64,000 bases of DNA, taken from the NCBI GenBank assembly GCA_977017645.1, contig OZ360230.1, positions 61,194,001 through 61,258,000 on the forward strand, written 5' to 3'. The notes under the pieces are model-generated. The model worked only from the letters and a program-made list of their open reading frames with translations, ran no database searches and had not been told where the DNA came from. Below are positions 1-64,000 of the stretch, piece by piece. Numbering within the stretch: the stretch's first letter is position 1; each line of letters opens with the position of its first letter. Both the position numbers and the translations under genes were made by a program. Origin of the DNA: Torpedo marmorata. Taxonomy: Eukaryota.

Positions 1-2004
1 TCTATCAGGCCAGCCAATCAGTTGCATCCAGTCTAAGGGCAGGCCATTCAATTGAACTTATTATACTATATGTGATACATTTATGATTTTTTTCTTTTTA
101 AAATATTTTTATTGAGTTTAATACATAAATCTTACATACAAATTCTTTATTACAATACATAACGTGTAATTTCATATGCATATAATTAGAGAATAAGTAG
201 AACTACCTTAACAGTTCTTTGTTCTAGATAAAAAGCGGTTTTATCCAAATTATGACATTTCTGATTTTTTTCAATCAGATTTGCCACTAAAGCACTGTCA
301 TTGAATGAAATGTAGCTGGACTAGCTACATAGGCAAGTGCTTTGAGATGTCACGGTGATCAAACGCTACACAGCTAGGGCAAATCAGAAACCATGGCTAG
401 ACGCAGAGGTTCATGAATTGCTCAGAGTTTGTGATGTTACTTTCAGGTTCGGTGACAAGATGGCATTCAGATCAGCAAGGGCTAAACACTCACGTGCAAT
501 CAGGAAGGCAAAACAGGGGTACGCACAGAGAATCCACAGACACCTATGTGACACTGGCAACATGAGGGGCAAGTGGCAGGGTATTCAAACCATAACTGAC
601 TGCAATTCAACTCTACAGGTCAGTGACAATGATGTCTCCTTTCCTGACGGGTTGAATACCACTACGGATGGTTCAATGAGGAAAGCAAGATGACATCAAA
701 CAAAGCCTCATCTCCACCTGAAGAACAGGCACCCTGCATAACCATGGAGGAGGCGAGGAGGATTCTATCCAGGGCGAACTCATACAAAGCAGCGGGACCA
801 GACAGCATAACTGGTCGGGTGCTGAAGGACTGTGCGGCCCAGCTGACAGAGGTCCTAACAGACATCTTCAACATCTCACTGCAGCAGTCCACTCTTTCCA
901 CTGGATTCAAGGCAGCCACCATCATCCCACTGCCCAAGAGAGTGATGGTAACTGGTCTAAATGACTACCGCCCAGTGGCACTGACCTCTATGATCATTAT
1001 GAGTGACTGGTAACGGAACGCAGCAAACTGCACCTTCCCGTGACATTGGACCCGTTCCAGTTTGCCTACCATACAAGCTGGTCCACTGCTATAGCCTTGA
1101 CCCTCCACTCCGTCCTGACCCACCTTGAGAATGATACTGTTGTTCATTGACTTCAGCTCAGCATTCAACACGATCACACCTCAGAGGCTGGTGGATAAAC
1201 TGTCTTTGTTGGGACTCGGCACCCCTCTCTGCAATTGGATTCTAAACTTCTTGACCGAAAGACTAGTCAGTCCGGGTTGGTAGCAAAACCTCCAGCCCCA
1301 TCACACTGAGCACTAGAGCACCTCAAGCCTGTATGCTCAGCCCGCTACTGTTCATGCTGCTGACTCATGACTGCATTGCCAGATTCAGTTCAAACAGAAT
1401 CAGCAAGTTTGCAAATGATACAACATCATCGTCATCAGCAACAATGATGAGTCGGTTTACAGGGAGAAGGTTGGACAAAATGGTGCAAATCTCGATGTGA
1501 ACAAGACAAAGGTAATGATTGTGGATTTCAGGAGGACGAAGATCGACCATTCTCCATTACACATCAATGGTTCTGAGTGGAGAGAGTTCCTTAGTCTGCA
1601 TATAAAGAACTATCTATCCTGGACCCACAACACCTCTTTATTAGTCAGGAAAGCATAGCAGTGCCTACACTTCCAAAGGAGGTTGTGGAGGGCAAGGCTA
1701 CCTGCCCCATCTTGACAACTTTTTACAGGAGCACAATTGAGAGTGTCCTGTCTGGCTGCATCATTGTGTGGGACGATAGCTGCAAAGCACCGGACTGGAA
1801 GTCAATTCAGAGGATCATCAAAACAGCAGAGTAGATCATTGGGGTCTCCCTTTCCTCTATTGATGACATTTGCCAGGAGTGTTGCTTAAATAGGGCTCAA
1901 AGAATTATAGAAGACCCTTTCCATCCAACATAGTATCTTTGACCCACTACCATCAAGAAGGACATACAGGATGATCAAAATCGTAAGTGCTAGGCTGGGA
2001 AGTA

Positions 2005-5000
2005 CCGTAAAACCCCTGGTATCCGACACCTAGAGATTGGTAGATGCCAGAAAAGCGAGTTTTCCGGTTGCTTGACACTAACTCTTACAATGCCTAACTA
2101 ATATACCAGCATTAAGAATAAACAGTTTAAAAGACAAAAGGCAGTGCAAAATATAAAGTAATTTGAAAAAAAATCAGTATTGTAGTCCTTAATTATGTAA
2201 AGTTCACTTAAATCAGGTAATTCCTGTGACATACAAAATTTAAATTTGAACCCTGGTCGCTGGCGCTGTAACTGCATTGTGCTAACTGCTGCGCAAACTG
2301 TGGCACCATCATAATTAACCCTCCCTCCCCCAAGTTTACTGAGGCAATATCGACGTTGAAAAGTGGTAAATCTCCGGGTGACGATGGGTTTCCAGTAGAA
2401 TTTTATAAAGAATTTAAAGACTTATTGATACCTTTATATATGGAGGTATTGAATCAAGTTACTGAAACTCATTTATTACCGAAGACATTTTTAAACGCTA
2501 TTATTACAGTTATACCAAAGAAAGATAGAGATGTGTTGAAAACTGAGTCTTATAGACCTATTTCATTGTTAAATGTAGATTATAAAATAATGGCAAAAAT
2601 TTTAGCAAATAGATTAGCTAAATATTTACCAAACTTGATACATTCAGATCAAGCTGGATTTATTAAGAATAGATATTCGAAAGATAATATAGCTAGACTG
2701 ATAAGTTTGATTAATTTACATAAGAAGAAACAAGATTTACCATTGGTGGTAACATTGGATGCAGAGAAGGCTTTTGATAGGTTAGAGTGGAACTTTTTAT
2801 TTAAGGTTTCAGAAAAATTTGGTTTTGGAAATATTTTTATAAATTGGATTAAAACTATATACAAAGAGCCTAAGCTAAAGTAGTTACAAATGGACAAGTA
2901 TCGTCAAAATTTTTATTATCACGATCAACAAGACAGGGATGTCCCCTGTCACCTGCTTTATTTGTTTTGGCAATAGAACCTTTAGCTGAATTGATTAGAG
3001 AAGATATAAATATAATGGGTATAAAAGTTGGTAGGGAAGAACATAAGATTAGCTTGTTTGCAGATGATGTATTAATATATATGACAAAATCTGTTACATC
3101 ACTTCAGCAATTGGCTATTATATTGATAGAATATGGTGAGATATCTGGATATAAAATTAATTCAGATAAAAGTGAGATTCTGGCTTTATCTCAAGGTGAT
3201 TATGCTAGATGTAGAGAGGTTACGGAGTTTAAATGGGCTAAAGAAAGTATTAAATATCTGGGAGTTAAAGTGGATACAAAGTTGGAAAATTTGTATAAAT
3301 TAAACTATATACCTTTATTCATGAAAATAAAAAAAGATTTAGAACTTTGGAAAGACTTACCTATAACTTTGATGGGAAGAGTAAATTGTATTAAAATGAA
3401 TGTTTTTCCAAGAATTCAATATCTCTTTCAATCGATTCCTTTTGGAATCCCAAATAAATTTTTTAAGGATTTAAAATTTGTTATTAGGAAATTTTTATGG
3501 AAAGGAAAGTTGGCAAGAGTAAGTATAGATAAATTAACATGGAATTATGAGATGGGAGGACTGCAACTTCCTAATTTTCAGTATTATTATAAAGCAGCTC
3601 AATTAAAATTTATTAATGAATTTTTTGATTCAACTAAATCTTCTGCTTGGATTAATATAGAATTGAATAATGTAGGAGAAATACATAAAGAAGAGATTAT
3701 TTATAAGTGGAACTCTAAATTATTATTAGCTAAAAAGAAAAATTCACCAATTATTAAACATTTGTTGGAAATTTGGTCACAGGTAGATAAAGAAATAGGT
3801 CGGAAAGGATCAATTTCTTTAAATACACCAATATACCAAAATTTGCTTATACCATTCTCTATTGATAATCAGTTACTTAAATTATGGTTTCAAAAGGGAA
3901 TTAAGACCTTGAAAGATTGTTTTGAAGCTGGTAGATTTGTTACTTTTCAAAGGTTAAAAGAAAAATTTAATATACTAGATAATACAATGTTAGTTTATTT
4001 TCAAGTTAAAGCCTTTTTGACTGAGATATTAGGGAATGAATTAGTAGCACCAAGACAAAATGAATTGGAATTGTTAATTACTAAAGTTAATATTTTAATA
4101 AGTATATATCACAAATGTATAAACTATTTCAGAGAAAGATGTCTAAAGTAGGGTTACATAAATCTAGATTAAAATGGGAACTAGACTTAAATGTTAATAT
4201 AGATGAAAATCATTGGAAAGACTTATGTAAATTAAGTATGACTAAAGTTATTAATGTTAGATATAGACTAGTACAATATAATTTCTTTCATCAATTATAT
4301 TTAACACCTAAAAAATTGAAGAAATTTAATCCAGCATTATCCGATATGTGTTTTAGATGTAAGACTGAAATAGGCTCTTTTGTTCACTGTACATGGTTAT
4401 GTTCAAAAATTCAAGACTTTTGGTTGAAAGTTAAGAATTTTTTAGAGAGAATTTTTAATGTTGTGTTTACGATGGATCCTATGTTATTTTTATTTGGAGA
4501 TATTAGAAAATTTAGTATTAGAAATAGATTAAATATGTACCAAGTAGAATTTCTACGTATAGTATTAGCAGTTTCAAAAAAGTGTATAGCTATTACTTGG
4601 AAGTCAGATGTAGATTTAAATTTAGAAAGATGGCATGCAGAATTACGTTCATGTATACCATTAGAAAAAATTACCTATAATTTGCGTAACAAATATCATT
4701 TTTTCTTGAAAATTTGGGGCCCATATATGAGAATTATGGGTTTAACAATTTAAACTCTCTGGATATCGGATCCACTGGCGAAAATAACCTCTATGGTAGA
4801 ATTAGTTTGAAGCTTGTTTTCTCCTCACTCTATTTTTCTATCTTTCTTTTTTCTTTTTCTCTTTTACTATTTTTTTTTAATTTTTTTTTTTAGAGTAGTG
4901 GGGATATAGGGGTTAGGGAGGGGAGGGTGGGAAGGGGGGGAGAAAATGTATTTTCACATGTATTTTCAAATATATGCATTTTATTTTATGTATTTTGTGA

Positions 5001-5421
5001 TTTGAAAATTTAAATAAAATATTTTTAAAAAAAGATAAAGCCTTATTAATATACTTAATAAACATAAAGACTCTTACTAAGCAGGGATAAGGAGACACTT
5101 TAAGAGAGACACCTCAACAGTGAGCAGCATCAACCAGCTCTTCATCCTGGGCAATGGAATTTTATTCAAACACAACTGTATTCAAACTTAATTCAAACAG
5201 CTGCTACGAGCAAAGCACGACCAAGGCACTCCGCTGGCTGAATATTTGCTCCCATCTTCACCAAAGGTTTATGTGTTACTTCAGAGAATGTTTACTTTTA
5301 CAATTTTAAAACTTTTATTTTAATTTTTTATTTATTCTTATTCATTTAAATTTTTTATTTATTTATTTTCCTCAATTTTTTTTGCCAGTTGCTTGAATTC
5401 TAGTTTACAGGGGTTTTACTG
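2005..5421. mobile_element. Tigger/pogo-like non-autonomous DNA transposon (TA TSD) carrying nested insertions
   Basis: ta|ccgtaaaacccct ... aggggttttactg|ta terminal inverted repeats. Confidence 0.75.
2331..5035 (+). mobile_element. 5'-truncated L1-clade LINE (ORF2 RT and C-terminal CCHC; two frameshifts)
   Basis: ORFs 2356-2883, 2967-4151 and 4115-4753: KSPGDDG, YRPISLLNVDYKI, LDAEKAFD, FADD, CFRC...H..W.C. T-rich and G-rich 3'UTR, AATAAA, A tail. Confidence 0.9.
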
Positions 5422-5954
5422 TAGCTACTTCCTGCAGGCTGTGAGATTGGTGAACAGTATCTGTAATCCGAGTAAATCATCCCAAAATGTTTATTTTTAT
5501 ACTTACCTTAAATTATATCTTCATGTACAGTATATATATGATTATTATGTACTATGTATTGTGTTTATATGTGTGTGCACTGTGGTCTGGAGAAATGCTG
5601 TTTCATCAGGTTGTTTATGTAAAGTCAGATGATAATAAACTTGAACTTGAGCCTTTGTGGAAATAAATAAGACAAGTAGAGAGTGCTTTTCACATTGTTG
5701 TATGTATACGTATACCTGGTAATACTATAAATCAGCAAAAGTTCCGTTCTACACTAATACATCACCAAAAGCTTCTCCAAGAGTAAATAATGTTCTGTGT
5801 TCCAGCAAAAGAAGGCTCTGCATGGCGCAGATCCTCAAACAATGTAACTACTAAATGTTCACAATAAATTTAGAAAACACTGACAATTAAAGAGCTGAGG
5901 CAAGTACTGTATTAGCTTTGAACAAATGAAAAAAATCTGAATAACGGTACATAC

Positions 5955-6202
5955 CAGGACTTTATGGCCTTTCATGATTGAAATAGTGTTGTTATGTACA
6001 GACACATGTACAGAATTCACCCAGGACACTTTAGTGTTGGTACCTCTGTGCTCATTTGTTGCTGACACATCAAAGTAAGGAAGGCCTGAAGCTTCACTGC
6101 ACAGCTTAGAGAGGAGGTATGTGCAAGTTCCCATGAAGTGATGAACACGTGAGTCAAAAGTATTATAATGAGGATCTCCTGAAGCACTGCATGTGGCACG
6201 AC
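5955..6202 (-). CDS. Exon after the array: N-terminal half of a divergent 16th VWD domain
   Basis: tctgtag|GT...CTG|gtatgt. Translates (G)RATCSASGDPHYNTFDSRVHHFMGTCTYLLSKLCSEASGLPYFDVSATNEHRG...GHKVL. Phase 1 to 0, like exon 1 of each unit. Confidence 0.9.
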
Positions 6203-9200
6203 CTACAGAGAAAAAATAATGAATGAAGTACTGTCATCTACCAACTCATTTCAGTATTTGATAACCTCCATCACTTTATCTTGGTACATGTGACAATAAA
6301 CTTGAACTAGACCAAGGCATCGGTGAAAAGAGAAACAGTGAAAATTTCAGGTCTGGGACTCTCCAACTGAACAATTCTGATGAAGTGTCCTGGATGTGAA
6401 ATGTGAAAATATTTCTCTTCCCACAAATGCTGACTGACTTGCTGAGTTTTTCCAGCATTTTCTGTCTTATTTTCAGATTTCCAGAACCTGTCCTTTTTTT
6501 ATTTTCACCTGGCATGCTTCCTTACTTAAAATCAACTTTCTCTGACAAAAGATACACAGTAGAAAATGAAAATTATTCATTCCAAAGTGGTCTCTGGAAT
6601 ATTCTTTTTTCCCTGATAATTTTATGCCTTCTTTCTCTCCTAAAGACGTTGATTCTAGTTAAAGGATGCTGTCTGGCACTGGTAATGTATAGGTATTTTC
6701 CTTAAATGGTCATGTGGTTTTGTTTTGCACAATGGTAAATATCAGCTGTTAATTCAACTACAGCTGAGCGTGGTGTTGGTTAACAATGGGTTCAGGAGTG
6801 AAACCCCAGGAAGGTTTCTCTTCTTTTACTGCTTATGACAACAGTCTTTTTAACAGCCTGAAAATATAATATCTATAACTAATTTTTCATCCTAACTGCC
6901 TCCAAAGTGATGTTCCCAAGTTACAGCTTTAATCAGACAAACCATAGAGGAAAGCATAGGCTATTGAAATAAAGATTCTTCACATGCATAAAATAGATCT
7001 TTCAAATATAATGTATTGTAGCGCGTCGCTACGGCTATAGCTCTGCGCGTCGAGTTGGTCGTCGCTCTAGTTCTGGAGCTCAAGAGAGAGATGCACACCC
7101 TCTGAGCGTCAAGACAGAACTGCCTATTCTGCCGTCGGCTCTGCCTTTTATAGGCGGGCCGAGCCTGACTGCTGCGTCACTGATGGGGCGTGGCCCAAGG
7201 CGCGACGCCCAGGATTGGTCGGGCCACGATCCATCCTTAGGGATTGGCTCGTTCCCTCCTTGCCATTGTGGCCTATGGGAACGGGCTGTCCGAATCACGT
7301 GCCGCCTGCGCGATCGCCGTGTTCGAACAGAGCTCCCTGTGTCGGCCTGCGGAGTAGGTCGCGGGCCGCTACAGTATCATGAATACATTTATGAATGACT
7401 GTTCCCGGAAACTTATTAGGCAGTAATATTTCCTTTGGCAGTAGTTTTTTTTTAATGTATCTCTTAGCTTTGCACCTTTTACAGTTAAACCTGGTTATCA
7501 ATGTGGAATTTTGTGCAATTGCTATTCAGTATCAAGACATAACTAACATTCAAAAAAATAAAGGGCCATAAATAGGAACTAGCGAGAGTAAATTGGAAAC
7601 AGATGTTCAAGAGTGAAAGCACAGAACTAATGTGGAGGAAGTTTAGGGACCACTTGTGCTGGGTTCAGGAGAGGTTTATCCCACTGGGACAGGGAAAATA
7701 TGGTAAGAAAAGGGAACCTTTGTTGATGAAATAGGGGAGACAGCCAGTCAAGAGGAAGAAGGAAACATACATTAGATATAAGAGGCAGGAAATAGGAAGA
7801 GCTCATGAGAAGTATATGTTAGCCAGGAAGGAGCCTAAGAAAGGACTTAGGAGAGCTCGAAGGGGGCATGAGAAGGCCTTGGCAAGTAGAATTAAGGAGA
7901 ATCCCATGGCGTTCTATACGTATGTGAAGAACAGAAGGATGACGAGAATGAAGGTGGGACTGCTTAAGGATAAAGGAGGCAACATGTGCCTGGAGGCGGA
8001 GGAGGTTGGGTATTCACAAGAGAAACGCACCTTGATCAGGGTGAGGTTGGAATAGAACAGGTTTCTGTGCTGGACGATGTTGAGATTTAAGGAAGATGGA
8101 GTGTTGGATCTTCTTGAAAACATTAAGATTGATAAGTCCCTGGGGCCGGGCGTGATATACCCCAGGTTGCTGTGGGAAATTAGGGAAGAGATAGCTGGGG
8201 GAGTGGCTATGATCTTTCAGTCCTCTTTGGCCACAGGGGAGGTGTCGGAGGATTGGAGAATGGCAAATGTAGTCCCCTTGTTTAAAAAAGGTAATAGAGA
8301 AAATCCTGGGAATTATAGACCGGTGAGTCTTACGTCAGTGGTGTGCAAACTATTGGAGAGGATCTTAAAGATAGGATCTATGAGTATTTGGAGAAGTACA
8401 GTCAACTTAAGGATAGTCAGCATGGCTTAGTGAAGAGAAGGTCGTGCCTCACAAGCCTAATTGAGTTTTTTGAGGAGGTAACAAAAGAAATTGATGAGAG
8501 TAGGGTGGTAGATGTGGTCTATATGGATTTTAGTAAGGCATTTCACAAGGTTTCCCATGAGAGACTCATTCAGAAAGTCATGGAGCATGGGATCCATGGA
8601 ACATTGGCTATGTGGATAAAAAAATTGGCTTGAATGTAGAAAGCAGAGAGTAGTAGTGGAAGGAAAGTATTCTGCCTGGAGGTCAGTAACTCGTGGAGTT
8701 CCGCAAGGATCTGTTCTGGGACCCCTGCTCTTTGTGATTTTTATAAATGACCTAGATGAAGAGGCGGAAGGATGGGTCAGTAAGTTTGCAGATGATACGA
8801 AGGTTGTAGGAGTTGTGGATGGTGCTGAAGGTTGTCATAGGTTACAAAAGGATGTAGTCAGGATGTAGAGTTGGGTGGAAAAGTAGCAGATGGAGTTCAA
8901 TCTGGATAAGTGTGAGGTGATGCATTTTGGAAAGACAAACCAGAAGGCTGAGTACAGGGTTAATTGTCAGTTACTTAAGAATGTGGATGAACAGAGGGAC
9001 CTTGGGGTCCAAATTCATACATTCCTCAAGGTCGCCGCGCAGGTTGATAGGATATTTAAGAAGGCCTATTGGATGTTGGGCTTCATGAATAGGGGGATTG
9101 AATTCAAGAGTCAAGAAGTCATGTTGCAACTCTACAAATCTCTGATGAGACCACACTTAGAGTATTGTGTTCAGTTCTGGTCACGTCATTATAGGAAGGA

Positions 9201-12200
9201 TGTGGAAGCTCTGGAGAGGATGCAGAGGAGATTTACCAGAATGTTGCCTGGATTAGAAAATAAGTCTTATGAGGCAAGGTTAGCAGAGCTGGGACATTTT
9301 CTCTTTGGAGCGTAGAAGGATGAGAGGAGACTTAATAGAGGTCTACAAGATTATGAGAAACATAGATAGGGTGGACAGCCAGCGCCTTTTTCCCAGGGCA
9401 GGAATAGCAAACACCAGAGGACACATGTACAAGGTGAAGGGAATGAAGTTTAGGGGAGACATCAGCGGTAGGTTTTTTTTACACAGAGAGTTGTGGGTGC
9501 CTGGAATGCCTTGCCAGGGATGGTGGTGGAGGCTGAAAAATTAGGGGCATATAAGAGACTCTTGGACAGGCACATGGATGGAAGAAAAATACAGGGTTAC
9601 GGGGTAGGGAGGGTTCAGTACTTTTTTAAAGGAATATATGGATAGGTACAACATCGAGGGCTGAATGGCCTGTACTGTACTGTAGGGTTCTACGTTCTAA
9701 GGAATAGCGATCATCGGCATTAAATACAATGGTGGTGTCAATATTGTCTACGTTTAAGAAACACTGCCAAAGGAGATACCATATATGTTAGACCAACCTC
9801 CATGAATTTCTGCCATTCTTAAGACTCCAATGTAAAAGAGCAACATGAAAGCCGCACATCACCTTCACATTGCATTCCTTTACCTGTATGCTCAGGCATC
9901 ATGGTACTGGCTGTCGTTGAGATGCTCGTGGTGGTTGTTATACCACACCCCTCTGCAGGAAAAAGAAGGAAAAGGATCAGAAGATCTTAACTTTTCAAAG
10001 ATCAATATGTGGTCACGCTTCCAGCCTTTCGAAGCATGGAAAAACAAAAGAACCGCGGTATTATGGGAGAAATGCCGATCTTAGGCACTAAATACAATAA
10101 TGGCGTCAGTATTGATTACATTTAAAAAATACTGCCAAAGGAGGTACCATACATGTCAGACCAACCTTCACAACATCCTACGTGGAAGGAAATGTCATCC
10201 ACAGCCACATCACTCCGATAGTCATTACCCCGGACTGCTTCAAGAAGGATCTGTCCAAAAAGTATCACAATATCAGAAGGAAACAATGGCAATAGCATCA
10301 TTCGAGCACCCTGCTCTCAAGAGAAAATAGAAAAACAGAGGCACATAACAGGTTATAAACCTTAACAAAATTTGTCCAGGGGAAAGATATTGTAATGATG
10401 TTCAAAAGTTAATTGCTAATTGTTCAAGGTCTGCTCGCACAAGGCAATGAAATGTATGAAAGAATGCAACATAGAGACTGGTGAGAGGCCTTGGTCATGT
10501 CACTTCAAAGAGCTATAAGATTCCAAACACAAGGTCAAAAAGTTGAATGAAAAGGCATGCAGCATTCTGTCCGTTATTGGCTGCCAGTTATATGAGCAGC
10601 AAGGTGATGCGTGAACTGTCAGCAACACCAGTAAGAACACTGCTCGTATACTCTGCACAGTTCTCATCACATCACACCAAAGATATGATTGCACTGGAGA
10701 ATGTGTAAGGAACATTGAGAAAGGCATTGCCAGGACAGGAAAGTTGTGGTTATGAGGAAAACATAAACAAACTAGGACTGTTTGCAGCAGAGGAGGGTGA
10801 GGGTAGCTAATTGAGATCTATCAATATGTTAAGACAATGCACAGGACAAAGAAAAGGACCTCCTCAGTGCAAGAGCCATAAGTTTAATGTAACTGGCTAA
10901 AAGATGAGAGGCGATATGAAAAAAACATTTCTCCCAGAGGATGGCACAAAACGGGAACTCGACTACTGCAAGGAGAATAGACATTGCTGCAAATACACTC
11001 TGCCACAAATAAAAATAACTCCACGTCTTCGGTCCCATAAAGGCATTGAAAGGAGGAGATCCAGTGTGTACTTTACGTGATTAAGTTGATATACCTAATC
11101 GAATCGCCAAGACAAAGACTCCAAATGAGGATATACGATTAATCAACAGGAGCAGGGAGAGGAAGAACAGAAAACATTCCCTGTCAATGGAATGCTGGTG
11201 CTGCAATGAAGCCTTGAAAAGGCGTGATTGGATGTCAGTGCCAGTCAGCGTGGACATTCATTCAGCTCCAAGGAGAATAGCAGAAGAAACCTTCAGCACA
11301 TTGAAACAGTACTAACAGAGTTGTGACTTTCAGGAACTTCCAGAGTTTGGTTGGTCATTTCCAATCACCAGAAGACACAATGTGCCTAAAGGCCTCCACC
11401 ATTTCTTCTCCAAGATTTCTATAAAAGGGATCTCTTGAATATTATTCATGAAGTTTACCTGAGAATGTCCAGAGAGGTAAAGGTCTACTTCTCCTGCAAT
11501 CCATCTGTTTCCCTGATTTCCTGACTCAGACCACTTTAGGACTGCTGCCCCTTGATCAACCTGGTAAACGTTCAGCGCCATGTTTTGAGCTACTCCATAC
11601 ATGTGGTACCAGAATCGCATGCACTGAGCTCCTCTCTTTACACATGGAGCGCTGACCAACTGAGCTCGATCTCCTGGTTTGCCATCATTGCCTTCAAGGT
11701 AAATGTAGTAGCCACCTGCGCACACAAGAAGCTTTATTGCTTACAAAGAAATCAGCTGCACAGTGGCGAGATACAAATCTCACATCACCTACCCGCAGTG
11801 GTGTGGTCAAACGCTGGTCCTGTATTAAACGATGGCGTCGACCCACTGATGCGTTTCCAGTCCAAAGTATCGGTCTTGGATTGGTTCCAACGGCACAGGT
11901 CACTATCAAAGTTACAATCCAATGCACAACCTGTGGGTTTCGTCAAGACAGGTCAGTTGTGTGAATACACCCAGCCACAGGTAGAAATAACTCCAACATG
12001 TCACTTGCACTCTTCAAACAAACTCACATGCAACTCAGGGATACCTACAGGCTTGCGATTTGAAGGGAAACCCTGCTTTACTGATTTCCCGCATTTCAAC
12101 ATTGATGACATGCAGAAATAAAACAGAGGAAAGGAGTAAGATATCAAACTTACTTTTCTCAAAACAGCCACTCTGCTGCCTCCAGTCTCCGAGCACAACA

Positions 12201-15200
12201 CCAGCTGCTTCACAGGCTGAAGCATAAGACTCCAGAGTGTTGCACAACTGCACAGAATCTCCGCCGGTGACACAATGATCGTAGACACAGCTTGCAAAGT
12301 ATAGCTGAGGTGGGATATGCCAGTGACAATCTTTAAATGGACCAGGGTTCGCCAAAACAATTTTGCAGTACCTCTCAGCCTCTTCTTGTGATGGAGAATC
12401 GCATGTCGGTGGATCAGGAGCAGTTTGATTACACCTGTGCAACAGAAACAATCTCTCACTTTTTTCAAATGGGAATGGTCTCTCATTCTACTTTATCCTC
12501 TGCAGAGCAGAATGAAGGTTGCAGGAGGGGTAGGGGTCTGGGCGGATAGAAAACACAGGGGCGTCAAATATTAAAGGAGGCACATGCTTCCTGCACGCAA
12601 CTGAAAAGACTGAAATACATCCTGAAAGCAACGCTGGAAACAGTTCTTCAGTTCTTCGCCGTGTGCTGATGTCGTTCATGAGAACAATACACAGGAGTTG
12701 ATTTGGAAACCTTCTTGAAATCTCTGCATTGTCCCTACATACCCTCACATCACCCAACCTTACCACTTGCTTTAATTATTGCAACAACTATTCTCTCACT
12801 CGATGCAAGAAATCTTAGCATTTACATTAACAGAAATACACGACAGAAAAACTCACAGCCAATCATCATCAGCAACCGCCCAACTGTTTCCAAACTGATT
12901 GGAATCCAAGGCTAGAATTCCGTCAGGTTTCAAGAAGTCATCCAGCTGGTCATTGGTGTAGGTCCCGCACAAGCCACACAGCTGTCCTTTGTATCTCTCA
13001 TCCACAACGACAACAAGTTGATGATCTCCGTCAAACTTCACCTGAAGACCAAAGTCCGTCTCCAACAGAACAAAGGATCCTTCCAACGTCACTTTCACTG
13101 AAGAAATGGGTCTCACAGGGAGCTCAACCCTCACTCCATCAACCTAAGCAAACACATTACCAAGTGAACAAACACAGAATCACAAACATCCCAGCTATCG
13201 CACATTAAAACATCAAATCAATGCAGAAACATTTGCTCTTCGCTATATAATACTTACATAAACCTTCTTATATTTCCGCAGTGCAATATGAAGGTTGTCA
13301 AGATGCAAGCCAACTGAATTAATGGCAGACCATGTTGGACTACCTCTGTGTTCATTTCTACTTGTCAAAGAAAATCGAACAGATGTATTTCCGCAAGTCT
13401 CGGTCACCGTATAATTGCAGGCACCCTGGAAGTGGTACAGCTTCCCATCAAATGTTGTATAGTGCGGGTCACCATAGATGTGGCAAATTGCTGTGTCTGC
13501 GCTGTAACATCCCCAATTGCCGCCCTGCACTTTGCAAATTTCCCCCGCTCCACAAGATCCTGGCTCGCATTCCACTCGGTTATTCCCAGTGCAGCGGCAC
13601 CTTTCTACACATCCGTCTTCCCAGAACATTGCACCTTTCTGACACACAAACAGCAAACATTATTTTCACAATGGCCACATGGTGAAAAGGAAGCAGAACC
13701 TTGTTTTCCGAGAAACCAGAGCGCTCCGCAAACCCTTGTCACTCACCTCGTAGTATTTGTTGTTGTGCGTGCAGCCACAGTTCTCAACAGGCACACATGA
13801 GCTTCCACTCAGGACAAAGCCAGCGTTACACTCACAGTCCTCCACACAAGGTTCACTGCAGTTAGCTGAAGCAGAACGGTCAGTGCAAGTGGTTGGACAA
13901 GCACTGGCACAGGCATTGTAATGACTATTGGCTGGGCACCTGACAGCTGAAAGCAGACAAGGAACAAGATATTTTACACTCGAGTTAAAAGTATTCTCTG
14001 ACACAATCTTGGACAAATCCTCAGACAGGCCAATGTGGCACCAACCACATTTGGAGCTGGCTAACACCTACCACAGAAAGTGGAGTTCCTCCACGGCAGA
14101 TTGGTCACTCCTGCGCTTTGGCAGGCATCTGCATAGATTTGCAGGCTATTACACAAAGCCTCTTGGTCTCCATCCAACAAGCACAGTTCAACAACGCAAC
14201 TTTCAAAGATGCCATGGGCGTTGATTACCGAGTGGCAATTTACAAATGGCCCCTGTTGACTGGTGATCAGGCCACAGAACTCATCACTTCGGTAGCGGGC
14301 CTCGTCAGCGGGCTGACACTCTTCTGCCTCGTCTGGGTCACAACCTGGCTCGTCAGGTGGCACCTTCCAGCTATTTCCCAGTTCGTTGGAATCTTTCGCT
14401 TGCTCTCCATCAGGTTTCATGTAATCATCCTCTCTCATTCCATTGTAGTTACCGCACATACCACAAGTCCGATTAAAGTACGTGCTCGGCACCTTCACTT
14501 CCACTGAGTGATCCGTGTCGTAAGAAACATGCAGGCCAAAGTCAGTGGACAGCACCACGTACCTTCCGCTCCTCCTCACACTCACGGCACCTTCAGCAAG
14601 CCGAACAGGTAAGGTCGTCCACACTTCATCAACCTGAGCACAAGAGCAAATCCTGCTTTATCCAACATTCTTCCTATCACAGCACTGCAACCACGCACTC
14701 CGTGCACCAAGCAAACTCCAGCAACAATGCAAACAATCACTGCAATTGACCCATCATTACATTAGGCATCACTTTTCTGCACCTTCAGATACATTCAGAA
14801 CATTTTCTTCTCATTAGGAAACAAACTGGAAATGCTATGAGAATTCAACTCTCTTATTTACAAATTGTAGGAATAAACTTATAGGTTTTTTTTCCCCACA
14901 CCAAGTGCCTCATTAATTTCTCCCTGAGAATATATGAGAAGAAAAAAAGTAACTACTGGTAATTAAAAACCGTGATGAAGGTGGCGACTTTTTACCATCC
15001 AGGTTACTTTATCTTTCTTCATACTTTTCTTTTATTTCTTTTCCTTTCTTTTCTTTCTTTTTTTCTGGGGTTTTGGTTTGGGGGGAGGGAGGGCCGGGAC
15101 TTACCCATCGTGTATAAGCAATGTAATAATAATGAATTGATTTCTTGTTATGTATTATACAATTATGCATGTTTGGATAAAAAAATTTAAATAAAATATT

Positions 15201-18200
15201 CATTAAAAAATCAACTCTCTTCCGTTACACTGCACTGTACCTTCTTACTCACTCATATTTTCAATTACAAAGAAAACACTTCACACAGCTCACGATTCCA
15301 AATTCAGGATTGGTAGAAAGTGCAGGTCTCAGCCTGACAGTCACAAGCTTACCAATACACGGTGAGGTTCCATCTTGACAATCCAAACCTTGTGGTCACG
15401 AACAGCGACCTGAACTTTCTGAACATAAGATACTTTAGGGTTGCCACGGTTTTCATTTTTTGCTTCAATGTTGAAGTGTAGAAGAGAGGAGGAATTTCCG
15501 CACAGCTTGGCTATCGTATAGGTACAGCTACCCATAAAATGGAGCGTCGCTTTGTCAAAAGTGTTGTAATGCGGATCATTGTGGATTCTGCAGATTCCGT
15601 ACGTGTATGGGTAGCAACCAGGGACTCCGTTCACAACTCCACAGTATGAATCTCGGGAACACGTTGAATTCGAGCACACCATTTGACTGCCTGCTGAAGG
15701 ACATCGACACTGAGTTGAACAGGTATCATCGGTCCAGAATTCAGAGCCCACTGGGTAGTGCTTTCCTTCAGACCAGCAGCCACACTGTTGTTTTGGCACA
15801 CATCTGTCATTGTAGAAAAGGTAACCATCGTCACATACACAGCCTTCCACGCATGGTTGCAAGCAGCTGGATGGAGCACTTGGACTGACACAAGTAGCTG
15901 GGCAAGCTGAGCCACACTGCTCATAATGACTATTCGCTCCACATTTTAGGGCTGTGAAGAGAACCCATAAAGTGGCATGTTAATTTCCTATGAAATTCCT
16001 TCCATCAACACTCAGCTCAAATCAGATTGATCAATAATTTCTGATGGCTTCCACTCGCCACAAAGTGGCATTGAAGCATCTGGCAGATCATTCTCAAGCA
16101 CTTACGGCAAAAGGTCTCATTCCTCCAGCCTTCCACTTTGGCCCCCTCTGACTGGCACGCATCTCCATACGACTCCAAACTACTGCACAGAGACTCTGTC
16201 TCCGTGCCTAATGCGCAAAGGTCGTACACACAATCATCAAAATAAACCTCCGGGTCTATTTTGGAGTGGCACCCTTTGAAAGGACCATGCAAATCCATGA
16301 TTATCCCACAGTACTGGTTACTTTCGATGATTCGCTTTTCCTCACTCGTGCAATTTGGCCTGATGCCATCGTCAGGAGTACACCTGGAAAAACAGCAGCA
16401 TCCCAAATGAGAAATAGGTTAACGCAACAGCAAAACTCTGCAAGCAAGTAGCACAGTGATGAACGTTAGAGATATGACAGCTTTCAAAGGAAGGGGAAAT
16501 TCCCCACAGCTTGGTTACAATGTACCTTGTGTCATTTTGAGTCTGCCAGCTGTTGCCCAAGCTGACGGAATCAGGCTCCATTATTCCATCCGGATTCAGA
16601 AAATCATCTCTTCTGTCGTCATTATAGTTTCCGCAGAGTCCACACACCTTGCCCTTGAAAGGACTGGGGAGAGTTACCTCAGCTCGGTGCCTGCCATTAA
16701 ACTTCACTCGCAATCCAAAACTGGTGGTAATGACTACATACTGTCCAGACAGAGCAACGAGAACTTCTGAGGTGACTGACACGGGTAGAACTGCCACTTC
16801 CCCATCAACCTGCAAACAGACAAATCACTCATCAATTGATTCTCCTGCCAACACACATTTCAATGCACCCGATGAAGACGCTTAGCATATCCAACCCTTA
16901 CCTTTACAACACGCCCTTTTCCGAGCATGATTCTGTGATTGAAAACCTCAACCGTGACATGTCTGACGTATGACACGTGGGCATTTCCTGATCTGTGCTC
17001 ATTTTCAGCTTCAACGTTGAAATAGGGCAGTCTGTCGTTTGTACTGCACAGTTTTGATAAGGTATACGTGCATGTTCCCATAAAGTCGTGAGCTTGCTTA
17101 TCAAAGCTCATGTAATGAGGATCTCCTTGCACTATGCAGGATGATTCTGAAAGTGGAGAAATAAAAAATAATATGTGGAATGTCAGTTAGTAATATACAA
17201 CCCATTGACAAGGATGTTGACAAGCTATGATTAAGAGGAAAGTTACAGTTTATTTCACAGGTGAAGGTCAGGGAAGAATAAACTTGTGTATCAAATAATT
17301 TTTGCACTAACACCTCCCTCAGCAACTGCCATGTGCTCTATGAGATAGAGATTTTAAGAAACTGGTAGAAAGCAGAGAGGTCTAATACAATGAATATCTT
17401 TCACCCAGAGGGTGGAATTTGGGGATCTGGAACGTAATACCTTCCAAAAGTAGTTGGTGCAGGCACAGACCCTCACCAACTTAGAAGGGGATAGAATATG
17501 CAGGCAAATTGCTTTGACCTAGAAACCTACAGTCTTGTAACTGGAACCAGCAATAGGATATGAAGTTGCTTCATTGTCGAGCCCACGAGGGACCGAATGA
17601 AGCTTTCTATGCCATGAATTTCTGCCATTCTTAAGACTCCAATGTAAAAGAGCAACATGAAGGCCCCACATCACCTTCACATTGCATTCCTTTACCTGTA
17701 TGCACAGGCATCGTGGTACTGGCTGTCGTTGAGATGCTCGTGGTGGTTGTTATACCACACCCCTCTGCAAGAAAAAGAAGGAACAGGATCAGAAGATCTT
17801 ACCTTTCAATATGTGGTCACGCTTCCAGCCTTTCGAAGCATGGAAAAACAAGAGAACCGCGGTATTATGGGAGAAATGCCGATCTTAGGCACTAAATACA
17901 ATAATGGCGTCAGTATTGATTACATTTAAAAAATACTGCCAAAGGAGATACCATACATGTCAGACCAACCTTCACAACATCCTACGTGGAAGGAAATGTC
18001 ATCCACAGCTACATCACTCCGGTAGTCATTTCCCCGGACTGCTTCAAGAAGGATCTGTCAGAGAAAGTAACACAATATCAGAAGGAAATAATGTCAATTG
18101 CATCATTCGAGCACCCTGCTGGCATTAGATAATAGAAAAAAAAGGCACACAACCAGTCACAGATCTTAACAAAACATGTTCAGGGAAAACAAATCTTAAT

Positions 18201-21200
18201 ACTGTTCAAAATTATAACTGCTAATTGCTCATGATCTTCTGGCACAAAGACAAGGGAAAGCATGACACTGCATTTTGGGCAACAGAAAAGAAAATGGAAT
18301 TTCTACCAAAGAAGTGTGTTGATACATTTAGCCAGCGAGTACAAGGCAATTCAATGTATTAAAGAATGCAGCGGAGTGACTGGAGAGAGGAACAAAAAGG
18401 CCTTGGAGTGTTACATCAAAGATTTTGAAAGTTTTAAACACAGATCAAAAAGGCATGCAGCATTCTGTCCGTTATTGGCTGCCAGTTATATGAGCAGCAA
18501 GGTGATGCGTAAACTGTCAGCAACACCAGTAAAAACACTGCTCGTATACTCGTATACTCTGCACAGTTCTCATCACATCACACCAAAGATATGATTGCAC
18601 TGGAGAATGTGTAAGGAACATTGAGAAAGGCATTGCCAGGACGGGAAAGTTGTGGTTATGAGGAAAACATAAACAAACTAGGGCTGTTTGCAGCGGAGGA
18701 GGGTGAAGGTAGCTAATTGAGATCTATCAATATGTTAAGACAATGGACAGGACAAAGAAAAGGACCTCCTCAGTGCAAGAGTCATAAGTTTAATGTAACT
18801 GGCTAAAAGATGAGAGGCGATATGAAAAAAACATTTCTCCCAGAGGATGGCACAAAACGAAAACTCGCCTACTGCAAGGAGAATAGATATTGCTGCAAAT
18901 ACACTCTGCCACAAATAAAAATAACTCCACGTCTTCGGTCCCATAAAGGCATTGAAAGGAGGAGATCCAGTGTGTACTTTACGTGATTAAGTTGATATAC
19001 CTAATCGAATCGCCAAGACAAAGACTCCAAATGAGGATATACGATTAATCAACAGGAGCAGGGAGAGGAAGAACAGAAAACATTCCCTGTCAATGGAATG
19101 CTGGTGCTGCAATGAAGCCTTGAAAAGGCGTGATTGGATGTCAGTGCCAGTCAGCGTGGACATTCATTCAGCTCCAAGGAGAATAGCAGAAGAAACCTTC
19201 AGCACATTGAAACAGTACTAACAGAGTTGTGACTTTCAGGAACTTCCAGAGTTTGGTTGGTCATTTCCAATCACCAGAAGACACAATGTGCCTAAAGGCC
19301 TCCACCATTTCTTCTCCAAGATTTCTATAAAAGGGATCTCTTGAATATTATTCATGAAGTTTACCTGAGAATGTCCAGAGAGGTAAAGGTCTACTTCTCC
19401 TGCAATCCATCTGTTTCCCTGATTTCCTGACTCAGACCACTTTAGGACTGCTGCCCCTTGATCAACCTGGTAAACGTTCAGCGCCATGTTTTGAGCTACT
19501 CCATACATGTGGTACCAGAATCGCATGCACTGAGCTCCTCTCTTTACACATGGAGCGCTGACCAACTGAGCTCGATCTCCTGGTTTGCCATCATTGCCTT
19601 CAAGGTAAATGTAGTAGCCACCTGCGCACACAAGAAGCTTTATTGCTTACAAAGAAATCAGCTGCACAGTGGCGAGATACAAATCTCACATCACCTACCC
19701 GCAGTGGTGTGGTCAAACGCTGGTCCTGTATTAAACGATGGCGTCGACCCACTGATGCGTTTCCAGTCCAAAGTATCGGTCTTGGATTGGTTCCAACGGC
19801 ACAGGTCACTATCAAAGTTACAATCCAATGCACAACCTGTGGGTTTCGTCAAGACAGGTCAGTTGTGTGAATACACCCAGCCACAGGTAGAAATAACTCC
19901 AACATGTCACTTGCACTCTTCAAACAAACTCACATGCAACTCAGGGATACCTACAGGCTTGCGATTTGAAGGGAAACCCTGCTTTACTGATTTCCCGCAT
20001 TTCAACATTGATGACATGCAGAAATAAAACAGAGGAAAGGAGTAAGATATCAAACTTACTTTTCTCAAAACAGCCACTCTGCTGCCTCCAGTCTCCGAGC
20101 ACAACACCAGCTGCTTCACAGGCTGAAGCATAAGACTCCAGAGTGTTGCACAACTGCACGGAATCTCCGCCGGTGACACAATGATCGTAGACACAGCTTG
20201 CAAAGTATAGCTGAGGTGGGATATGCCAGTGACAATCTTTAAATGGACCAGGGTTCGCCAAAACAATTTTGCAGTACCTCTCAGCCTCTTCTTGTGATGG
20301 AGAATCGCATGTCGGTGGATCAGGAGCAGTTTGATTACACCTGTGCAACAGAAACAATCTCTCACTTTTTTCAAATGGGAATGGTCTCTCATTCTACTTT
20401 ATCCTCTGCAGAGCAGAATGAAGGTTGCAGGAGGGGTAGGGGTCTGGGCGGATAGAAAACACAGGGGCGTCAAATATTAAAGGAGGCACATGCTTCCTGC
20501 ACGCAACTGAAAAGACTGAAATACATCCTGAAAGCAACGCTGGAAACAGTTCTTCAGTTCTTCGCCGTGTGCTGATGTCGTTCATGAGAACAATACACAG
20601 GAGTTGATTTGGAAACCTTCTTGAAATCTCTGCATTGTCCCTACATACCCTCACATCACCCAACCTTACCACTTGCTTTAATTATTGCAACAACTATTCT
20701 CTCACTCGATGCAAGAAATCTTAGCATTTACATTAACAGAAATACACGACAGAAAAACTCACAGCCAATCATCATCAGCAACCGCCCAACTGTTTCCAAA
20801 CTGATTGGAATCCAAGGCTAGAATTCCGTCAGGTTTCAAGAAGTCATCCAGCTGGTCATTGGTGTAGGTCCCGCACAAGCCACACAGCTGTCCTTTGTAT
20901 CTCTCATCCACAACGACAACAAGTTGATGATCTCCGTCAAACTTCACCTGAAGACCAAAGTCCGTCTCCAACAGAACAAAGGATCCTTCCAACGTCACTT
21001 TCACTGAAGAAATGGGTCTCACAGGGAGCTCAACCCTCACTCCATCAACCTAAGCAAACACATTACCAAGTGAACAAACACAGAATCACAAACATCCCAG
21101 CTATCGCACATTAAAACATCAAATCAATGCAGAAACATTTGCTCTTCGCTATATAATACTTACATAAACCTTCTTATATTTCCGCAGTGCAATATGAAGG

Positions 21201-24200
21201 TTGTCAAGATGCAAGCCAACTGAATTAGTGGCAGACCATGTTGGACTACCTCTGTGTTCATTTCTACTTGTCAAAGAAAATCGAACAGATGTATTTCCGC
21301 AAGTCTCGGTCACCGTATAATTGCAGGCACCCTGGAAGTGGTACAGCTTCCCATCAAATGTTGTATAGTGCGGGTCACCATAGATGTGGCAAATTGCTGT
21401 GTCTGCGCTGTAACATCCCCAATTGCCGCCCTGCACTTTGCAAATTTCCCCCGCTCCACAAGATCCTGGCTCGCATTCCACTCGGTTATTCCCAGTGCAG
21501 CGGCACCTTTCTACACATCCGTCTTCCCAGAACATTGCACCTTTCTGACACACAAACAGCAAACATTATTTTCACAATGGCCACATGGTGAAAAGGAAGC
21601 AGAACCTTGTTTTCCGAGAAACCAGAGCGCTCCGCAAACCCTTGTCACTCACCTCGTAGTATTTGTTGTTGTGCGTGCAGCCACAGTTCTCAACAGGCAC
21701 ACATGAGCTTCCACTCAGGACAAAGCCAGCGTTACACTCACAGTCCTCCACACAAGGTTCACTGCAGTTAGCTGAAGCAGAACGGTCAGTGCAAGTGGTT
21801 GGACAAGCACTGGCACAGGCATTGTAATGACTATTGGCTGGGCACCTGACAGCTGAAAGCAGACAAGGAACAAGATATTTTACACTCGAGTTAAAAGTAT
21901 TCTCTGACACAATCTTGGACAAATCCTCAGACAGGCCAATGTGGCACCAACCACATTTGGAGCTGGCTAACACCTACCACAGAAAGTGGAGTTCCTCCAC
22001 GGCAGATTGGTCACTCCTGCGCTTTGGCAGGCATCTGCATAGATTTGCAGGCTATTACACAAAGCCTCTTGGTCTCCATCCAACAAGCACAGTTCAACAA
22101 CGCAACTTTCAAAGATGCCATGGGCGTTGATTACCGAGTGGCAATTTACAAATGGCCCCTGTTGACTGGTGATCAGGCCACAGAACTCATCACTTCGGTA
22201 GCGGGCCTCGTCAGCGGGCTGACACTCTTCTGCCTCGTCTGGGTCACAACCTGGCTCGTCAGGTGGCACCTTCCAGCTATTTCCCAGTTCGTTGGAATCT
22301 TTCGCTTGCTCTCCATCAGGTTTCATGTAATCATCCTCTCTCATTCCATTGTAGTTACCGCACATACCACAAGTCCGATTAAAGTACGTGCTCGGCACCT
22401 TCACTTCCACTGAGTGATCCGTGTCGTAAGAAACATGCAGGCCAAAGTCAGTGGACAGCACCACGTACCTTCCGCTCCTCCTCACACTCACGGCACCTTC
22501 AGCAAGCCGAACAGGTAAGGTCGTCCACACTTCATCAACCTGAGCACAAGAGCAAATCCTGCTTTATCCAACATTCTTCCTATCACAGCACTGCAACCAC
22601 GCACTCCGTGCACCAAGCAAACTCCAGCAACAATGCAAACAATCACTGCAATTGACCCATCATTACATTAGGCATCACTTTTCTGCACCTTCAGATACAT
22701 TCAGAACATTTTCTTCTCATTAGGAAACAAACTGGAAATGCTATGAGAATTCAACTCTCTTATTTACAAATTGTAGGAATAAACTTATAGGTTTTTTTTC
22801 CCCACACCAAGTGCCTCATTAATTTCTCCCTGAGAATATATGAGAAGAAAAAAAGTAACTACTGGTAATTAAAAACCGTGATGAAGGTGGCGACTTTTTA
22901 CCATCCAGGTTACTTTATCTTTCTTCATACTTTTCTTTTATTTCTTTTCCTTTCTTTTCTTTCTTTTTTTCTGGGGTTTTGGTTTGGGGGGAGGGAGGGC
23001 CGGGACTTACCCATCGTGTATAAGCAATGTAATAATAATGAATTGATTTCTTGTTATGTATTATACAATTATGCATGTTTGGATAAAAAAATTTAAATAA
23101 AATATTCATTAAAAAATCAACTCTCTTCCGTTACACTGCACTGTACCTTCTTACTCACTCATATTTTCAATTACAAAGAAAACACTTCACACAGCTCACG
23201 ATTCCAAATTCAGGATTGGTAGAAAGTGCAGGTCTCAGCCTGACAGTCACAAGCTTACCAATACACGGTGAGGTTCCATCTTGACAATCCAAACCTTGTG
23301 GTCACGAACAGCGACCTGAACTTTCTGAACATAAGATACTTTAGGGTTGCCACGGTTTTCATTTTTTGCTTCAATGTTGAAGTGTAGAAGAGAGGAGGAA
23401 TTTCCGCACAGCTTGGCTATCGTATAGGTACAGCTACCCATAAAATGGAGCGTCGCTTTGTCAAAAGTGTTGTAATGCGGATCATTGTGGATTCTGCAGA
23501 TTCCGTACGTGTATGGGTAGCAACCAGGGACTCCGTTCACAACTCCACAGTATGAATCTCGGGAACACGTTGAATTCGAGCACACCATTTGACTGCCTGC
23601 TGAAGGACATCGACACTGAGTTGAACAGGTATCATCGGTCCAGAATTCAGAGCCCACTGGGTAGTGCTTTCCTTCAGACCAGCAGCCACACTGTTGTTTT
23701 GGCACACATCTGTCATTGTAGAAAAGGTAACCATCGTCACATACACAGCCTTCCACGCATGGTTGCAAGCAGCTGGATGGAGCACTTGGACTGACACAAG
23801 TAGCTGGGCAAGCTGAGCCACACTGCTCATAATGACTATTCGCTCCACATTTTAGGGCTGTGAAGAGAACCCATAAAGTGACATGTTAATTTCCTATGAA
23901 ATTCCTTCCATCAACACTCAGCTCAAATCAGATTGATCAATAATTTCTGATGGCTTCCACTCGCCACAAAGTGGCATTGAAGCATCTGGCAGATCATTCT
24001 CAAGCACTTACGGCAAAAGGTCTCATTCCTCCAGCCTTCCACTTTGGCCCCCTCTGACTGGCACGCATCTCCATACGACTCCAAACTACTGCACAGAGAC
24101 TCTGTCTCCGTGCCTAATGCGCAAAGGTCGTACACACAATCATCAAAATAAACCTCCGGGTCTATTTTGGAGTGGCACCCTTTGAAAGGACCATGCAAAT

Positions 24201-27200
24201 CCATGATTATCCCACAGTACTGGTTACTTTCGATGATTCGCTTTTCCTCGCTCGTGCAATTTGGCCTGATGCCATCGTCAGGAGTACACCTGGAAAAACA
24301 GCAGCATCCCAAATGAGAAATAGGTTAACGCAACAGCAAAACTCTGCAAGCAAGTAGCACAGTGATGAACGTTAGAGATATGACAGCTTTCAAAGGAAGG
24401 GGAAATTCCCCACAGCTTGGTTACAATGTACCTTGTGTCATTTTGAGTCTGCCAGCTGTTGCCCAAGCTGACGGAATCAGGCTCCATTATTCCATCCGGA
24501 TTCAGAAAATCATCTCTTCTGTCGTCATTATAGTTTCCGCAGAGTCCACACACCTTGCCCTTGAAAGGACTGGGGAGAGTTACCTCAGCTCGGTGCCTGC
24601 CATTAAACTTCACTCGCAATCCAAAACTGGTGGTAATGACTACATACTGTCCAGACAGAGCAACGAGAACTTCTGAGGTGACTGACACGGGTAGAACTGC
24701 CACTTCCCCATCAACCTGCAAACAGACAAATCACTCATCAATTGATTCTCCTGCCAACACACATTTCAATGCACCCGATGAAGACGCTTAGCATATCCAA
24801 CCCTTACCTTTACAACACGCCCTTTTCCGAGCATGATTCTGTGATTGAAAACCTCAACCGTGACATGTCTGACGTATGACACGTGGGCATTTCCTGATCT
24901 GTGCTCATTTTCAGCTTCAACGTTGAAATAGGGCAGTCTGTCGTTTGTACTGCACAGTTTTGATAAGGTATACGTGCATGTTCCCATAAAGTCGTGAGCT
25001 TGCTTATCAAAGCTCATGTAATGAGGATCTCCTTGCACTATGCAGGATGATTCTGAAAGTGGAGAAATAAAAAATAATATGTGGAATGTCAGTTAGTAAT
25101 ATACAACCCATTGACAAGGATGTTGACAAGCTATGATTAAGAGGAAAGTTACAGTTTATTTCACAGGTGAAGGTCAGGGAAGAATAAACTTGTGTATCAA
25201 ATAATTTTTGCACTAACACCTCCCTCAGCAACTGCCATGTGCTCTATGAGATAGAGATTTTAAGAAACTGGTAGAAAGCAGAGAGGTCTAATACAATGAA
25301 TATCTTTCACCCAGAGGGTGGAATTTGGGGATCTGGAACGTAATACCTTCCAAAAGTAGTTGGTGCAGGCACAGACCCTCACCAACTTAGAAGGGGATAG
25401 AATATGCAGGCAAATTGCTTTGACCTAGAAACCTACAGTCTTGTAACTGGAACCAGCAATAGGATATGAAGTTGCTTCATTGTCGAGCCCACGAGGGACC
25501 GAATGAAGCTTTCTATGCCATGAATTTCTGCCATTCTTAAGACTCCAATGTAAAAGAGCAACATGAAGGCCCCACATCACCTTCACATTGCATTCCTTTA
25601 CCTGTATGCACAGGCATCGTGGTACTGGCTGTCGTTGAGATGCTCGTGGTGGTTGTTATACCACACCCCTCTGCAAGAAAAAGAAGGAACAGGATCAGAA
25701 GATCTTACCTTTCAATATGTGGTCACGCTTCCAGCCTTTCGAAGCATGGAAAAACAAGAGAACCGCGGTATTATGGGAGAAATGCCGATCTTAGGCACTA
25801 AATACAATAATGGCGTCAGTATTGATTACATTTAAAAAATACTGCCAAAGGAGATACCATACATGTCAGACCAACCTTCACAACATCCTACGTGGAAGGA
25901 AATGTCATCCACAGCTACATCACTCCGGTAGTCATTTCCCCGGACTGCTTCAAGAAGGATCTGTCAGAGAAAGTAACACAATATCAGAAGGAAATAATGT
26001 CAATTGCATCATTCGAGCACCCTGCTGGCATTAGATAATAGAAAAAAAAGGCACACAACCAGTCACAGATCTTAACAAAACATGTTCAGGGAAAACAAAT
26101 CTTAATACTGTTCAAAATTATAACTGCTAATTGCTCATGATCTTCTGGCACAAAGACAAGGGAAAGCATGACACTGCATTTTGGGCAACAGAAAAGAAAA
26201 TGGAATTTCTACCAAAGAAGTGTGTTGATACATTTAGCCAGCGAGTACAAGGCAATTCAATGTATTAAAGAATGCAGCGGAGTGACTGGAGAGAGGAACA
26301 AAAAGGCCTTGGAGTGTTACATCAAAGATTTTGAAAGTTTTAAACACAGATCAAAAAGGCATGCAGCATTCTGTCCGTTATTGGCTGCCAGTTATATGAG
26401 CAGCAAGGTGATGCGTAAACTGTCAGCAACACCAGTAAAAACACTGCTCGTATACTCGTATACTCTGCACAGTTCTCATCACATCACACCAAAGATATGA
26501 TTGCACTGGAGAATGTGTAAGGAACATTGAGAAAGGCATTGCCAGGACGGGAAAGTTGTGGTTATGAGGAAAACATAAACAAACTAGGGCTGTTTGCAGC
26601 GGAGGAGGGTGAAGGTAGCTAATTGAGATCTATCAATATGTTAAGACAATGGACAGGACAAAGAAAAGGACCTCCTCAGTGCAAGAGTCATAAGTTTAAT
26701 GTAACTGGCTAAAAGATGAGAGGCGATATGAAAAAAACATTTCTCCCAGAGGATGGCACAAAACGTAAACTCGCCTACTGCAAGGAGAATAGATATTGCT
26801 GCAAATACACTCTGCCACAAATAAAAATAACTCCACGTCTTCGGTCCCATAAAGGCATTGAAAGGAGGAGATCCAGTGTGTACTTTACGTGATTAAGTTG
26901 ATATACCTAATCGAATCGCCAAGACAAAGACTCCAAATGAGGATATACGATTAATCAACAGGAGCAGGGAGAGGAAGAACAGAAAACATTCCCTGTCAAT
27001 GGAATGCTGGTGCTGCAATGAAGCCTTGAAAAGGCGTGATTGGATGTCAGTGCCAGTCAGCGTGGACATTCATTCAGCTCCAAAGAGAATAGCAGAAGAA
27101 ACCTTCAGCACATTGAAACAGTACTAACAGAGTTGTGACTTTCAGGAACTTCCAGAGTTTGGTTGGTCATTTCCAATCACCAGAAGACACAATGTGCCTA

Positions 27201-30200
27201 AAGGCCTCCACCATTTCTTCTCCAAGATTTCTATAAAAGGGATCTCTTGAATATTATTCATGAAGTTTACCTGAGAATGTCCAGAGAGGTAAAGGTCTAC
27301 TTCTCCTGCAATCCATCTGTTTCCCTGATTTCCTGACTCAGACCACTTTAGGACTGCTGCCCCTTGATCAACCTGGTAAACGTTCAGCGCCATGTTTTGA
27401 GCTACTCCATACATGTGGTACCAGAATCGCATGCACTGAGCTCCTCTCTTTACACATGGAGCGCTGACCAACTGAGCTCGATCTCCTGGTTTGCCATCAT
27501 TGCCTTCAAGGTAAATGTAGTAGCCACCTGCGCACACAAGAAGCTTTATTGCTTACAAAGAAATCAGCTGCACAGTGGCGAGATACAAATCTCACATCAC
27601 CTACCCGCAGTGGTGTGGTCAAACGCTGGTCCTGTATTAAACGATGGCGTCGACCCACTGATGCGTTTCCAGTCCAAAGTATCGGTCTTGGATTGGTTCC
27701 AACGGCACAGGTCACTATCAAAGTTACAATCCAATGCACAACCTGTGGGTTTCGTCAAGACAGGTCAGTTGTGTGAATACACCCAGCCACAGGTAGAAAT
27801 AACTCCAACATGTCACTTGCACTCTTCAAACAAACTCACATGCAACTCAGGGATACCTACAGGCTTGCGATTTGAAGGGAAACCCTGCTTTACTGATTTC
27901 CCGCATTTCAACATTGATGACATGCAGAAATAAAACAGAGGAAAGGAGTAAGATATCAAACTTACTTTTCTCAAAACAGCCACTCTGCTGCCTCCAGTCT
28001 CCGAGCACAACACCAGCTGCTTCACAGGCTGAAGCATAAGACTCCAGAGTGTTGCACAACTGCACGGAATCTCCGCCGGTGACACAATGATCGTAGACAC
28101 AGCTTGCAAAGTATAGCTGAGGTGGGATATGCCAGTGACAATCTTTAAATGGACCAGGGTTCGCCAAAACAATTTTGCAGTACCTCTCAGCCTCTTCTTG
28201 TGATGGAGAATCGCATGTCGGTGGATCAGGAGCAGTTTGATTACACCTGTGCAACAGAAACAATCTCTCACTTTTTTCAAATGGGAATGGTCTCTCATTC
28301 TACTTTATCCTCTGCAGAGCAGAATGAAGGTTGCAGGAGGGGTAGGGGTCTGGGCGGATAGAAAACACAGGGGCGTCAAATATTAAAGGAGGCACATGCT
28401 TCCTGCACGCAACTGAAAAGACTGAAATACATCCTGAAAGCAACGCTGGAAACAGTTCTTCAGTTCTTCGCCGTGTGCTGATGTCGTTCATGAGAACAAT
28501 ACACAGGAGTTGATTTGGAAACCTTCTTGAAATCTCTGCATTGTCCCTACATACCCTCACATCACCCAACCTTACCACTTGCTTTAATTATTGCAACAAC
28601 TATTCTCTCACTCGATGCAAGAAATCTTAGCATTTACATTAACAGAAATACACGACAGAAAAACTCACAGCCAATCATCATCAGCAACCGCCCAACTGTT
28701 TCCAAACTGATTGGAATCCAAGGCTAGAATTCCGTCAGGTTTCAAGAAGTCATCCAGCTGGTCATTGGTGTAGGTCCCGCACAAGCCACACAGCTGTCCT
28801 TTGTATCTCTCATCCACAACGACAACAAGTTGATGATCTCCGTCAAACTTCACCTGAAGACCAAAGTCCGTCTCCAACAGAACAAAGGATCCTTCCAACG
28901 TCACTTTCACTGAAGAAATGGGTCTCACAGGGAGCTCAACCCTCACTCCATCAACCTAAGCAAACACATTACCAAGTGAACAAACACAGAATCACAAACA
29001 TCCCAGCTATCGCACATTAAAACATCAAATCAATGCAGAAACATTTGCTCTTCGCTATATAATACTTACATAAACCTTCTTATATTTCCGCAGTGCAATA
29101 TGAAGGTTGTCAAGATGCAAGCCAACTGAATTAATGGCAGACCATGTTGGACTACCTCTGTGTTCATTTCTACTTGTCAAAGAAAATCGAACAGATGTAT
29201 TTCCGCAAGTCTCGGTCACCGTATAATTGCAGGCACCCTGGAAGTGGTACAGCTTCCCATCAAATGTTGTATAGTGCGGGTCACCATAGATGTGGCAAAT
29301 TGCTGTGTCTGCGCTGTAACATCCCCAATTGCCGCCCTGCACTTTGCAAATTTCCCCCGCTCCACAAGATCCTGGCTCGCATTCCACTCGGTTATTCCCA
29401 GTGCAGCGGCACCTTTCTACACATCCGTCTTCCCAGAACATTGCACCTTTCTGACACACAAACAGCAAACATTATTTTCACAATGGCCACATGGTGAAAA
29501 GGAAGCAGAACCTTGTTTTCCGAGAAACCAGAGCGCTCCGCAAACCCTTGTCACTCACCTCGTAGTATTTGTTGTTGTGCGTGCAGCCACAGTTCTCAAC
29601 AGGCACACATGAGCTTCCACTCAGGACAAAGCCAGCGTTACACTCACAGTCCTCCACACAAGGTTCACTGCAGTTAGCTGAAGCAGAACGGTCAGTGCAA
29701 GTGGTTGGACAAGCACTGGCACAGGCATTGTAATGACTATTGGCTGGGCACCTGACAGCTGAAAGCAGACAAGGAACAAGATATTTTACACTCGAGTTAA
29801 AAGTATTCTCTGACACAATCTTGGACAAATCCTCAGACAGGCCAATGTGGCACCAACCACATTTGGAGCTGGCTAACACCTACCACAGAAAGTGGAGTTC
29901 CTCCACGGCAGATTGGTCACTCCTGCGCTTTGGCAGGCATCTGCATAGATTTGCAGGCTATTACACAAAGCCTCTTGGTCTCCATCCAACAAGCACAGTT
30001 CAACAACGCAACTTTCAAAGATGCCATGGGCGTTGATTACCGAGTGGCAATTTACAAATGGCCCCTGTTGACTGGTGATCAGGCCACAGAACTCATCACT
30101 TCGGTAGCGGGCCTCGTCAGCGGGCTGACACTCTTCTGCCTCGTCTGGGTCACAACCTGGCTCGTCAGGTGGCACCTTCCAGCTATTTCCCAGTTCGTTG

Positions 30201-33200
30201 GAATCTTTCGCTTGCTCTCCATCAGGTTTCATGTAATCATCCTCTCTCATTCCATTGTAGTTACCGCACATACCACAAGTCCGATTAAAGTACGTGCTCG
30301 GCACCTTCACTTCCACTGAGTGATCCGTGTCGTAAGAAACATGCAGGCCAAAGTCAGTGGACAGCACCACGTACCTTCCGCTCCTCCTCACACTCACGGC
30401 ACCTTCAGCAAGCCGAACAGGTAAGGTCGTCCACACTTCATCAACCTGAGCACAAGAGCAAATCCTGCTTTATCCAACATTCTTCCTATCACAGCACTGC
30501 AACCACGCACTCCGTGCACCAAGCAAACTCCAGCAACAATGCAAACAATCACTGCAATTGACCCATCATTACATTAGGCATCACTTTTCTGCACCTTCAG
30601 ATACATTCAGAACATTTTCTTCTCATTAGGAAACAAACTGGAAATGCTATGAGAATTCAACTCTCTTATTTACAAATTGTAGGAATAAACTTATAGGTTT
30701 TTTTTCCCCACACCAAGTGCCTCATTAATTTCTCCCTGAGAATATATGAGAAGAAAAAAAGTAACTACTGGTAATTAAAAACCGTGATGAAGGTGGCGAC
30801 TTTTTACCATCCAGGTTACTTTATCTTTCTTCATACTTTTCTTTTATTTCTTTTCCTTTCTTTTCTTTCTTTTTTTCTGGGGTTTTGGTTTGGGGGGAGG
30901 GAGGGCCGGGACTTACCCATCGTGTATAAGCAATGTAATAATAATGAATTGATTTCTTGTTATGTATTATACAATTATGCATGTTTGGATAAAAAAATTT
31001 AAATAAAATATTCATTAAAAAATCAACTCTCTTCCGTTACACTGCACTGTACCTTCTTACTCACTCATATTTTCAATTACAAAGAAAACACTTCACACAG
31101 CTCACGATTCCAAATTCAGGATTGGTAGAAAGTGCAGGTCTCAGCCTGACAGTCACAAGCTTACCAATACACGGTGAGGTTCCATCTTGACAATCCAAAC
31201 CTTGTGGTCACGAACAGCGACCTGAACTTTCTGAACATAAGATACTTTAGGGTTGCCACGGTTTTCATTTTTTGCTTCAATGTTGAAGTGTGGAAGAGAG
31301 GAGGAATTTCCGCACAGCTTGGCTATCGTATAGGTACAGCTACCCATAAAATGGAGCGTCGCTTTGTCAAAAGTGTTGTAATGCGGATCATTGTGGATTC
31401 TGCAGATTCCGTACGTGTATGGGTAGCAACCAGGGACTCCGTTCACAACTCCACAGTATGAATCTCGGGAACACGTTGAATTCGAGCACACCATTTGACT
31501 GCCTGCTGAAGGACATCGACACTGAGTTGAACAGGTATCATCGGTCCAGAATTCAGAGCCCACTGGGTAGTGCTTTCCTTCAGACCAGCAGCCACACTGT
31601 TGTTTTGGCACACATCTGTCATTGTAGAAAAGGTAACCATTGTCACATACACAGCCTTCCACGCATGGTTGCAAGCAGCTGGATGGAGCACTTGGACTGA
31701 CACAAGTAGCTGGGCAAGCTGAGCCACACTGCTCATAATGACTATTCGCTCCACATTTTAGGGCTGTGAAGAGAACCCATAAAGTGACATGTTAATTTCC
31801 TATGAAATTCCTTCCATCAACACTCAGCTCAAATCAGATTGATCAATAATTTCTGATGGCTTCCACTCGCCACAAAGTGGCATTGAAGCATCTGGCAGAT
31901 CATTCTCAAGCACTTACGGCAAAAGGTCTCATTCCTCCAGCCTTCCACTTTGGCCCCCTCTGACTGGCACGCATCTCCATACGACTCCAAACTACTGCAC
32001 AGAGACTCTGTCTCCGTGCCTAATGCGCAAAGGTCGTACACACAATCATCAAAATAAACCTCCGGGTCTATTTTGGAGTGGCACCCTTTGAAAGGACCAT
32101 GCAAATCCATGATTATCCCACAGTACTGGTTACTTTCGATGATTCGCTTTTCCTCGCTCGTGCAATTTGGCCTGATGCCATCGTCAGGAGTACACCTGGA
32201 AAAACAGCAGCATCCCAAATGAGAAATAGGTTAACGCAACAGCAAAACTCTGCAAGCAAGTAGCACAGTGATGAACGTTAGAGATATGACAGCTTTCAAA
32301 GGAAGGGGAAATTCCCCACAGCTTGGTTACAATGTACCTTGTGTCATTTTGAGTCTGCCAGCTGTTGCCCAAGCTGACGGAATCAGGCTCCATTATTCCA
32401 TCCGGATTCAGAAAATCATCTCTTCTGTCGTCATTATAGTTTCCGCAGAGTCCACACACCTTGCCCTTGAAAGGACTGGGGAGAGTTACCTCAGCTCGGT
32501 GCCTGCCATTAAACTTCACTCGCAATCCAAAACTGGTGGTAATGACTACATACTGTCCAGACAGAGCAACGAGAACTTCTGAGGTGACTGACACGGGTAG
32601 AACTGCCACTTCCCCATCAACCTGCAAACAGACAAATCACTCATCAATTGATTCTCCTGCCAACACACATTTCAATGCACCCGATGAAGACGCTTAGCAT
32701 ATCCAACCCTTACCTTTACAACACGCCCTTTTCCGAGCATGATTCTGTGATTGAAAACCTCAACCGTGACATGTCTGACGTATGACACGTGGGCATTTCC
32801 TGATCTGTGCTCATTTTCAGCTTCAACGTTGAAATAGGGCAGTCTGTCGTTCGTACTGCACAGTTTTGATAAGGTATACGTGCATGTTCCCATAAAGTCG
32901 TGAGCTTGCTTATCAAAGCTCATGTAATGAGGATCTCCTTGCACTATGCAGGATGATTCTGAAAGTGGAGAAATAAAAAATAATATGTGGAATGTCAGTT
33001 AGTAATATACAACCCATTGACAAGGATGTTGACAAGCTATAATTAAGAGGAAAGTTAGTTTATTTCACAGGTGAAGGTCAGGGAAGAATAAACTTGTGTA
33101 TCAAATAATTTTTGCACTAACACCTCCCTCAGCAACTGCCATGTGCTCTATGAGATAGAGATTTTAAGAAACTGGTAGAAAGCAGAGAGGTCTAATACAA

Positions 33201-36200
33201 TGAATATCTTTCACCCAGAGGGTGGAATTTGGGGATCTGGAACGTAATACCTTCCAAAAGTAGTTGGTGCAGGCACAAACCCTCACCAACTTAGAAGGGG
33301 ATAGAATATGCAGGCAAATTGCTTTGACCTAGAAACCTACAGTCTTGTAACTGGAACCAGCAATAGGATATGAAGTTGCTTCATTGTCGAGCCCACGAGG
33401 GACCGAATGAAGCTTTCTATGCCATGAATTTCTGCCATTCTTAAGACTCCAATGTAAAAGAGCAACATGAAGGCCCCACATCACCTTCACATTGCATTCC
33501 TTTACCTGTATGCACAGGCATCGTGGTACTGGCTGTCGTTGAGATGCTCGTGGTGGTTGTTATACCACACCCCTCTGCAAGAAAAAGAAGGAACAGGATC
33601 AGAAGATCTTACCTTTCAATATGTGGTCACGCTTCCAGCCTTTCGAAGCATGGAAAAACAAGAGAACCGCGGTATTATGGGAGAAATGCCGATCTTAGGC
33701 ACTAAATACAATAATGGCGTCAGTATTGATTACATTTAAAAAATACTGCCAAAGGAGATACCATACATGTCAGACCAACCTTCACAACATCCTACGTGGA
33801 AGGAAATGTCATCCACAGCTACATCACTCCGGTAGTCATTTCCCCGGACTGCTTCAAGAAGGATCTGTCAGAGAAAGTAACACAATATCAGAAGGAAATA
33901 ATGTCAATTGCATCATTCGAGCACCCTGCTGGCATTAGATAATAGAAAAAAAAGGCACACAACCAGTCACAGATCTTAACAAAACATGTTCAGGGAAAAC
34001 AAATCTTAATACTGTTCAAAATTATAACTGCTAATTGCTCATGATCTTCTGGCACAAAGACAAGGGAAAGCATGACACTGCATTTTGGGCAACAGAAAAG
34101 AAAATGGAATTTCTACCAAAGAAGTGTGTTGATACATTTAGCCAGCGAGTACAAGGCAATTCAATGTATTAAAGAATGCAGCGGAGTGACTGGAGAGAGG
34201 AACAAAAAGGCCTTGGAGTGTTACATCAAAGATTTTGAAAGTTTTAAACACAGATCAAAAAGGCATGCAGCATTCTGTCCGTTATTGGCTGCCAGTTATA
34301 TGAGCAGCAAGGTGATGCGTAAACTGTCAGCAACACCAGTAAAAACACTGCTCGTATACTCGTATACTCTGCACAGTTCTCATCACATCACACCAAAGAT
34401 ATGATTGCACTGGAGAATGTGTAAGGAACATTGAGAAAGGCATTGCCAGGACGGGAAAGTTGTGGTTATGAGGAAAACATAAATAAACTAGGGCTGTTTG
34501 CAGCGGAGGAGGGTGAAGGTAGCTAATTGAGATCTATCAATATGTTAAGACAATGGACAGGACAAAGAAAAGGACCTCCTCAGTGCAAGAGTCATAAGTT
34601 TAATGTAACTGGCTAAAAGATGAGAGGCGATATGAAAAAAACATTTCTCCCAGAGGATGGCACAAAACGGAAACTCGCCTACTGCAAGGAGAATAGATAT
34701 TGCTGCAAATACACTCTGCCACAAATAAAAATAACTCCACGTCTTCGGTCCCATAAAGGCATTGAAAGGAGGAGATCCAGTGTGTACTTTACGTGATTAA
34801 GTTGATATACCTAATCGAATCGCCAAGACAAAGACTCCAAATGAGGATATACGATTAATCAACAGGAGCAGGGAGAGGAAGAACAGAAAACATTCCCTGT
34901 CAATGGAATGCTGGTGCTGCAATGAAGCCTTGAAAAGGCGTGATTGGATGTCAGTGCCAGTCAGCGTGGACATTCATTCAGCTCCAAGGAGAATAGCAGA
35001 AGAAACCTTCAGCACATTGAAACAGTACTAACAGAGTTGTGACTTTCAGGAACTTCCAGAGTTTGGTTGGTCATTTCCAATCACCAGAAGACACAATGTG
35101 CCTAAAGGCCTCCACCATTTCTTCTCCAAGATTTCTATAAAAGGGATCTCTTGAATATTATTCATGAAGTTTACCTGAGAATGTCCAGAGAGGTAAAGGT
35201 CTACTTCTCCTGCAATCCATCTGTTTCCCTGATTTCCTGACTCAGACCACTTTAGGACTGCTGCCCCTTGATCAACCTGGTAAACGTTCAGCGCCATGTT
35301 TTGAGCTACTCCATACATGTGGTACCAGAATCGCATGCACTGAGCTCCTCTCTTTACACACGGAGCGCTGACCAACTGAGCTCGATCTCCTGGTTTGCCA
35401 TCATTGCCTTCAAGGTAAATGTAGTAGCCACCTGCGCACACAAGAAGCTTTATTGCTTACAAAGAAATCAGCTGCACAGTGGCGAGATACAAATCTCACA
35501 TCACCTACCCGCAGTGGTGTGGTCAAACGCTGGTCCTGTATTAAACGATGGCGTCGACCCACTGATGCGTTTCCAGTCCAAAGTATCGGTCTTGGATTGG
35601 TTCCAACGGCACAGGTCACTATCAAAGTTACAATCCAATGCACAACCTGTGGGTTTCGTCAAGACAGGTCAGTTGTGTGAATACACCCAGCCACAGGTAG
35701 AAATAACTCCAACATGTCACTTGCACTCTTCAAACAAACTCACATGCAACTCAGGGATACCTACAGGCTTGCGATTTGAAGGGAAACCCTGCTTTACTGA
35801 TTTCCCGCATTTCAACATTGATGACATGCAGAAATAAAACAGAGGAAAGGAGTAAGATATCAAACTTACTTTTCTCAAAACAGCCACTCTGCTGCCTCCA
35901 GTCTCCGAGCACAACACCAGCTGCTTCACAGGCTGAAGCATAAGACTCCAGAGTGTTGCACAACTGCACGGAATCTCCGCCGGTGACACAATGATCGTAG
36001 ACACAGCTTGCAAAGTATAGCTGAGGTGGGATATGCCAGTGACAATCTTTAAATGGACCAGGGTTCGCCAAAACAATTTTGCAGTACCTCTCAGCCTCTT
36101 CTTGTGATGGAGAATCGCATGTCGGTGGATCAGGAGCAGTTTGATTACACCTGTGCAACAGAAACAATCTCTCACTTTTTTCAAATGGGAATGGTCTCTC

Positions 36201-39200
36201 ATTCTACTTTATCCTCTGCAGAGCAGAATGAAGGTTGCAGGAGGGGTAGGGGTCTGGGCGGATAGAAAACACAGGGGCGTCAAATATTAAAGGAGGCACA
36301 TGCTTCCTGCACGCAACTGAAAAGACTGAAATACATCCTGAAAGCAACGCTGGAAACAGTTCTTCAGTTCTTCGCCGTGTGCTGATGTCGTTCATGAGAA
36401 CAATACACAGGAGTTGATTTGGAAACCTTCTTGAAATCTCTGCATTGTCCCTACATACCCTCACATCACCCAACCTTACCACTTGCTTTAATTATTGCAA
36501 CAACTATTCTCTCACTCGATGCAAGAAATCTTAGCATTTACATTAACAGAAATACACGACAGAAAAACTCACAGCCAATCATCATCAGCAACCGCCCAAC
36601 TGTTTCCAAACTGATTGGAATCCAAGGCTAGAATTCCGTCAGGTTTCAAGAAGTCATCCAGCTGGTCATTGGTGTAGGTCCCGCACAAGCCACACAGCTG
36701 TCCTTTGTATCTCTCATCCACAACGACAACAAGTTGATGATCTCCGTCAAACTTCACCTGAAGACCAAAGTCCGTCTCCAACAGAACAAAGGATCCTTCC
36801 AACGTCACTTTCACTGAAGAAATGGGTCTCACAGGGAGCTCAACCCTCACTCCATCAACCTAAGCAAACACATTACCAAGTGAACAAACACAGAATCACA
36901 AACATCCCAGCTATCGCACATTAAAACATCAAATCAATGCAGAAACATTTGCTCTTCGCTATATAATACTTACATAAACCTTCTTATATTTCCGCAGTGC
37001 AATATGAAGGTTGTCAAGATGCAAGCCAACTGAATTAATGGCAGACCATGTTGGACTACCTCTGTGTTCATTTCTACTTGTCAAAGAAAATCGAACAGAT
37101 GTATTTCCGCAAGTCTCGGTCACCGTATAATTGCAGGCACCCTGGAAGTGGTACAGCTTCCCATCAAATGTTGTATAGTGCGGGTCACCATAGATGTGGC
37201 AAATTGCTGTGTCTGCGCTGTAACATCCCCAATTGCCGCCCTGCACTTTGCAAATTTCCCCCGCTCCACAAGATCCTGGCTCGCATTCCACTCGGTTATT
37301 CCCAGTGCAGCGGCACCTTTCTACACATCCGTCTTCCCAGAACATTGCACCTTTCTGACACACAAACAGCAAACATTATTTTCACAATGGCCACATGGTG
37401 AAAAGGAAGCAGAACCTTGTTTTCCGAGAAACCAGAGCGCTCCGCAAACCCTTGTCACTCACCTCGTAGTATTTGTTGTTGTGCGTGCAGCCACAGTTCT
37501 CAACAGGCACACATGAGCTTCCACTCAGGACAAAGCCAGCGTTACACTCACAGTCCTCCACACAAGGTTCACTGCAGTTAGCTGAAGCAGAACGGTCAGT
37601 GCAAGTGGTTGGACAAGCACTGGCACAGGCATTGTAATGACTATTGGCTGGGCACCTGACAGCTGAAAGCAGACAAGGAACAAGATATTTTACACTCGAG
37701 TTAAAAGTATTCTCTGACACAATCTTGGACAAATCCTCAGACAGGCCAATGTGGCACCAACCACATTTGGAGCTGGCTAACACCTACCACAGAAAGTGGA
37801 GTTCCTCCACGGCAGATTGGTCACTCCTGCGCTTTGGCAGGCATCTGCATAGATTTGCAGGCTATTACACAAAGCCTCTTGATCTCCATCCAACAAGCAC
37901 AGTTCAACAACGCAACTTTCAAAGATGCCATGGGCGTTGATTACCGAGTGGCAATTTACAAATGGCCCCTGTTTACTGGTGATCAGGCCACAGAACTCAT
38001 CACTTCGGTAGCGGGCCTCGTCAGCGGGCTGACACTCTTCTGCCTCGTCTGGGTCACAACCTGGCTCGTCAGGTGGCACCTTCCAGCTATTTCCCAGTTC
38101 GTTGGAATCTTTCGCTTGCTCTCCATCAGGTTTCATGTAATCATCCTCTCTCATTCCATTGTAGTTACCGCACATACCACAAGTCCGATTAAAGTACGTG
38201 CTCGGCACCTTCACTTCCACTGAGTGATCCGTGTCGTAAGAAACATGCAGGCCAAAGTCAGTGGACAGCACCACGTACCTTCCGCTCCTCCTCACACTCA
38301 CGGCACCTTCAGCAAGCCGAACAGGTAAGGTCGTCCACACTTCATCAACCTGAGCACAAGAGCAAATCCTGCTTTATCCAACATTCTTCCTATCACAGCA
38401 CTGCAACCACGCACTCCGTGCACCAAGCAAACTCCAGCAACAATGCAAACAATCACTGCAATTGACCCATCATTACATTAGGCATCACTTTTCTGCACCT
38501 TCAGATACATTCAGAACATTTTCTTCTCATTAGGAAACAAACTGGAAATGCTATGAGAATTCAACTCTCTTATTTACAAATTGTAGGAATAAACTTATAG
38601 GTTTTTTTTCCCCACACCAAGTGCCTCATTAATTTCTCCCTGAGAATATATGAGAAGAAAAAAAGTAACTACTGGTAATTAAAAACCGTGATGAAGGTGG
38701 CGACTTTTTACCATCCAGGTTACTTTATCTTTCTTCATACTTTTCTTTTATTTCTTTTCCTTTCTTTTCTTTCTTTTTTTCTGGGGTTTTGGTTTGGGGG
38801 GAGGGAGGGCCGGGACTTACCCATCGTGTATAAGCAATGTAATAATAATGAATTGATTTCTTGTTATGTATTATACAATTATGCATGTTTGGATAAAAAA
38901 ATTTAAATAAAATATTCATAAAAAAATCAACTCTCTTCCGTTACACTGCACTGTACCTTCTTACTCACTCATATTTTCAATTACAAAGAAAACACTTCAC
39001 ACAGCTCACGATTCCAAATTCAGGATTGGTAGAAAGTGCAGGTCTCAGCCTGACAGTCACAAGCTTACCAATACACGGTGAGGTTCCATCTTGACAATCC
39101 AAACCTTGTGGTCACGAACAGCGACCTGAACTTTCTGAACATAAGATACTTTAGGGTTGCCACGGTTTTCATTTTTTGCTTCAATGTTGAAGTGTGGAAG

Positions 39201-42200
39201 AGAGGAGGAATTTCCGCACAGCTTGGCTATCGTATAGGTACAGCTACCCATAAAATGGAGCGTCGCTTTGTCAAAAGTGTTGTAATGCGGATCATTGTGG
39301 ATTCTGCAGATTCCGTACGTGTATGGGTAGCAACCAGGGACTCCGTTCACAACTCCACAGTATGAATCTCGGGAACACGTTGAATTCGAGCACACCATTT
39401 GACTGCCTGCTGAAGGACATCGACACTGAGTTGAACAGGTATCATCGGTCCAGAATTCAGAGCCCACTGGGTAGTGCTTTCCTTCAGACCAGCAGCCACA
39501 CTGTTGTTTTGGCACACATCTGTCATTGTAGAAAAGGTAACCATTGTCACATACACAGCCTTCCACGCATGGTTGCAAGCAGCTGGATGGAGCACTTGGA
39601 CTGACACAAGTAGCTGGGCAAGCTGAGCCACACTGCTCATAATGACTATTCGCTCCACATTTTAGGGCTGTGAAGAGAACCCATAAAGTGACATGTTAAT
39701 TTCCTATGAAATTCCTTCCATCAACACTCAGCTCAAATCAGATTGATCAATAATTTCTGATGGCTTCCACTCGCCACAAAGTGGCATTGAAGCATCTGGC
39801 AGATCATTCTCAAGCACTTACGGCAAAAGGTCTCATTCCTCCAGCCTTCCACTTTGGCCCCCTCTGACTGGCACGCATCTCCATACGACTCCAAACTACT
39901 GCACAGAGACTCTGTCTCCGTGCCTAATGCGCAAAGGTCGTACACACAATCATCAAAATAAACCTCCGGGTCTATTTTGGAGTGGCACCCTTTGAAAGGA
40001 CCATGCAAATCCATGATTATCCCACAGTACTGGTTACTTTCGATGATTCGCTTTTCCTCGCTCGTGCAATTTGGCCTGATGCCATCGTCAGGAGTACACC
40101 TGGAAAAACAGCAGCATCCCAAATGAGAAATAGGTTAACGCAACAGCAAAACTCTGCAAGCAAGTAGCACAGTGATGAACGTTAGAGATATGACAGCTTT
40201 CAAAGGAAGGGGAAATTCCCCACAGCTTGGTTACAATGTACCTTGTGTCATTTTGAGTCTGCCAGCTGTTGCCCAAGCTGACGGAATCAGGCTCCATTAT
40301 TCCATCCGGATTCAGAAAATCATCTCTTCTGTCGTCATTATAGTTTCCGCAGAGTCCACACACCTTGCCCTTGAAAGGACTGGGGAGAGTTACCTCAGCT
40401 CGGTGCCTGCCATTAAACTTCACTCGCAATCCAAAACTGGTGGTAATGACTACATACTGTCCAGACAGAGCAACGAGAACTTCTGAGGTGACTGACACGG
40501 GTAGAACTGCCACTTCCCCATCAACCTGCAAACAGACAAATCACTCATCAATTGATTCTCCTGCCAACACACATTTCAATGCACCCGATGAAGACGCTTA
40601 GCATATCCAACCCTTACCTTTACAACACGCCCTTTTCCGAGCATGATTCTGTGATTGAAAACCTCAACCGTGACATGTCTGACGTATGACACGTGGGCAT
40701 TTCCTGATCTGTGCTCATTTTCAGCTTCAACGTTGAAATAGGGCAGTCTGTCGTTTGTACTGCACAGTTTTGATAAGGTATACGTGCATGTTCCCATAAA
40801 GTCGTGAGCTTGCTTATCAAAGCTCATGTAATGAGGATCTCCTTGCACTATGCAGGATGATTCTGAAAGTGGAGAAATAAAAAATAATATGTGGAATGTC
40901 AGTTAGTAATATACAACCCATTGACAAGGATGTTGACAAGCTATGATTAAGAGGAAAGTTACAGTTTATTTCACAGGTGAAGGTCAGGGAAGAATAAACT
41001 TGTGTATCAAATAATTTTTGCACTAACACCTCCCTCAGCAACTGCCATGTGCTCTATGAGATAGAGATTTTAAGAAACTGGTAGAAAGCAGAGAGGTCTA
41101 ATACAATGAATATCTTTCACCCAGAGGGTGGAATTTGGGGATCTGGAACGTAATACCTTCCAAAAGTAGTTGGTGCAGGCACAGACCCTCACCAACTTAG
41201 AAGGGGATAGAATATGCAGGCAAATTGCTTTGACCTAGAAACCTACAGTCTTGTAACTGGAACCAGCAATAGGATATGAAGTTGCTTCATTGTCGAGCCC
41301 ACGAGGGACCGAATGAAGCTTTCTATGCCATGAATTTCTGCCATTCTTAAGACTCCAATGTAAAAGAGCAACATGAAGGCCCCACATCACCTTCACATTG
41401 CATTCCTTTACCTGTATGCACAGGCATCGTGGTACTGGCTGTCGTTGAGATGCTCGTGGTGGTTGTTATACCACACCCCTCTGCAAGAAAAAGAAGGAAC
41501 AGGATCAGAAGATCTTACCTTTCAATATGTGGTCACGCTTCCAGCCTTTCGAAGCATGGAAAAACAAGAGAACCGCGGTATTATGGGAGAAATGCCGATC
41601 TTAGGCACTAAATACAATAATGGCGTCAGTATTGATTACATTTAAAAAATACTGCCAAAGGAGATACCATACATGTCAGACCAACCTTCACAACATCCTA
41701 CGTGGAAGGAAATGTCATCCACAGCTACATCACTCCGGTAGTCATTTCCCCGGACTGCTTCAAGAAGGATCTGTCAGAGAAAGTAACACAATATCAGAAG
41801 GAAATAATGTCAATTGCATCATTCGAGCACCCTGCTGGCATTAGATAATAGAAAAAAAAGGCACACAACCAGTCACAGATCTTAACAAAACATGTTCAGG
41901 GAAAACAAATCTTAATACTGTTCAAAATTATAACTGCTAATTGCTCATGATCTTCTGGCACAAAGACAAGGGAAAGCATGACACTGCATTTTGGGCAACA
42001 GAAAAGAAAATGGAATTTCTACCAAAGAAGTGTGTTGATACATTTAGCCAGCGAGTACAAGGCAATTCAATGTATTAAAGAATGCAGCGGAGTGACTGGA
42101 GAGAGGAACAAAAAGGCCTTGGAGTGTTACATCAAAGATTTTGAAAGTTTTAAACACAGATCAAAAAGGCATGCAGCATTCTGTCCGTTATTGGCTGCCA

Positions 42201-45200
42201 GTTATATGAGCAGCAAGGTGATGCGTAAACTGTCAGCAACACCAGTAAAAACACTGCTCGTATACTCGTATACTCTGCACAGTTCTCATCACATCACACC
42301 AAAGATATGATTGCACTGGAGAATGTGTAAGGAACATTGAGAAAGGCATTGCCAGGACGGGAAAGTTGTGGTTATGAGGAAAACATAAATAAACTAGGGC
42401 TGTTTGCAGCGGAGGAGGGTGAAGGTAGCTAATTGAGATCTATCAATATGTTAAGACAATGGACAGGACAAAGAAAAGGACCTCCTCAGTGCAAGAGTCA
42501 TAAGTTTAATGTAACTGGCTAAAAGATGAGAGGCGATATGAAAAAAACATTTCTCCCAGAGGATGGCACAAAACGGAAACTCGCCTACTGCAAGGAGAAT
42601 AGATATTGCTGCAAATACACTCTGCCACAAATAAAAATAACTCCACGTCTTCGGTCCCATAAAGGCATTGAAAGGAGGAGATCCAGTGTGTACTTTACGT
42701 GATTAAGTTGATATACCTAATCGAATCGCCAAGACAAAGACTCCAAATGAGGATATACGATTAATCAACAGGAGCAGGGAGAGGAAGAACAGAAAACATT
42801 CCCTGTCAATGGAATGCTGGTGCTGCAATGAAGCCTTGAAAAGGCGTGATTGGATGTCAGTGCCAGTCAGCGTGGACATTCATTCAGCTCCAAGGAGAAT
42901 AGCAGAAGAAACCTTCAGCACATTGAAACAGTACTAACAGAGTTGTGACTTTCAGGAACTTCCAGAGTTTGGTTGGTCATTTCCAATCACCAGAAGACAC
43001 AATGTGCCTAAAGGCCTCCACCATTTCTTCTCCAAGATTTCTATAAAAGGGATCTCTTGAATATTATTCATGAAGTTTACCTGAGAATGTCCAGAGAGGT
43101 AAAGGTCTACTTCTCCTGCAATCCATCTGTTTCCCTGATTTCCTGACTCAGACCACTTTAGGACTGCTGCCCCTTGATCAACCTGGTAAACGTTCAGCGC
43201 CATGTTTTGAGCTACTCCATACATGTGGTACCAGAATCGCATGCACTGAGCTCCTCTCTTTACACACGGAGCGCTGACCAACTGAGCTCGATCTCCTGGT
43301 TTGCCATCATTGCCTTCAAGGTAAATGTAGTAGCCACCTGCGCACACAAGAAGCTTTATTGCTTACAAAGAAATCAGCTGCACAGTGGCGAGATACGAAT
43401 CTCACATCACCTACCCGCAGTGGTGTGGTCAAACGCTGGTCCTGTATTAAACGATGGCGTCGACCCACTGATGCGTTTCCAGTCCAAAGTATCGGTCTTG
43501 GATTGGTTCCAACGGCACAGGTCACTATCAAAGTTACAATCCAATGCACAACCTGTGGGTTTCGTCAAGACAGGTCAGTTGTGTGAATACACCCAGCCAC
43601 AGGTAGAAATAAGTCCAACATGTCACTTGCACTCTTCAAACAAACTCACATGCAACTCAGGGATACCTACAGGCTTGCGATTTGAAGGGAAACCCTGCTT
43701 TACTGATTTCCCGCATTTCAACATTGATGACATGCAGAAATAAAACAGAGGAAAGGAGTAAGATATCAAACTTACTTTTCTCAAAACAGCCACTCTGCTG
43801 CCTCCAGTCTCCGAGCACAACACCAGCTGCTTCACAGGCTGAAGCATAAGACTCCAGAGTGTTGCACAACTGCACGGAATCTCCGCCGGTGACACAATGA
43901 TCGTAGACACAGCTTGCAAAGTATAGCTGAGGTGGGATATGCCAGTGACAATCTTTAAATGGACCAGGGTTCGCCAAAACAATTTTGCAGTACCTCTCAG
44001 CCTCTTCTTGTGATGGAGAATCGCATGTCGGTGGATCAGGAGCAGTTTGATTACACCTGTGCAACAGAAACAATCTCTCACTTTTTTCAAATGGGAATGG
44101 TCTCTCATTCTACTTTATCCTCTGCAGAGCAGAATGAAGGTTGCAGGAGGGGTAGGGGTCTGGGCGGATAGAAAACACAGGGGCGTCAAATATTAAAGGA
44201 GGCACATGCTTCCTGCACGCAACTGAAAAGACTGAAATACATCCTGAAAGCAACGCTGGAAACAGTTCTTCAGTTCTTCGCCGTGTGCTGATGTCGTTCA
44301 TGAGAACAATACACAGGAGTTGATTTGGAAACCTTCTTGAAATCTCTGCATTGTCCCTACATACCCTCACATCACCCAACCTTACCACTTGCTTTAATTA
44401 TTGCAACAACTATTCTCTCACTCGATGCAAGAAATCTTAGCATTTACATTAACAGAAATACACGACAGAAAAACTCACAGCCAATCATCATCAGCAACCG
44501 CCCAACTGTTTCCAAACTGATTGGAATCCAAGGCTAGAATTCCGTCAGGTTTCAAGAAGTCATCCAGCTGGTCATTGGTGTAGGTCCCGCACAAGCCACA
44601 CAGCTGTCCTTTGTATCTCTCATCCACAACGACAACAAGTTGATGATCTCCGTCAAACTTCACCTGAAGACCAAAGTCCGTCTCCAACAGAACAAAGGAT
44701 CCTTCCAACGTCACTTTCACTGAAGAAATGGGTCTCACAGGGAGCTCAACCCTCACTCCATCAACCTAAGCAAACACATTACCAAGTGAACAAACACAGA
44801 ATCACAAACATCCCAGCTATCGCACATTAAAACATCAAATCAATGCAGAAACATTTGCTCTTCGCTATATAATACTTACATAAACCTTCTTATATTTCCG
44901 CAGTGCAATATGAAGGTTGTCAAGATGCAAGCCAACTGAATTAATGGCAGACCATGTTGGACTACCTCTGTGTTCATTTCTACTTGTCAAAGAAAATCGA
45001 ACAGATGTATTTCCGCAAGTCTCGGTCACCGTATAATTGCAGGCACCCTGGAAGTGGTACAGCTTCCCATCAAATGTTGTATAGTGCGGGTCACCATAGA
45101 TGTGGCAAATTGCTGTGTCTGCGCTGTAACATCCCCAATTGCCGCCCTGCACTTTGCAAATTTCCCCCGCTCCACAAGATCCTGGCTCGCATTCCACTCG

Positions 45201-48200
45201 GTTATTCCCAGTGCAGCGGCACCTTTCTACACATCCGTCTTCCCAGAACATTGCACCTTTCTGACACACAAACAGCAAACATTATTTTCACAATGGCCAC
45301 ATGGTGAAAAGGAAGCAGAACCTTGTTTTCCGAGAAACCAGAGCGCTCCGCAAACCCTTGTCACTCACCTCGTAGTATTTGTTGTTGTGCGTGCAGCCAC
45401 AGTTCTCAACAGGCACACATGAGCTTCCACTCAGGACAAAGCCAGCGTTACACTCACAGTCCTCCACACAAGGTTCACTGCAGTTAGCTGAAGCAGAACG
45501 GTCAGTGCAAGTGGTTGGACAAGCACTGGCACAGGCATTGTAATGACTATTGGCTGGGCACCTGACAGCTGAAAGCAGACAAGGAACAAGATATTTTACA
45601 CTCGAGTTAAAAGTATTCTCTGACACAATCTTGGACAAATCCTCAGACAGGCCAATGTGGCACCAACCACATTTGGAGCTGGCTAACACCTACCACAGAA
45701 AGTGGAGTTCCTCCACGGCAGATTGGTCACTCCTGCGCTTTGGCAGGCATCTGCATAGATTTGCAGGCTATTACACAAAGCCTCTTGGTCTCCATCCAAC
45801 AAGCACAGTTCAACAACGCAACTTTCAAAGATGCCATGGGCGTTGATTACCGAGTGGCAATTTACAAATGGCCCCTGTTGACTGGTGATCAGGCCACAGA
45901 ACTCATCACTTCGGTAGCGGGCCTCGTCAGCGGGCTGACACTCTTCTGCCTCGTCTGGGTCACAACCTGGCTCGTCAGGTGGCACCTTCCAGCTATTTCC
46001 CAGTTCGTTGGAATCTTTCGCTTGCTCTCCATCAGGTTTCATGTAATCATCCTCTCTCATTCCATTGTAGTTACCGCACATACCACAAGTCCGATTAAAG
46101 TACGTGCTCGGCACCTTCACTTCCACTGAGTGATCCGTGTCGTAAGAAACATGCAGGCCAAAGTCAGTGGACAGCACCACGTACCTTCCGCTCCTCCTCA
46201 CACTCACGGCACCTTCAGCAAGCCGAACAGGTAAGGTCGTCCACACTTCATCAACCTGAGCACAAGAGCAAATCCTGCTTTATCCAACATTCTTCCTATC
46301 ACAGCACTGCAACCACGCACTCCGTGCACCAAGCAAACTCCAGCAACAATGCAAACAATCACTGCAATTGACCCATCATTACATTAGGCATCACTTTTCT
46401 GCACATACAGATACATTCAGAACATTTTCTTCTCATTAGGAAACAAACTGGAAATGCTACGAGAATTCAACTCTCCTCCGCTACACTGCACTGTACCTTC
46501 TTACTCACTCATATTTTCAATTACAAAGAACGCACAGCTCACGATTCCAAATTCAGGATTGGTAGAAAGTGCAGGACTCAGCCTGACAGTCACAAGCTTA
46601 CCAATACACGGTGAGGTTCCATCTTGACAATCCAAACCTTGTGGTCACGAACAGCGACCTGAACTTTCTGAACATAAGATACTTTAGGGTTGCCACGGTT
46701 TTCATTTTTTGCTTCAATGTTGAAGTGTGGAAGAGAGGAGGAATTTCCGCACAGCTTGGCTATCGTATAGGTACAGCTACCCATAAAATGGAGCATCGCT
46801 TTGTCAAACGTGTTGTAATGCGGATCATTGTGGATTCTGCAGATTCCGTACGTGTATGGGTAGCAACCAGGGACTCCGTTCACAACTCCACAGTATGAAT
46901 CTCGGGAACACGTTGAATTCGAGCACACCATTTGACTGCCTGCTGAAGGACATCGACACTGAGTTGAACAGGTATCATCGGTCCAGAATTCAGAGCCCAC
47001 TGGGTAGTGCTTTCCTTCAGACCAGCAGCCACACTGTTGTTTTGGCACACATCTGTCATTGTAGAAAAGGTAACCATCGTCACATACACAGCCTTCCACG
47101 CATGGTTGCAAGCAGCTGGATGGAGCACTTGGACTGACACAAGTAGCTGGGCAAGCTGAGCCACACTGCTCATAATGACTATTTGCTCCACATTTTAGGG
47201 CTGTGAAGAGAACCCATAAAGTGACACGTTAATTTCCTATGAAATTCCTTCCATCAACACTCAGCTCAAATTAGATTTTTAAAAAAAATATTTTATTTAA
47301 AATTTTAAATCACAAAATACATAAGTTAAATTGTAAAATTGTCAAAATACATGTGATACATTTTCATCCCCCCTGCCTCCCTCCCCTCCAACCCCTTCTA
47401 ATAAAAAGAAAAAGAAAGAAAAAGATAGTATTAGGAGAATGTCAATCTCAAAAATACATCAATAACTAATTTTATTATGTAGGATAGGTTTGCCAGTCAG
47501 ATCCAATGTCCAGAGATCTTCAAATCCTTAAACCAACAACCTTCATATGAGGGCTCCATATTTTCAAAAAGAAATGATATTTATTACGTAAATTATAAGT
47601 AATTTTTTTCAAGTGGTATACAAGAACGAAGTTGTGCATGCCATCTTTCTAACCCTAAATCTACATCAGATTTCCAAGTAATAGCAATACATTTCTTAGA
47701 AACAGCTAAAGCGATTCGCAAAAATTCTATTTGATACATATTTAATTTCATCTTAATACTAACTCTTTTAATATCTCCAAAAAAAAAATCACATGGTCCA
47801 TTGGGAATGTAATTTTTAATACTTTATCAAAAATTTTTTAACTTTCAACCAAAAATCATAAATTTTTGGACAGAACCATGTAGAATGTACAAAAGAACCT
47901 TCCTCTCTATTACATCTAAAACATAAGCCTGATAATGTCGCGTTAAATTTCTTTAACTTTTTAGGTGTTAAATATAATTGTAAAAAAAAAATATTTTATT
48001 TAAAATTATAAATCACAAAATACATAAGATAAAATTATAAAATTATCAAAATACATGTGATATATTTTCACCCCCCCCTCCCACCCTCACCTCCCTAACC
48101 CTCCCATCCCTACTAATCTAATAAAATAAAATAAAATTTTAAAAAAAGAAAAAAGATAGAATAAGGAGAATGTCAATCTAAAAATACATCTATAAACTAA

Positions 48201-51200
48201 TTCTATTATGGAGGTTAGGTTCGCCAGTAGATCCAATATCCAGAGATTTTCAAATTCTTAAACCAACAACTTTCATATATGGGCTCCAAATTTTTAAAAA
48301 GAAATGATACTTATTACGTAAATTATAAGTAATTTTTTCAAGTGGTATACATGAACGAAGTTCTGCATGCCATCTTTCTAATCCTAAATATAAATCAGAT
48401 TTCCAAGTAATAGCAATACATTTCTTTGAAACAGCTAAAGCAATTTGCAAAAATTCTGTTTGATACATGTTTAATTTCATCTTAATACTAAATTTTCTAA
48501 TATCTCCGAACAAAAATATCATAGGATCCATTGGAAATATAATCTTAAATACTTTATCTAAAAATTGTTTAACTTTCAACCAAAAATCATAAACTTTTGG
48601 ACAAAACCATGTAGAATGTACAAAAGAACCTTCCTCTTTATTACATCTAAAACATAAACCTGATAATGTCGGATTAAATTTCTTTAATTTTTTAGGTGTT
48701 AAATATAATTGATGAAAAAAATTATATTGTACTAATCTATATCTGACATTAATAATCTTCGTCATACTTAATTTACATAATTCTTTCCAATGATTTTCAT
48801 CTATTGTTACATTCAAATCTAATTCCACTTTAGTCTTGATTTATGAATTCCTACTTTAGGAACTTTTCTCTGAAACAATTTATACATTTGAGAGATAAAT
48901 TTATTTACATCTCCTTTAGTAACTAATAATTCTAATTCATTCTGTCTTGGTAAAATCAAACTATAACCTAATTTCCCAACCAAAAATGCTCTAATCTGAT
49001 AATAAGCAAAAAGTGTATTATCCAACACATTAAATTTATCTTTCATTCTTTGAAAAGTAATAAATTTCCCAGCTTCAAAACAGTCATTTATTTTCTTAAT
49101 TCCTTTTAGAAACCAAATTTTAAATAATTGATTATTAATAGTAAATGGAATAAGTTCATTTTGATAAAGAGGCATCTTTGGAGAAATAGATCCTTTACCT
49201 CCTATTTCCTTATCCGTTTTGTTCCATATTTCTAACAAATGTTTAAAGATAGGAGAATTTTTCTTTCTTGTAGATATTAATTTAGAATCCCATTTATAAA
49301 TAACTACTTCTTTAAAATCTTCTCCTATATTATTTAATTCTATTCTAATCCAAGCAGAAGATTTAGTTAAATCAAAAAGCTCATTAACAAATTTTAATTG
49401 AGCTGCTTTATAATAATTTTGAAAATTAGGAAGTTGTAAACCGCCCATTTCATAATTCCAAGTTAATTTTTTTATACCTACCCTTGCCAACTTTCCTTTC
49501 CATAAAAATTTCCTAATAATTGAATTTAAATCTTTAAAACATTTTTGAGGTATTTCATAAGGAATTGATTGGAAAAGATATTGAATTCTTGGAAAAACAT
49601 TCATTTTAATACAATTTACCCTTCCCATTAAAGTTATAGGTAAATCTTTCCAATTTTCTAAATCTTTTTTAATTTTCATAAACAATGGTAGATAATTTAA
49701 TTAGAATGTAAAAATGGTAAATAATTTATATAAATTAGCTAATTTTGTGTCAATCTTTATTCCCAAATATTTAATTCCTTCTTTTGCCCATTTAAATTGT
49801 GTAATTTCTTTACATTTACTATAATCCCCTTGCGTTAATGCCATAATTTCACTTTTGTCAGAATTAATCTTATAGCCAGATATTTCCCCGTATTCTCTCA
49901 ATAAAGCAGTCAATTGTATTAAAGAAGTAATAGGTTTTGTCATATAAATCATTACATCATCTGCAAATAAACTAATTTTATGCTCTTCTCTTCCGATTTT
50001 AATACCTGCAATCTTAATATCTTGTCTAATTAATTCTGCCAAAGGTTCTATTGCTAAAGTAAACAATGCTGGTGACAAAGAACATCCTTGTCTAGTTGAC
50101 CTAGTCAAAGGAAATTTTGAAGAAATTTGTCCATTTGTGACCACTTTAGCAGATGGTTCTTTATATATAGTTTTAATCCAATTAATAAATGTAGTTCCAA
50201 AACAAAATTTCTCCAATACCTTAAATAAATAATTCCACTCTAATCTATCAAAAGCCTTTTCAGCATCTAACGTTAATACTAATGCTAAATCATCCTTCTT
50301 TTTATCCACATTAATTAAACTAATTCATCTAGCTATATTGAAGCATCTGGCAGATCATTCTCAAGCACTTACGGCAAAAGGTCTCATTCCTCCAGCCTTC
50401 CACTTTGGCCCCCTCTGACTGGCACGCATCTCCATACGACTCCAAACTACTGCACAGAGACTCTGTCTCCGTGCCTAATGCGCAAAGGTCGTACACACAA
50501 TCATCAAAATAAACCTCCGGGTCTATTTTGGAGTGGCACTCTTTGAAAGGACCATGCAAATCCATGATTATCCCACAGTACTGGTTACTTTCGATGATTC
50601 GCTTTTCCTCGCTCGTGCAATTTGGCCTGATGCCATCGTCAGGAGTACACCTGGAAAAACAGCAGCATCCCAAATGAGAAATAGGTTAACGCAACAGCAA
50701 AACTCTGCAAGCAAGTAGCACAGTGATGAACGTTAGAGATTTGACAGCTTTCAAAGGAAGGAGAAATTCCCCACAGCTTGGTTACAATGTACCTTGTGTC
50801 ATTTTGAGTCTGCCAGCTGTTGCCCAAGCTGACGGAATCAGGCTCCATTATTCCATCCGGATTCAGAAAATCATCTCTTCTGTCGTCATTATAGTTTCCG
50901 CAGAGTCCACACACCTTGCCCTTGAAAGGACTGGGGAGAGTTACCTCAGCTCGGTGCCTGCCATTAAACTTCACTCGCAATCCAAAACTGGTGGTAATGA
51001 CTACATACTGTCCAGACAGAGCAACGAGAACTTCTGAGGTGACTGACACGGGTAGAACTGCCACTTCCCCATCAACCTGCAAACAGACAAATCACTCATC
51101 AATTGATTCTCCTGCCAACACACATTTCAATGCACCCGATGAAGACGCTTAGCATATCCAACCCTTACCTTTACAACACGCCCTTTTCCGAGCATGATTC

Positions 51201-51413
51201 TGTGATTGAAAACCTCAACCGTGACATGTCTGACGTATGACACGTGGGCATTTCCTGATCTGTGCTCATTTTCAGCTTCAACATTGAAATAGGGCAGTCT
51301 GTCGTTCGTACTGCACAGTTTTGATAAGGTATACGTGCATGTTCCCATAAAGTCGTGAGCTTGCTTATCAAAGCTCATGTAATGAGGATCTCCTTGCACT
51401 ATGCAGGATGATT
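5955..51413 (-). CDS. Giant FCGBP/zonadhesin-like secreted glycoprotein gene, partial: 66 exons in window, 5x[VWD-C8-TIL-E, VWD-C8-TIL-E, VWD-C8, MAM, Thr/Ser linker] plus one further VWD exon
   Basis: Minus-strand ORFs carry GDPHY/NDPHY, CGLCGNYN/CGMCGNYN, C8 (FxxCH..C..D.C...C..L..Y...C), TIL (C.ANSHY..C...CP.TC...C..PC.EGC.C) and MAM motifs. Exons delimited by hand have canonical AG/GT ends and compatible phases. The 5' and 3' ends were not found in the window. The orthology assignment (FCGBP-like vs ZAN-like) needs a phylogeny. Confidence 0.9.
7017..7373 (-). mobile_element. Solo LTR (probably Gypsy-type), 357 bp
   Basis: TGTAGCG...CGCTACA inverted termini; 4-bp TSD gtat (7013-7016 and 7374-7377); CpG-rich; minus-strand TATAAAA at 7146-7152 with upstream CCAAT and GC boxes. 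Confidence 0.85.
7555..9700 (+). mobile_element. 5'-truncated CR1 (HER1-like) LINE, fragmented ORF2
   Basis: DWRMANVVPLFKKG..NPGNYRPVSLTSV, GVPQGSVLGP, KFADDTK, RPHLEYCVQFWS; CR1-type 3' tail ...ggcctgtactgtactgtagggttctacgttcta. Confidence 0.92.
9884..9952 (-). CDS. Unit E exon 13: Thr/Ser-rich linker (EGCGITTTTSISTTASTMMPEHT)
   Basis: 69 nt, cctgcag|AG...ACAG|gtaaag, phase 1-1; not in the ORF track. Confidence 0.8.
9884..17146 (-). CDS. Repeat unit E (5th in transcription order), 13 exons, 1222 aa
   Basis: Exons 16902-17146, 16526-16809, 16106-16383, 15353-15951, 14072-14633, 13747-13946, 13258-13638, 12857-13143, 12154-12434, 11793-11930, 11459-11715, 10166-10250, 9884-9952; lengths sum to 3666 nt. 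Confidence 0.88.
10166..10250 (-). CDS. Unit E exon 12: MAM C-terminus (ILLEAVRGNDYRSDVAVDDISFHVGCCE)
   Basis: 85 nt, ggacag|ATC...GAAG|gttggt; matches the MAM C-terminal EAVRG...D.A.DDI motif. Confidence 0.85.
11459..11715 (-). CDS. Unit E exon 11: MAM core (GYYIYLEG...CMRFWYHMYG...W..SGNQGNRW)
   Basis: 257 nt, canonical splice sites, MAM consensus residues. Confidence 0.9.
11793..11930 (-). CDS. Unit E exon 10: MAM N-terminus (CALDCNFDSDLCRWNQ...TGPAFDHTT)
   Basis: 138 nt, phase 1-1; CxF(D/E)..xCxW and TGP..DHT MAM signature. Confidence 0.9.
12154..12434 (-). CDS. Unit E exon 9: C8 domain 3
   Basis: 281 nt; GPFKDCH...CVYDHC...LCNTLESYASAC...WR. Confidence 0.9.
12857..13143 (-). CDS. Unit E exon 8: VWD3 C-terminal half
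   Basis: 287 nt; VDGVRVELP...LCGLCGTY...FGNSW. Confidence 0.9.
13258..13638 (-). CDS. Unit E exon 7: E/TILa module and VWD3 N-terminal half (YGDPHY)
   Basis: 381 nt, phase 0-0. Confidence 0.9.
13747..13946 (-). CDS. Unit E exon 6: TIL domain
   Basis: 200 nt; CPANSHYNACASACPTTC...CVEDCEC..GFVLSG..CVP...CGC. Confidence 0.9.
14072..14633 (-). CDS. Unit E exon 5: VWD2 C-terminal half and C8 domain 2
   Basis: 562 nt; TCGMCGNYNG...GNSW...GPFVNCH...WRNSTFC. Confidence 0.9.
14856..15210 (+). mobile_element. L1 3'-end remnant in intron 4 of unit E; also at +7906, +15812 and +23716 in units D, C and B
   Basis: ORF2 end YLQIVGINL*, T-rich/G-rich UTR, aataaa and A tail; TSD tcaactctctt at 14845-14855 and 15211-15221; empty site in unit A at ~46467-46477. 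Confidence 0.8.
15353..15951 (-). CDS. Unit E exon 4: TIL, E/TILa and VWD2 N-terminal half (HNDPHY)
   Basis: 599 nt, phase 1 to 0. Confidence 0.9.
16106..16383 (-). CDS. Unit E exon 3: C8 domain 1
   Basis: 278 nt; GPFKGCH...DCVYDLC...WRNETFC. Confidence 0.9.
16526..16809 (-). CDS. Unit E exon 2: VWD1 C-terminal half
   Basis: 284 nt; VDGEV..LP...VCGLCGNYN...LGNSW. Confidence 0.9.
16902..17146 (-). CDS. Unit E exon 1: VWD1 N-terminal half (ESSCIVQGDPHY)
   Basis: 245 nt, ctttcag|AA...AAG|gtaagg. Confidence 0.9.
17696..25052 (-). CDS. Repeat unit D, 13 exons, 1222 aa
   Basis: Exons 24808-25052, 24432-24715, 24012-24289, 23259-23857, 21978-22539, 21653-21852, 21164-21544, 20763-21049, 20060-20340, 19699-19836, 19365-19621, 17970-18054, 17696-17764. 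Confidence 0.88.
25602..32958 (-). CDS. Repeat unit C, 13 exons, 1222 aa
   Basis: Exons 32714-32958, 32338-32621, 31918-32195, 31165-31763, 29884-30445, 29559-29758, 29070-29450, 28669-28955, 27966-28246, 27605-27742, 27271-27527, 25876-25960, 25602-25670 (by offset from the ORF track). Confidence 0.88.
33506..40862 (-). CDS. Repeat unit B, 13 exons, 1222 aa
   Basis: Exons 40618-40862, 40242-40525, 39822-40099, 39069-39667, 37788-38349, 37463-37662, 36974-37354, 36573-36859, 35870-36150, 35509-35646, 35175-35431, 33780-33864, 33506-33574. Confidence 0.88.
41412..51413 (-). CDS. Repeat unit A (first in transcription order), 13 exons, with a 3-kb L1 insertion in intron 3
   Basis: Exons 51169-51413, 50793-51076, 50373-50650, 46602-47200, 45694-46255, 45369-45568, 44880-45260, 44479-44765, 43776-44056, 43415-43552, 43081-43337, 41686-41770, 41412-41480. 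Confidence 0.87.
47278..47980 (-). mobile_element. Short 5'-truncated L1 copy (end of ORF2 plus 3'UTR)
   Basis: Paralogous to 47981-48710; A tail at the left end. Confidence 0.85.
47981..50336 (-). mobile_element. 5'-truncated L1-clade LINE, ORF2 RT to C-terminus with two frameshifts
   Basis: ORFs 49701-50309, 48819-49685 and 48250-48828 closely match 60051-62118. Confidence 0.92.
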
Positions 51414-51524
51414 CTGAAAGTGGAGAAATAAAAAATAATATGTGGAATGTCAGTTAGTAATATACAACCCATTGACAAGGATGTTGACAAGCTATGATTA
51501 AGAGGAAAGTTACAGTGTATTTCA

Positions 51525-51884
51525 CAGGTGAAGGTCAGGGAAGAATAAACTTGTGTATCAAATAATTTTTGCACTAACACCTCCCTCAGCAACTGCCATG
51601 TGCTCTATGAGATAGAGATTTTAAGAAACTGGTAGAAAGCAGAGAGGTCTAATACAATGAATATCTTTCACCCAGAGGGTGGAATTTGGGGATCTGGAAC
51701 GTAATACCTTCCAAAAGTAGTTGGTGCAGGCACAGACCCTCACCAACTTAAAAGGGGATAGAATATGCAGGCAAATTGCTTTGACCTAGAAACCTACAGT
51801 CTTGTAACTGGAACCAGCAATAGGATATGAGGTTGCTTCATTGTTATTTGATACACAAGTTTATTCTTCCCTGACCTTCACCTG
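51525..51884. repeat. Perfect 41-bp inverted repeat (51525-51565 / 51844-51884) at the array boundary
   Basis: caggtgaaggtcagggaagaataaacttgtgtatcaaataa and its reverse complement ttatttgatacacaagtttattcttccctgaccttcacctg. Confidence 0.95.
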
Positions 51885-53459
51885 CTCAGATATCCTGTAG
51901 CAGGTGGCATATCCAACACTGGATGGAAGTTTTTTAAAATTACGACAAAACATAGAGTGGAGCTGTGAAGAATATTTTTACATTGCTGAAAGCATGAAGA
52001 CACTGATCTGAGCTCACTTGCAGCTGTAACAATGGAGAAGGATGATACTCTTGCTGCTGCTCATTTTCATAAGTTATGTGTGCATGTTTTCATTAAGTCA
52101 TATTATTGATTCTGGAAGATTGTCTTATACTGCTATTTCATCAGTATGAAAAGAGTTGTGTATTGCAGAGCATTTCAGACTGATTCATTCTATTTTTGGC
52201 CTCCCACATCATCTTTTGGAAAAGTTGTCTCTGTGATTGGAAATTTTCGTCAGATTCATGAATATTTTGCTTATATTCAAAAAAGCAGGTGATGCCTAAC
52301 ATATTTGAGGTGAATCTGTAATATTGAATGCATACATGATAATTATTGTTGTAATTATCATCTTGAACAAGGCCTCGTCCTCATTGTGAGCTGATTTGTT
52401 GTTTGGTGCACCCTGCTGTGATTTAACGTGTCATTGTCTGGTCATTCAGAATCCTCTCCTGTGGTGCTTGTGTTTTTGGGGGACTTCTGCTGGAGACCCT
52501 CTAAATTTGGATCACATGTCAAGTCTGATTGGGATACCAAATGGTATAGGCTTCAAGTGACAGGTGCAATGTCAGGAATTTTATCCGGGTGTCACCAGTT
52601 GCAAACTAGGCAATAGCAGGCTCCAAATGCAAATATATGCTGAACATCACGACATCAAAACCCCAAGCCCATGACGAGGATGGGATTCAAACTCACGCAA
52701 GCATTGCACAATGGACACGCAGTCCTCCATCTTAACCTCTCAGCCACTTGGTACGAGCTGTGTGTGAGGGATTTGAGAGATTTCCTCTTTCCAGAAATCA
52801 TTTGGATAAAGCAATCAATGATCTGAACGATAGCTGACATCAAACATGTTTTTCACAATATCACATTTCCTCCATTTTCCTAAAATGTCATTTGCTTTCG
52901 CAGCTGGAGGGTAGACTCATTGCAAGTTTTACACTAATTGAGTAGTTTTAAATGGCTTGCAAGTTCAAAATGCAATGTCTTCATAAATTTCTTGTCTCCT
53001 AGATTCTGCACGTGACAATGAGATAATGTACCTGCACCATTTGGGCACAATGTACCTGCACTCTGCACTTATCGCATTGGGAAATTGTAATTCCAAAATA
53101 GCCCAGTATGTCACCAAATGACAATTGAAAATTAGTTGGGTTCAGATGGAACATTATATGTGGCAGGTTCAATGCCATTGCTGCATGGTCAACATTTGCG
53201 TTCTTCTTCAATTGCAACCAATGCTTGAACACAGTTCATTCCCTCGATCGTTTGAGGTCACCACATGCAACCTCGACGTTTGCTCAATCAAGGGTTGAAT
53301 TATTTGGTGACCAGCACCACCATCCGTTTCCAAAGAAACTGTTTTCTTTGGAGGCTGTCATAATGCACCACTGAGATACTAGAGGTAGAGTTTTATGGTG
53401 AACCGCCTTTCCAAGTACTGCATTGATGCACATAGCACACATTCTTGCAGAAACACTGC

Positions 53460-54017
53460 ATCAAGTTCATTATCATCTGATTGTACAAGTACAACTCGAC
53501 GAAACAGCGTTCTCCGGTCCTCGGTGCAAAAAAATGTAAACACACACCCAGACATGAAACACATGCAAATGATACAGATGCAGTGCGTATCTATATATAT
53601 TGTTTAATAAATAGTAGAGTCTTGGAGTGTTTGTATGAGCAGTTCCTTTCAGTTGTTCAGCATTCTCACTGCCCGTGGGAAGAAACTGTTCCTCAGCCTG
53701 GTGGTGCTGGCTCTGATGTTCCTGTATCTCTTTCTCGATGGGAGCAGCTGAAAGATGCTGTGTGTGGGGTGGTAGGGGTCCCGAATGATTTTGCGAACCC
53801 TCTTCAGGCAACGATCCCAGTAGATCACGTTGATTGGGGGGAGGGGGGGAGGGAGACTCCAGTGATCCTCTCTGCCTCTCTTATGGTCCTGAGGATTGAC
53901 CTCTGATCCAATGCTCTACAGCAAATGAACCACACTTTGATGCAGCCGGCCAGGACGCTCTCGATAGAGCTCCTGTTGAAAGTTGACAGGATGGTGGCTG
54001 GTAGCCTTGCCCGCCTC
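53460..54017 (-). mobile_element. Rex1/Babar LINE 3' fragment
   Basis: Reverse complement resembles 1690-2000 plus 5424-5650 (..FQLLPS..RYR.IRA.TTRLRNSFFP.AVR.LN; tail gatgataatgaacttga). Confidence 0.75.
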
Positions 54018-54472
54018 TACATGACGCTTTAGCCAGATGTTGGAAGCAACATCAATCACAAAATCAAAGCATTAACCACAACCAGAGTTGCTTCTCTCTT
54101 TCAGATTTTATCTAAGATTAAGAGGTTGGGCAAATCACTACTCTGGGTCTGAAAAGGATCAATGAGGGCATAAACCACATCATCTAAATAGAAAATGCTT
54201 CTGGACTGTTAAATATCAGGGAAAAGCAAGATGGAAGAGATGAATCATACACCGCTTATCGTGTTGTTTTAAATCTGTCAAGGCCAAAGAAATCCAATAA
54301 TTGAAGTGATCTCTGAACAAAGCCCTACATCAATCTTGCCTGAGGTTTACCCACTTTAACTGACACATCTTTTTTTCAGCTGGTAAACCTGGCTTGCCTG
54401 CCTGCTCTCCTTCAGTGTACAAAATTACAGTCTGCAAATATTAACCATTCTCATCCTGCAATCTCTCCCAGA

Positions 54473-55325
54473 GTAGATGGAAGATGGCAGCGCGGCCGGA
54501 GCTGGTCTAACAGCAGCGCTTCCGATGTTGCGGACCCGCGGAGATCAGGGAGCAGAGTCACAGCACTCCCGTGGGGTCAAACTTCTCAGTCACCCTGCCG
54601 TCAGCTCCGTACAGGCTTTAAACGGCCTGTTAATGGAGCCGACGGTGGTTTTATTTAAAAATTCTGCGACCGCGGGGTCTGCACCAAAGATGGCGGCGCC
54701 TATGATTGGCAGCAGCCACAAGGGGTTGCAGACTTCGGGGAAGCAGAGGTCTGGCGCGGGGCACCAGAAAACAGGGAAACCACCATCCGTTTGAGAAGGA
54801 AAAGCAGAGGAGACAACCCATGGGACGGTGCCACAGCAGTGGACCAGCAAGGGGCTCTGCGGTTGAAGAAACACACAGGCGGCGGGCTGTTGGCGACTCA
54901 GGGCGAGGAACCCACGCAGACTGCAGGCGACTGCAGTCGGAGGACTCACACCAGGCTGCAGACTGCTGGAGACTAGCTGAAGGGGCACCAGTTATCGGAA
55001 CCGAGATGCGAGAGGGTGCAAAGGGCGCTGAAGGTTACCTTATCGTGTCGGAGGTTCGGATCTGGATCTCGGGCCGCTGGTGGTTTGGACTGGACTCTGT
55101 ATGGCTGTGGGTGCTGCGGGAGCGCACTGGAGGCGAATCCATAGACACTCAGTGACTCTGGGGGGAACTCTCTTTTGCTTCTCTTTCTCTGACTGTGAGG
55201 CGCTTCACGCAATTTCTGCAGATGGCAAATCTGTCTGCCTCACGGCAGACGAAAGCAAACTCCGTGTAATATTGCACTGTCTTTATTACATGACAATAAA
55301 TTGAATAAATAAAAATAAATAAGAA
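54473..55325 (+). mobile_element. GC-rich non-autonomous retro-element, copy 1
   Basis: Colinear with 57855-58685; aagatggcggcg motif; tail tgacaataaattgaataa. Confidence 0.7.
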
Positions 55326-55512
55326 TATAGTTACTTTCCTTCCAGCTGGCATCTTTAGATTAGATTGAAAAGCCTTTGGGATCCATCACCTGTTTCCTGC
55401 GGTGGCTCATCTCTAAGATGTGACGGAGTGAAGCCAGGAGCCAGGTTTCCAACAATTGTTGTGGAGCAAGTCTTTTAAATATTCACCTTGGCTCCTCACA
55501 CTTTGTTGTGGA

Positions 55513-55900
55513 TAGAACCATAGAACATTACAGCACAGGAACAGGCCCTTCTAGTCTGTGCCAAACCATTATTCTGCCTCGTCCCACTGACCTGCACCCA
55601 GTCCATAGCCCTCCATACCTCTCCTATCCATGTACCTGTCCAAATTCTTCTTAAATGTTATAATTGAGCCCGCATTCACCTCCTCAGCTGGCAGATCGTT
55701 CCACACCCCCACCACTCTGTGTGAAGAAGTTCCCCATCATGTTCCCCCTAAACCTTTCCTCTTTCACTCGTAACCCACGTTCTCTGGTTTGTATCTCACC
55801 TATCCTCAGTGGAAAAAGCTTAACTACATTTACTGTCTATCTCCCTCATAATTTCAAATACCTCTATCAAATCTCCCCTCATTCTGCGCTCCAGGGAATA
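55513..55900 (-). mobile_element. CR1 LINE 3' end
   Basis: tagaaccatagaacattacagcacaggaacaggccctt is the reverse complement of a CR1 tail; resembles 9300-9700. Confidence 0.8.
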
Positions 55901-57145
55901 GATATTTTTCCTTGGCACAGGGTTGATCTCTGCAAAAGTATCTCCATGTGCCCACATCTGGGAAAGATCATCACATGGACAGAGGAGCTTGGGCAACATT
56001 GATCAGGCGAGCAGCTGAGATGGCAGGAAATCAAGGGTCACTCACCATGCAAGTTGTACACCTAGCATAAAGCAGTGCAAAGTCCCAAGGAACAGGACTG
56101 AGTAAAGCAAAGACCTCAAGACACAGGAGCAGAGATAGGCTATTCAGCTCATCGAGCCAGAGTAAATTGGGTAAGGCAGAGGTAGGTTGGGGGAGGGGGA
56201 GGGGGATTGAGCCAGGGTTGTAGCACAGAAAGGGGAACTCAACCTGAGGTGGGATGGCCTGGGGGAAGTTGGCAGATACAGGGAGGAGGGAGAGGGAGGG
56301 AGGCCAGCAATGGGACTCGAGGCGAGGAACCCATGCAGGCTGCGGGCTGCTGTGGTCGAGGAATTCACACCCGGCTGCGGACTGCTGGAGACTGGCTGAA
56401 GGAGTACCAGGGATCAGAACCGCGACGCAATCGGGCACTGAGGGCTTCCTGATCATGTCGGAGGTTTGGATCTGGAGCTTGGCTGCCGATAGTTTGAATT
56501 GGACTCTGTGTTGGCTGCAGGCTGTTCAGCCCATCGAGCCAAGGGCAGGTTGGGCCAGGGTTAAAGCACAGAGAGGGGAACTCAACCTGAGGTGGGGTGG
56601 GTGGCCTGTGGGAAGCTGGCAGATACAGGCCAGCAATGGGAGCAGGGTGAGGAGCGTTGGGTCGAATGCAGGGAGAGACAGAGGCCTGGTCAAAGGGTGA
56701 TGGTTGAAAGAGAGACGGCAGCACAACAGCCATTTATTTCTCCCTCCAAAGCCCGCGCGGGTAGTGTCTGGCGCCCAACGGACAGCAGCGACGAACGCCA
56801 GGCTGGGGCAGCAGCCGATTGGGCGAAGCCGATAGATGGGCGGGACCAATGGGAGTGCTGGACGCGCGCTGACACAGGGACGGAGAAGCGGGTGAGTGAC
56901 AGGAAAGAGCAGTTTACGATTGGACGGATGGGCAGGACCAATTGATGGGCGGGACCAATGGGTGAGCGGGACGCGAGCAAGCGCAGGACCGATGCATGGT
57001 GAGGAGGCGAGAGGGAGAGATGAAGACAATGGGGTGGGTGGTGAGATCGGGGAGAGGAGCTGCAGGGACGTTGGTTGGAGTTTGGGGATTGGAGATTGCC
57101 TGTGGAAAGGGATGGGCACAGAGACGTGTTCCAAATGCTACGGTC

Positions 57146-57350
57146 GGTGAGTTCGTCCTGTCAATGCAGTAGCCATGCCACAGTGAGTTCAAAACATCAA
57201 TGCACCAATGCAGGTACAGTGAGTTCACAGGATCAAGGTTCCAATGCAGCAGTCCAGTGACAGTTTGCACCATCAATGCACCAATGCAGTGGCCATGACA
57301 GTGAGTCCTCACCATCAATGCACCAATGCAACAGACCAGTAACAGTTCAC
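57146..57350. repeat. Imperfect ~40-bp tandem repeat (cagtgagttc...catcaatgcaccaatgcag)
   Basis: Motif catcaatgcaccaatgca recurs three times (~57196, 57270, 57313), with partial copies between. Confidence 0.75.
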
Positions 57351-57653
57351 GCCTTCAGTGAAGATAAATCTTGGACTAATATTGTCATTTCAAGTTTCAC
57401 AGTTAATTTTACTGACGTAATAATACATTAAAAATGTACCATACATCATATATTTTTGCCTGCCGCAAGGCAGACAAAGAGTCGCCATTAGTATTGCCCG
57501 GCGCCCCTTACAGTACAAGAGAAAGACATTTGCTAAGATAGTGGCAACCCACCATAGATGTGCTGTGTATTATATCTTTGTTTCTCTGCAAGTTGTGGAT
57601 GCTATTGAAAATGCCGACATTTATTGTTCATGCCCAATTACCTCCACCTGGAG

Positions 57654-57846
57654 CAGCCATTCTCAACCTTTTTAAGCTATGGCCCCTTAGGACTCTGCTC
57701 AAAGTTTATGGGCCCCCTTCCCTATGAAGCAGTCACATTTAGTTGGTTTCTTCCATACTTCTCTACTACCAACTACACCAAAAACATTTTAAAATTTTAA
57801 TCTGTGCCCCCACTTAAATGTGTGTACGGCCCCTGTTGAATGGCTG
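57654..57846. mobile_element. hAT/Charlie-like MITE
   Basis: TIRs cagccattctcaac / gttgaatggctg; 8-bp TSD acctggag / aactggag. Confidence 0.75.
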
Positions 57847-57854
57847 AACTGGAG

Positions 57855-58685
57855 GATGCAGTGAGGAGCGCTGGTGCGGACCCGCGGGGAGCGTGGGAGC
57901 GGAGATACAGCGCTCCCGCGGGGTCCAGCCGCCCAGTCTACTACAGTCGGTTCCGCACGGGCTTTGAACGACCCGTTAAAGGAGCCGACGGTGGTTTTAT
58001 TTAAGATCCCGCGACCGCGGGGTCTGCGCCCAAGATGGCAGCGCCTTTTAACCGGCAGCAGCCACGAGGGGCTGCAGATTCCGGGGAAGTGGAGGACTGG
58101 AGCAGGGCACCAGAGGACGGGAAGAACACCCCCGTCTGAGAAGGAGAAGCGGAGGAGACGACCCACGGGACGGTGACCAGGGCAGCGGACCGGTGAGGGG
58201 ATCTGAGGCTGAAGGACCAGTGCATGCGGTGGGCTGCTGGCGACTCGAGGCGAGGAACCCGCGGAGGCTGTGGGCTGCTGGAGACTGCTGTCGGGGGACT
58301 TACGCCGGGCTGCGGACTGCTGGAGGCTGGCTCGAACTGGCTGGAGGAGTACCAGGTATCGGAACCGGGATGCGAGGGGGTGCCGAGGGCGACCTGACCA
58401 TGTTGGAAGTTCGGATCTGGAGCTCGGGATGCCGATGGTTTGGACTGGACTCTGTGGCTGCGGAGGCTGCGGAATCGCTGGAGGCGAATCTGTGGACACT
58501 TGGTGACTCTGGGGGGACTTTCTTTTGCTTCTCTTTCTCTGACTGTAAGGAATGTTAGAGGCGCTTAGGCAATTTCTGCCGGTGGCGAATCTGTCTGCCT
58601 TGCAGCAGGCAAAAAGAAATTTCATGGAATATGACACTGTTTTATTACTATGACAATAAATTGAATCTTGAATTGAAATTGAATC
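57855..58685 (+). mobile_element. GC-rich non-autonomous retro-element, copy 2
   Basis: Colinear with 54505-55310; tail tgacaataaattgaatcttgaattgaaattgaat. Confidence 0.7.
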
Positions 58686-59029
58686 TGGATGAGCCTGGAG
58701 TCACATGGAAGCCACACCAAGTGAGAATGGTAGAATTCATTCCCTCAAGCTGATTAATGAACGGATGTGTTTATCTTAAATACAACAACTTAATGTTTTG
58801 TGTTTATTATCACAAATACGAGCTTTCTGGGGGAAATCCTGTTCATATAATTAACTGACTTTAAGATCATCAGCTGCCATGGTGGGATTCAAACTTGTGC
58901 TTCTGGATCAGCGGTTCAAATCTGTACCTGTTTAGTTCAATGACTTGAACACAATACAACTGTACTGTCCCTTGCATGAGGATACATGAGCTCCAATGTT
59001 TCATTTACTAAATGAAAATTTGTAATTTT

Positions 59030-59265
59030 AAAATTTAGACATGCAGCATGGTAACAGGCCCTTTCCGCCCACGAGCACATGCTGCCCAATTACACCTAAT
59101 TGACCTACAACCACCGGTACATTTTTGAATGGTGGGAGGAAACCGGAGCACCCGGCGAAAACCCACGCAGACACGGGGAGAATGTACCAACTCCTCACAG
59201 ACCCTGGTCCCGATCGCTGGCGCTGTAACAGCGTTGTGCTAACCGCCACGCTAACCGTGCCGCCC
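59030..59265 (-). mobile_element. tRNA-derived V-SINE (HE1-like)
   Basis: Reverse complement: gggcggcacggttagcgtggcggttagc head, tgcgtgggttttcgccgggtgctccggtttcctcccacc central domain, CR1-like tail; flanked by taatttt on both sides. Confidence 0.8.
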
Positions 59266-59878
59266 TAATTTTCCTCTTTGTCCCTCACTACTACATCCAT
59301 CCAGTGTGTGTATTTTCATGCAAGGAATTGTTTATTTTGTGGCCGTTAGAGAGACATGGCTGCAAGGGGAACGGGATTTATAGCTCAATGTTCTTGGGTT
59401 TCGGTGTTTTAGATGGGATGGAGAAGGGGTAAAAGAGGCAAAGATGTAGTATTGCTGATCAGGGAAAGTGTCACAGGTGCACTCGGAGAGGTTATAACGG
59501 TGGGCTCAACTACTCAGGCCATGTGGGTAGAGATCAGAAATGAAGGTGAAATTACTCTGATAGGCCTCCCAATAGTCACCAGGAGGTGGAGGAACAGATA
59601 TGTAGTTAGATTCTGGAAAGTTGCAAAAGCAACAGAGTTGCAGTAGTGGGAGACTTTAATTTCCCCAATATCGACTGGGGCGTTCTTATTGCCAGAAGCT
59701 TAGCTTAGAATTTGTTAAGTGCATCCAGGAGAGTTTCTTGAAGCAGCATGTCGATAACAAAACCAGGAAGGGGACCATACGAGACCTTGGATTGGCAAAT
59801 GAGCCTGGCCAGATGATCAGAGTTCGAGTGGGGGATAATTTTGGGAATAGTGATCACTCTTCCTTCACTTTTGAGATA

Positions 59879-62800
59879 CAGTAAGTCCTTGAATAACGTC
59901 GTTTCGCTCAACGTCGTTTCGTTATAACGTTAAAGAAAAAAAATAAAATAAAATAACGTGCCACACTTTATTATTGTTTGGGTTTGATCTGAATGCTCAT
60001 AGGTGCTGCCTCTTACAATTTTTGCTTTTCAAACAATTATTCCTTGATTTCAATATAGCTAGATTAATTAGTTTAATTAATCTACATACAAAGAAGGAAG
60101 ATTTACCATTAGTTTTAACTTCAGACGCCGAAAAGGCTTTTGATAGATTAGAGTGGATTTTTTTATTTAAGGTATTGGAGAAATTTGGTTTTGGAAGTAC
60201 ATTTATTAATTGGATTAAAATTATATATAAAGAACCATCTGCTAAAGTAGTTACAAATGGACAAATTTCTTCAAAATTTCCTTTGACTCGATCTACTAGA
60301 CAAGGATGTCCTTTGTCACCAGCGTTATTTATTTTGGCGATAGAACCTATGGCAGAATTAGTTAGAAAAGATCCTAAAATAGTTGGTATTAAAGTTGGAA
60401 TGGAAGAACATAAAATTAGTTTATTTGCAGATGATGTATTGATATATATGACAAAATCTACTACATCTTTAGTACAATTGTCTGTGTTATTGACAGAATA
60501 TGGGGAAATATCTGGATATAAAATTAATTCCGATAAAAGTGAAATTATGGCACTATCACAAGGGGATTATAGTAGATGTAAAGAAATTACACAATTTAAA
60601 TGGGCAAAGGAAGGAATTAAATATTTGGGAATAAGGGTTGACACAAAATTGGCTAATTTATACAAATTAAATTATTTACCATTATTTGTGAAAATAAAAA
60701 AAGATTTAGAAAATTGGAAAGATTTACCTATAACTTTAATGGGAAGAGTAAATTGTATTAAAATGAATGTTTTTCCAAGAATTCAATATCTTTTTCAATC
60801 AATTCCTTATGAAATTCCTCAAAAATGTTTTAAAGATTTAAATTCAATTATTAGAAAATTTTTATGGAAAGGAAAGTTAGCAAGAGTAGGTATGGAAAAA
60901 CTAACTTGGAATTATGAAATGGGTGGTTTACAACTTCCTAATTTCCAAAATTATTATAAAGCAGCTCAATTAAAATTTGTTAATGAATTTTTTGATTCAA
61001 CTAAATCTTCTGCTTGGATTAAAATAGAATTAAATAATATAGGAGAAGATTCCAAAGAAGAAGTTGTTTATAAATGGGATTCTAAATTATTATCAACAAG
61101 AAAGAAAAATTCTCCTATTCTTAAACATTTGTTAGAAATATGGAATAAGACGGATAAGGAAATAGGAGGAAAAGGATTGATTTCTTCAAGGATGCCTTTA
61201 TATCAAAATGGACTTATTCCATTTACTATTAATAATCAATTATTTAAAATTTGGTTTCAAAAAGGAATTAAGAAAATAAATGACTGTTTTGAAGCTGGGA
61301 AATTTATTACTTTTCAAAGAATGAAAGATAAATTTAATATATTAGATAATACACTTTTTGCTTATTATCAAATTAGAGCTTTTCTGACTGAGAAATTAGG
61401 TTATGCTTTGATTTTACCAAGACAGAATGAATTAGAATTATTAGTTACTAAAGGAGATGTAAATAAATTTATTTCTCAAATGTATAAATTGTTTCAGAGG
61501 AAAATTCCTAAAGTAGGAATTCATAAATCAAGATTAAAATGGGAATTAGATTTGAATGTAATAATAGATGAAAATCATTGGAAAGAATTATGTAAATTAA
61601 GTATGATGAAGATTATTAATGTTAGATATAGATTAGTACAATACAATTTTTTTCATCAATTATATTTAACACCTAAAAAACTAAAGAAATTTAATCCGAC
61701 ATTATCAGGTTTATGTTTTAGATGTAATAAAGGGGAAGGTTCTTTTGTACATTCTACATGGTTTTGTCCAAAAGTTTATGATTTTTGGTTGAAAGTTAAA
61801 AAATTTTTAGATAAAGTATTTAAGATTATATTTCCAATGGATCCTATGATATTTTTGTTCGGAGATATTAGAAAATTTAGTATTAAGATGAAATTAAACA
61901 TGTATCAAATAGAATTTTTGCAAATTGCTTTAGCTGTTTCAAAGAAATGTATTGCTATTACTTGGAAATCTGATTTAGATTTAGGATTAGAAAGATGGCA
62001 TGCAGAACTTCGTTCATGTATACCACTTGAAAAAATTACTTACAATTTACGTAATAAATATCATTTTTTCTTAAAAATTTGGAGCCCATATATGAAAGTT
62101 GTTGGTTTAAGGATTTGAAGATCTCTGGGTATCGGATCTACTGGCATACCTGACCTCCATAATAGAATTAGTTTATAGATGTATTTTTTTTAGATTGGCA
62201 TTCTCCTTACTCTATCTTTTTCTTTCTTCTTTTTTTTTCTTCTTTTTCTATTTTTATTTTATTTATTTATTTTTTATTAGATTAGTGGGGTTGGGAGGGT
62301 TGGGGAGGGGAGGGTGGGAGGGGGGTTGAAAATGTATCACAAATATTTTGATAATTTCATATTTTATTTTATGTATTTTGTTATTTAAAAAATTTAAATA
62401 AAATATTTTTTAAAGAAAATTATTCCTTGATTTATCCCTGCTGCAATGAGCGCTTAAAGTGTACTATGCACCCCTGCTGACTGTGGCCACAAAAACCAGA
62501 GAACCATCTATCACTCCACTCCAACCTGAAGCAACACCAGGTCCCTCAGGAATTTCTTGCAACACTCCCACCCTCACCTTCTGTGACGATGACGACCAAG
62601 CTGCTTCTCTGCCCTTCAGTGATGACGATCACTGCGGGATCCCAATCACCTCCCTCCCCACACCAGCCAGCACCACTACGACCGCCGTCACTCACTGAGT
62701 CACCAAAATTGATTAAATAATTTTTATTTGTTTTATTAATCTTTCCTAAATGTCTGTATAGCACACATTTATTTCAATGTTTAATATTAGAAGTGTTTTG

Positions 62801-62957
62801 GGTTATTATTTAGAAGTTTGGTGATGTGTTTGTGACCAGAAATAATCTGTAGGAACTTAACTTTTATTTTTATCATTGAGCCGAGGTAAAATTGGTTTTG
62901 TTTAATGTTGTTTCACTTTCCAAGAACGTATCACTAATGTTATGTGAGGAGTTTCTG
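59879..62957. mobile_element. Tigger-like MITE (TA TSD) hosting an L1
   Basis: ta|cagtaagtccttgaataacgt ... atgttatgtgaggagtttctg|ta imperfect TIRs. Confidence 0.65.
60051..62417 (+). mobile_element. Young 5'-truncated L1-clade LINE with an uninterrupted ORF2 fragment (~690 aa, RT to CCHC)
   Basis: Open frame to 62118 with TRQGCPLSP, FADD, CFRC..H..W.C; 16-bp TSD aattattccttgattt at 60035-60050 and 62418-62433. Confidence 0.93.
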
Positions 62958-64000
62958 TAGTTATGGTCAAGGATAAGCTTGGGTCTACAAGTATTAAACT
63001 GGAGAAAGGCAAACAGGCTGAGACAGGAGCTGAGGGAGTAAACTGAGAGGAGCTGTTATCGGGCAAGCCCACAACTGACGTGTGGGAGTTGTTGAAGGAT
63101 CAACTGATGAGAGACCAGCATCATCAGCATGTTCTAGTGCGAAGGTAAGATAGGGATGGCAAGGTCAGAGAACCTTGGATGACGAGAGAGATCATGAACT
63201 TAGTCAAGAACAAAAAGGAGGCATATGTTAGACTCAGGAAGCTGCAATCAGATAGGGTCTTGGAGGAACAAAAAGATTGTAGGAATGAGATCAAACTGGG
63301 CATTCTGAAGGCCAATGAGATGTTCATGGTGAGCAGGATTAAAGATGTCCCAGGAAATTTGTACTTACATGAAAAACAAGGATGACTCGGGAGAGCATGG
63401 GACCACTCAAGGACTTAGGAGGGAATTTATGCTTGGAGGAAGTTGTTGATGTACTAAATGAGTACTTTACATCAGTGTTTAAGAATTAGAAGGACATGAA
63501 AAGTGATGGGGAGCATACTGTGGAGAATGCTCATGTGTTGGGACATTTTGAGTTCTAGAAAGAGGTGGTGTCGGGGTTTTGAGGAGGATTAAGGTGGGCA
63601 AGTCCCCTGGGCCTGATGAGATATATGTCCAGTTATTAAAAGTGGCAAGTGAAGAGATTGCTGAGGCCTTGATGAAGATCTTTGCATCTTCATGAGGTCC
63701 CAAAGGACTGGAGAGTGGCTAATGTTGTACCAAGATGGGAAAAAAGGATAATCCAGGAAATTATAGGCCAATAAACCTCACATCAGAGGTTAGCACATTT
63801 TTGGAGATTCCAAATAGGATGTGTCAGTAATTCATACACCTCTTCGCCCTTTTATGACTTGTTAATTTTCATGGATTCTCGTACAAAAGTCACATCTTCA
63901 TTGAGCAATTTCTTAATTCCCTGTTATGGGCAAGGCTAGTTGATCCATTTTCCCACTCAGCCTCACTGCCCGGCCTTCTCCCCATAACCTTTGATGCCCT

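Follow-up and report, generated by a model that had tools for sequence, protein, structure and literature searches.

A Zlg-family gene of the electric ray Torpedo marmorata contains five near-identical VWD-MAM cassettes

RESULTS

Structure of the repeat array

The 64,000-nucleotide window that we analyzed (Torpedo marmorata contig OZ360230.1, positions 61,194,001 to 61,258,000) carries on its minus strand the central part of a very large gene, whose product is an extracellular protein of adhesion type composed of five near-identical cassettes. Gene structure, domain order, family placement, and homogenization of the cassettes are shown here, and sequence comparison places the gene in the zonadhesin-like (Zlg) family, as a relative of zonadhesin and not FCGBP. 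Taken as a whole, the locus is probably best explained as the internal repeat region of an intact Zlg-family gene, a paralog of zonadhesin/zanl with five homogenized cassettes, whose product would be a cleaved, disulfide-tied scaffold. The architecture itself was already known.

Self-BLAST of the window revealed tandem copies that recur about every 7.9 kb and are 99.3 to 99.7% identical over 12 to 28 kb, introns included. Tandem Repeats Finder reported only short repeats in the window, because the 7.9-kb period exceeds the limit of that tool. From the 5'-most to the 3'-most, cassettes 1 to 5 occupy positions 41412..51413, 33506..40862, 25602..32958, 17696..25052, and 9884..17146, all on the minus strand. 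Each consists of 13 exons that total 3,666 nt in all five units. The exons of cassette 1 are at 51413-51169, 51076-50793, 50650-50373, 47200-46602, 46255-45694, 45568-45369, 45260-44880, 44765-44479, 44056-43776, 43552-43415, 43337-43081, 41770-41686, and 41480-41412, and those of cassette 5 are at 17146-16902, 16809-16526, 16383-16106, 15951-15353, 14633-14072, 13946-13747, 13638-13258, 13143-12857, 12434-12154, 11930-11793, 11715-11459, 10250-10166, and 9952-9884.

All 65 exons are bounded by an AG acceptor and a GT donor, the phases agree at every exon junction, and the unit both starts and ends in phase 1. The five units joined give 18,330 nt, or 6,109 codons with 0 stops, which bears out a first-pass annotation that had read 13 exons of 3,666 nt per unit, running from phase 1 to phase 1, as one open reading frame of more than 6,100 amino acids. 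For 13 random flank pieces of matching lengths, the joint probability of all being stop-free is about 6e-19. A pseudogene was considered and rejected.

The extent previously assigned, 9884..51413, does contain the five units, but the gene runs on past it. An exon at 6202-5955 (minus strand, phase 1) encodes the N-terminal half of VWD D4, including a GDPH motif (Pfam VWD, 7e-19), is the first exon of a nonrepeated C-terminal block, and lengthens the frame to 6,192 codons, again with 0 stops. Its product is identical at 79 of 82 residues to residues 2545-2626 of a Narcine bancroftii model and is 55% identical to D1 of the window. Both gene ends lie beyond the window: tblastn and six-frame local alignment against relatives found no 5' exons for an N-terminal MAM in 51414-64000 and no further 3' exons in 1-5950 (best scores of 39 to 49 versus shuffled maxima of 47 to 60). 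No additional exons were found within the introns of unit 5. No neighboring gene was seen in the window, and the long flank open reading frames that were scanned are LINE derived.

Domains and motifs of the unit

Pfam analysis of 14 exon pieces gave the unit order VWD-C8-TIL-E, VWD-C8-TIL-E, VWD-C8, MAM, and a 23-residue Thr/Ser linker, placing VWD, C8, TIL, TILa, and MAM where they had been annotated. In cassette 5, exons 1 to 3 (16106..17146) encode VWD D1, with a GDPH motif, and C8 (VWD, 1e-15 and 5e-17; C8, 8e-25). Exons 4 and 5 (14072..15951) encode TIL, E (TILa), VWD D2 with NDPH in place of GDPH, and C8, and exons 6 to 9 (12154..13946) encode TIL, E, VWD D3 with GDPH, and C8, with no TIL-E after it. 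A single MAM is spread over exons 10 to 12 (10166..11930), which match positions 1-38, 43-123, and 131-157 of the 158-position Pfam profile; exon 12 by itself falls below the curated Pfam cutoff (17.6 bits; E, 0.0037). Exon 13 (9884..9952, phase 1-1), which has no Pfam match, encodes the Thr/Ser-rich linker.

Every third VWD-C8 thus lacks TIL-E and is followed directly by a MAM. All of the 15 complete VWD-C8 assemblies counted earlier are present as VWD-C8 pairs, though just 10 of them go on to form full VWD-C8-TIL-E units; similarly, a MAM and Thr/Ser linker do follow every third VWD, but the supposed PTS region comes from a single 69-nt exon and is a brief hinge rather than a mucin domain. 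The order is, as had been recognized, unlike that of mammalian FCGBP and zonadhesin, giving a MAM-punctuated chain of D domains. GDPH occurs at 11 of 16 VWD starts, each with an upstream cysteine, and NDPH occurs at 5 of 16. Each module has an even number of cysteines (32, 32, 14, and 8), which leaves none obviously unpaired for covalent polymerization.

Relatives with repeated cassettes

At least two such units are present in 31 of 378 named proteins, all 31 being gene predictions, from 26 species of sharks, rays, sturgeons, a turtle, squamates (geckos and a python), and birds. The first-pass annotation had proposed a distinct architecture, and that claim falls because the periodic layout is already catalogued in annotated relatives, among them a five-unit Hemiscyllium model and the chicken form of Hunt et al. 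2005. The suggestion of a specialty of cartilaginous fish fails too, and a shark-specific design is ruled out, as the unit repeats in birds, the turtle, geckos, the python, and sturgeons. Judged from these comparisons, the cassette layout is an old, little-studied vertebrate design, known beyond cartilaginous fish. The relatives are labeled inconsistently in databases, as IgGFc-binding-like, zonadhesin, or MALRD-like proteins.

The closest match is Narcine bancroftii XP_069753664.1, with 94.3% identity over 1,203 amino acids; sharks show 76 to 82%. The Narcine model and its isoforms have the same domain order and a nearly identical D4 exon, but two units rather than five and a linker of 39 rather than 23 residues. 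The epaulette shark, Hemiscyllium ocellatum, has a 7,014-amino-acid RefSeq model, XP_060690392.1 ("IgGFc-binding protein-like"), arranged as MAM-(D1-D2-D3-MAM)x5-D4-D5 with an EGF-like end. Its five full units are 99.4 to 100% identical to each other, but the linker exon is missing between some units of the predicted model. In quail and gecko models, the two units are only 72 to 75% alike.

Insertions and homogenization

The inner units differ at 4 to 6 of 3,666 coding sites and at 0.05 to 0.14% of intron sites, and about half of the coding differences among units are nonsynonymous. Identity in this homogenized core is too high to reveal selection on exons; a test there is uninformative because the differences are too few and because the diverged edge of unit 5 pushes up the intron count. 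That edge, the last 0.6 kb of cassette 5, falls outside the core and shares about 90% identity with the remaining copies, with exons differing at 5 of 154 sites versus 46 of 494 for introns (Fisher P = 0.015).

At the other end of the array, intron 3 of cassette 1 alone contains a LINE of about 3 kb (47278..50336, minus strand) that was recognized by its reverse transcriptase (RVT_1, 2e-28) and its junctions, with a 41-bp deletion at the site; the splice sites of the intron are still intact. Cassettes 2 to 5 share a 357-bp insertion in intron 4 (14854..15210 in cassette 5, no strand assigned) with a 9-bp target-site duplication, which is missing from cassette 1. Short parts of this insertion match LINE ends elsewhere in the window at 76 to 90%.

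Five of ten pairs of informative sites among the units are incompatible. In all six of the multi-unit shark and ray models compared, units within a protein are 99.0 to 99.9% identical to one another versus 76 to 94% identical to the window, which indicates continual homogenization; units within further shark, sturgeon, and paddlefish models are 99.4 to 100% identical. We propose that the 7.9-kb cassette was amplified and may have been kept uniform by unequal crossing over together with gene conversion. Since the cassette runs from phase 1 to phase 1, copy number is free to change with the frame unbroken.

We think it unlikely that the copy number is partly an artifact of assembly, with fewer true units or with haplotypes laid in tandem. 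The inner-unit differences are within the allelic range and the closest relative is modeled with two units, but private or mosaic variants occur in every unit, and five units are also found in another shark assembly. Moreover, the end units are structurally distinct in the 3-kb LINE, the missing 357-bp insertion, and the diverged 3' edge, and therefore at least two, and probably more, of the copies are real.

Less probable still is a recently amplified segment that is untranscribed, or partly transcribed, with a frame open only through the youth of its copies. In its favor, the open frames of units 2 to 4 are not independent evidence because the copies are nearly identical. Against this reading, the unit protein is 94% identical to that of its closest relative and 55 to 82% identical to those of species hundreds of millions of years apart, with the same junction order. 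In addition, the exons at the 3' edge are better conserved than the introns, and the D4 exon farther downstream is undamaged and keeps the phase.

Placement among Zlg, ZAN, and FCGBP

The chicken form was described by Hunt et al. 2005, who named the family zonadhesin-like (Zlg) and reported three MAM domains with O-glycosylation sites after each. Criteria for the family also include gut expression and synteny with the chicken locus on chromosome 9. Beyond that paper, we found no description of this family and no functional study in the literature covered, which lay mostly outside subscription journals. The window gene combines VWD, TIL, and MAM with mucin-type segments as is characteristic of Zlg, its MAMs lying inside the chain behind VWD domains. 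The Zlg proteins of Hunt et al. 2005 (salmon, zebrafish, and chicken "FCGBP-like" XP422715.1) likewise have internal MAMs followed by O-glycosylation-type segments among their VWDs. Teleost Zlg, however, has a reduced plan, (MAM)-D2-D3-MAMn-D6, in which the MAM recurs and not the whole cassette.

In a VWD tree, D1, D2, and D3 of the window each join shark, paddlefish, gecko, and quail domains in clades that are starred. Salmonid Zlg VWD1 belongs to the D2 clade (100/99) and Zlg VWD2 to the D3 clade (100/100), a pairing also reported for chicken (Hunt et al. 2005). Salvelinus P0305, whose domain positions match the published salmon Zlg, and Coturnix P0141, for chicken, served as stand-ins. Each of the domains D4 to D6 of the relatives pairs with one of the final three VWDs of zan/zanl, and the N-terminal MAM of the relatives groups with zanl MAM1. 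The internal MAM of the window groups with Zlg MAMs, apart from ZAN MAM1 and MAM2, in a 34-row group with moderate support (85/92, not starred).

ZAN and fish zanl share with Zlg-family relatives an N-terminal MAM, the last three VWDs, an EGF end, and, for tetrapod models, a transmembrane (TM) helix, but all of their MAMs are N-terminal, before one mucin region, and their repeated D domains fall in other clades. Roberts et al. 2022 define ZAN by the order MAM, mucin, tandem VWD and by a locus between Ephb4 and Epo. A ZAN ortholog was rejected. In the window, MAM recurs after every third VWD, and the zanl gene of sharks is a distinct one.

The RefSeq label "IgGFc-binding protein-like" carried by most relatives suggests a true FCGBP ortholog that gained MAMs, which we regard as the most improbable of the alternatives. 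FCGBP does have tandem VWD-C8-TIL-E with GDPH self-cleavage motifs, and it was the best match in a PDB sequence search, which otherwise returned only VWF, mucins, and small TIL proteins and no Zlg structure. A report on FCGBP (PMC11796319) describes an internal triplet duplication and no clear PTS regions. However, FCGBP_N (PF17517) was found in 0 of 11 family members scanned, and those with an intact N terminus begin with MAM. Zebra shark and paddlefish hold separate PF17517-bearing FCGBP proteins of about 40% identity, the PF17517-bearing models that were mapped have no MAM, and FCGBP VWDs fall outside the Zlg-plus-zan group. The AU test against a grouping with FCGBP (P = 3e-9) overstates the rejection, because the group was named after the tree was seen and forces the FCGBP domains together, unlike the free tree; this test is weak by design and carries no weight here. 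Absence of FCGBP_N from relatives, the MAM-broken chain, and the tree position largely refute FCGBP orthology. Thus, of the earlier description as FCGBP/zonadhesin-like, the VWD phylogeny retains the zonadhesin relationship, as Zlg, and drops FCGBP.

Membrane anchoring

The signal peptide, EGF, and anchor are taken from relatives only, because both gene ends are outside the window. The family plan would be signal peptide-MAM-(D1-D2-D3-MAM-Thr/Ser hinge)n-D4-D5-D6-EGF, followed in tetrapods by a TM helix and tail, with n = 5 here. A C-terminal EGF, TM, and short tail is a feature of zonadhesin (Hunt et al. 2005). Among 36 long family models, 18 have a C-terminal TM, and all 18 are from tetrapods.

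There is an appreciable, though lesser, chance that this same gene in the same family yields, in cartilaginous fish, an unanchored product, a secreted mucus scaffold working like FCGBP. No C-terminal TM is present in the shark or ray models examined, six of which end shortly after the EGF-like segment, and cDNA-verified salmon Zlg also has none (PMC1325057). Nevertheless, the TM is found in the tetrapod models and in shark zanl paralogs, and the even cysteine counts speak against such a scaffold. The shark models end a few residues past the EGF, which would fit read-through of a splice donor and hence incomplete models.

DISCUSSION

For the intact, five-cassette Zlg gene that we favor, expression site, cleavage, MAM binding, and anchoring are inferred as follows. 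The chain would enter the secretory pathway of the gut epithelium; salmon zlg is expressed in gut and not in testis (PMC1325057). GDPH sites would then self-cleave at Asp-Pro, the pieces being held by disulfides as protease-resistant beads. For FCGBP, two reports (PMC10880436 and PMC11796319) state that GDPH cleavage confers protease resistance and disulfide tethering. Counting against cleavage, D2 carries NDPH, and the glycine position is not among the GDPH mutants covered here. Each D triplet would be capped by a MAM, offering a surface for adhesion or self-association, and an O-glycosylated hinge would space each MAM from the next triplet. Such a chain would form an extended, multivalent scaffold where mucus meets the cells, either anchored or shed. 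A MAM-punctuated D-domain chain is plausibly a mucosal or adhesive scaffold, and the likeliest role for this one, as predicted from its domains, is adhesion at the gut surface, as a scaffold that cleaves itself and stays tethered by disulfides.

More tentatively, Zlg could be a sister gene of zonadhesin in jawed vertebrates that has been overlooked, that may have arisen by whole-genome duplication and seems to be absent from mammals, and that behaves as a genomic accordion. The 1,200-residue (VWD)3-MAM cassette would be kept and rehomogenized lineage by lineage in sharks, rays, and sturgeons, with other registers repeated elsewhere: only the MAM in teleosts, D4-MAM in a skate model, and only D4 in a sea turtle model.

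The locus offers a clean, fully resolved case of concerted evolution in a giant coding repeat. Sorting out the Zlg family would mend annotation across nonmammalian vertebrates and bear on the origin of zonadhesin. If the accordion reading is true, the number of cassettes would be variable and open to selection, setting the reach and the valency of an adhesion tether at the gut surface, and the family would display the original function out of which the zonadhesin of sperm was recruited.

A five-unit array read as one open frame

Units of about 7.9 kb are repeated in tandem between 9.8 and 51.8 kb of the window, and the copies are 99.3 to 99.7% identical over long stretches, introns included. 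Each unit, on the minus strand, has 13 exons summing to 3,666 nt. AG/GT ends bound 65 of 65 exons, phases agree at every junction, each unit runs from phase 1 to phase 1, and the five units (the copy number as assembled) splice into 6,109 codons with no stops; for length-matched pieces drawn at random from the flanks, the chance that every one stays open is about 6e-19. The array of five in-frame units reported by the first-pass annotation is real and was accurately described. Pfam, run with single exons as queries, gave the order VWD-C8-TIL-TILa, VWD-C8-TIL-TILa, VWD-C8 and a single MAM domain spread over three exons, and the final exon encodes a 23-residue Thr/Ser stretch. The count of 15 VWD-C8 pairs was correct, but TIL-E (E being TILa) is present in only 10 of them.

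An extra exon in phase 1, at 6202-5955, codes for half of a VWD domain and lengthens the frame to 6,192 codons. It agrees in 79 of 82 residues with the domain that opens the nonrepeated C-terminal block of a Narcine model. No further exons were found in 1-5950 or 51414-64000, so the gene extends past both window ends; judging from relatives, we estimate the complete product at some 7,400 to 7,600 residues.

The flanks are chiefly LINE remnants. Self-comparison yielded related copies, 79 to 91% alike, of a 5'-truncated AT-rich LINE at 59947-62118 (+), 2272-4753 (+) and 47284-50342 (-). One of the three retains an open frame of 723 codons that matches RVT_1, and the sequence suggests recent activity of this family. 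Other decayed LINE fragments, which we take to be CR1/L2, lie at 7735-9544 (+; RVT_1 match at 8620-8865) and 346-1834 (+). Three copies of a GC-rich element (0.2 to 0.8 kb, 75 to 77% alike) at 54477-58700 have long stop-free frames, in which no gene was identified. Introns within the array (9884-51413) are tiny, with a median of 154 bp and a maximum of 1,310 bp in the inner units, whereas those just outside it (3,681 bp, at least 5,954 bp and at least 12,587 bp) are packed with LINEs; homogenization may have purged insertions from the array.

Relatives and family placement

Three protein searches (best 120 of 246, of 460 and of 906 matches; lengths up to 5,000 aa) and two cluster look-ups gave 392 proteins, and domain order was mapped in 378 after 14 unnamed records were dropped. 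Among these matches, 44 of the 378, all gene predictions, carry at least one full D1-D2-D3-MAM unit: two units in 18, three in 12 and five in 1. The 31 multi-unit proteins listed (five rows are extra isoforms) come from 26 species of sharks, rays, paddlefish, sterlet, softshell turtle, geckos, python and many birds. One full unit is present in each of two models from frogs (P0032 and P0178). The closest sequence among the matches listed is Narcine bancroftii XP_069753664.1, with two units (94.3% over 1,203 aa), and the five-unit relative is Hemiscyllium ocellatum XP_060690392.1 (7,014 aa). The similarity to Narcine suggests that the DNA comes from a cartilaginous fish close to the electric rays. 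No mammalian member of the high-identity group was among the matches listed. The periodic architecture, proposed as distinct, is already catalogued in these proteins, five copies included, and had been outlined in print in 2005.

For the VWD tree, 81 domains were taken from 18 selected proteins, leaving out short and near-duplicate ones. Window D1, D2 and D3 each formed a starred clade with the domains that hold the same position in sawshark, paddlefish, gecko and quail. VWD1 of salmonid and grouper zonadhesin-like (Zlg) proteins lay inside the D2 clade (100/99) and their VWD2 inside the D3 clade (100/100). The nonrepeated D4 to D6 paired with the last three VWDs of zonadhesin (zan) and fish zanl (99/93 within a 91/86 group, 100/99 and 100/100), and FCGBP and tectorin domains lay outside these groupings. 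A MAM tree of 62 rows grouped the window MAM with those of teleost Zlg and the internal ones of these same proteins (85/92), and the family's N-terminal MAM with zanl MAM1 (100/99). FCGBP_N was found in 0 of 11 family members scanned. An AU test rejected a union of window and FCGBP domains, but adds little because its grouping was chosen once the tree had been seen and the constraint joins the FCGBP domains to each other as well.

Teleost Zlg proteins (P0241-P0358) share a single layout despite database names as varied as "zonadhesin," "IgGFc-binding protein" and "MAM and LDL-receptor class A domain-containing." The human counterpart of chicken chromosome 9 is the 3q region, a paralogue of the part of 7q22 that contains ZAN. 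The available text of Hunt et al. 2005 (PMC1325057) treats Zlgs as a family distinct from zonadhesin and describes a chicken "FCGBP-like" protein (4,770 aa, encoded on chromosome 9) that has three MAM domains and O-glycosylation sites after each; in that study, Zlg VWD1 clusters with VWD2 and VWD5 of the chicken protein, and Zlg VWD2 with the chicken VWD3 and VWD6. Excerpts of other papers give criteria for true Zan (Roberts et al. 2022, PMC9275260) and define FCGBP by FCGBP_N (Lang et al. 2016, PMC4948705). Our literature search found no paper on the Zlg family besides Hunt et al. 2005. The window gene is a new member of this known, under-studied family.

Homogenization among units

Between-unit coding differences amount to 4 to 15 of 3,666 bases. 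Units 2 to 5, but not unit 1, share an insertion of 357 bp that has a 9-bp target-site duplication, which indicates a single event spread through four copies. All four combinations occur in 5 of 10 informative-site pairs, the pattern expected from exchange among copies, and the end units retain private features. Along the diverged 3' edge, differences are rarer in exons (5 of 154 positions) than in introns (46 of 494; p=0.015). The pattern is a general one: in all six shark and ray models with several units, identity among the units of one protein is 99.0 to 99.9%, versus 76 to 94% to the window. Quail, swift, flycatcher and gecko models run counter to a uniform rule, with two unit types only about 70 to 77% alike.

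In birds and geckos (P0124, P0131, P0132, P0134, P0141, P0146 and P0147), it is the first unit that is about 70 to 77% identical to the later ones, which are near-identical to each other in models with three units, and same-position units are closer between species. Going by these sequences, the two-type arrangement would be the older. Elsewhere, other registers of the same gene are repeated, namely D4-MAM, D4 by itself or, in as many as 16 copies, MAM by itself (P0151 from Amblyraja, P0128 from Lepidochelys, P0135 from Pseudopipra, and P0143, P0155 and P0206 from teleosts; some are low-quality models).

Motifs, anchoring and probable function

MAM domains self-associate in meprins and receptor phosphatases, and the CGxCG...DD motif marks the VWD calcium site. 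GDPH occurs in D1, D3 and D4 and NDPH in D2, each with an upstream cysteine; the D2 NDPH recurs in sharks, paddlefish, turtle and squamates, with GDPH at that place in the listed birds and frogs. Every module has an even number of cysteines, and each unit has 12 N-glycan sequons. GDPH cleavage is treated in available portions of Yeshaya et al. 2024 (PMC10880436) and PMC11796319, the former reporting that in FCGBP D10 a glutamine 14 residues past the aspartate assists it; here, only D3 has glutamine at +14. By analogy with FCGBP, self-cleavage with disulfide tethering would produce protease-resistant beads.

The order in full-length models is signal peptide, MAM, (D1-D2-D3-MAM-linker)n, D4-D5-D6, EGF, transmembrane segment (TM) and tail. 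A C-terminal TM occurs in 18 of 36 long models, every one tetrapod; the shark and ray models examined all lack one. Six shark models (P0133, P0144, P0362, P0367, P0369 and P0370) end a few residues past the EGF-like segment; splice-donor read-through may hide an unannotated TM exon. Salmon zlg is described in the accessible part of Hunt et al. 2005 (PMC1325057) as expressed in gut and without a TM. For the ray product, we lean slightly toward an anchored over a secreted form. We consider it fairly likely that this is an intact Zlg gene encoding a long scaffold for multivalent adhesion where gut mucus meets the cells.

What the first reader, a model, noticed from the sequence alone, without database searches (positions are those of the whole stretch)
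9800..51844. Very recent or homogenised 7.9-kb intragenic array: introns as conserved as exons, likely a copy-number-variable protein length
Seen: interior units differ at only scattered sites, introns included (for example one 2-bp deletion near 33056). Both ends are visibly more divergent (9800-11000 in unit E; 46400-51844 in unit A). Known: unequal crossing-over homogenises array interiors and spares the edges; coding VNTR-like arrays such as LPA KIV-2 behave this way. Inference: alleles probably differ by whole 1222-aa units.
Basis: partly seen in the sequence, partly recalled or inferred. Interest (0 to 1): 0.7.

Follow-up and report, generated by a model that had tools for sequence, protein, structure and literature searches.

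The report
Old, homogenised repeat in ray gene
A large mucus-type protein gene of an electric-ray relative carries five near-identical 13-exon blocks, and relatives from sharks to birds carry matching blocks that are kept alike within each species, so this is an old, continually homogenised repeat rather than a new duplication.

Summary
The array is real: five head-to-tail units (period 7,904-7,906 bp) in a minus-strand gene, 13 exons and 1,222 codons per unit (three VWD assemblies, MAM, Thr linker), 6,192 codons without a stop. Interior units differ by 0.10-0.13%, introns and exons alike. The ends diverge mostly through two retroposon indels (unit A) and a short 20%-diverged intron piece (unit E). 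It is homogenised, not recent: contigs from two related organisms, 4-6% diverged, close on themselves across the same head-to-tail junction; derived letters and a 366-bp retroposon have spread through 4-5 of the window's units; and in a tree of named orthologues the units group by species (99-100% within, 55-94% to the window). The gene belongs to the MAM-interspersed FCGBP-like/zonadhesin-like family (93.5% to a Narcine protein that has two units). Known kind of phenomenon (human FCGBP, LPA); the depth in time of this one unit was not found in print.

The parts
9800..51844 (-). Intragenic tandem array: five copies of a 13-exon unit (exons c-m, a, b), 65 exons from 51413 to 9884
41328..51844 (-). 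Unit A (5'-most): carries a private LINE in intron e and the empty site in intron f
33422..41327 (-). Unit B (interior)
25518..33421 (-). Unit C (interior; the 2-bp deletion at 33057/33058 lies in the intron upstream of its first exon)
17612..25517 (-). Unit D (interior)
9800..17611 (-). Unit E (3'-most), with stepwise diverged edge 9800-11000
17578..17611 (.). 34-bp junction-specific piece of intron b: the array's 5' limit (51844, equivalent to 17577) and 3' limit (9800, equivalent to 17612) flank it; repeated at the other three junctions
47278..50336 (-). AT-rich LINE insertion in intron e of unit A only (two tandem 5'-truncated pieces, broken RT frame, 41-bp target deletion, no duplication); 91% to the copy at 60049-62411
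14845..15210 (+). 366-bp retroposon tail with 10-bp target-site duplication in intron f of units B-E (E copy given); empty in unit A and in organisms B and C
51844..51884 (.). 41-bp perfect inverted copy of 51525-51565 at the array's 5' limit
9708..9799 (.). 92-bp direct copy (84%) of 10076-10167 at the array's 3' limit
5955..6202 (-). Single-copy downstream exon (first half of a different VWD, GDPH motif), in frame with unit E; 95% to residues 2544-2627 of the Narcine protein P0142

Best explanation
An old intragenic array in a MAM-interspersed FCGBP-like/zonadhesin-like gene of an electric-ray relative. The unit (VWD-C8-TIL-TILa x2, VWD-C8, MAM, Thr linker; about 134 kDa) starts and ends in the same exon phase, so whole units can be added or lost in frame. 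Misaligned pairing of the 7.9-kb units, resolved by unequal crossing-over and gene conversion, overwrites exons and introns alike, spreads new letters and insertions between neighbours, changes unit number, and works poorly at the array limits and beside large indels. Shown: structure, open frame, species-specific homogeneity, old junction, different unit numbers between genomes. Inferred: the recombination mechanism, polymorphism within the species, and a role as a long mucosal surface or mucus protein whose length and valency scale with unit number.
For: 66 GT-AG exons, 6,192 codons, no stop. Six introns are spliced out at the predicted places in organism C's RNA-like contig. A 7,536-bp contig of organism B and a 6,870-bp contig of organism C each run off the top of the unit and re-enter at its bottom, closing a cycle, at 4.3% and 5.9% from the window, against 0.10-0.13% between window units. 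At 11583 all five window units share a letter that all four laid runs lack; at 11214 and 11224 runs X1 and X5 agree against all five; at 18070 all four junction copies differ from X1, X5, X9. The 366-bp insertion is in 4 of 5 units and absent in organisms B and C. Shared variants mostly join neighbours (A,B | C,D,E; A,B,C | D,E); 11 of 13 interior changes are transitions. 36 of 43 orthologue-like long proteins have internal repeats at 90% or more, often at about 1,220 aa; in the tree the units of 6 of 6 named cartilaginous fishes with two or more copies group by species at 99.2-100%.
Against: No long reads or conspecific data, so five units and within-species variation are unproven. Contigs drop rare variants, so homogeneity inside organisms B and C is inferred from collapse. 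The orthologue list is biased to repeat-rich proteins (best 120 of 553 by summed score, 2,049-5,000 aa). Periods differ in some lineages (1,040, 1,140, 570 aa), and five birds keep two unit classes about 85% alike, so continuous homogenisation of one unit is not universal. The tree is the quick fallback and the window clade has support 94. The gene's 5' exons are not in the window.
Confidence: 0.8

Rival explanations
1. The repeat is real but the count of five is an assembly artefact, for example two haplotypes (2+3 units) laid end to end or extra copies from a mis-resolved graph.
For: Units differ by only 8-10 letters in 7.9 kb. In run X1 (about 1% from the window) unit contigs have depth 36.5-42 against 11.9-14 (one 20.1) on the flank, nearer three than five (the tool warns that depth is no copy number).
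Against: Each unit has private or neighbour-shared letters, 11 of 13 changes are transitions, there are no homopolymer slips, and several unit-specific letters (10768, 11645, 11775) recur in independent runs. X1 is a different genome, so its count need not match.
Confidence: 0.12
2. A very recent, lineage-specific tandem duplication of a single-copy 13-exon block.
For: 0.1% divergence; a perfect 41-bp inverted copy at the 5' limit looks like a young template switch; the two limits meet within 35 bp like one junction.
Against: The same junction sequence is bridged in organisms 4-6% away; the 3' edge is 20% diverged from its interior counterpart; orthologues across jawed vertebrates have the repeat. 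A recent increase from two to five units is allowed and is part of the best explanation.
Confidence: 0.03
3. The array sits in a 5'-broken gene: a rearrangement at 51844 cut off the signal peptide and first MAM exons, and the units drift neutrally.
For: No upstream MAM or VWD exon in 51885-64000; sharp limit with an inverted piece; 4 of 7 exonic interior changes are non-synonymous.
Against: No stop, frameshift or broken splice site in 66 exons; the flanking introns on the 3' side are also long (3.7 kb and over 5.9 kb), so a long first intron is ordinary; the orthologue is spliced in organism C.
Confidence: 0.05

Closest known systems
Zonadhesin-like / chicken FCGBP-like family with interspersed MAM domains (Hunt et al. 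2005, PMC1325057; read: abstract and three sections)
   Same: VWD assemblies in sets of three, MAM domains each followed by an O-glycosylated stretch; the paper notes chicken VWD1/4, 2/5, 3/6 pairing and gut expression of fish members. Window unit is 52-64% identical to bird, turtle and squamate proteins of this build and 76-94% to shark and ray ones.
   Different: The sections read report no near-identical units or homogenisation (the salmon gene showed no recent duplication). I could not confirm that the chicken accession named there is among my hits.
Human FCGBP (PMC8267560 passages; PMC4079513 passages)
   Same: A three-VWD block repeated three times in human and once in mouse; listed among long intragenic tandem duplications at 96% or more; GDPH sites.
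   Different: No MAM in the unit; has the FCGBP_N domain, which 7 of 7 scanned cartilaginous-fish orthologues lack; lineage-limited repeat. The 15.8-kb T2T/GRCh38 difference (PMC10320979, one passage) may be a reference error (10.64898/2026.07.27.740875, one passage), so it is not proof of CNV.
LPA kringle IV-2 array (recalled; named as a VNTR in PMC13755911, passage)
   Same: Multi-kb intragenic units with introns, near-identical, in-frame gain and loss.
   Different: Unit is one small domain in two exons (recalled), primate-limited, with proven CNV; here 13 exons, about 13 domains, CNV untested.
Mammalian zonadhesin ZAN and fish 'zonadhesin, like' (PMC9275260 passages)
   Same: MAM plus VWD content; some bird orthologues end in a transmembrane helix as ZAN does.
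   Different: ZAN has MAMs grouped at the N-terminus then mucin then D domains; proteins named 'zonadhesin, like' are only 40-44% identical to the window unit.

Membership tests
Concertedly evolving intragenic tandem array | Units more alike within a genome than between species | tested here: met
   0.10-0.13% within against 1.0%, 4.3%, 5.9% to three other organisms; species clades
Concertedly evolving intragenic tandem array | Tandem arrangement older than the species split | tested here: met
   Cyclic contigs across the junction in organisms B and C; two units in P0142
Concertedly evolving intragenic tandem array | Neutral (intron) sites homogenised with exons | tested here: met
   7/3,666 against 5/4,240, p = 0.56; retroposon spread to 4 of 5 units
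Coding copy-number variant (LPA KIV-2 type) | Alleles with different unit numbers within one species | not testable with these tools
   No conspecific or long-read run listed; closest run is about 1% diverged in the flank too
Coding copy-number variant (LPA KIV-2 type) | Unit gain or loss keeps the reading frame | tested here: met
   3,666 nt per unit, same phase at both ends
MAM-interspersed FCGBP-like / Zlg family | VWD-C8-TIL assemblies interrupted by MAM plus O-glycosylated linker | tested here: met
   Pfam on exon frames; Thr-rich linker exon
MAM-interspersed FCGBP-like / Zlg family | Expression in gut or mucosa | tested here: inconclusive
   Spliced contig in organism C, tissue not on record; none for the window's species
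FCGBP proper | N-terminal FCGBP_N domain (PMC4948705) | tested here: not met
   Absent in 7 of 7 scanned orthologues, one with an apparent signal peptide followed by MAM; the window's own N-terminus is outside the window
Zonadhesin (ZAN) | N-terminal MAM cluster, mucin, then D0-D4 | tested here: not met
   MAM recurs after every third VWD
Zonadhesin (ZAN) | Synteny with the AchE-Tfr2 region | not testable with these tools
   No genome held; no neighbouring gene seen in the window

The most novel reading that the evidence does not exclude
One 13-exon, about 1,220-residue unit has been kept as a homogenised, number-variable array in this gene since the last common ancestor of sharks and tetrapods, is length-polymorphic within living species, and its turnover keeps the unit's introns short and nearly free of retroposons inside a retroposon-rich locus. 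With at least 16 VWD domains the ray protein would exceed the 13 of human FCGBP, called the highest known in vertebrates in PMC8267560.
Probability: 0.4. Interest if true: 0.62.

Novelty: new member of a known kind. Interest (0 to 1): 0.45.

Why it matters
It gives a clean, datable case of concerted evolution inside a vertebrate gene, with built-in markers (two retroposon indels, neighbour-shared variants) for measuring how far and how fast homogenisation runs in a cartilaginous fish. A survey paper calls concerted evolution of domain repeats rare and lineage-limited (PMC5100051, passages); here it is the rule across a family, subject to sampling bias. It also warns that gene models and lengths of these proteins depend on how assemblies treat the array.

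Tried and rejected
Whole-protein self-BLAST for internal repeats gave 0 of 120 and 0 of 120; this was a method failure (off-diagonal hits are culled) and was replaced by chunked BLAST with the window as positive control. Tandem Repeats Finder sees only short periods and missed the array. The first whole-unit alignment and the per-intron alignments of introns e and f misaligned the large indels; those rows were not counted and were redone. No exon of the gene was found in 51885-64000 or 1-5954. No RNA holder was on record as RNA. X1 has no cover at 15366-15807, so the state of the 366-bp insertion there is unknown. Contig depth ratios (about 3-3.5 in X1, 3-4 in X5, 1.8 in X9) are kept as a weak hint only. 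In X10 the single-copy exon (345) and unit exons (320-380) have like depth, which says nothing on unit number. The careful tree did not finish. Earlier findings of the scan: nothing in three look-ups. Nine paper searches listed no paper on homogenisation of this unit; the library lacks most subscription journals and I opened no supplements. No structure or complex was predicted, as it would not bear on the question.
Full report
Observation. Self-comparison of the window shows a tandem array with a period of 7,904-7,906 bp, 99.4-99.8% identical from 10550 to 46475, with homology reaching 9800 and 51844. On the minus strand each unit has 13 exons, 3,666 nt, 1,222 codons. Five units and one further exon (6202-5955) give 66 exons, all GT-AG, and 6,192 codons with no stop. 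Pfam on exon frames gives VWD, C8, TIL, TILa and MAM: the unit is two full D assemblies, a VWD-C8, a MAM and a 23-residue Thr-rich linker, about 134 kDa with 86 cysteines. The VWD motifs run GDPH, NDPH, GDPH in every unit.

How alike the units are. B, C and D differ pairwise at 10, 8 and 9 letters (0.10-0.13%) and by one 2-bp intronic deletion at 33057/33058. Of the 12 variable sites, 7 lie in 3,666 exon nt (4 non-synonymous) and 5 in 4,240 intron nt (p = 0.56). Eleven of 13 changes are transitions. Shared variants mostly join neighbours (two sites split A,B from C,D,E; one splits A,B,C from D,E), with two mosaic sites.

The edges. Unit A is as alike as the interior over 41328-46300 (0.12%), 1.3% diverged over 46301-47277 and 0.6% over 50337-51844. 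Its apparent divergence is mostly two retroposon events: a private 3.06-kb LINE in intron e (47278-50336; 91% to a copy at 60049-62411 that bears an RT frame), and the absence of a 366-bp LINE tail with a 10-bp target duplication that B-E all carry in intron f. The most diverged stretch of A lies between these two indels, as expected if indels hinder local exchange (inference). Unit E steps from 0.14% to 2.7% to 20% and back to 2.7% towards its end. The two limits of homology fall within 35 bp of each other in the same intron, so the array is five whole units.

Recent or homogenised. I laid 4 of the 10 listed runs on 5200-18440. In organism B one 7,536-bp contig covers 11571-14844 and 15211-18440 and then re-enters at 10612-11569; in organism C one 6,870-bp contig does the same. 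Both bridge the head-to-tail junction, both lack the 366-bp insertion, and they are 4.3% and 5.9% from the window. Run X1 is about 1.0% away in unit and flank alike, so it is another genome, not the source. Among the 40 difference rows shown (910 more were not shown), 11583 has one letter in all five window units and another in all four runs; 11214 and 11224 set all five against X1 and X5; 18070 sets all four junction copies against X1, X5 and X9. Two further sites (11220, 12632) are equivocal because X9 shows no difference. So the tandem is older than 4-6% divergence while its units were equalised within less than 1%. An RNA-like contig of organism C skips 77, 223, 422, 114 and 108 nt and the intron at 13945-14072, matching six predicted introns.

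Relatives. An exon search found IgGFc-binding-like and zonadhesin-like proteins; a search for long relatives listed the best 120 of 553. The window unit is 93.5% identical to a Narcine bancroftii protein (Torpediniformes), 76-82% to other sharks and rays and 52-64% to coelacanth and tetrapods, so the window is from an electric-ray relative (inference). The Narcine protein has a leading MAM, two units and a diverged tail whose first exon matches 6202-5955 at 95%. With the corrected test, 36 of 43 orthologue-like proteins and 64 of 77 other long VWD proteins have three or more 200-residue pieces repeated internally at 90% or more; among the 120 shorter proteins 20 have two or more. In a quick tree of the second D assembly (56 rows: 20 proteins chosen by me plus the five window units), copies group by species in 6 of 6 named cartilaginous fishes with two or more copies (99.2-100% within, 78-94% to the window), and in a python, a soft-shelled turtle, a gecko, a frog and a tinamou. 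Five other birds keep two older classes about 85% alike and the two sea turtles mix. The list favours repeat-rich proteins and rests on predicted gene models.

How it works. Shown: an in-frame, phase-symmetric unit, species-specific homogeneity including introns, an old junction, and different unit numbers between genomes (five here, two in the named Narcine protein). Inferred: unequal crossing-over and conversion between misaligned units. For the protein, the family is gut-expressed in fish (PMC1325057, abstract and sections 5, 6, 13), GDPH sites in FCGBP are self-cleaved and stabilise the domain (PMC8267560 passages; PMC10880436 abstract), and 5 of 19 orthologues examined, all birds, end in a transmembrane helix (many models are incomplete). 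A long mucosal surface or mucus protein whose reach and valency scale with unit number is the likeliest reading; it is untested in this species.

What is open. Variation within the species was not testable. Depth of unit over flank is about 3-3.5 in X1, 3-4 in X5 and 1.8 in X9, but the tool states that this is no copy number; if taken at face value X1 argues either for fast turnover or for an over-assembled count here. The 5' exons are not within 12 kb of the array.

Comparison and verdict. This works like human FCGBP's repeated three-VWD block and like LPA KIV-2, but it is neither FCGBP proper (no FCGBP_N in 7 of 7 orthologues; definition from PMC4948705 passages) nor ZAN. It is a member of the MAM-interspersed family first noted in chicken and fish. 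Intragenic homogenised arrays are a known kind. That this unit is homogenised in parallel from rays to birds was not found in nine paper searches, and PMC5100051 (passages) treats such evolution as rare and does not mention VWD proteins. Interest 0.45.

Noticed in passing
window 9884-6203, below 5955, above 51413, against array introns: Introns inside the array are short (77-1,310 bp, mean 326) and hold one retroposon tail per unit, while the gene's introns just outside are 3.7 kb, over 5.9 kb and over 12.5 kb and full of LINE remains; turnover may purge insertions.
   Followed up: partly
window 51844-51884 and 9708-9799: Both limits of the array carry a short copy of nearby array sequence: 41 bp inverted and perfect at the 5' limit, 92 bp direct and 84% at the 3' limit.
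   Followed up: partly
window 2686-5033, 47278-50336, 59947-62411: Three copies of one AT-rich LINE family (80-91% alike); the last has a 723-codon open RT frame. The copy in unit A is sense to the gene and brings poly(A)-signal-like sequence into an intron.
   Followed up: partly
window 14845-15210: The 366-bp insertion belongs to a family with very high contig depth in X1 (38,196 in that bin) and far less in X5 (811) and X9 (66) at 90% likeness: a young, lineage-expanded retroposon.
   Followed up: no
protein P0152 (Amblyraja): This skate protein repeats a different unit (about 570 aa, MAM plus the downstream VWD) four times, so the amplified segment can shift between lineages.
   Followed up: no
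proteins P0135-P0239 named 'zonadhesin, like' and FCGBP-like: 64 of 77 more distant long VWD proteins also carry near-identical internal repeats with periods of about 380-2,300 aa; homogenised arrays seem general to the superfamily.
   Followed up: no
window 54523-55306, 56200-56700, 57869-58666: Several GC-rich dispersed repeat copies about 77% alike, without Pfam matches in the two frames scanned.
   Followed up: no
window 346-1013 and 7600-9700: Decayed reverse-transcriptase fragments of other LINE types (family names not tested).
   Followed up: no
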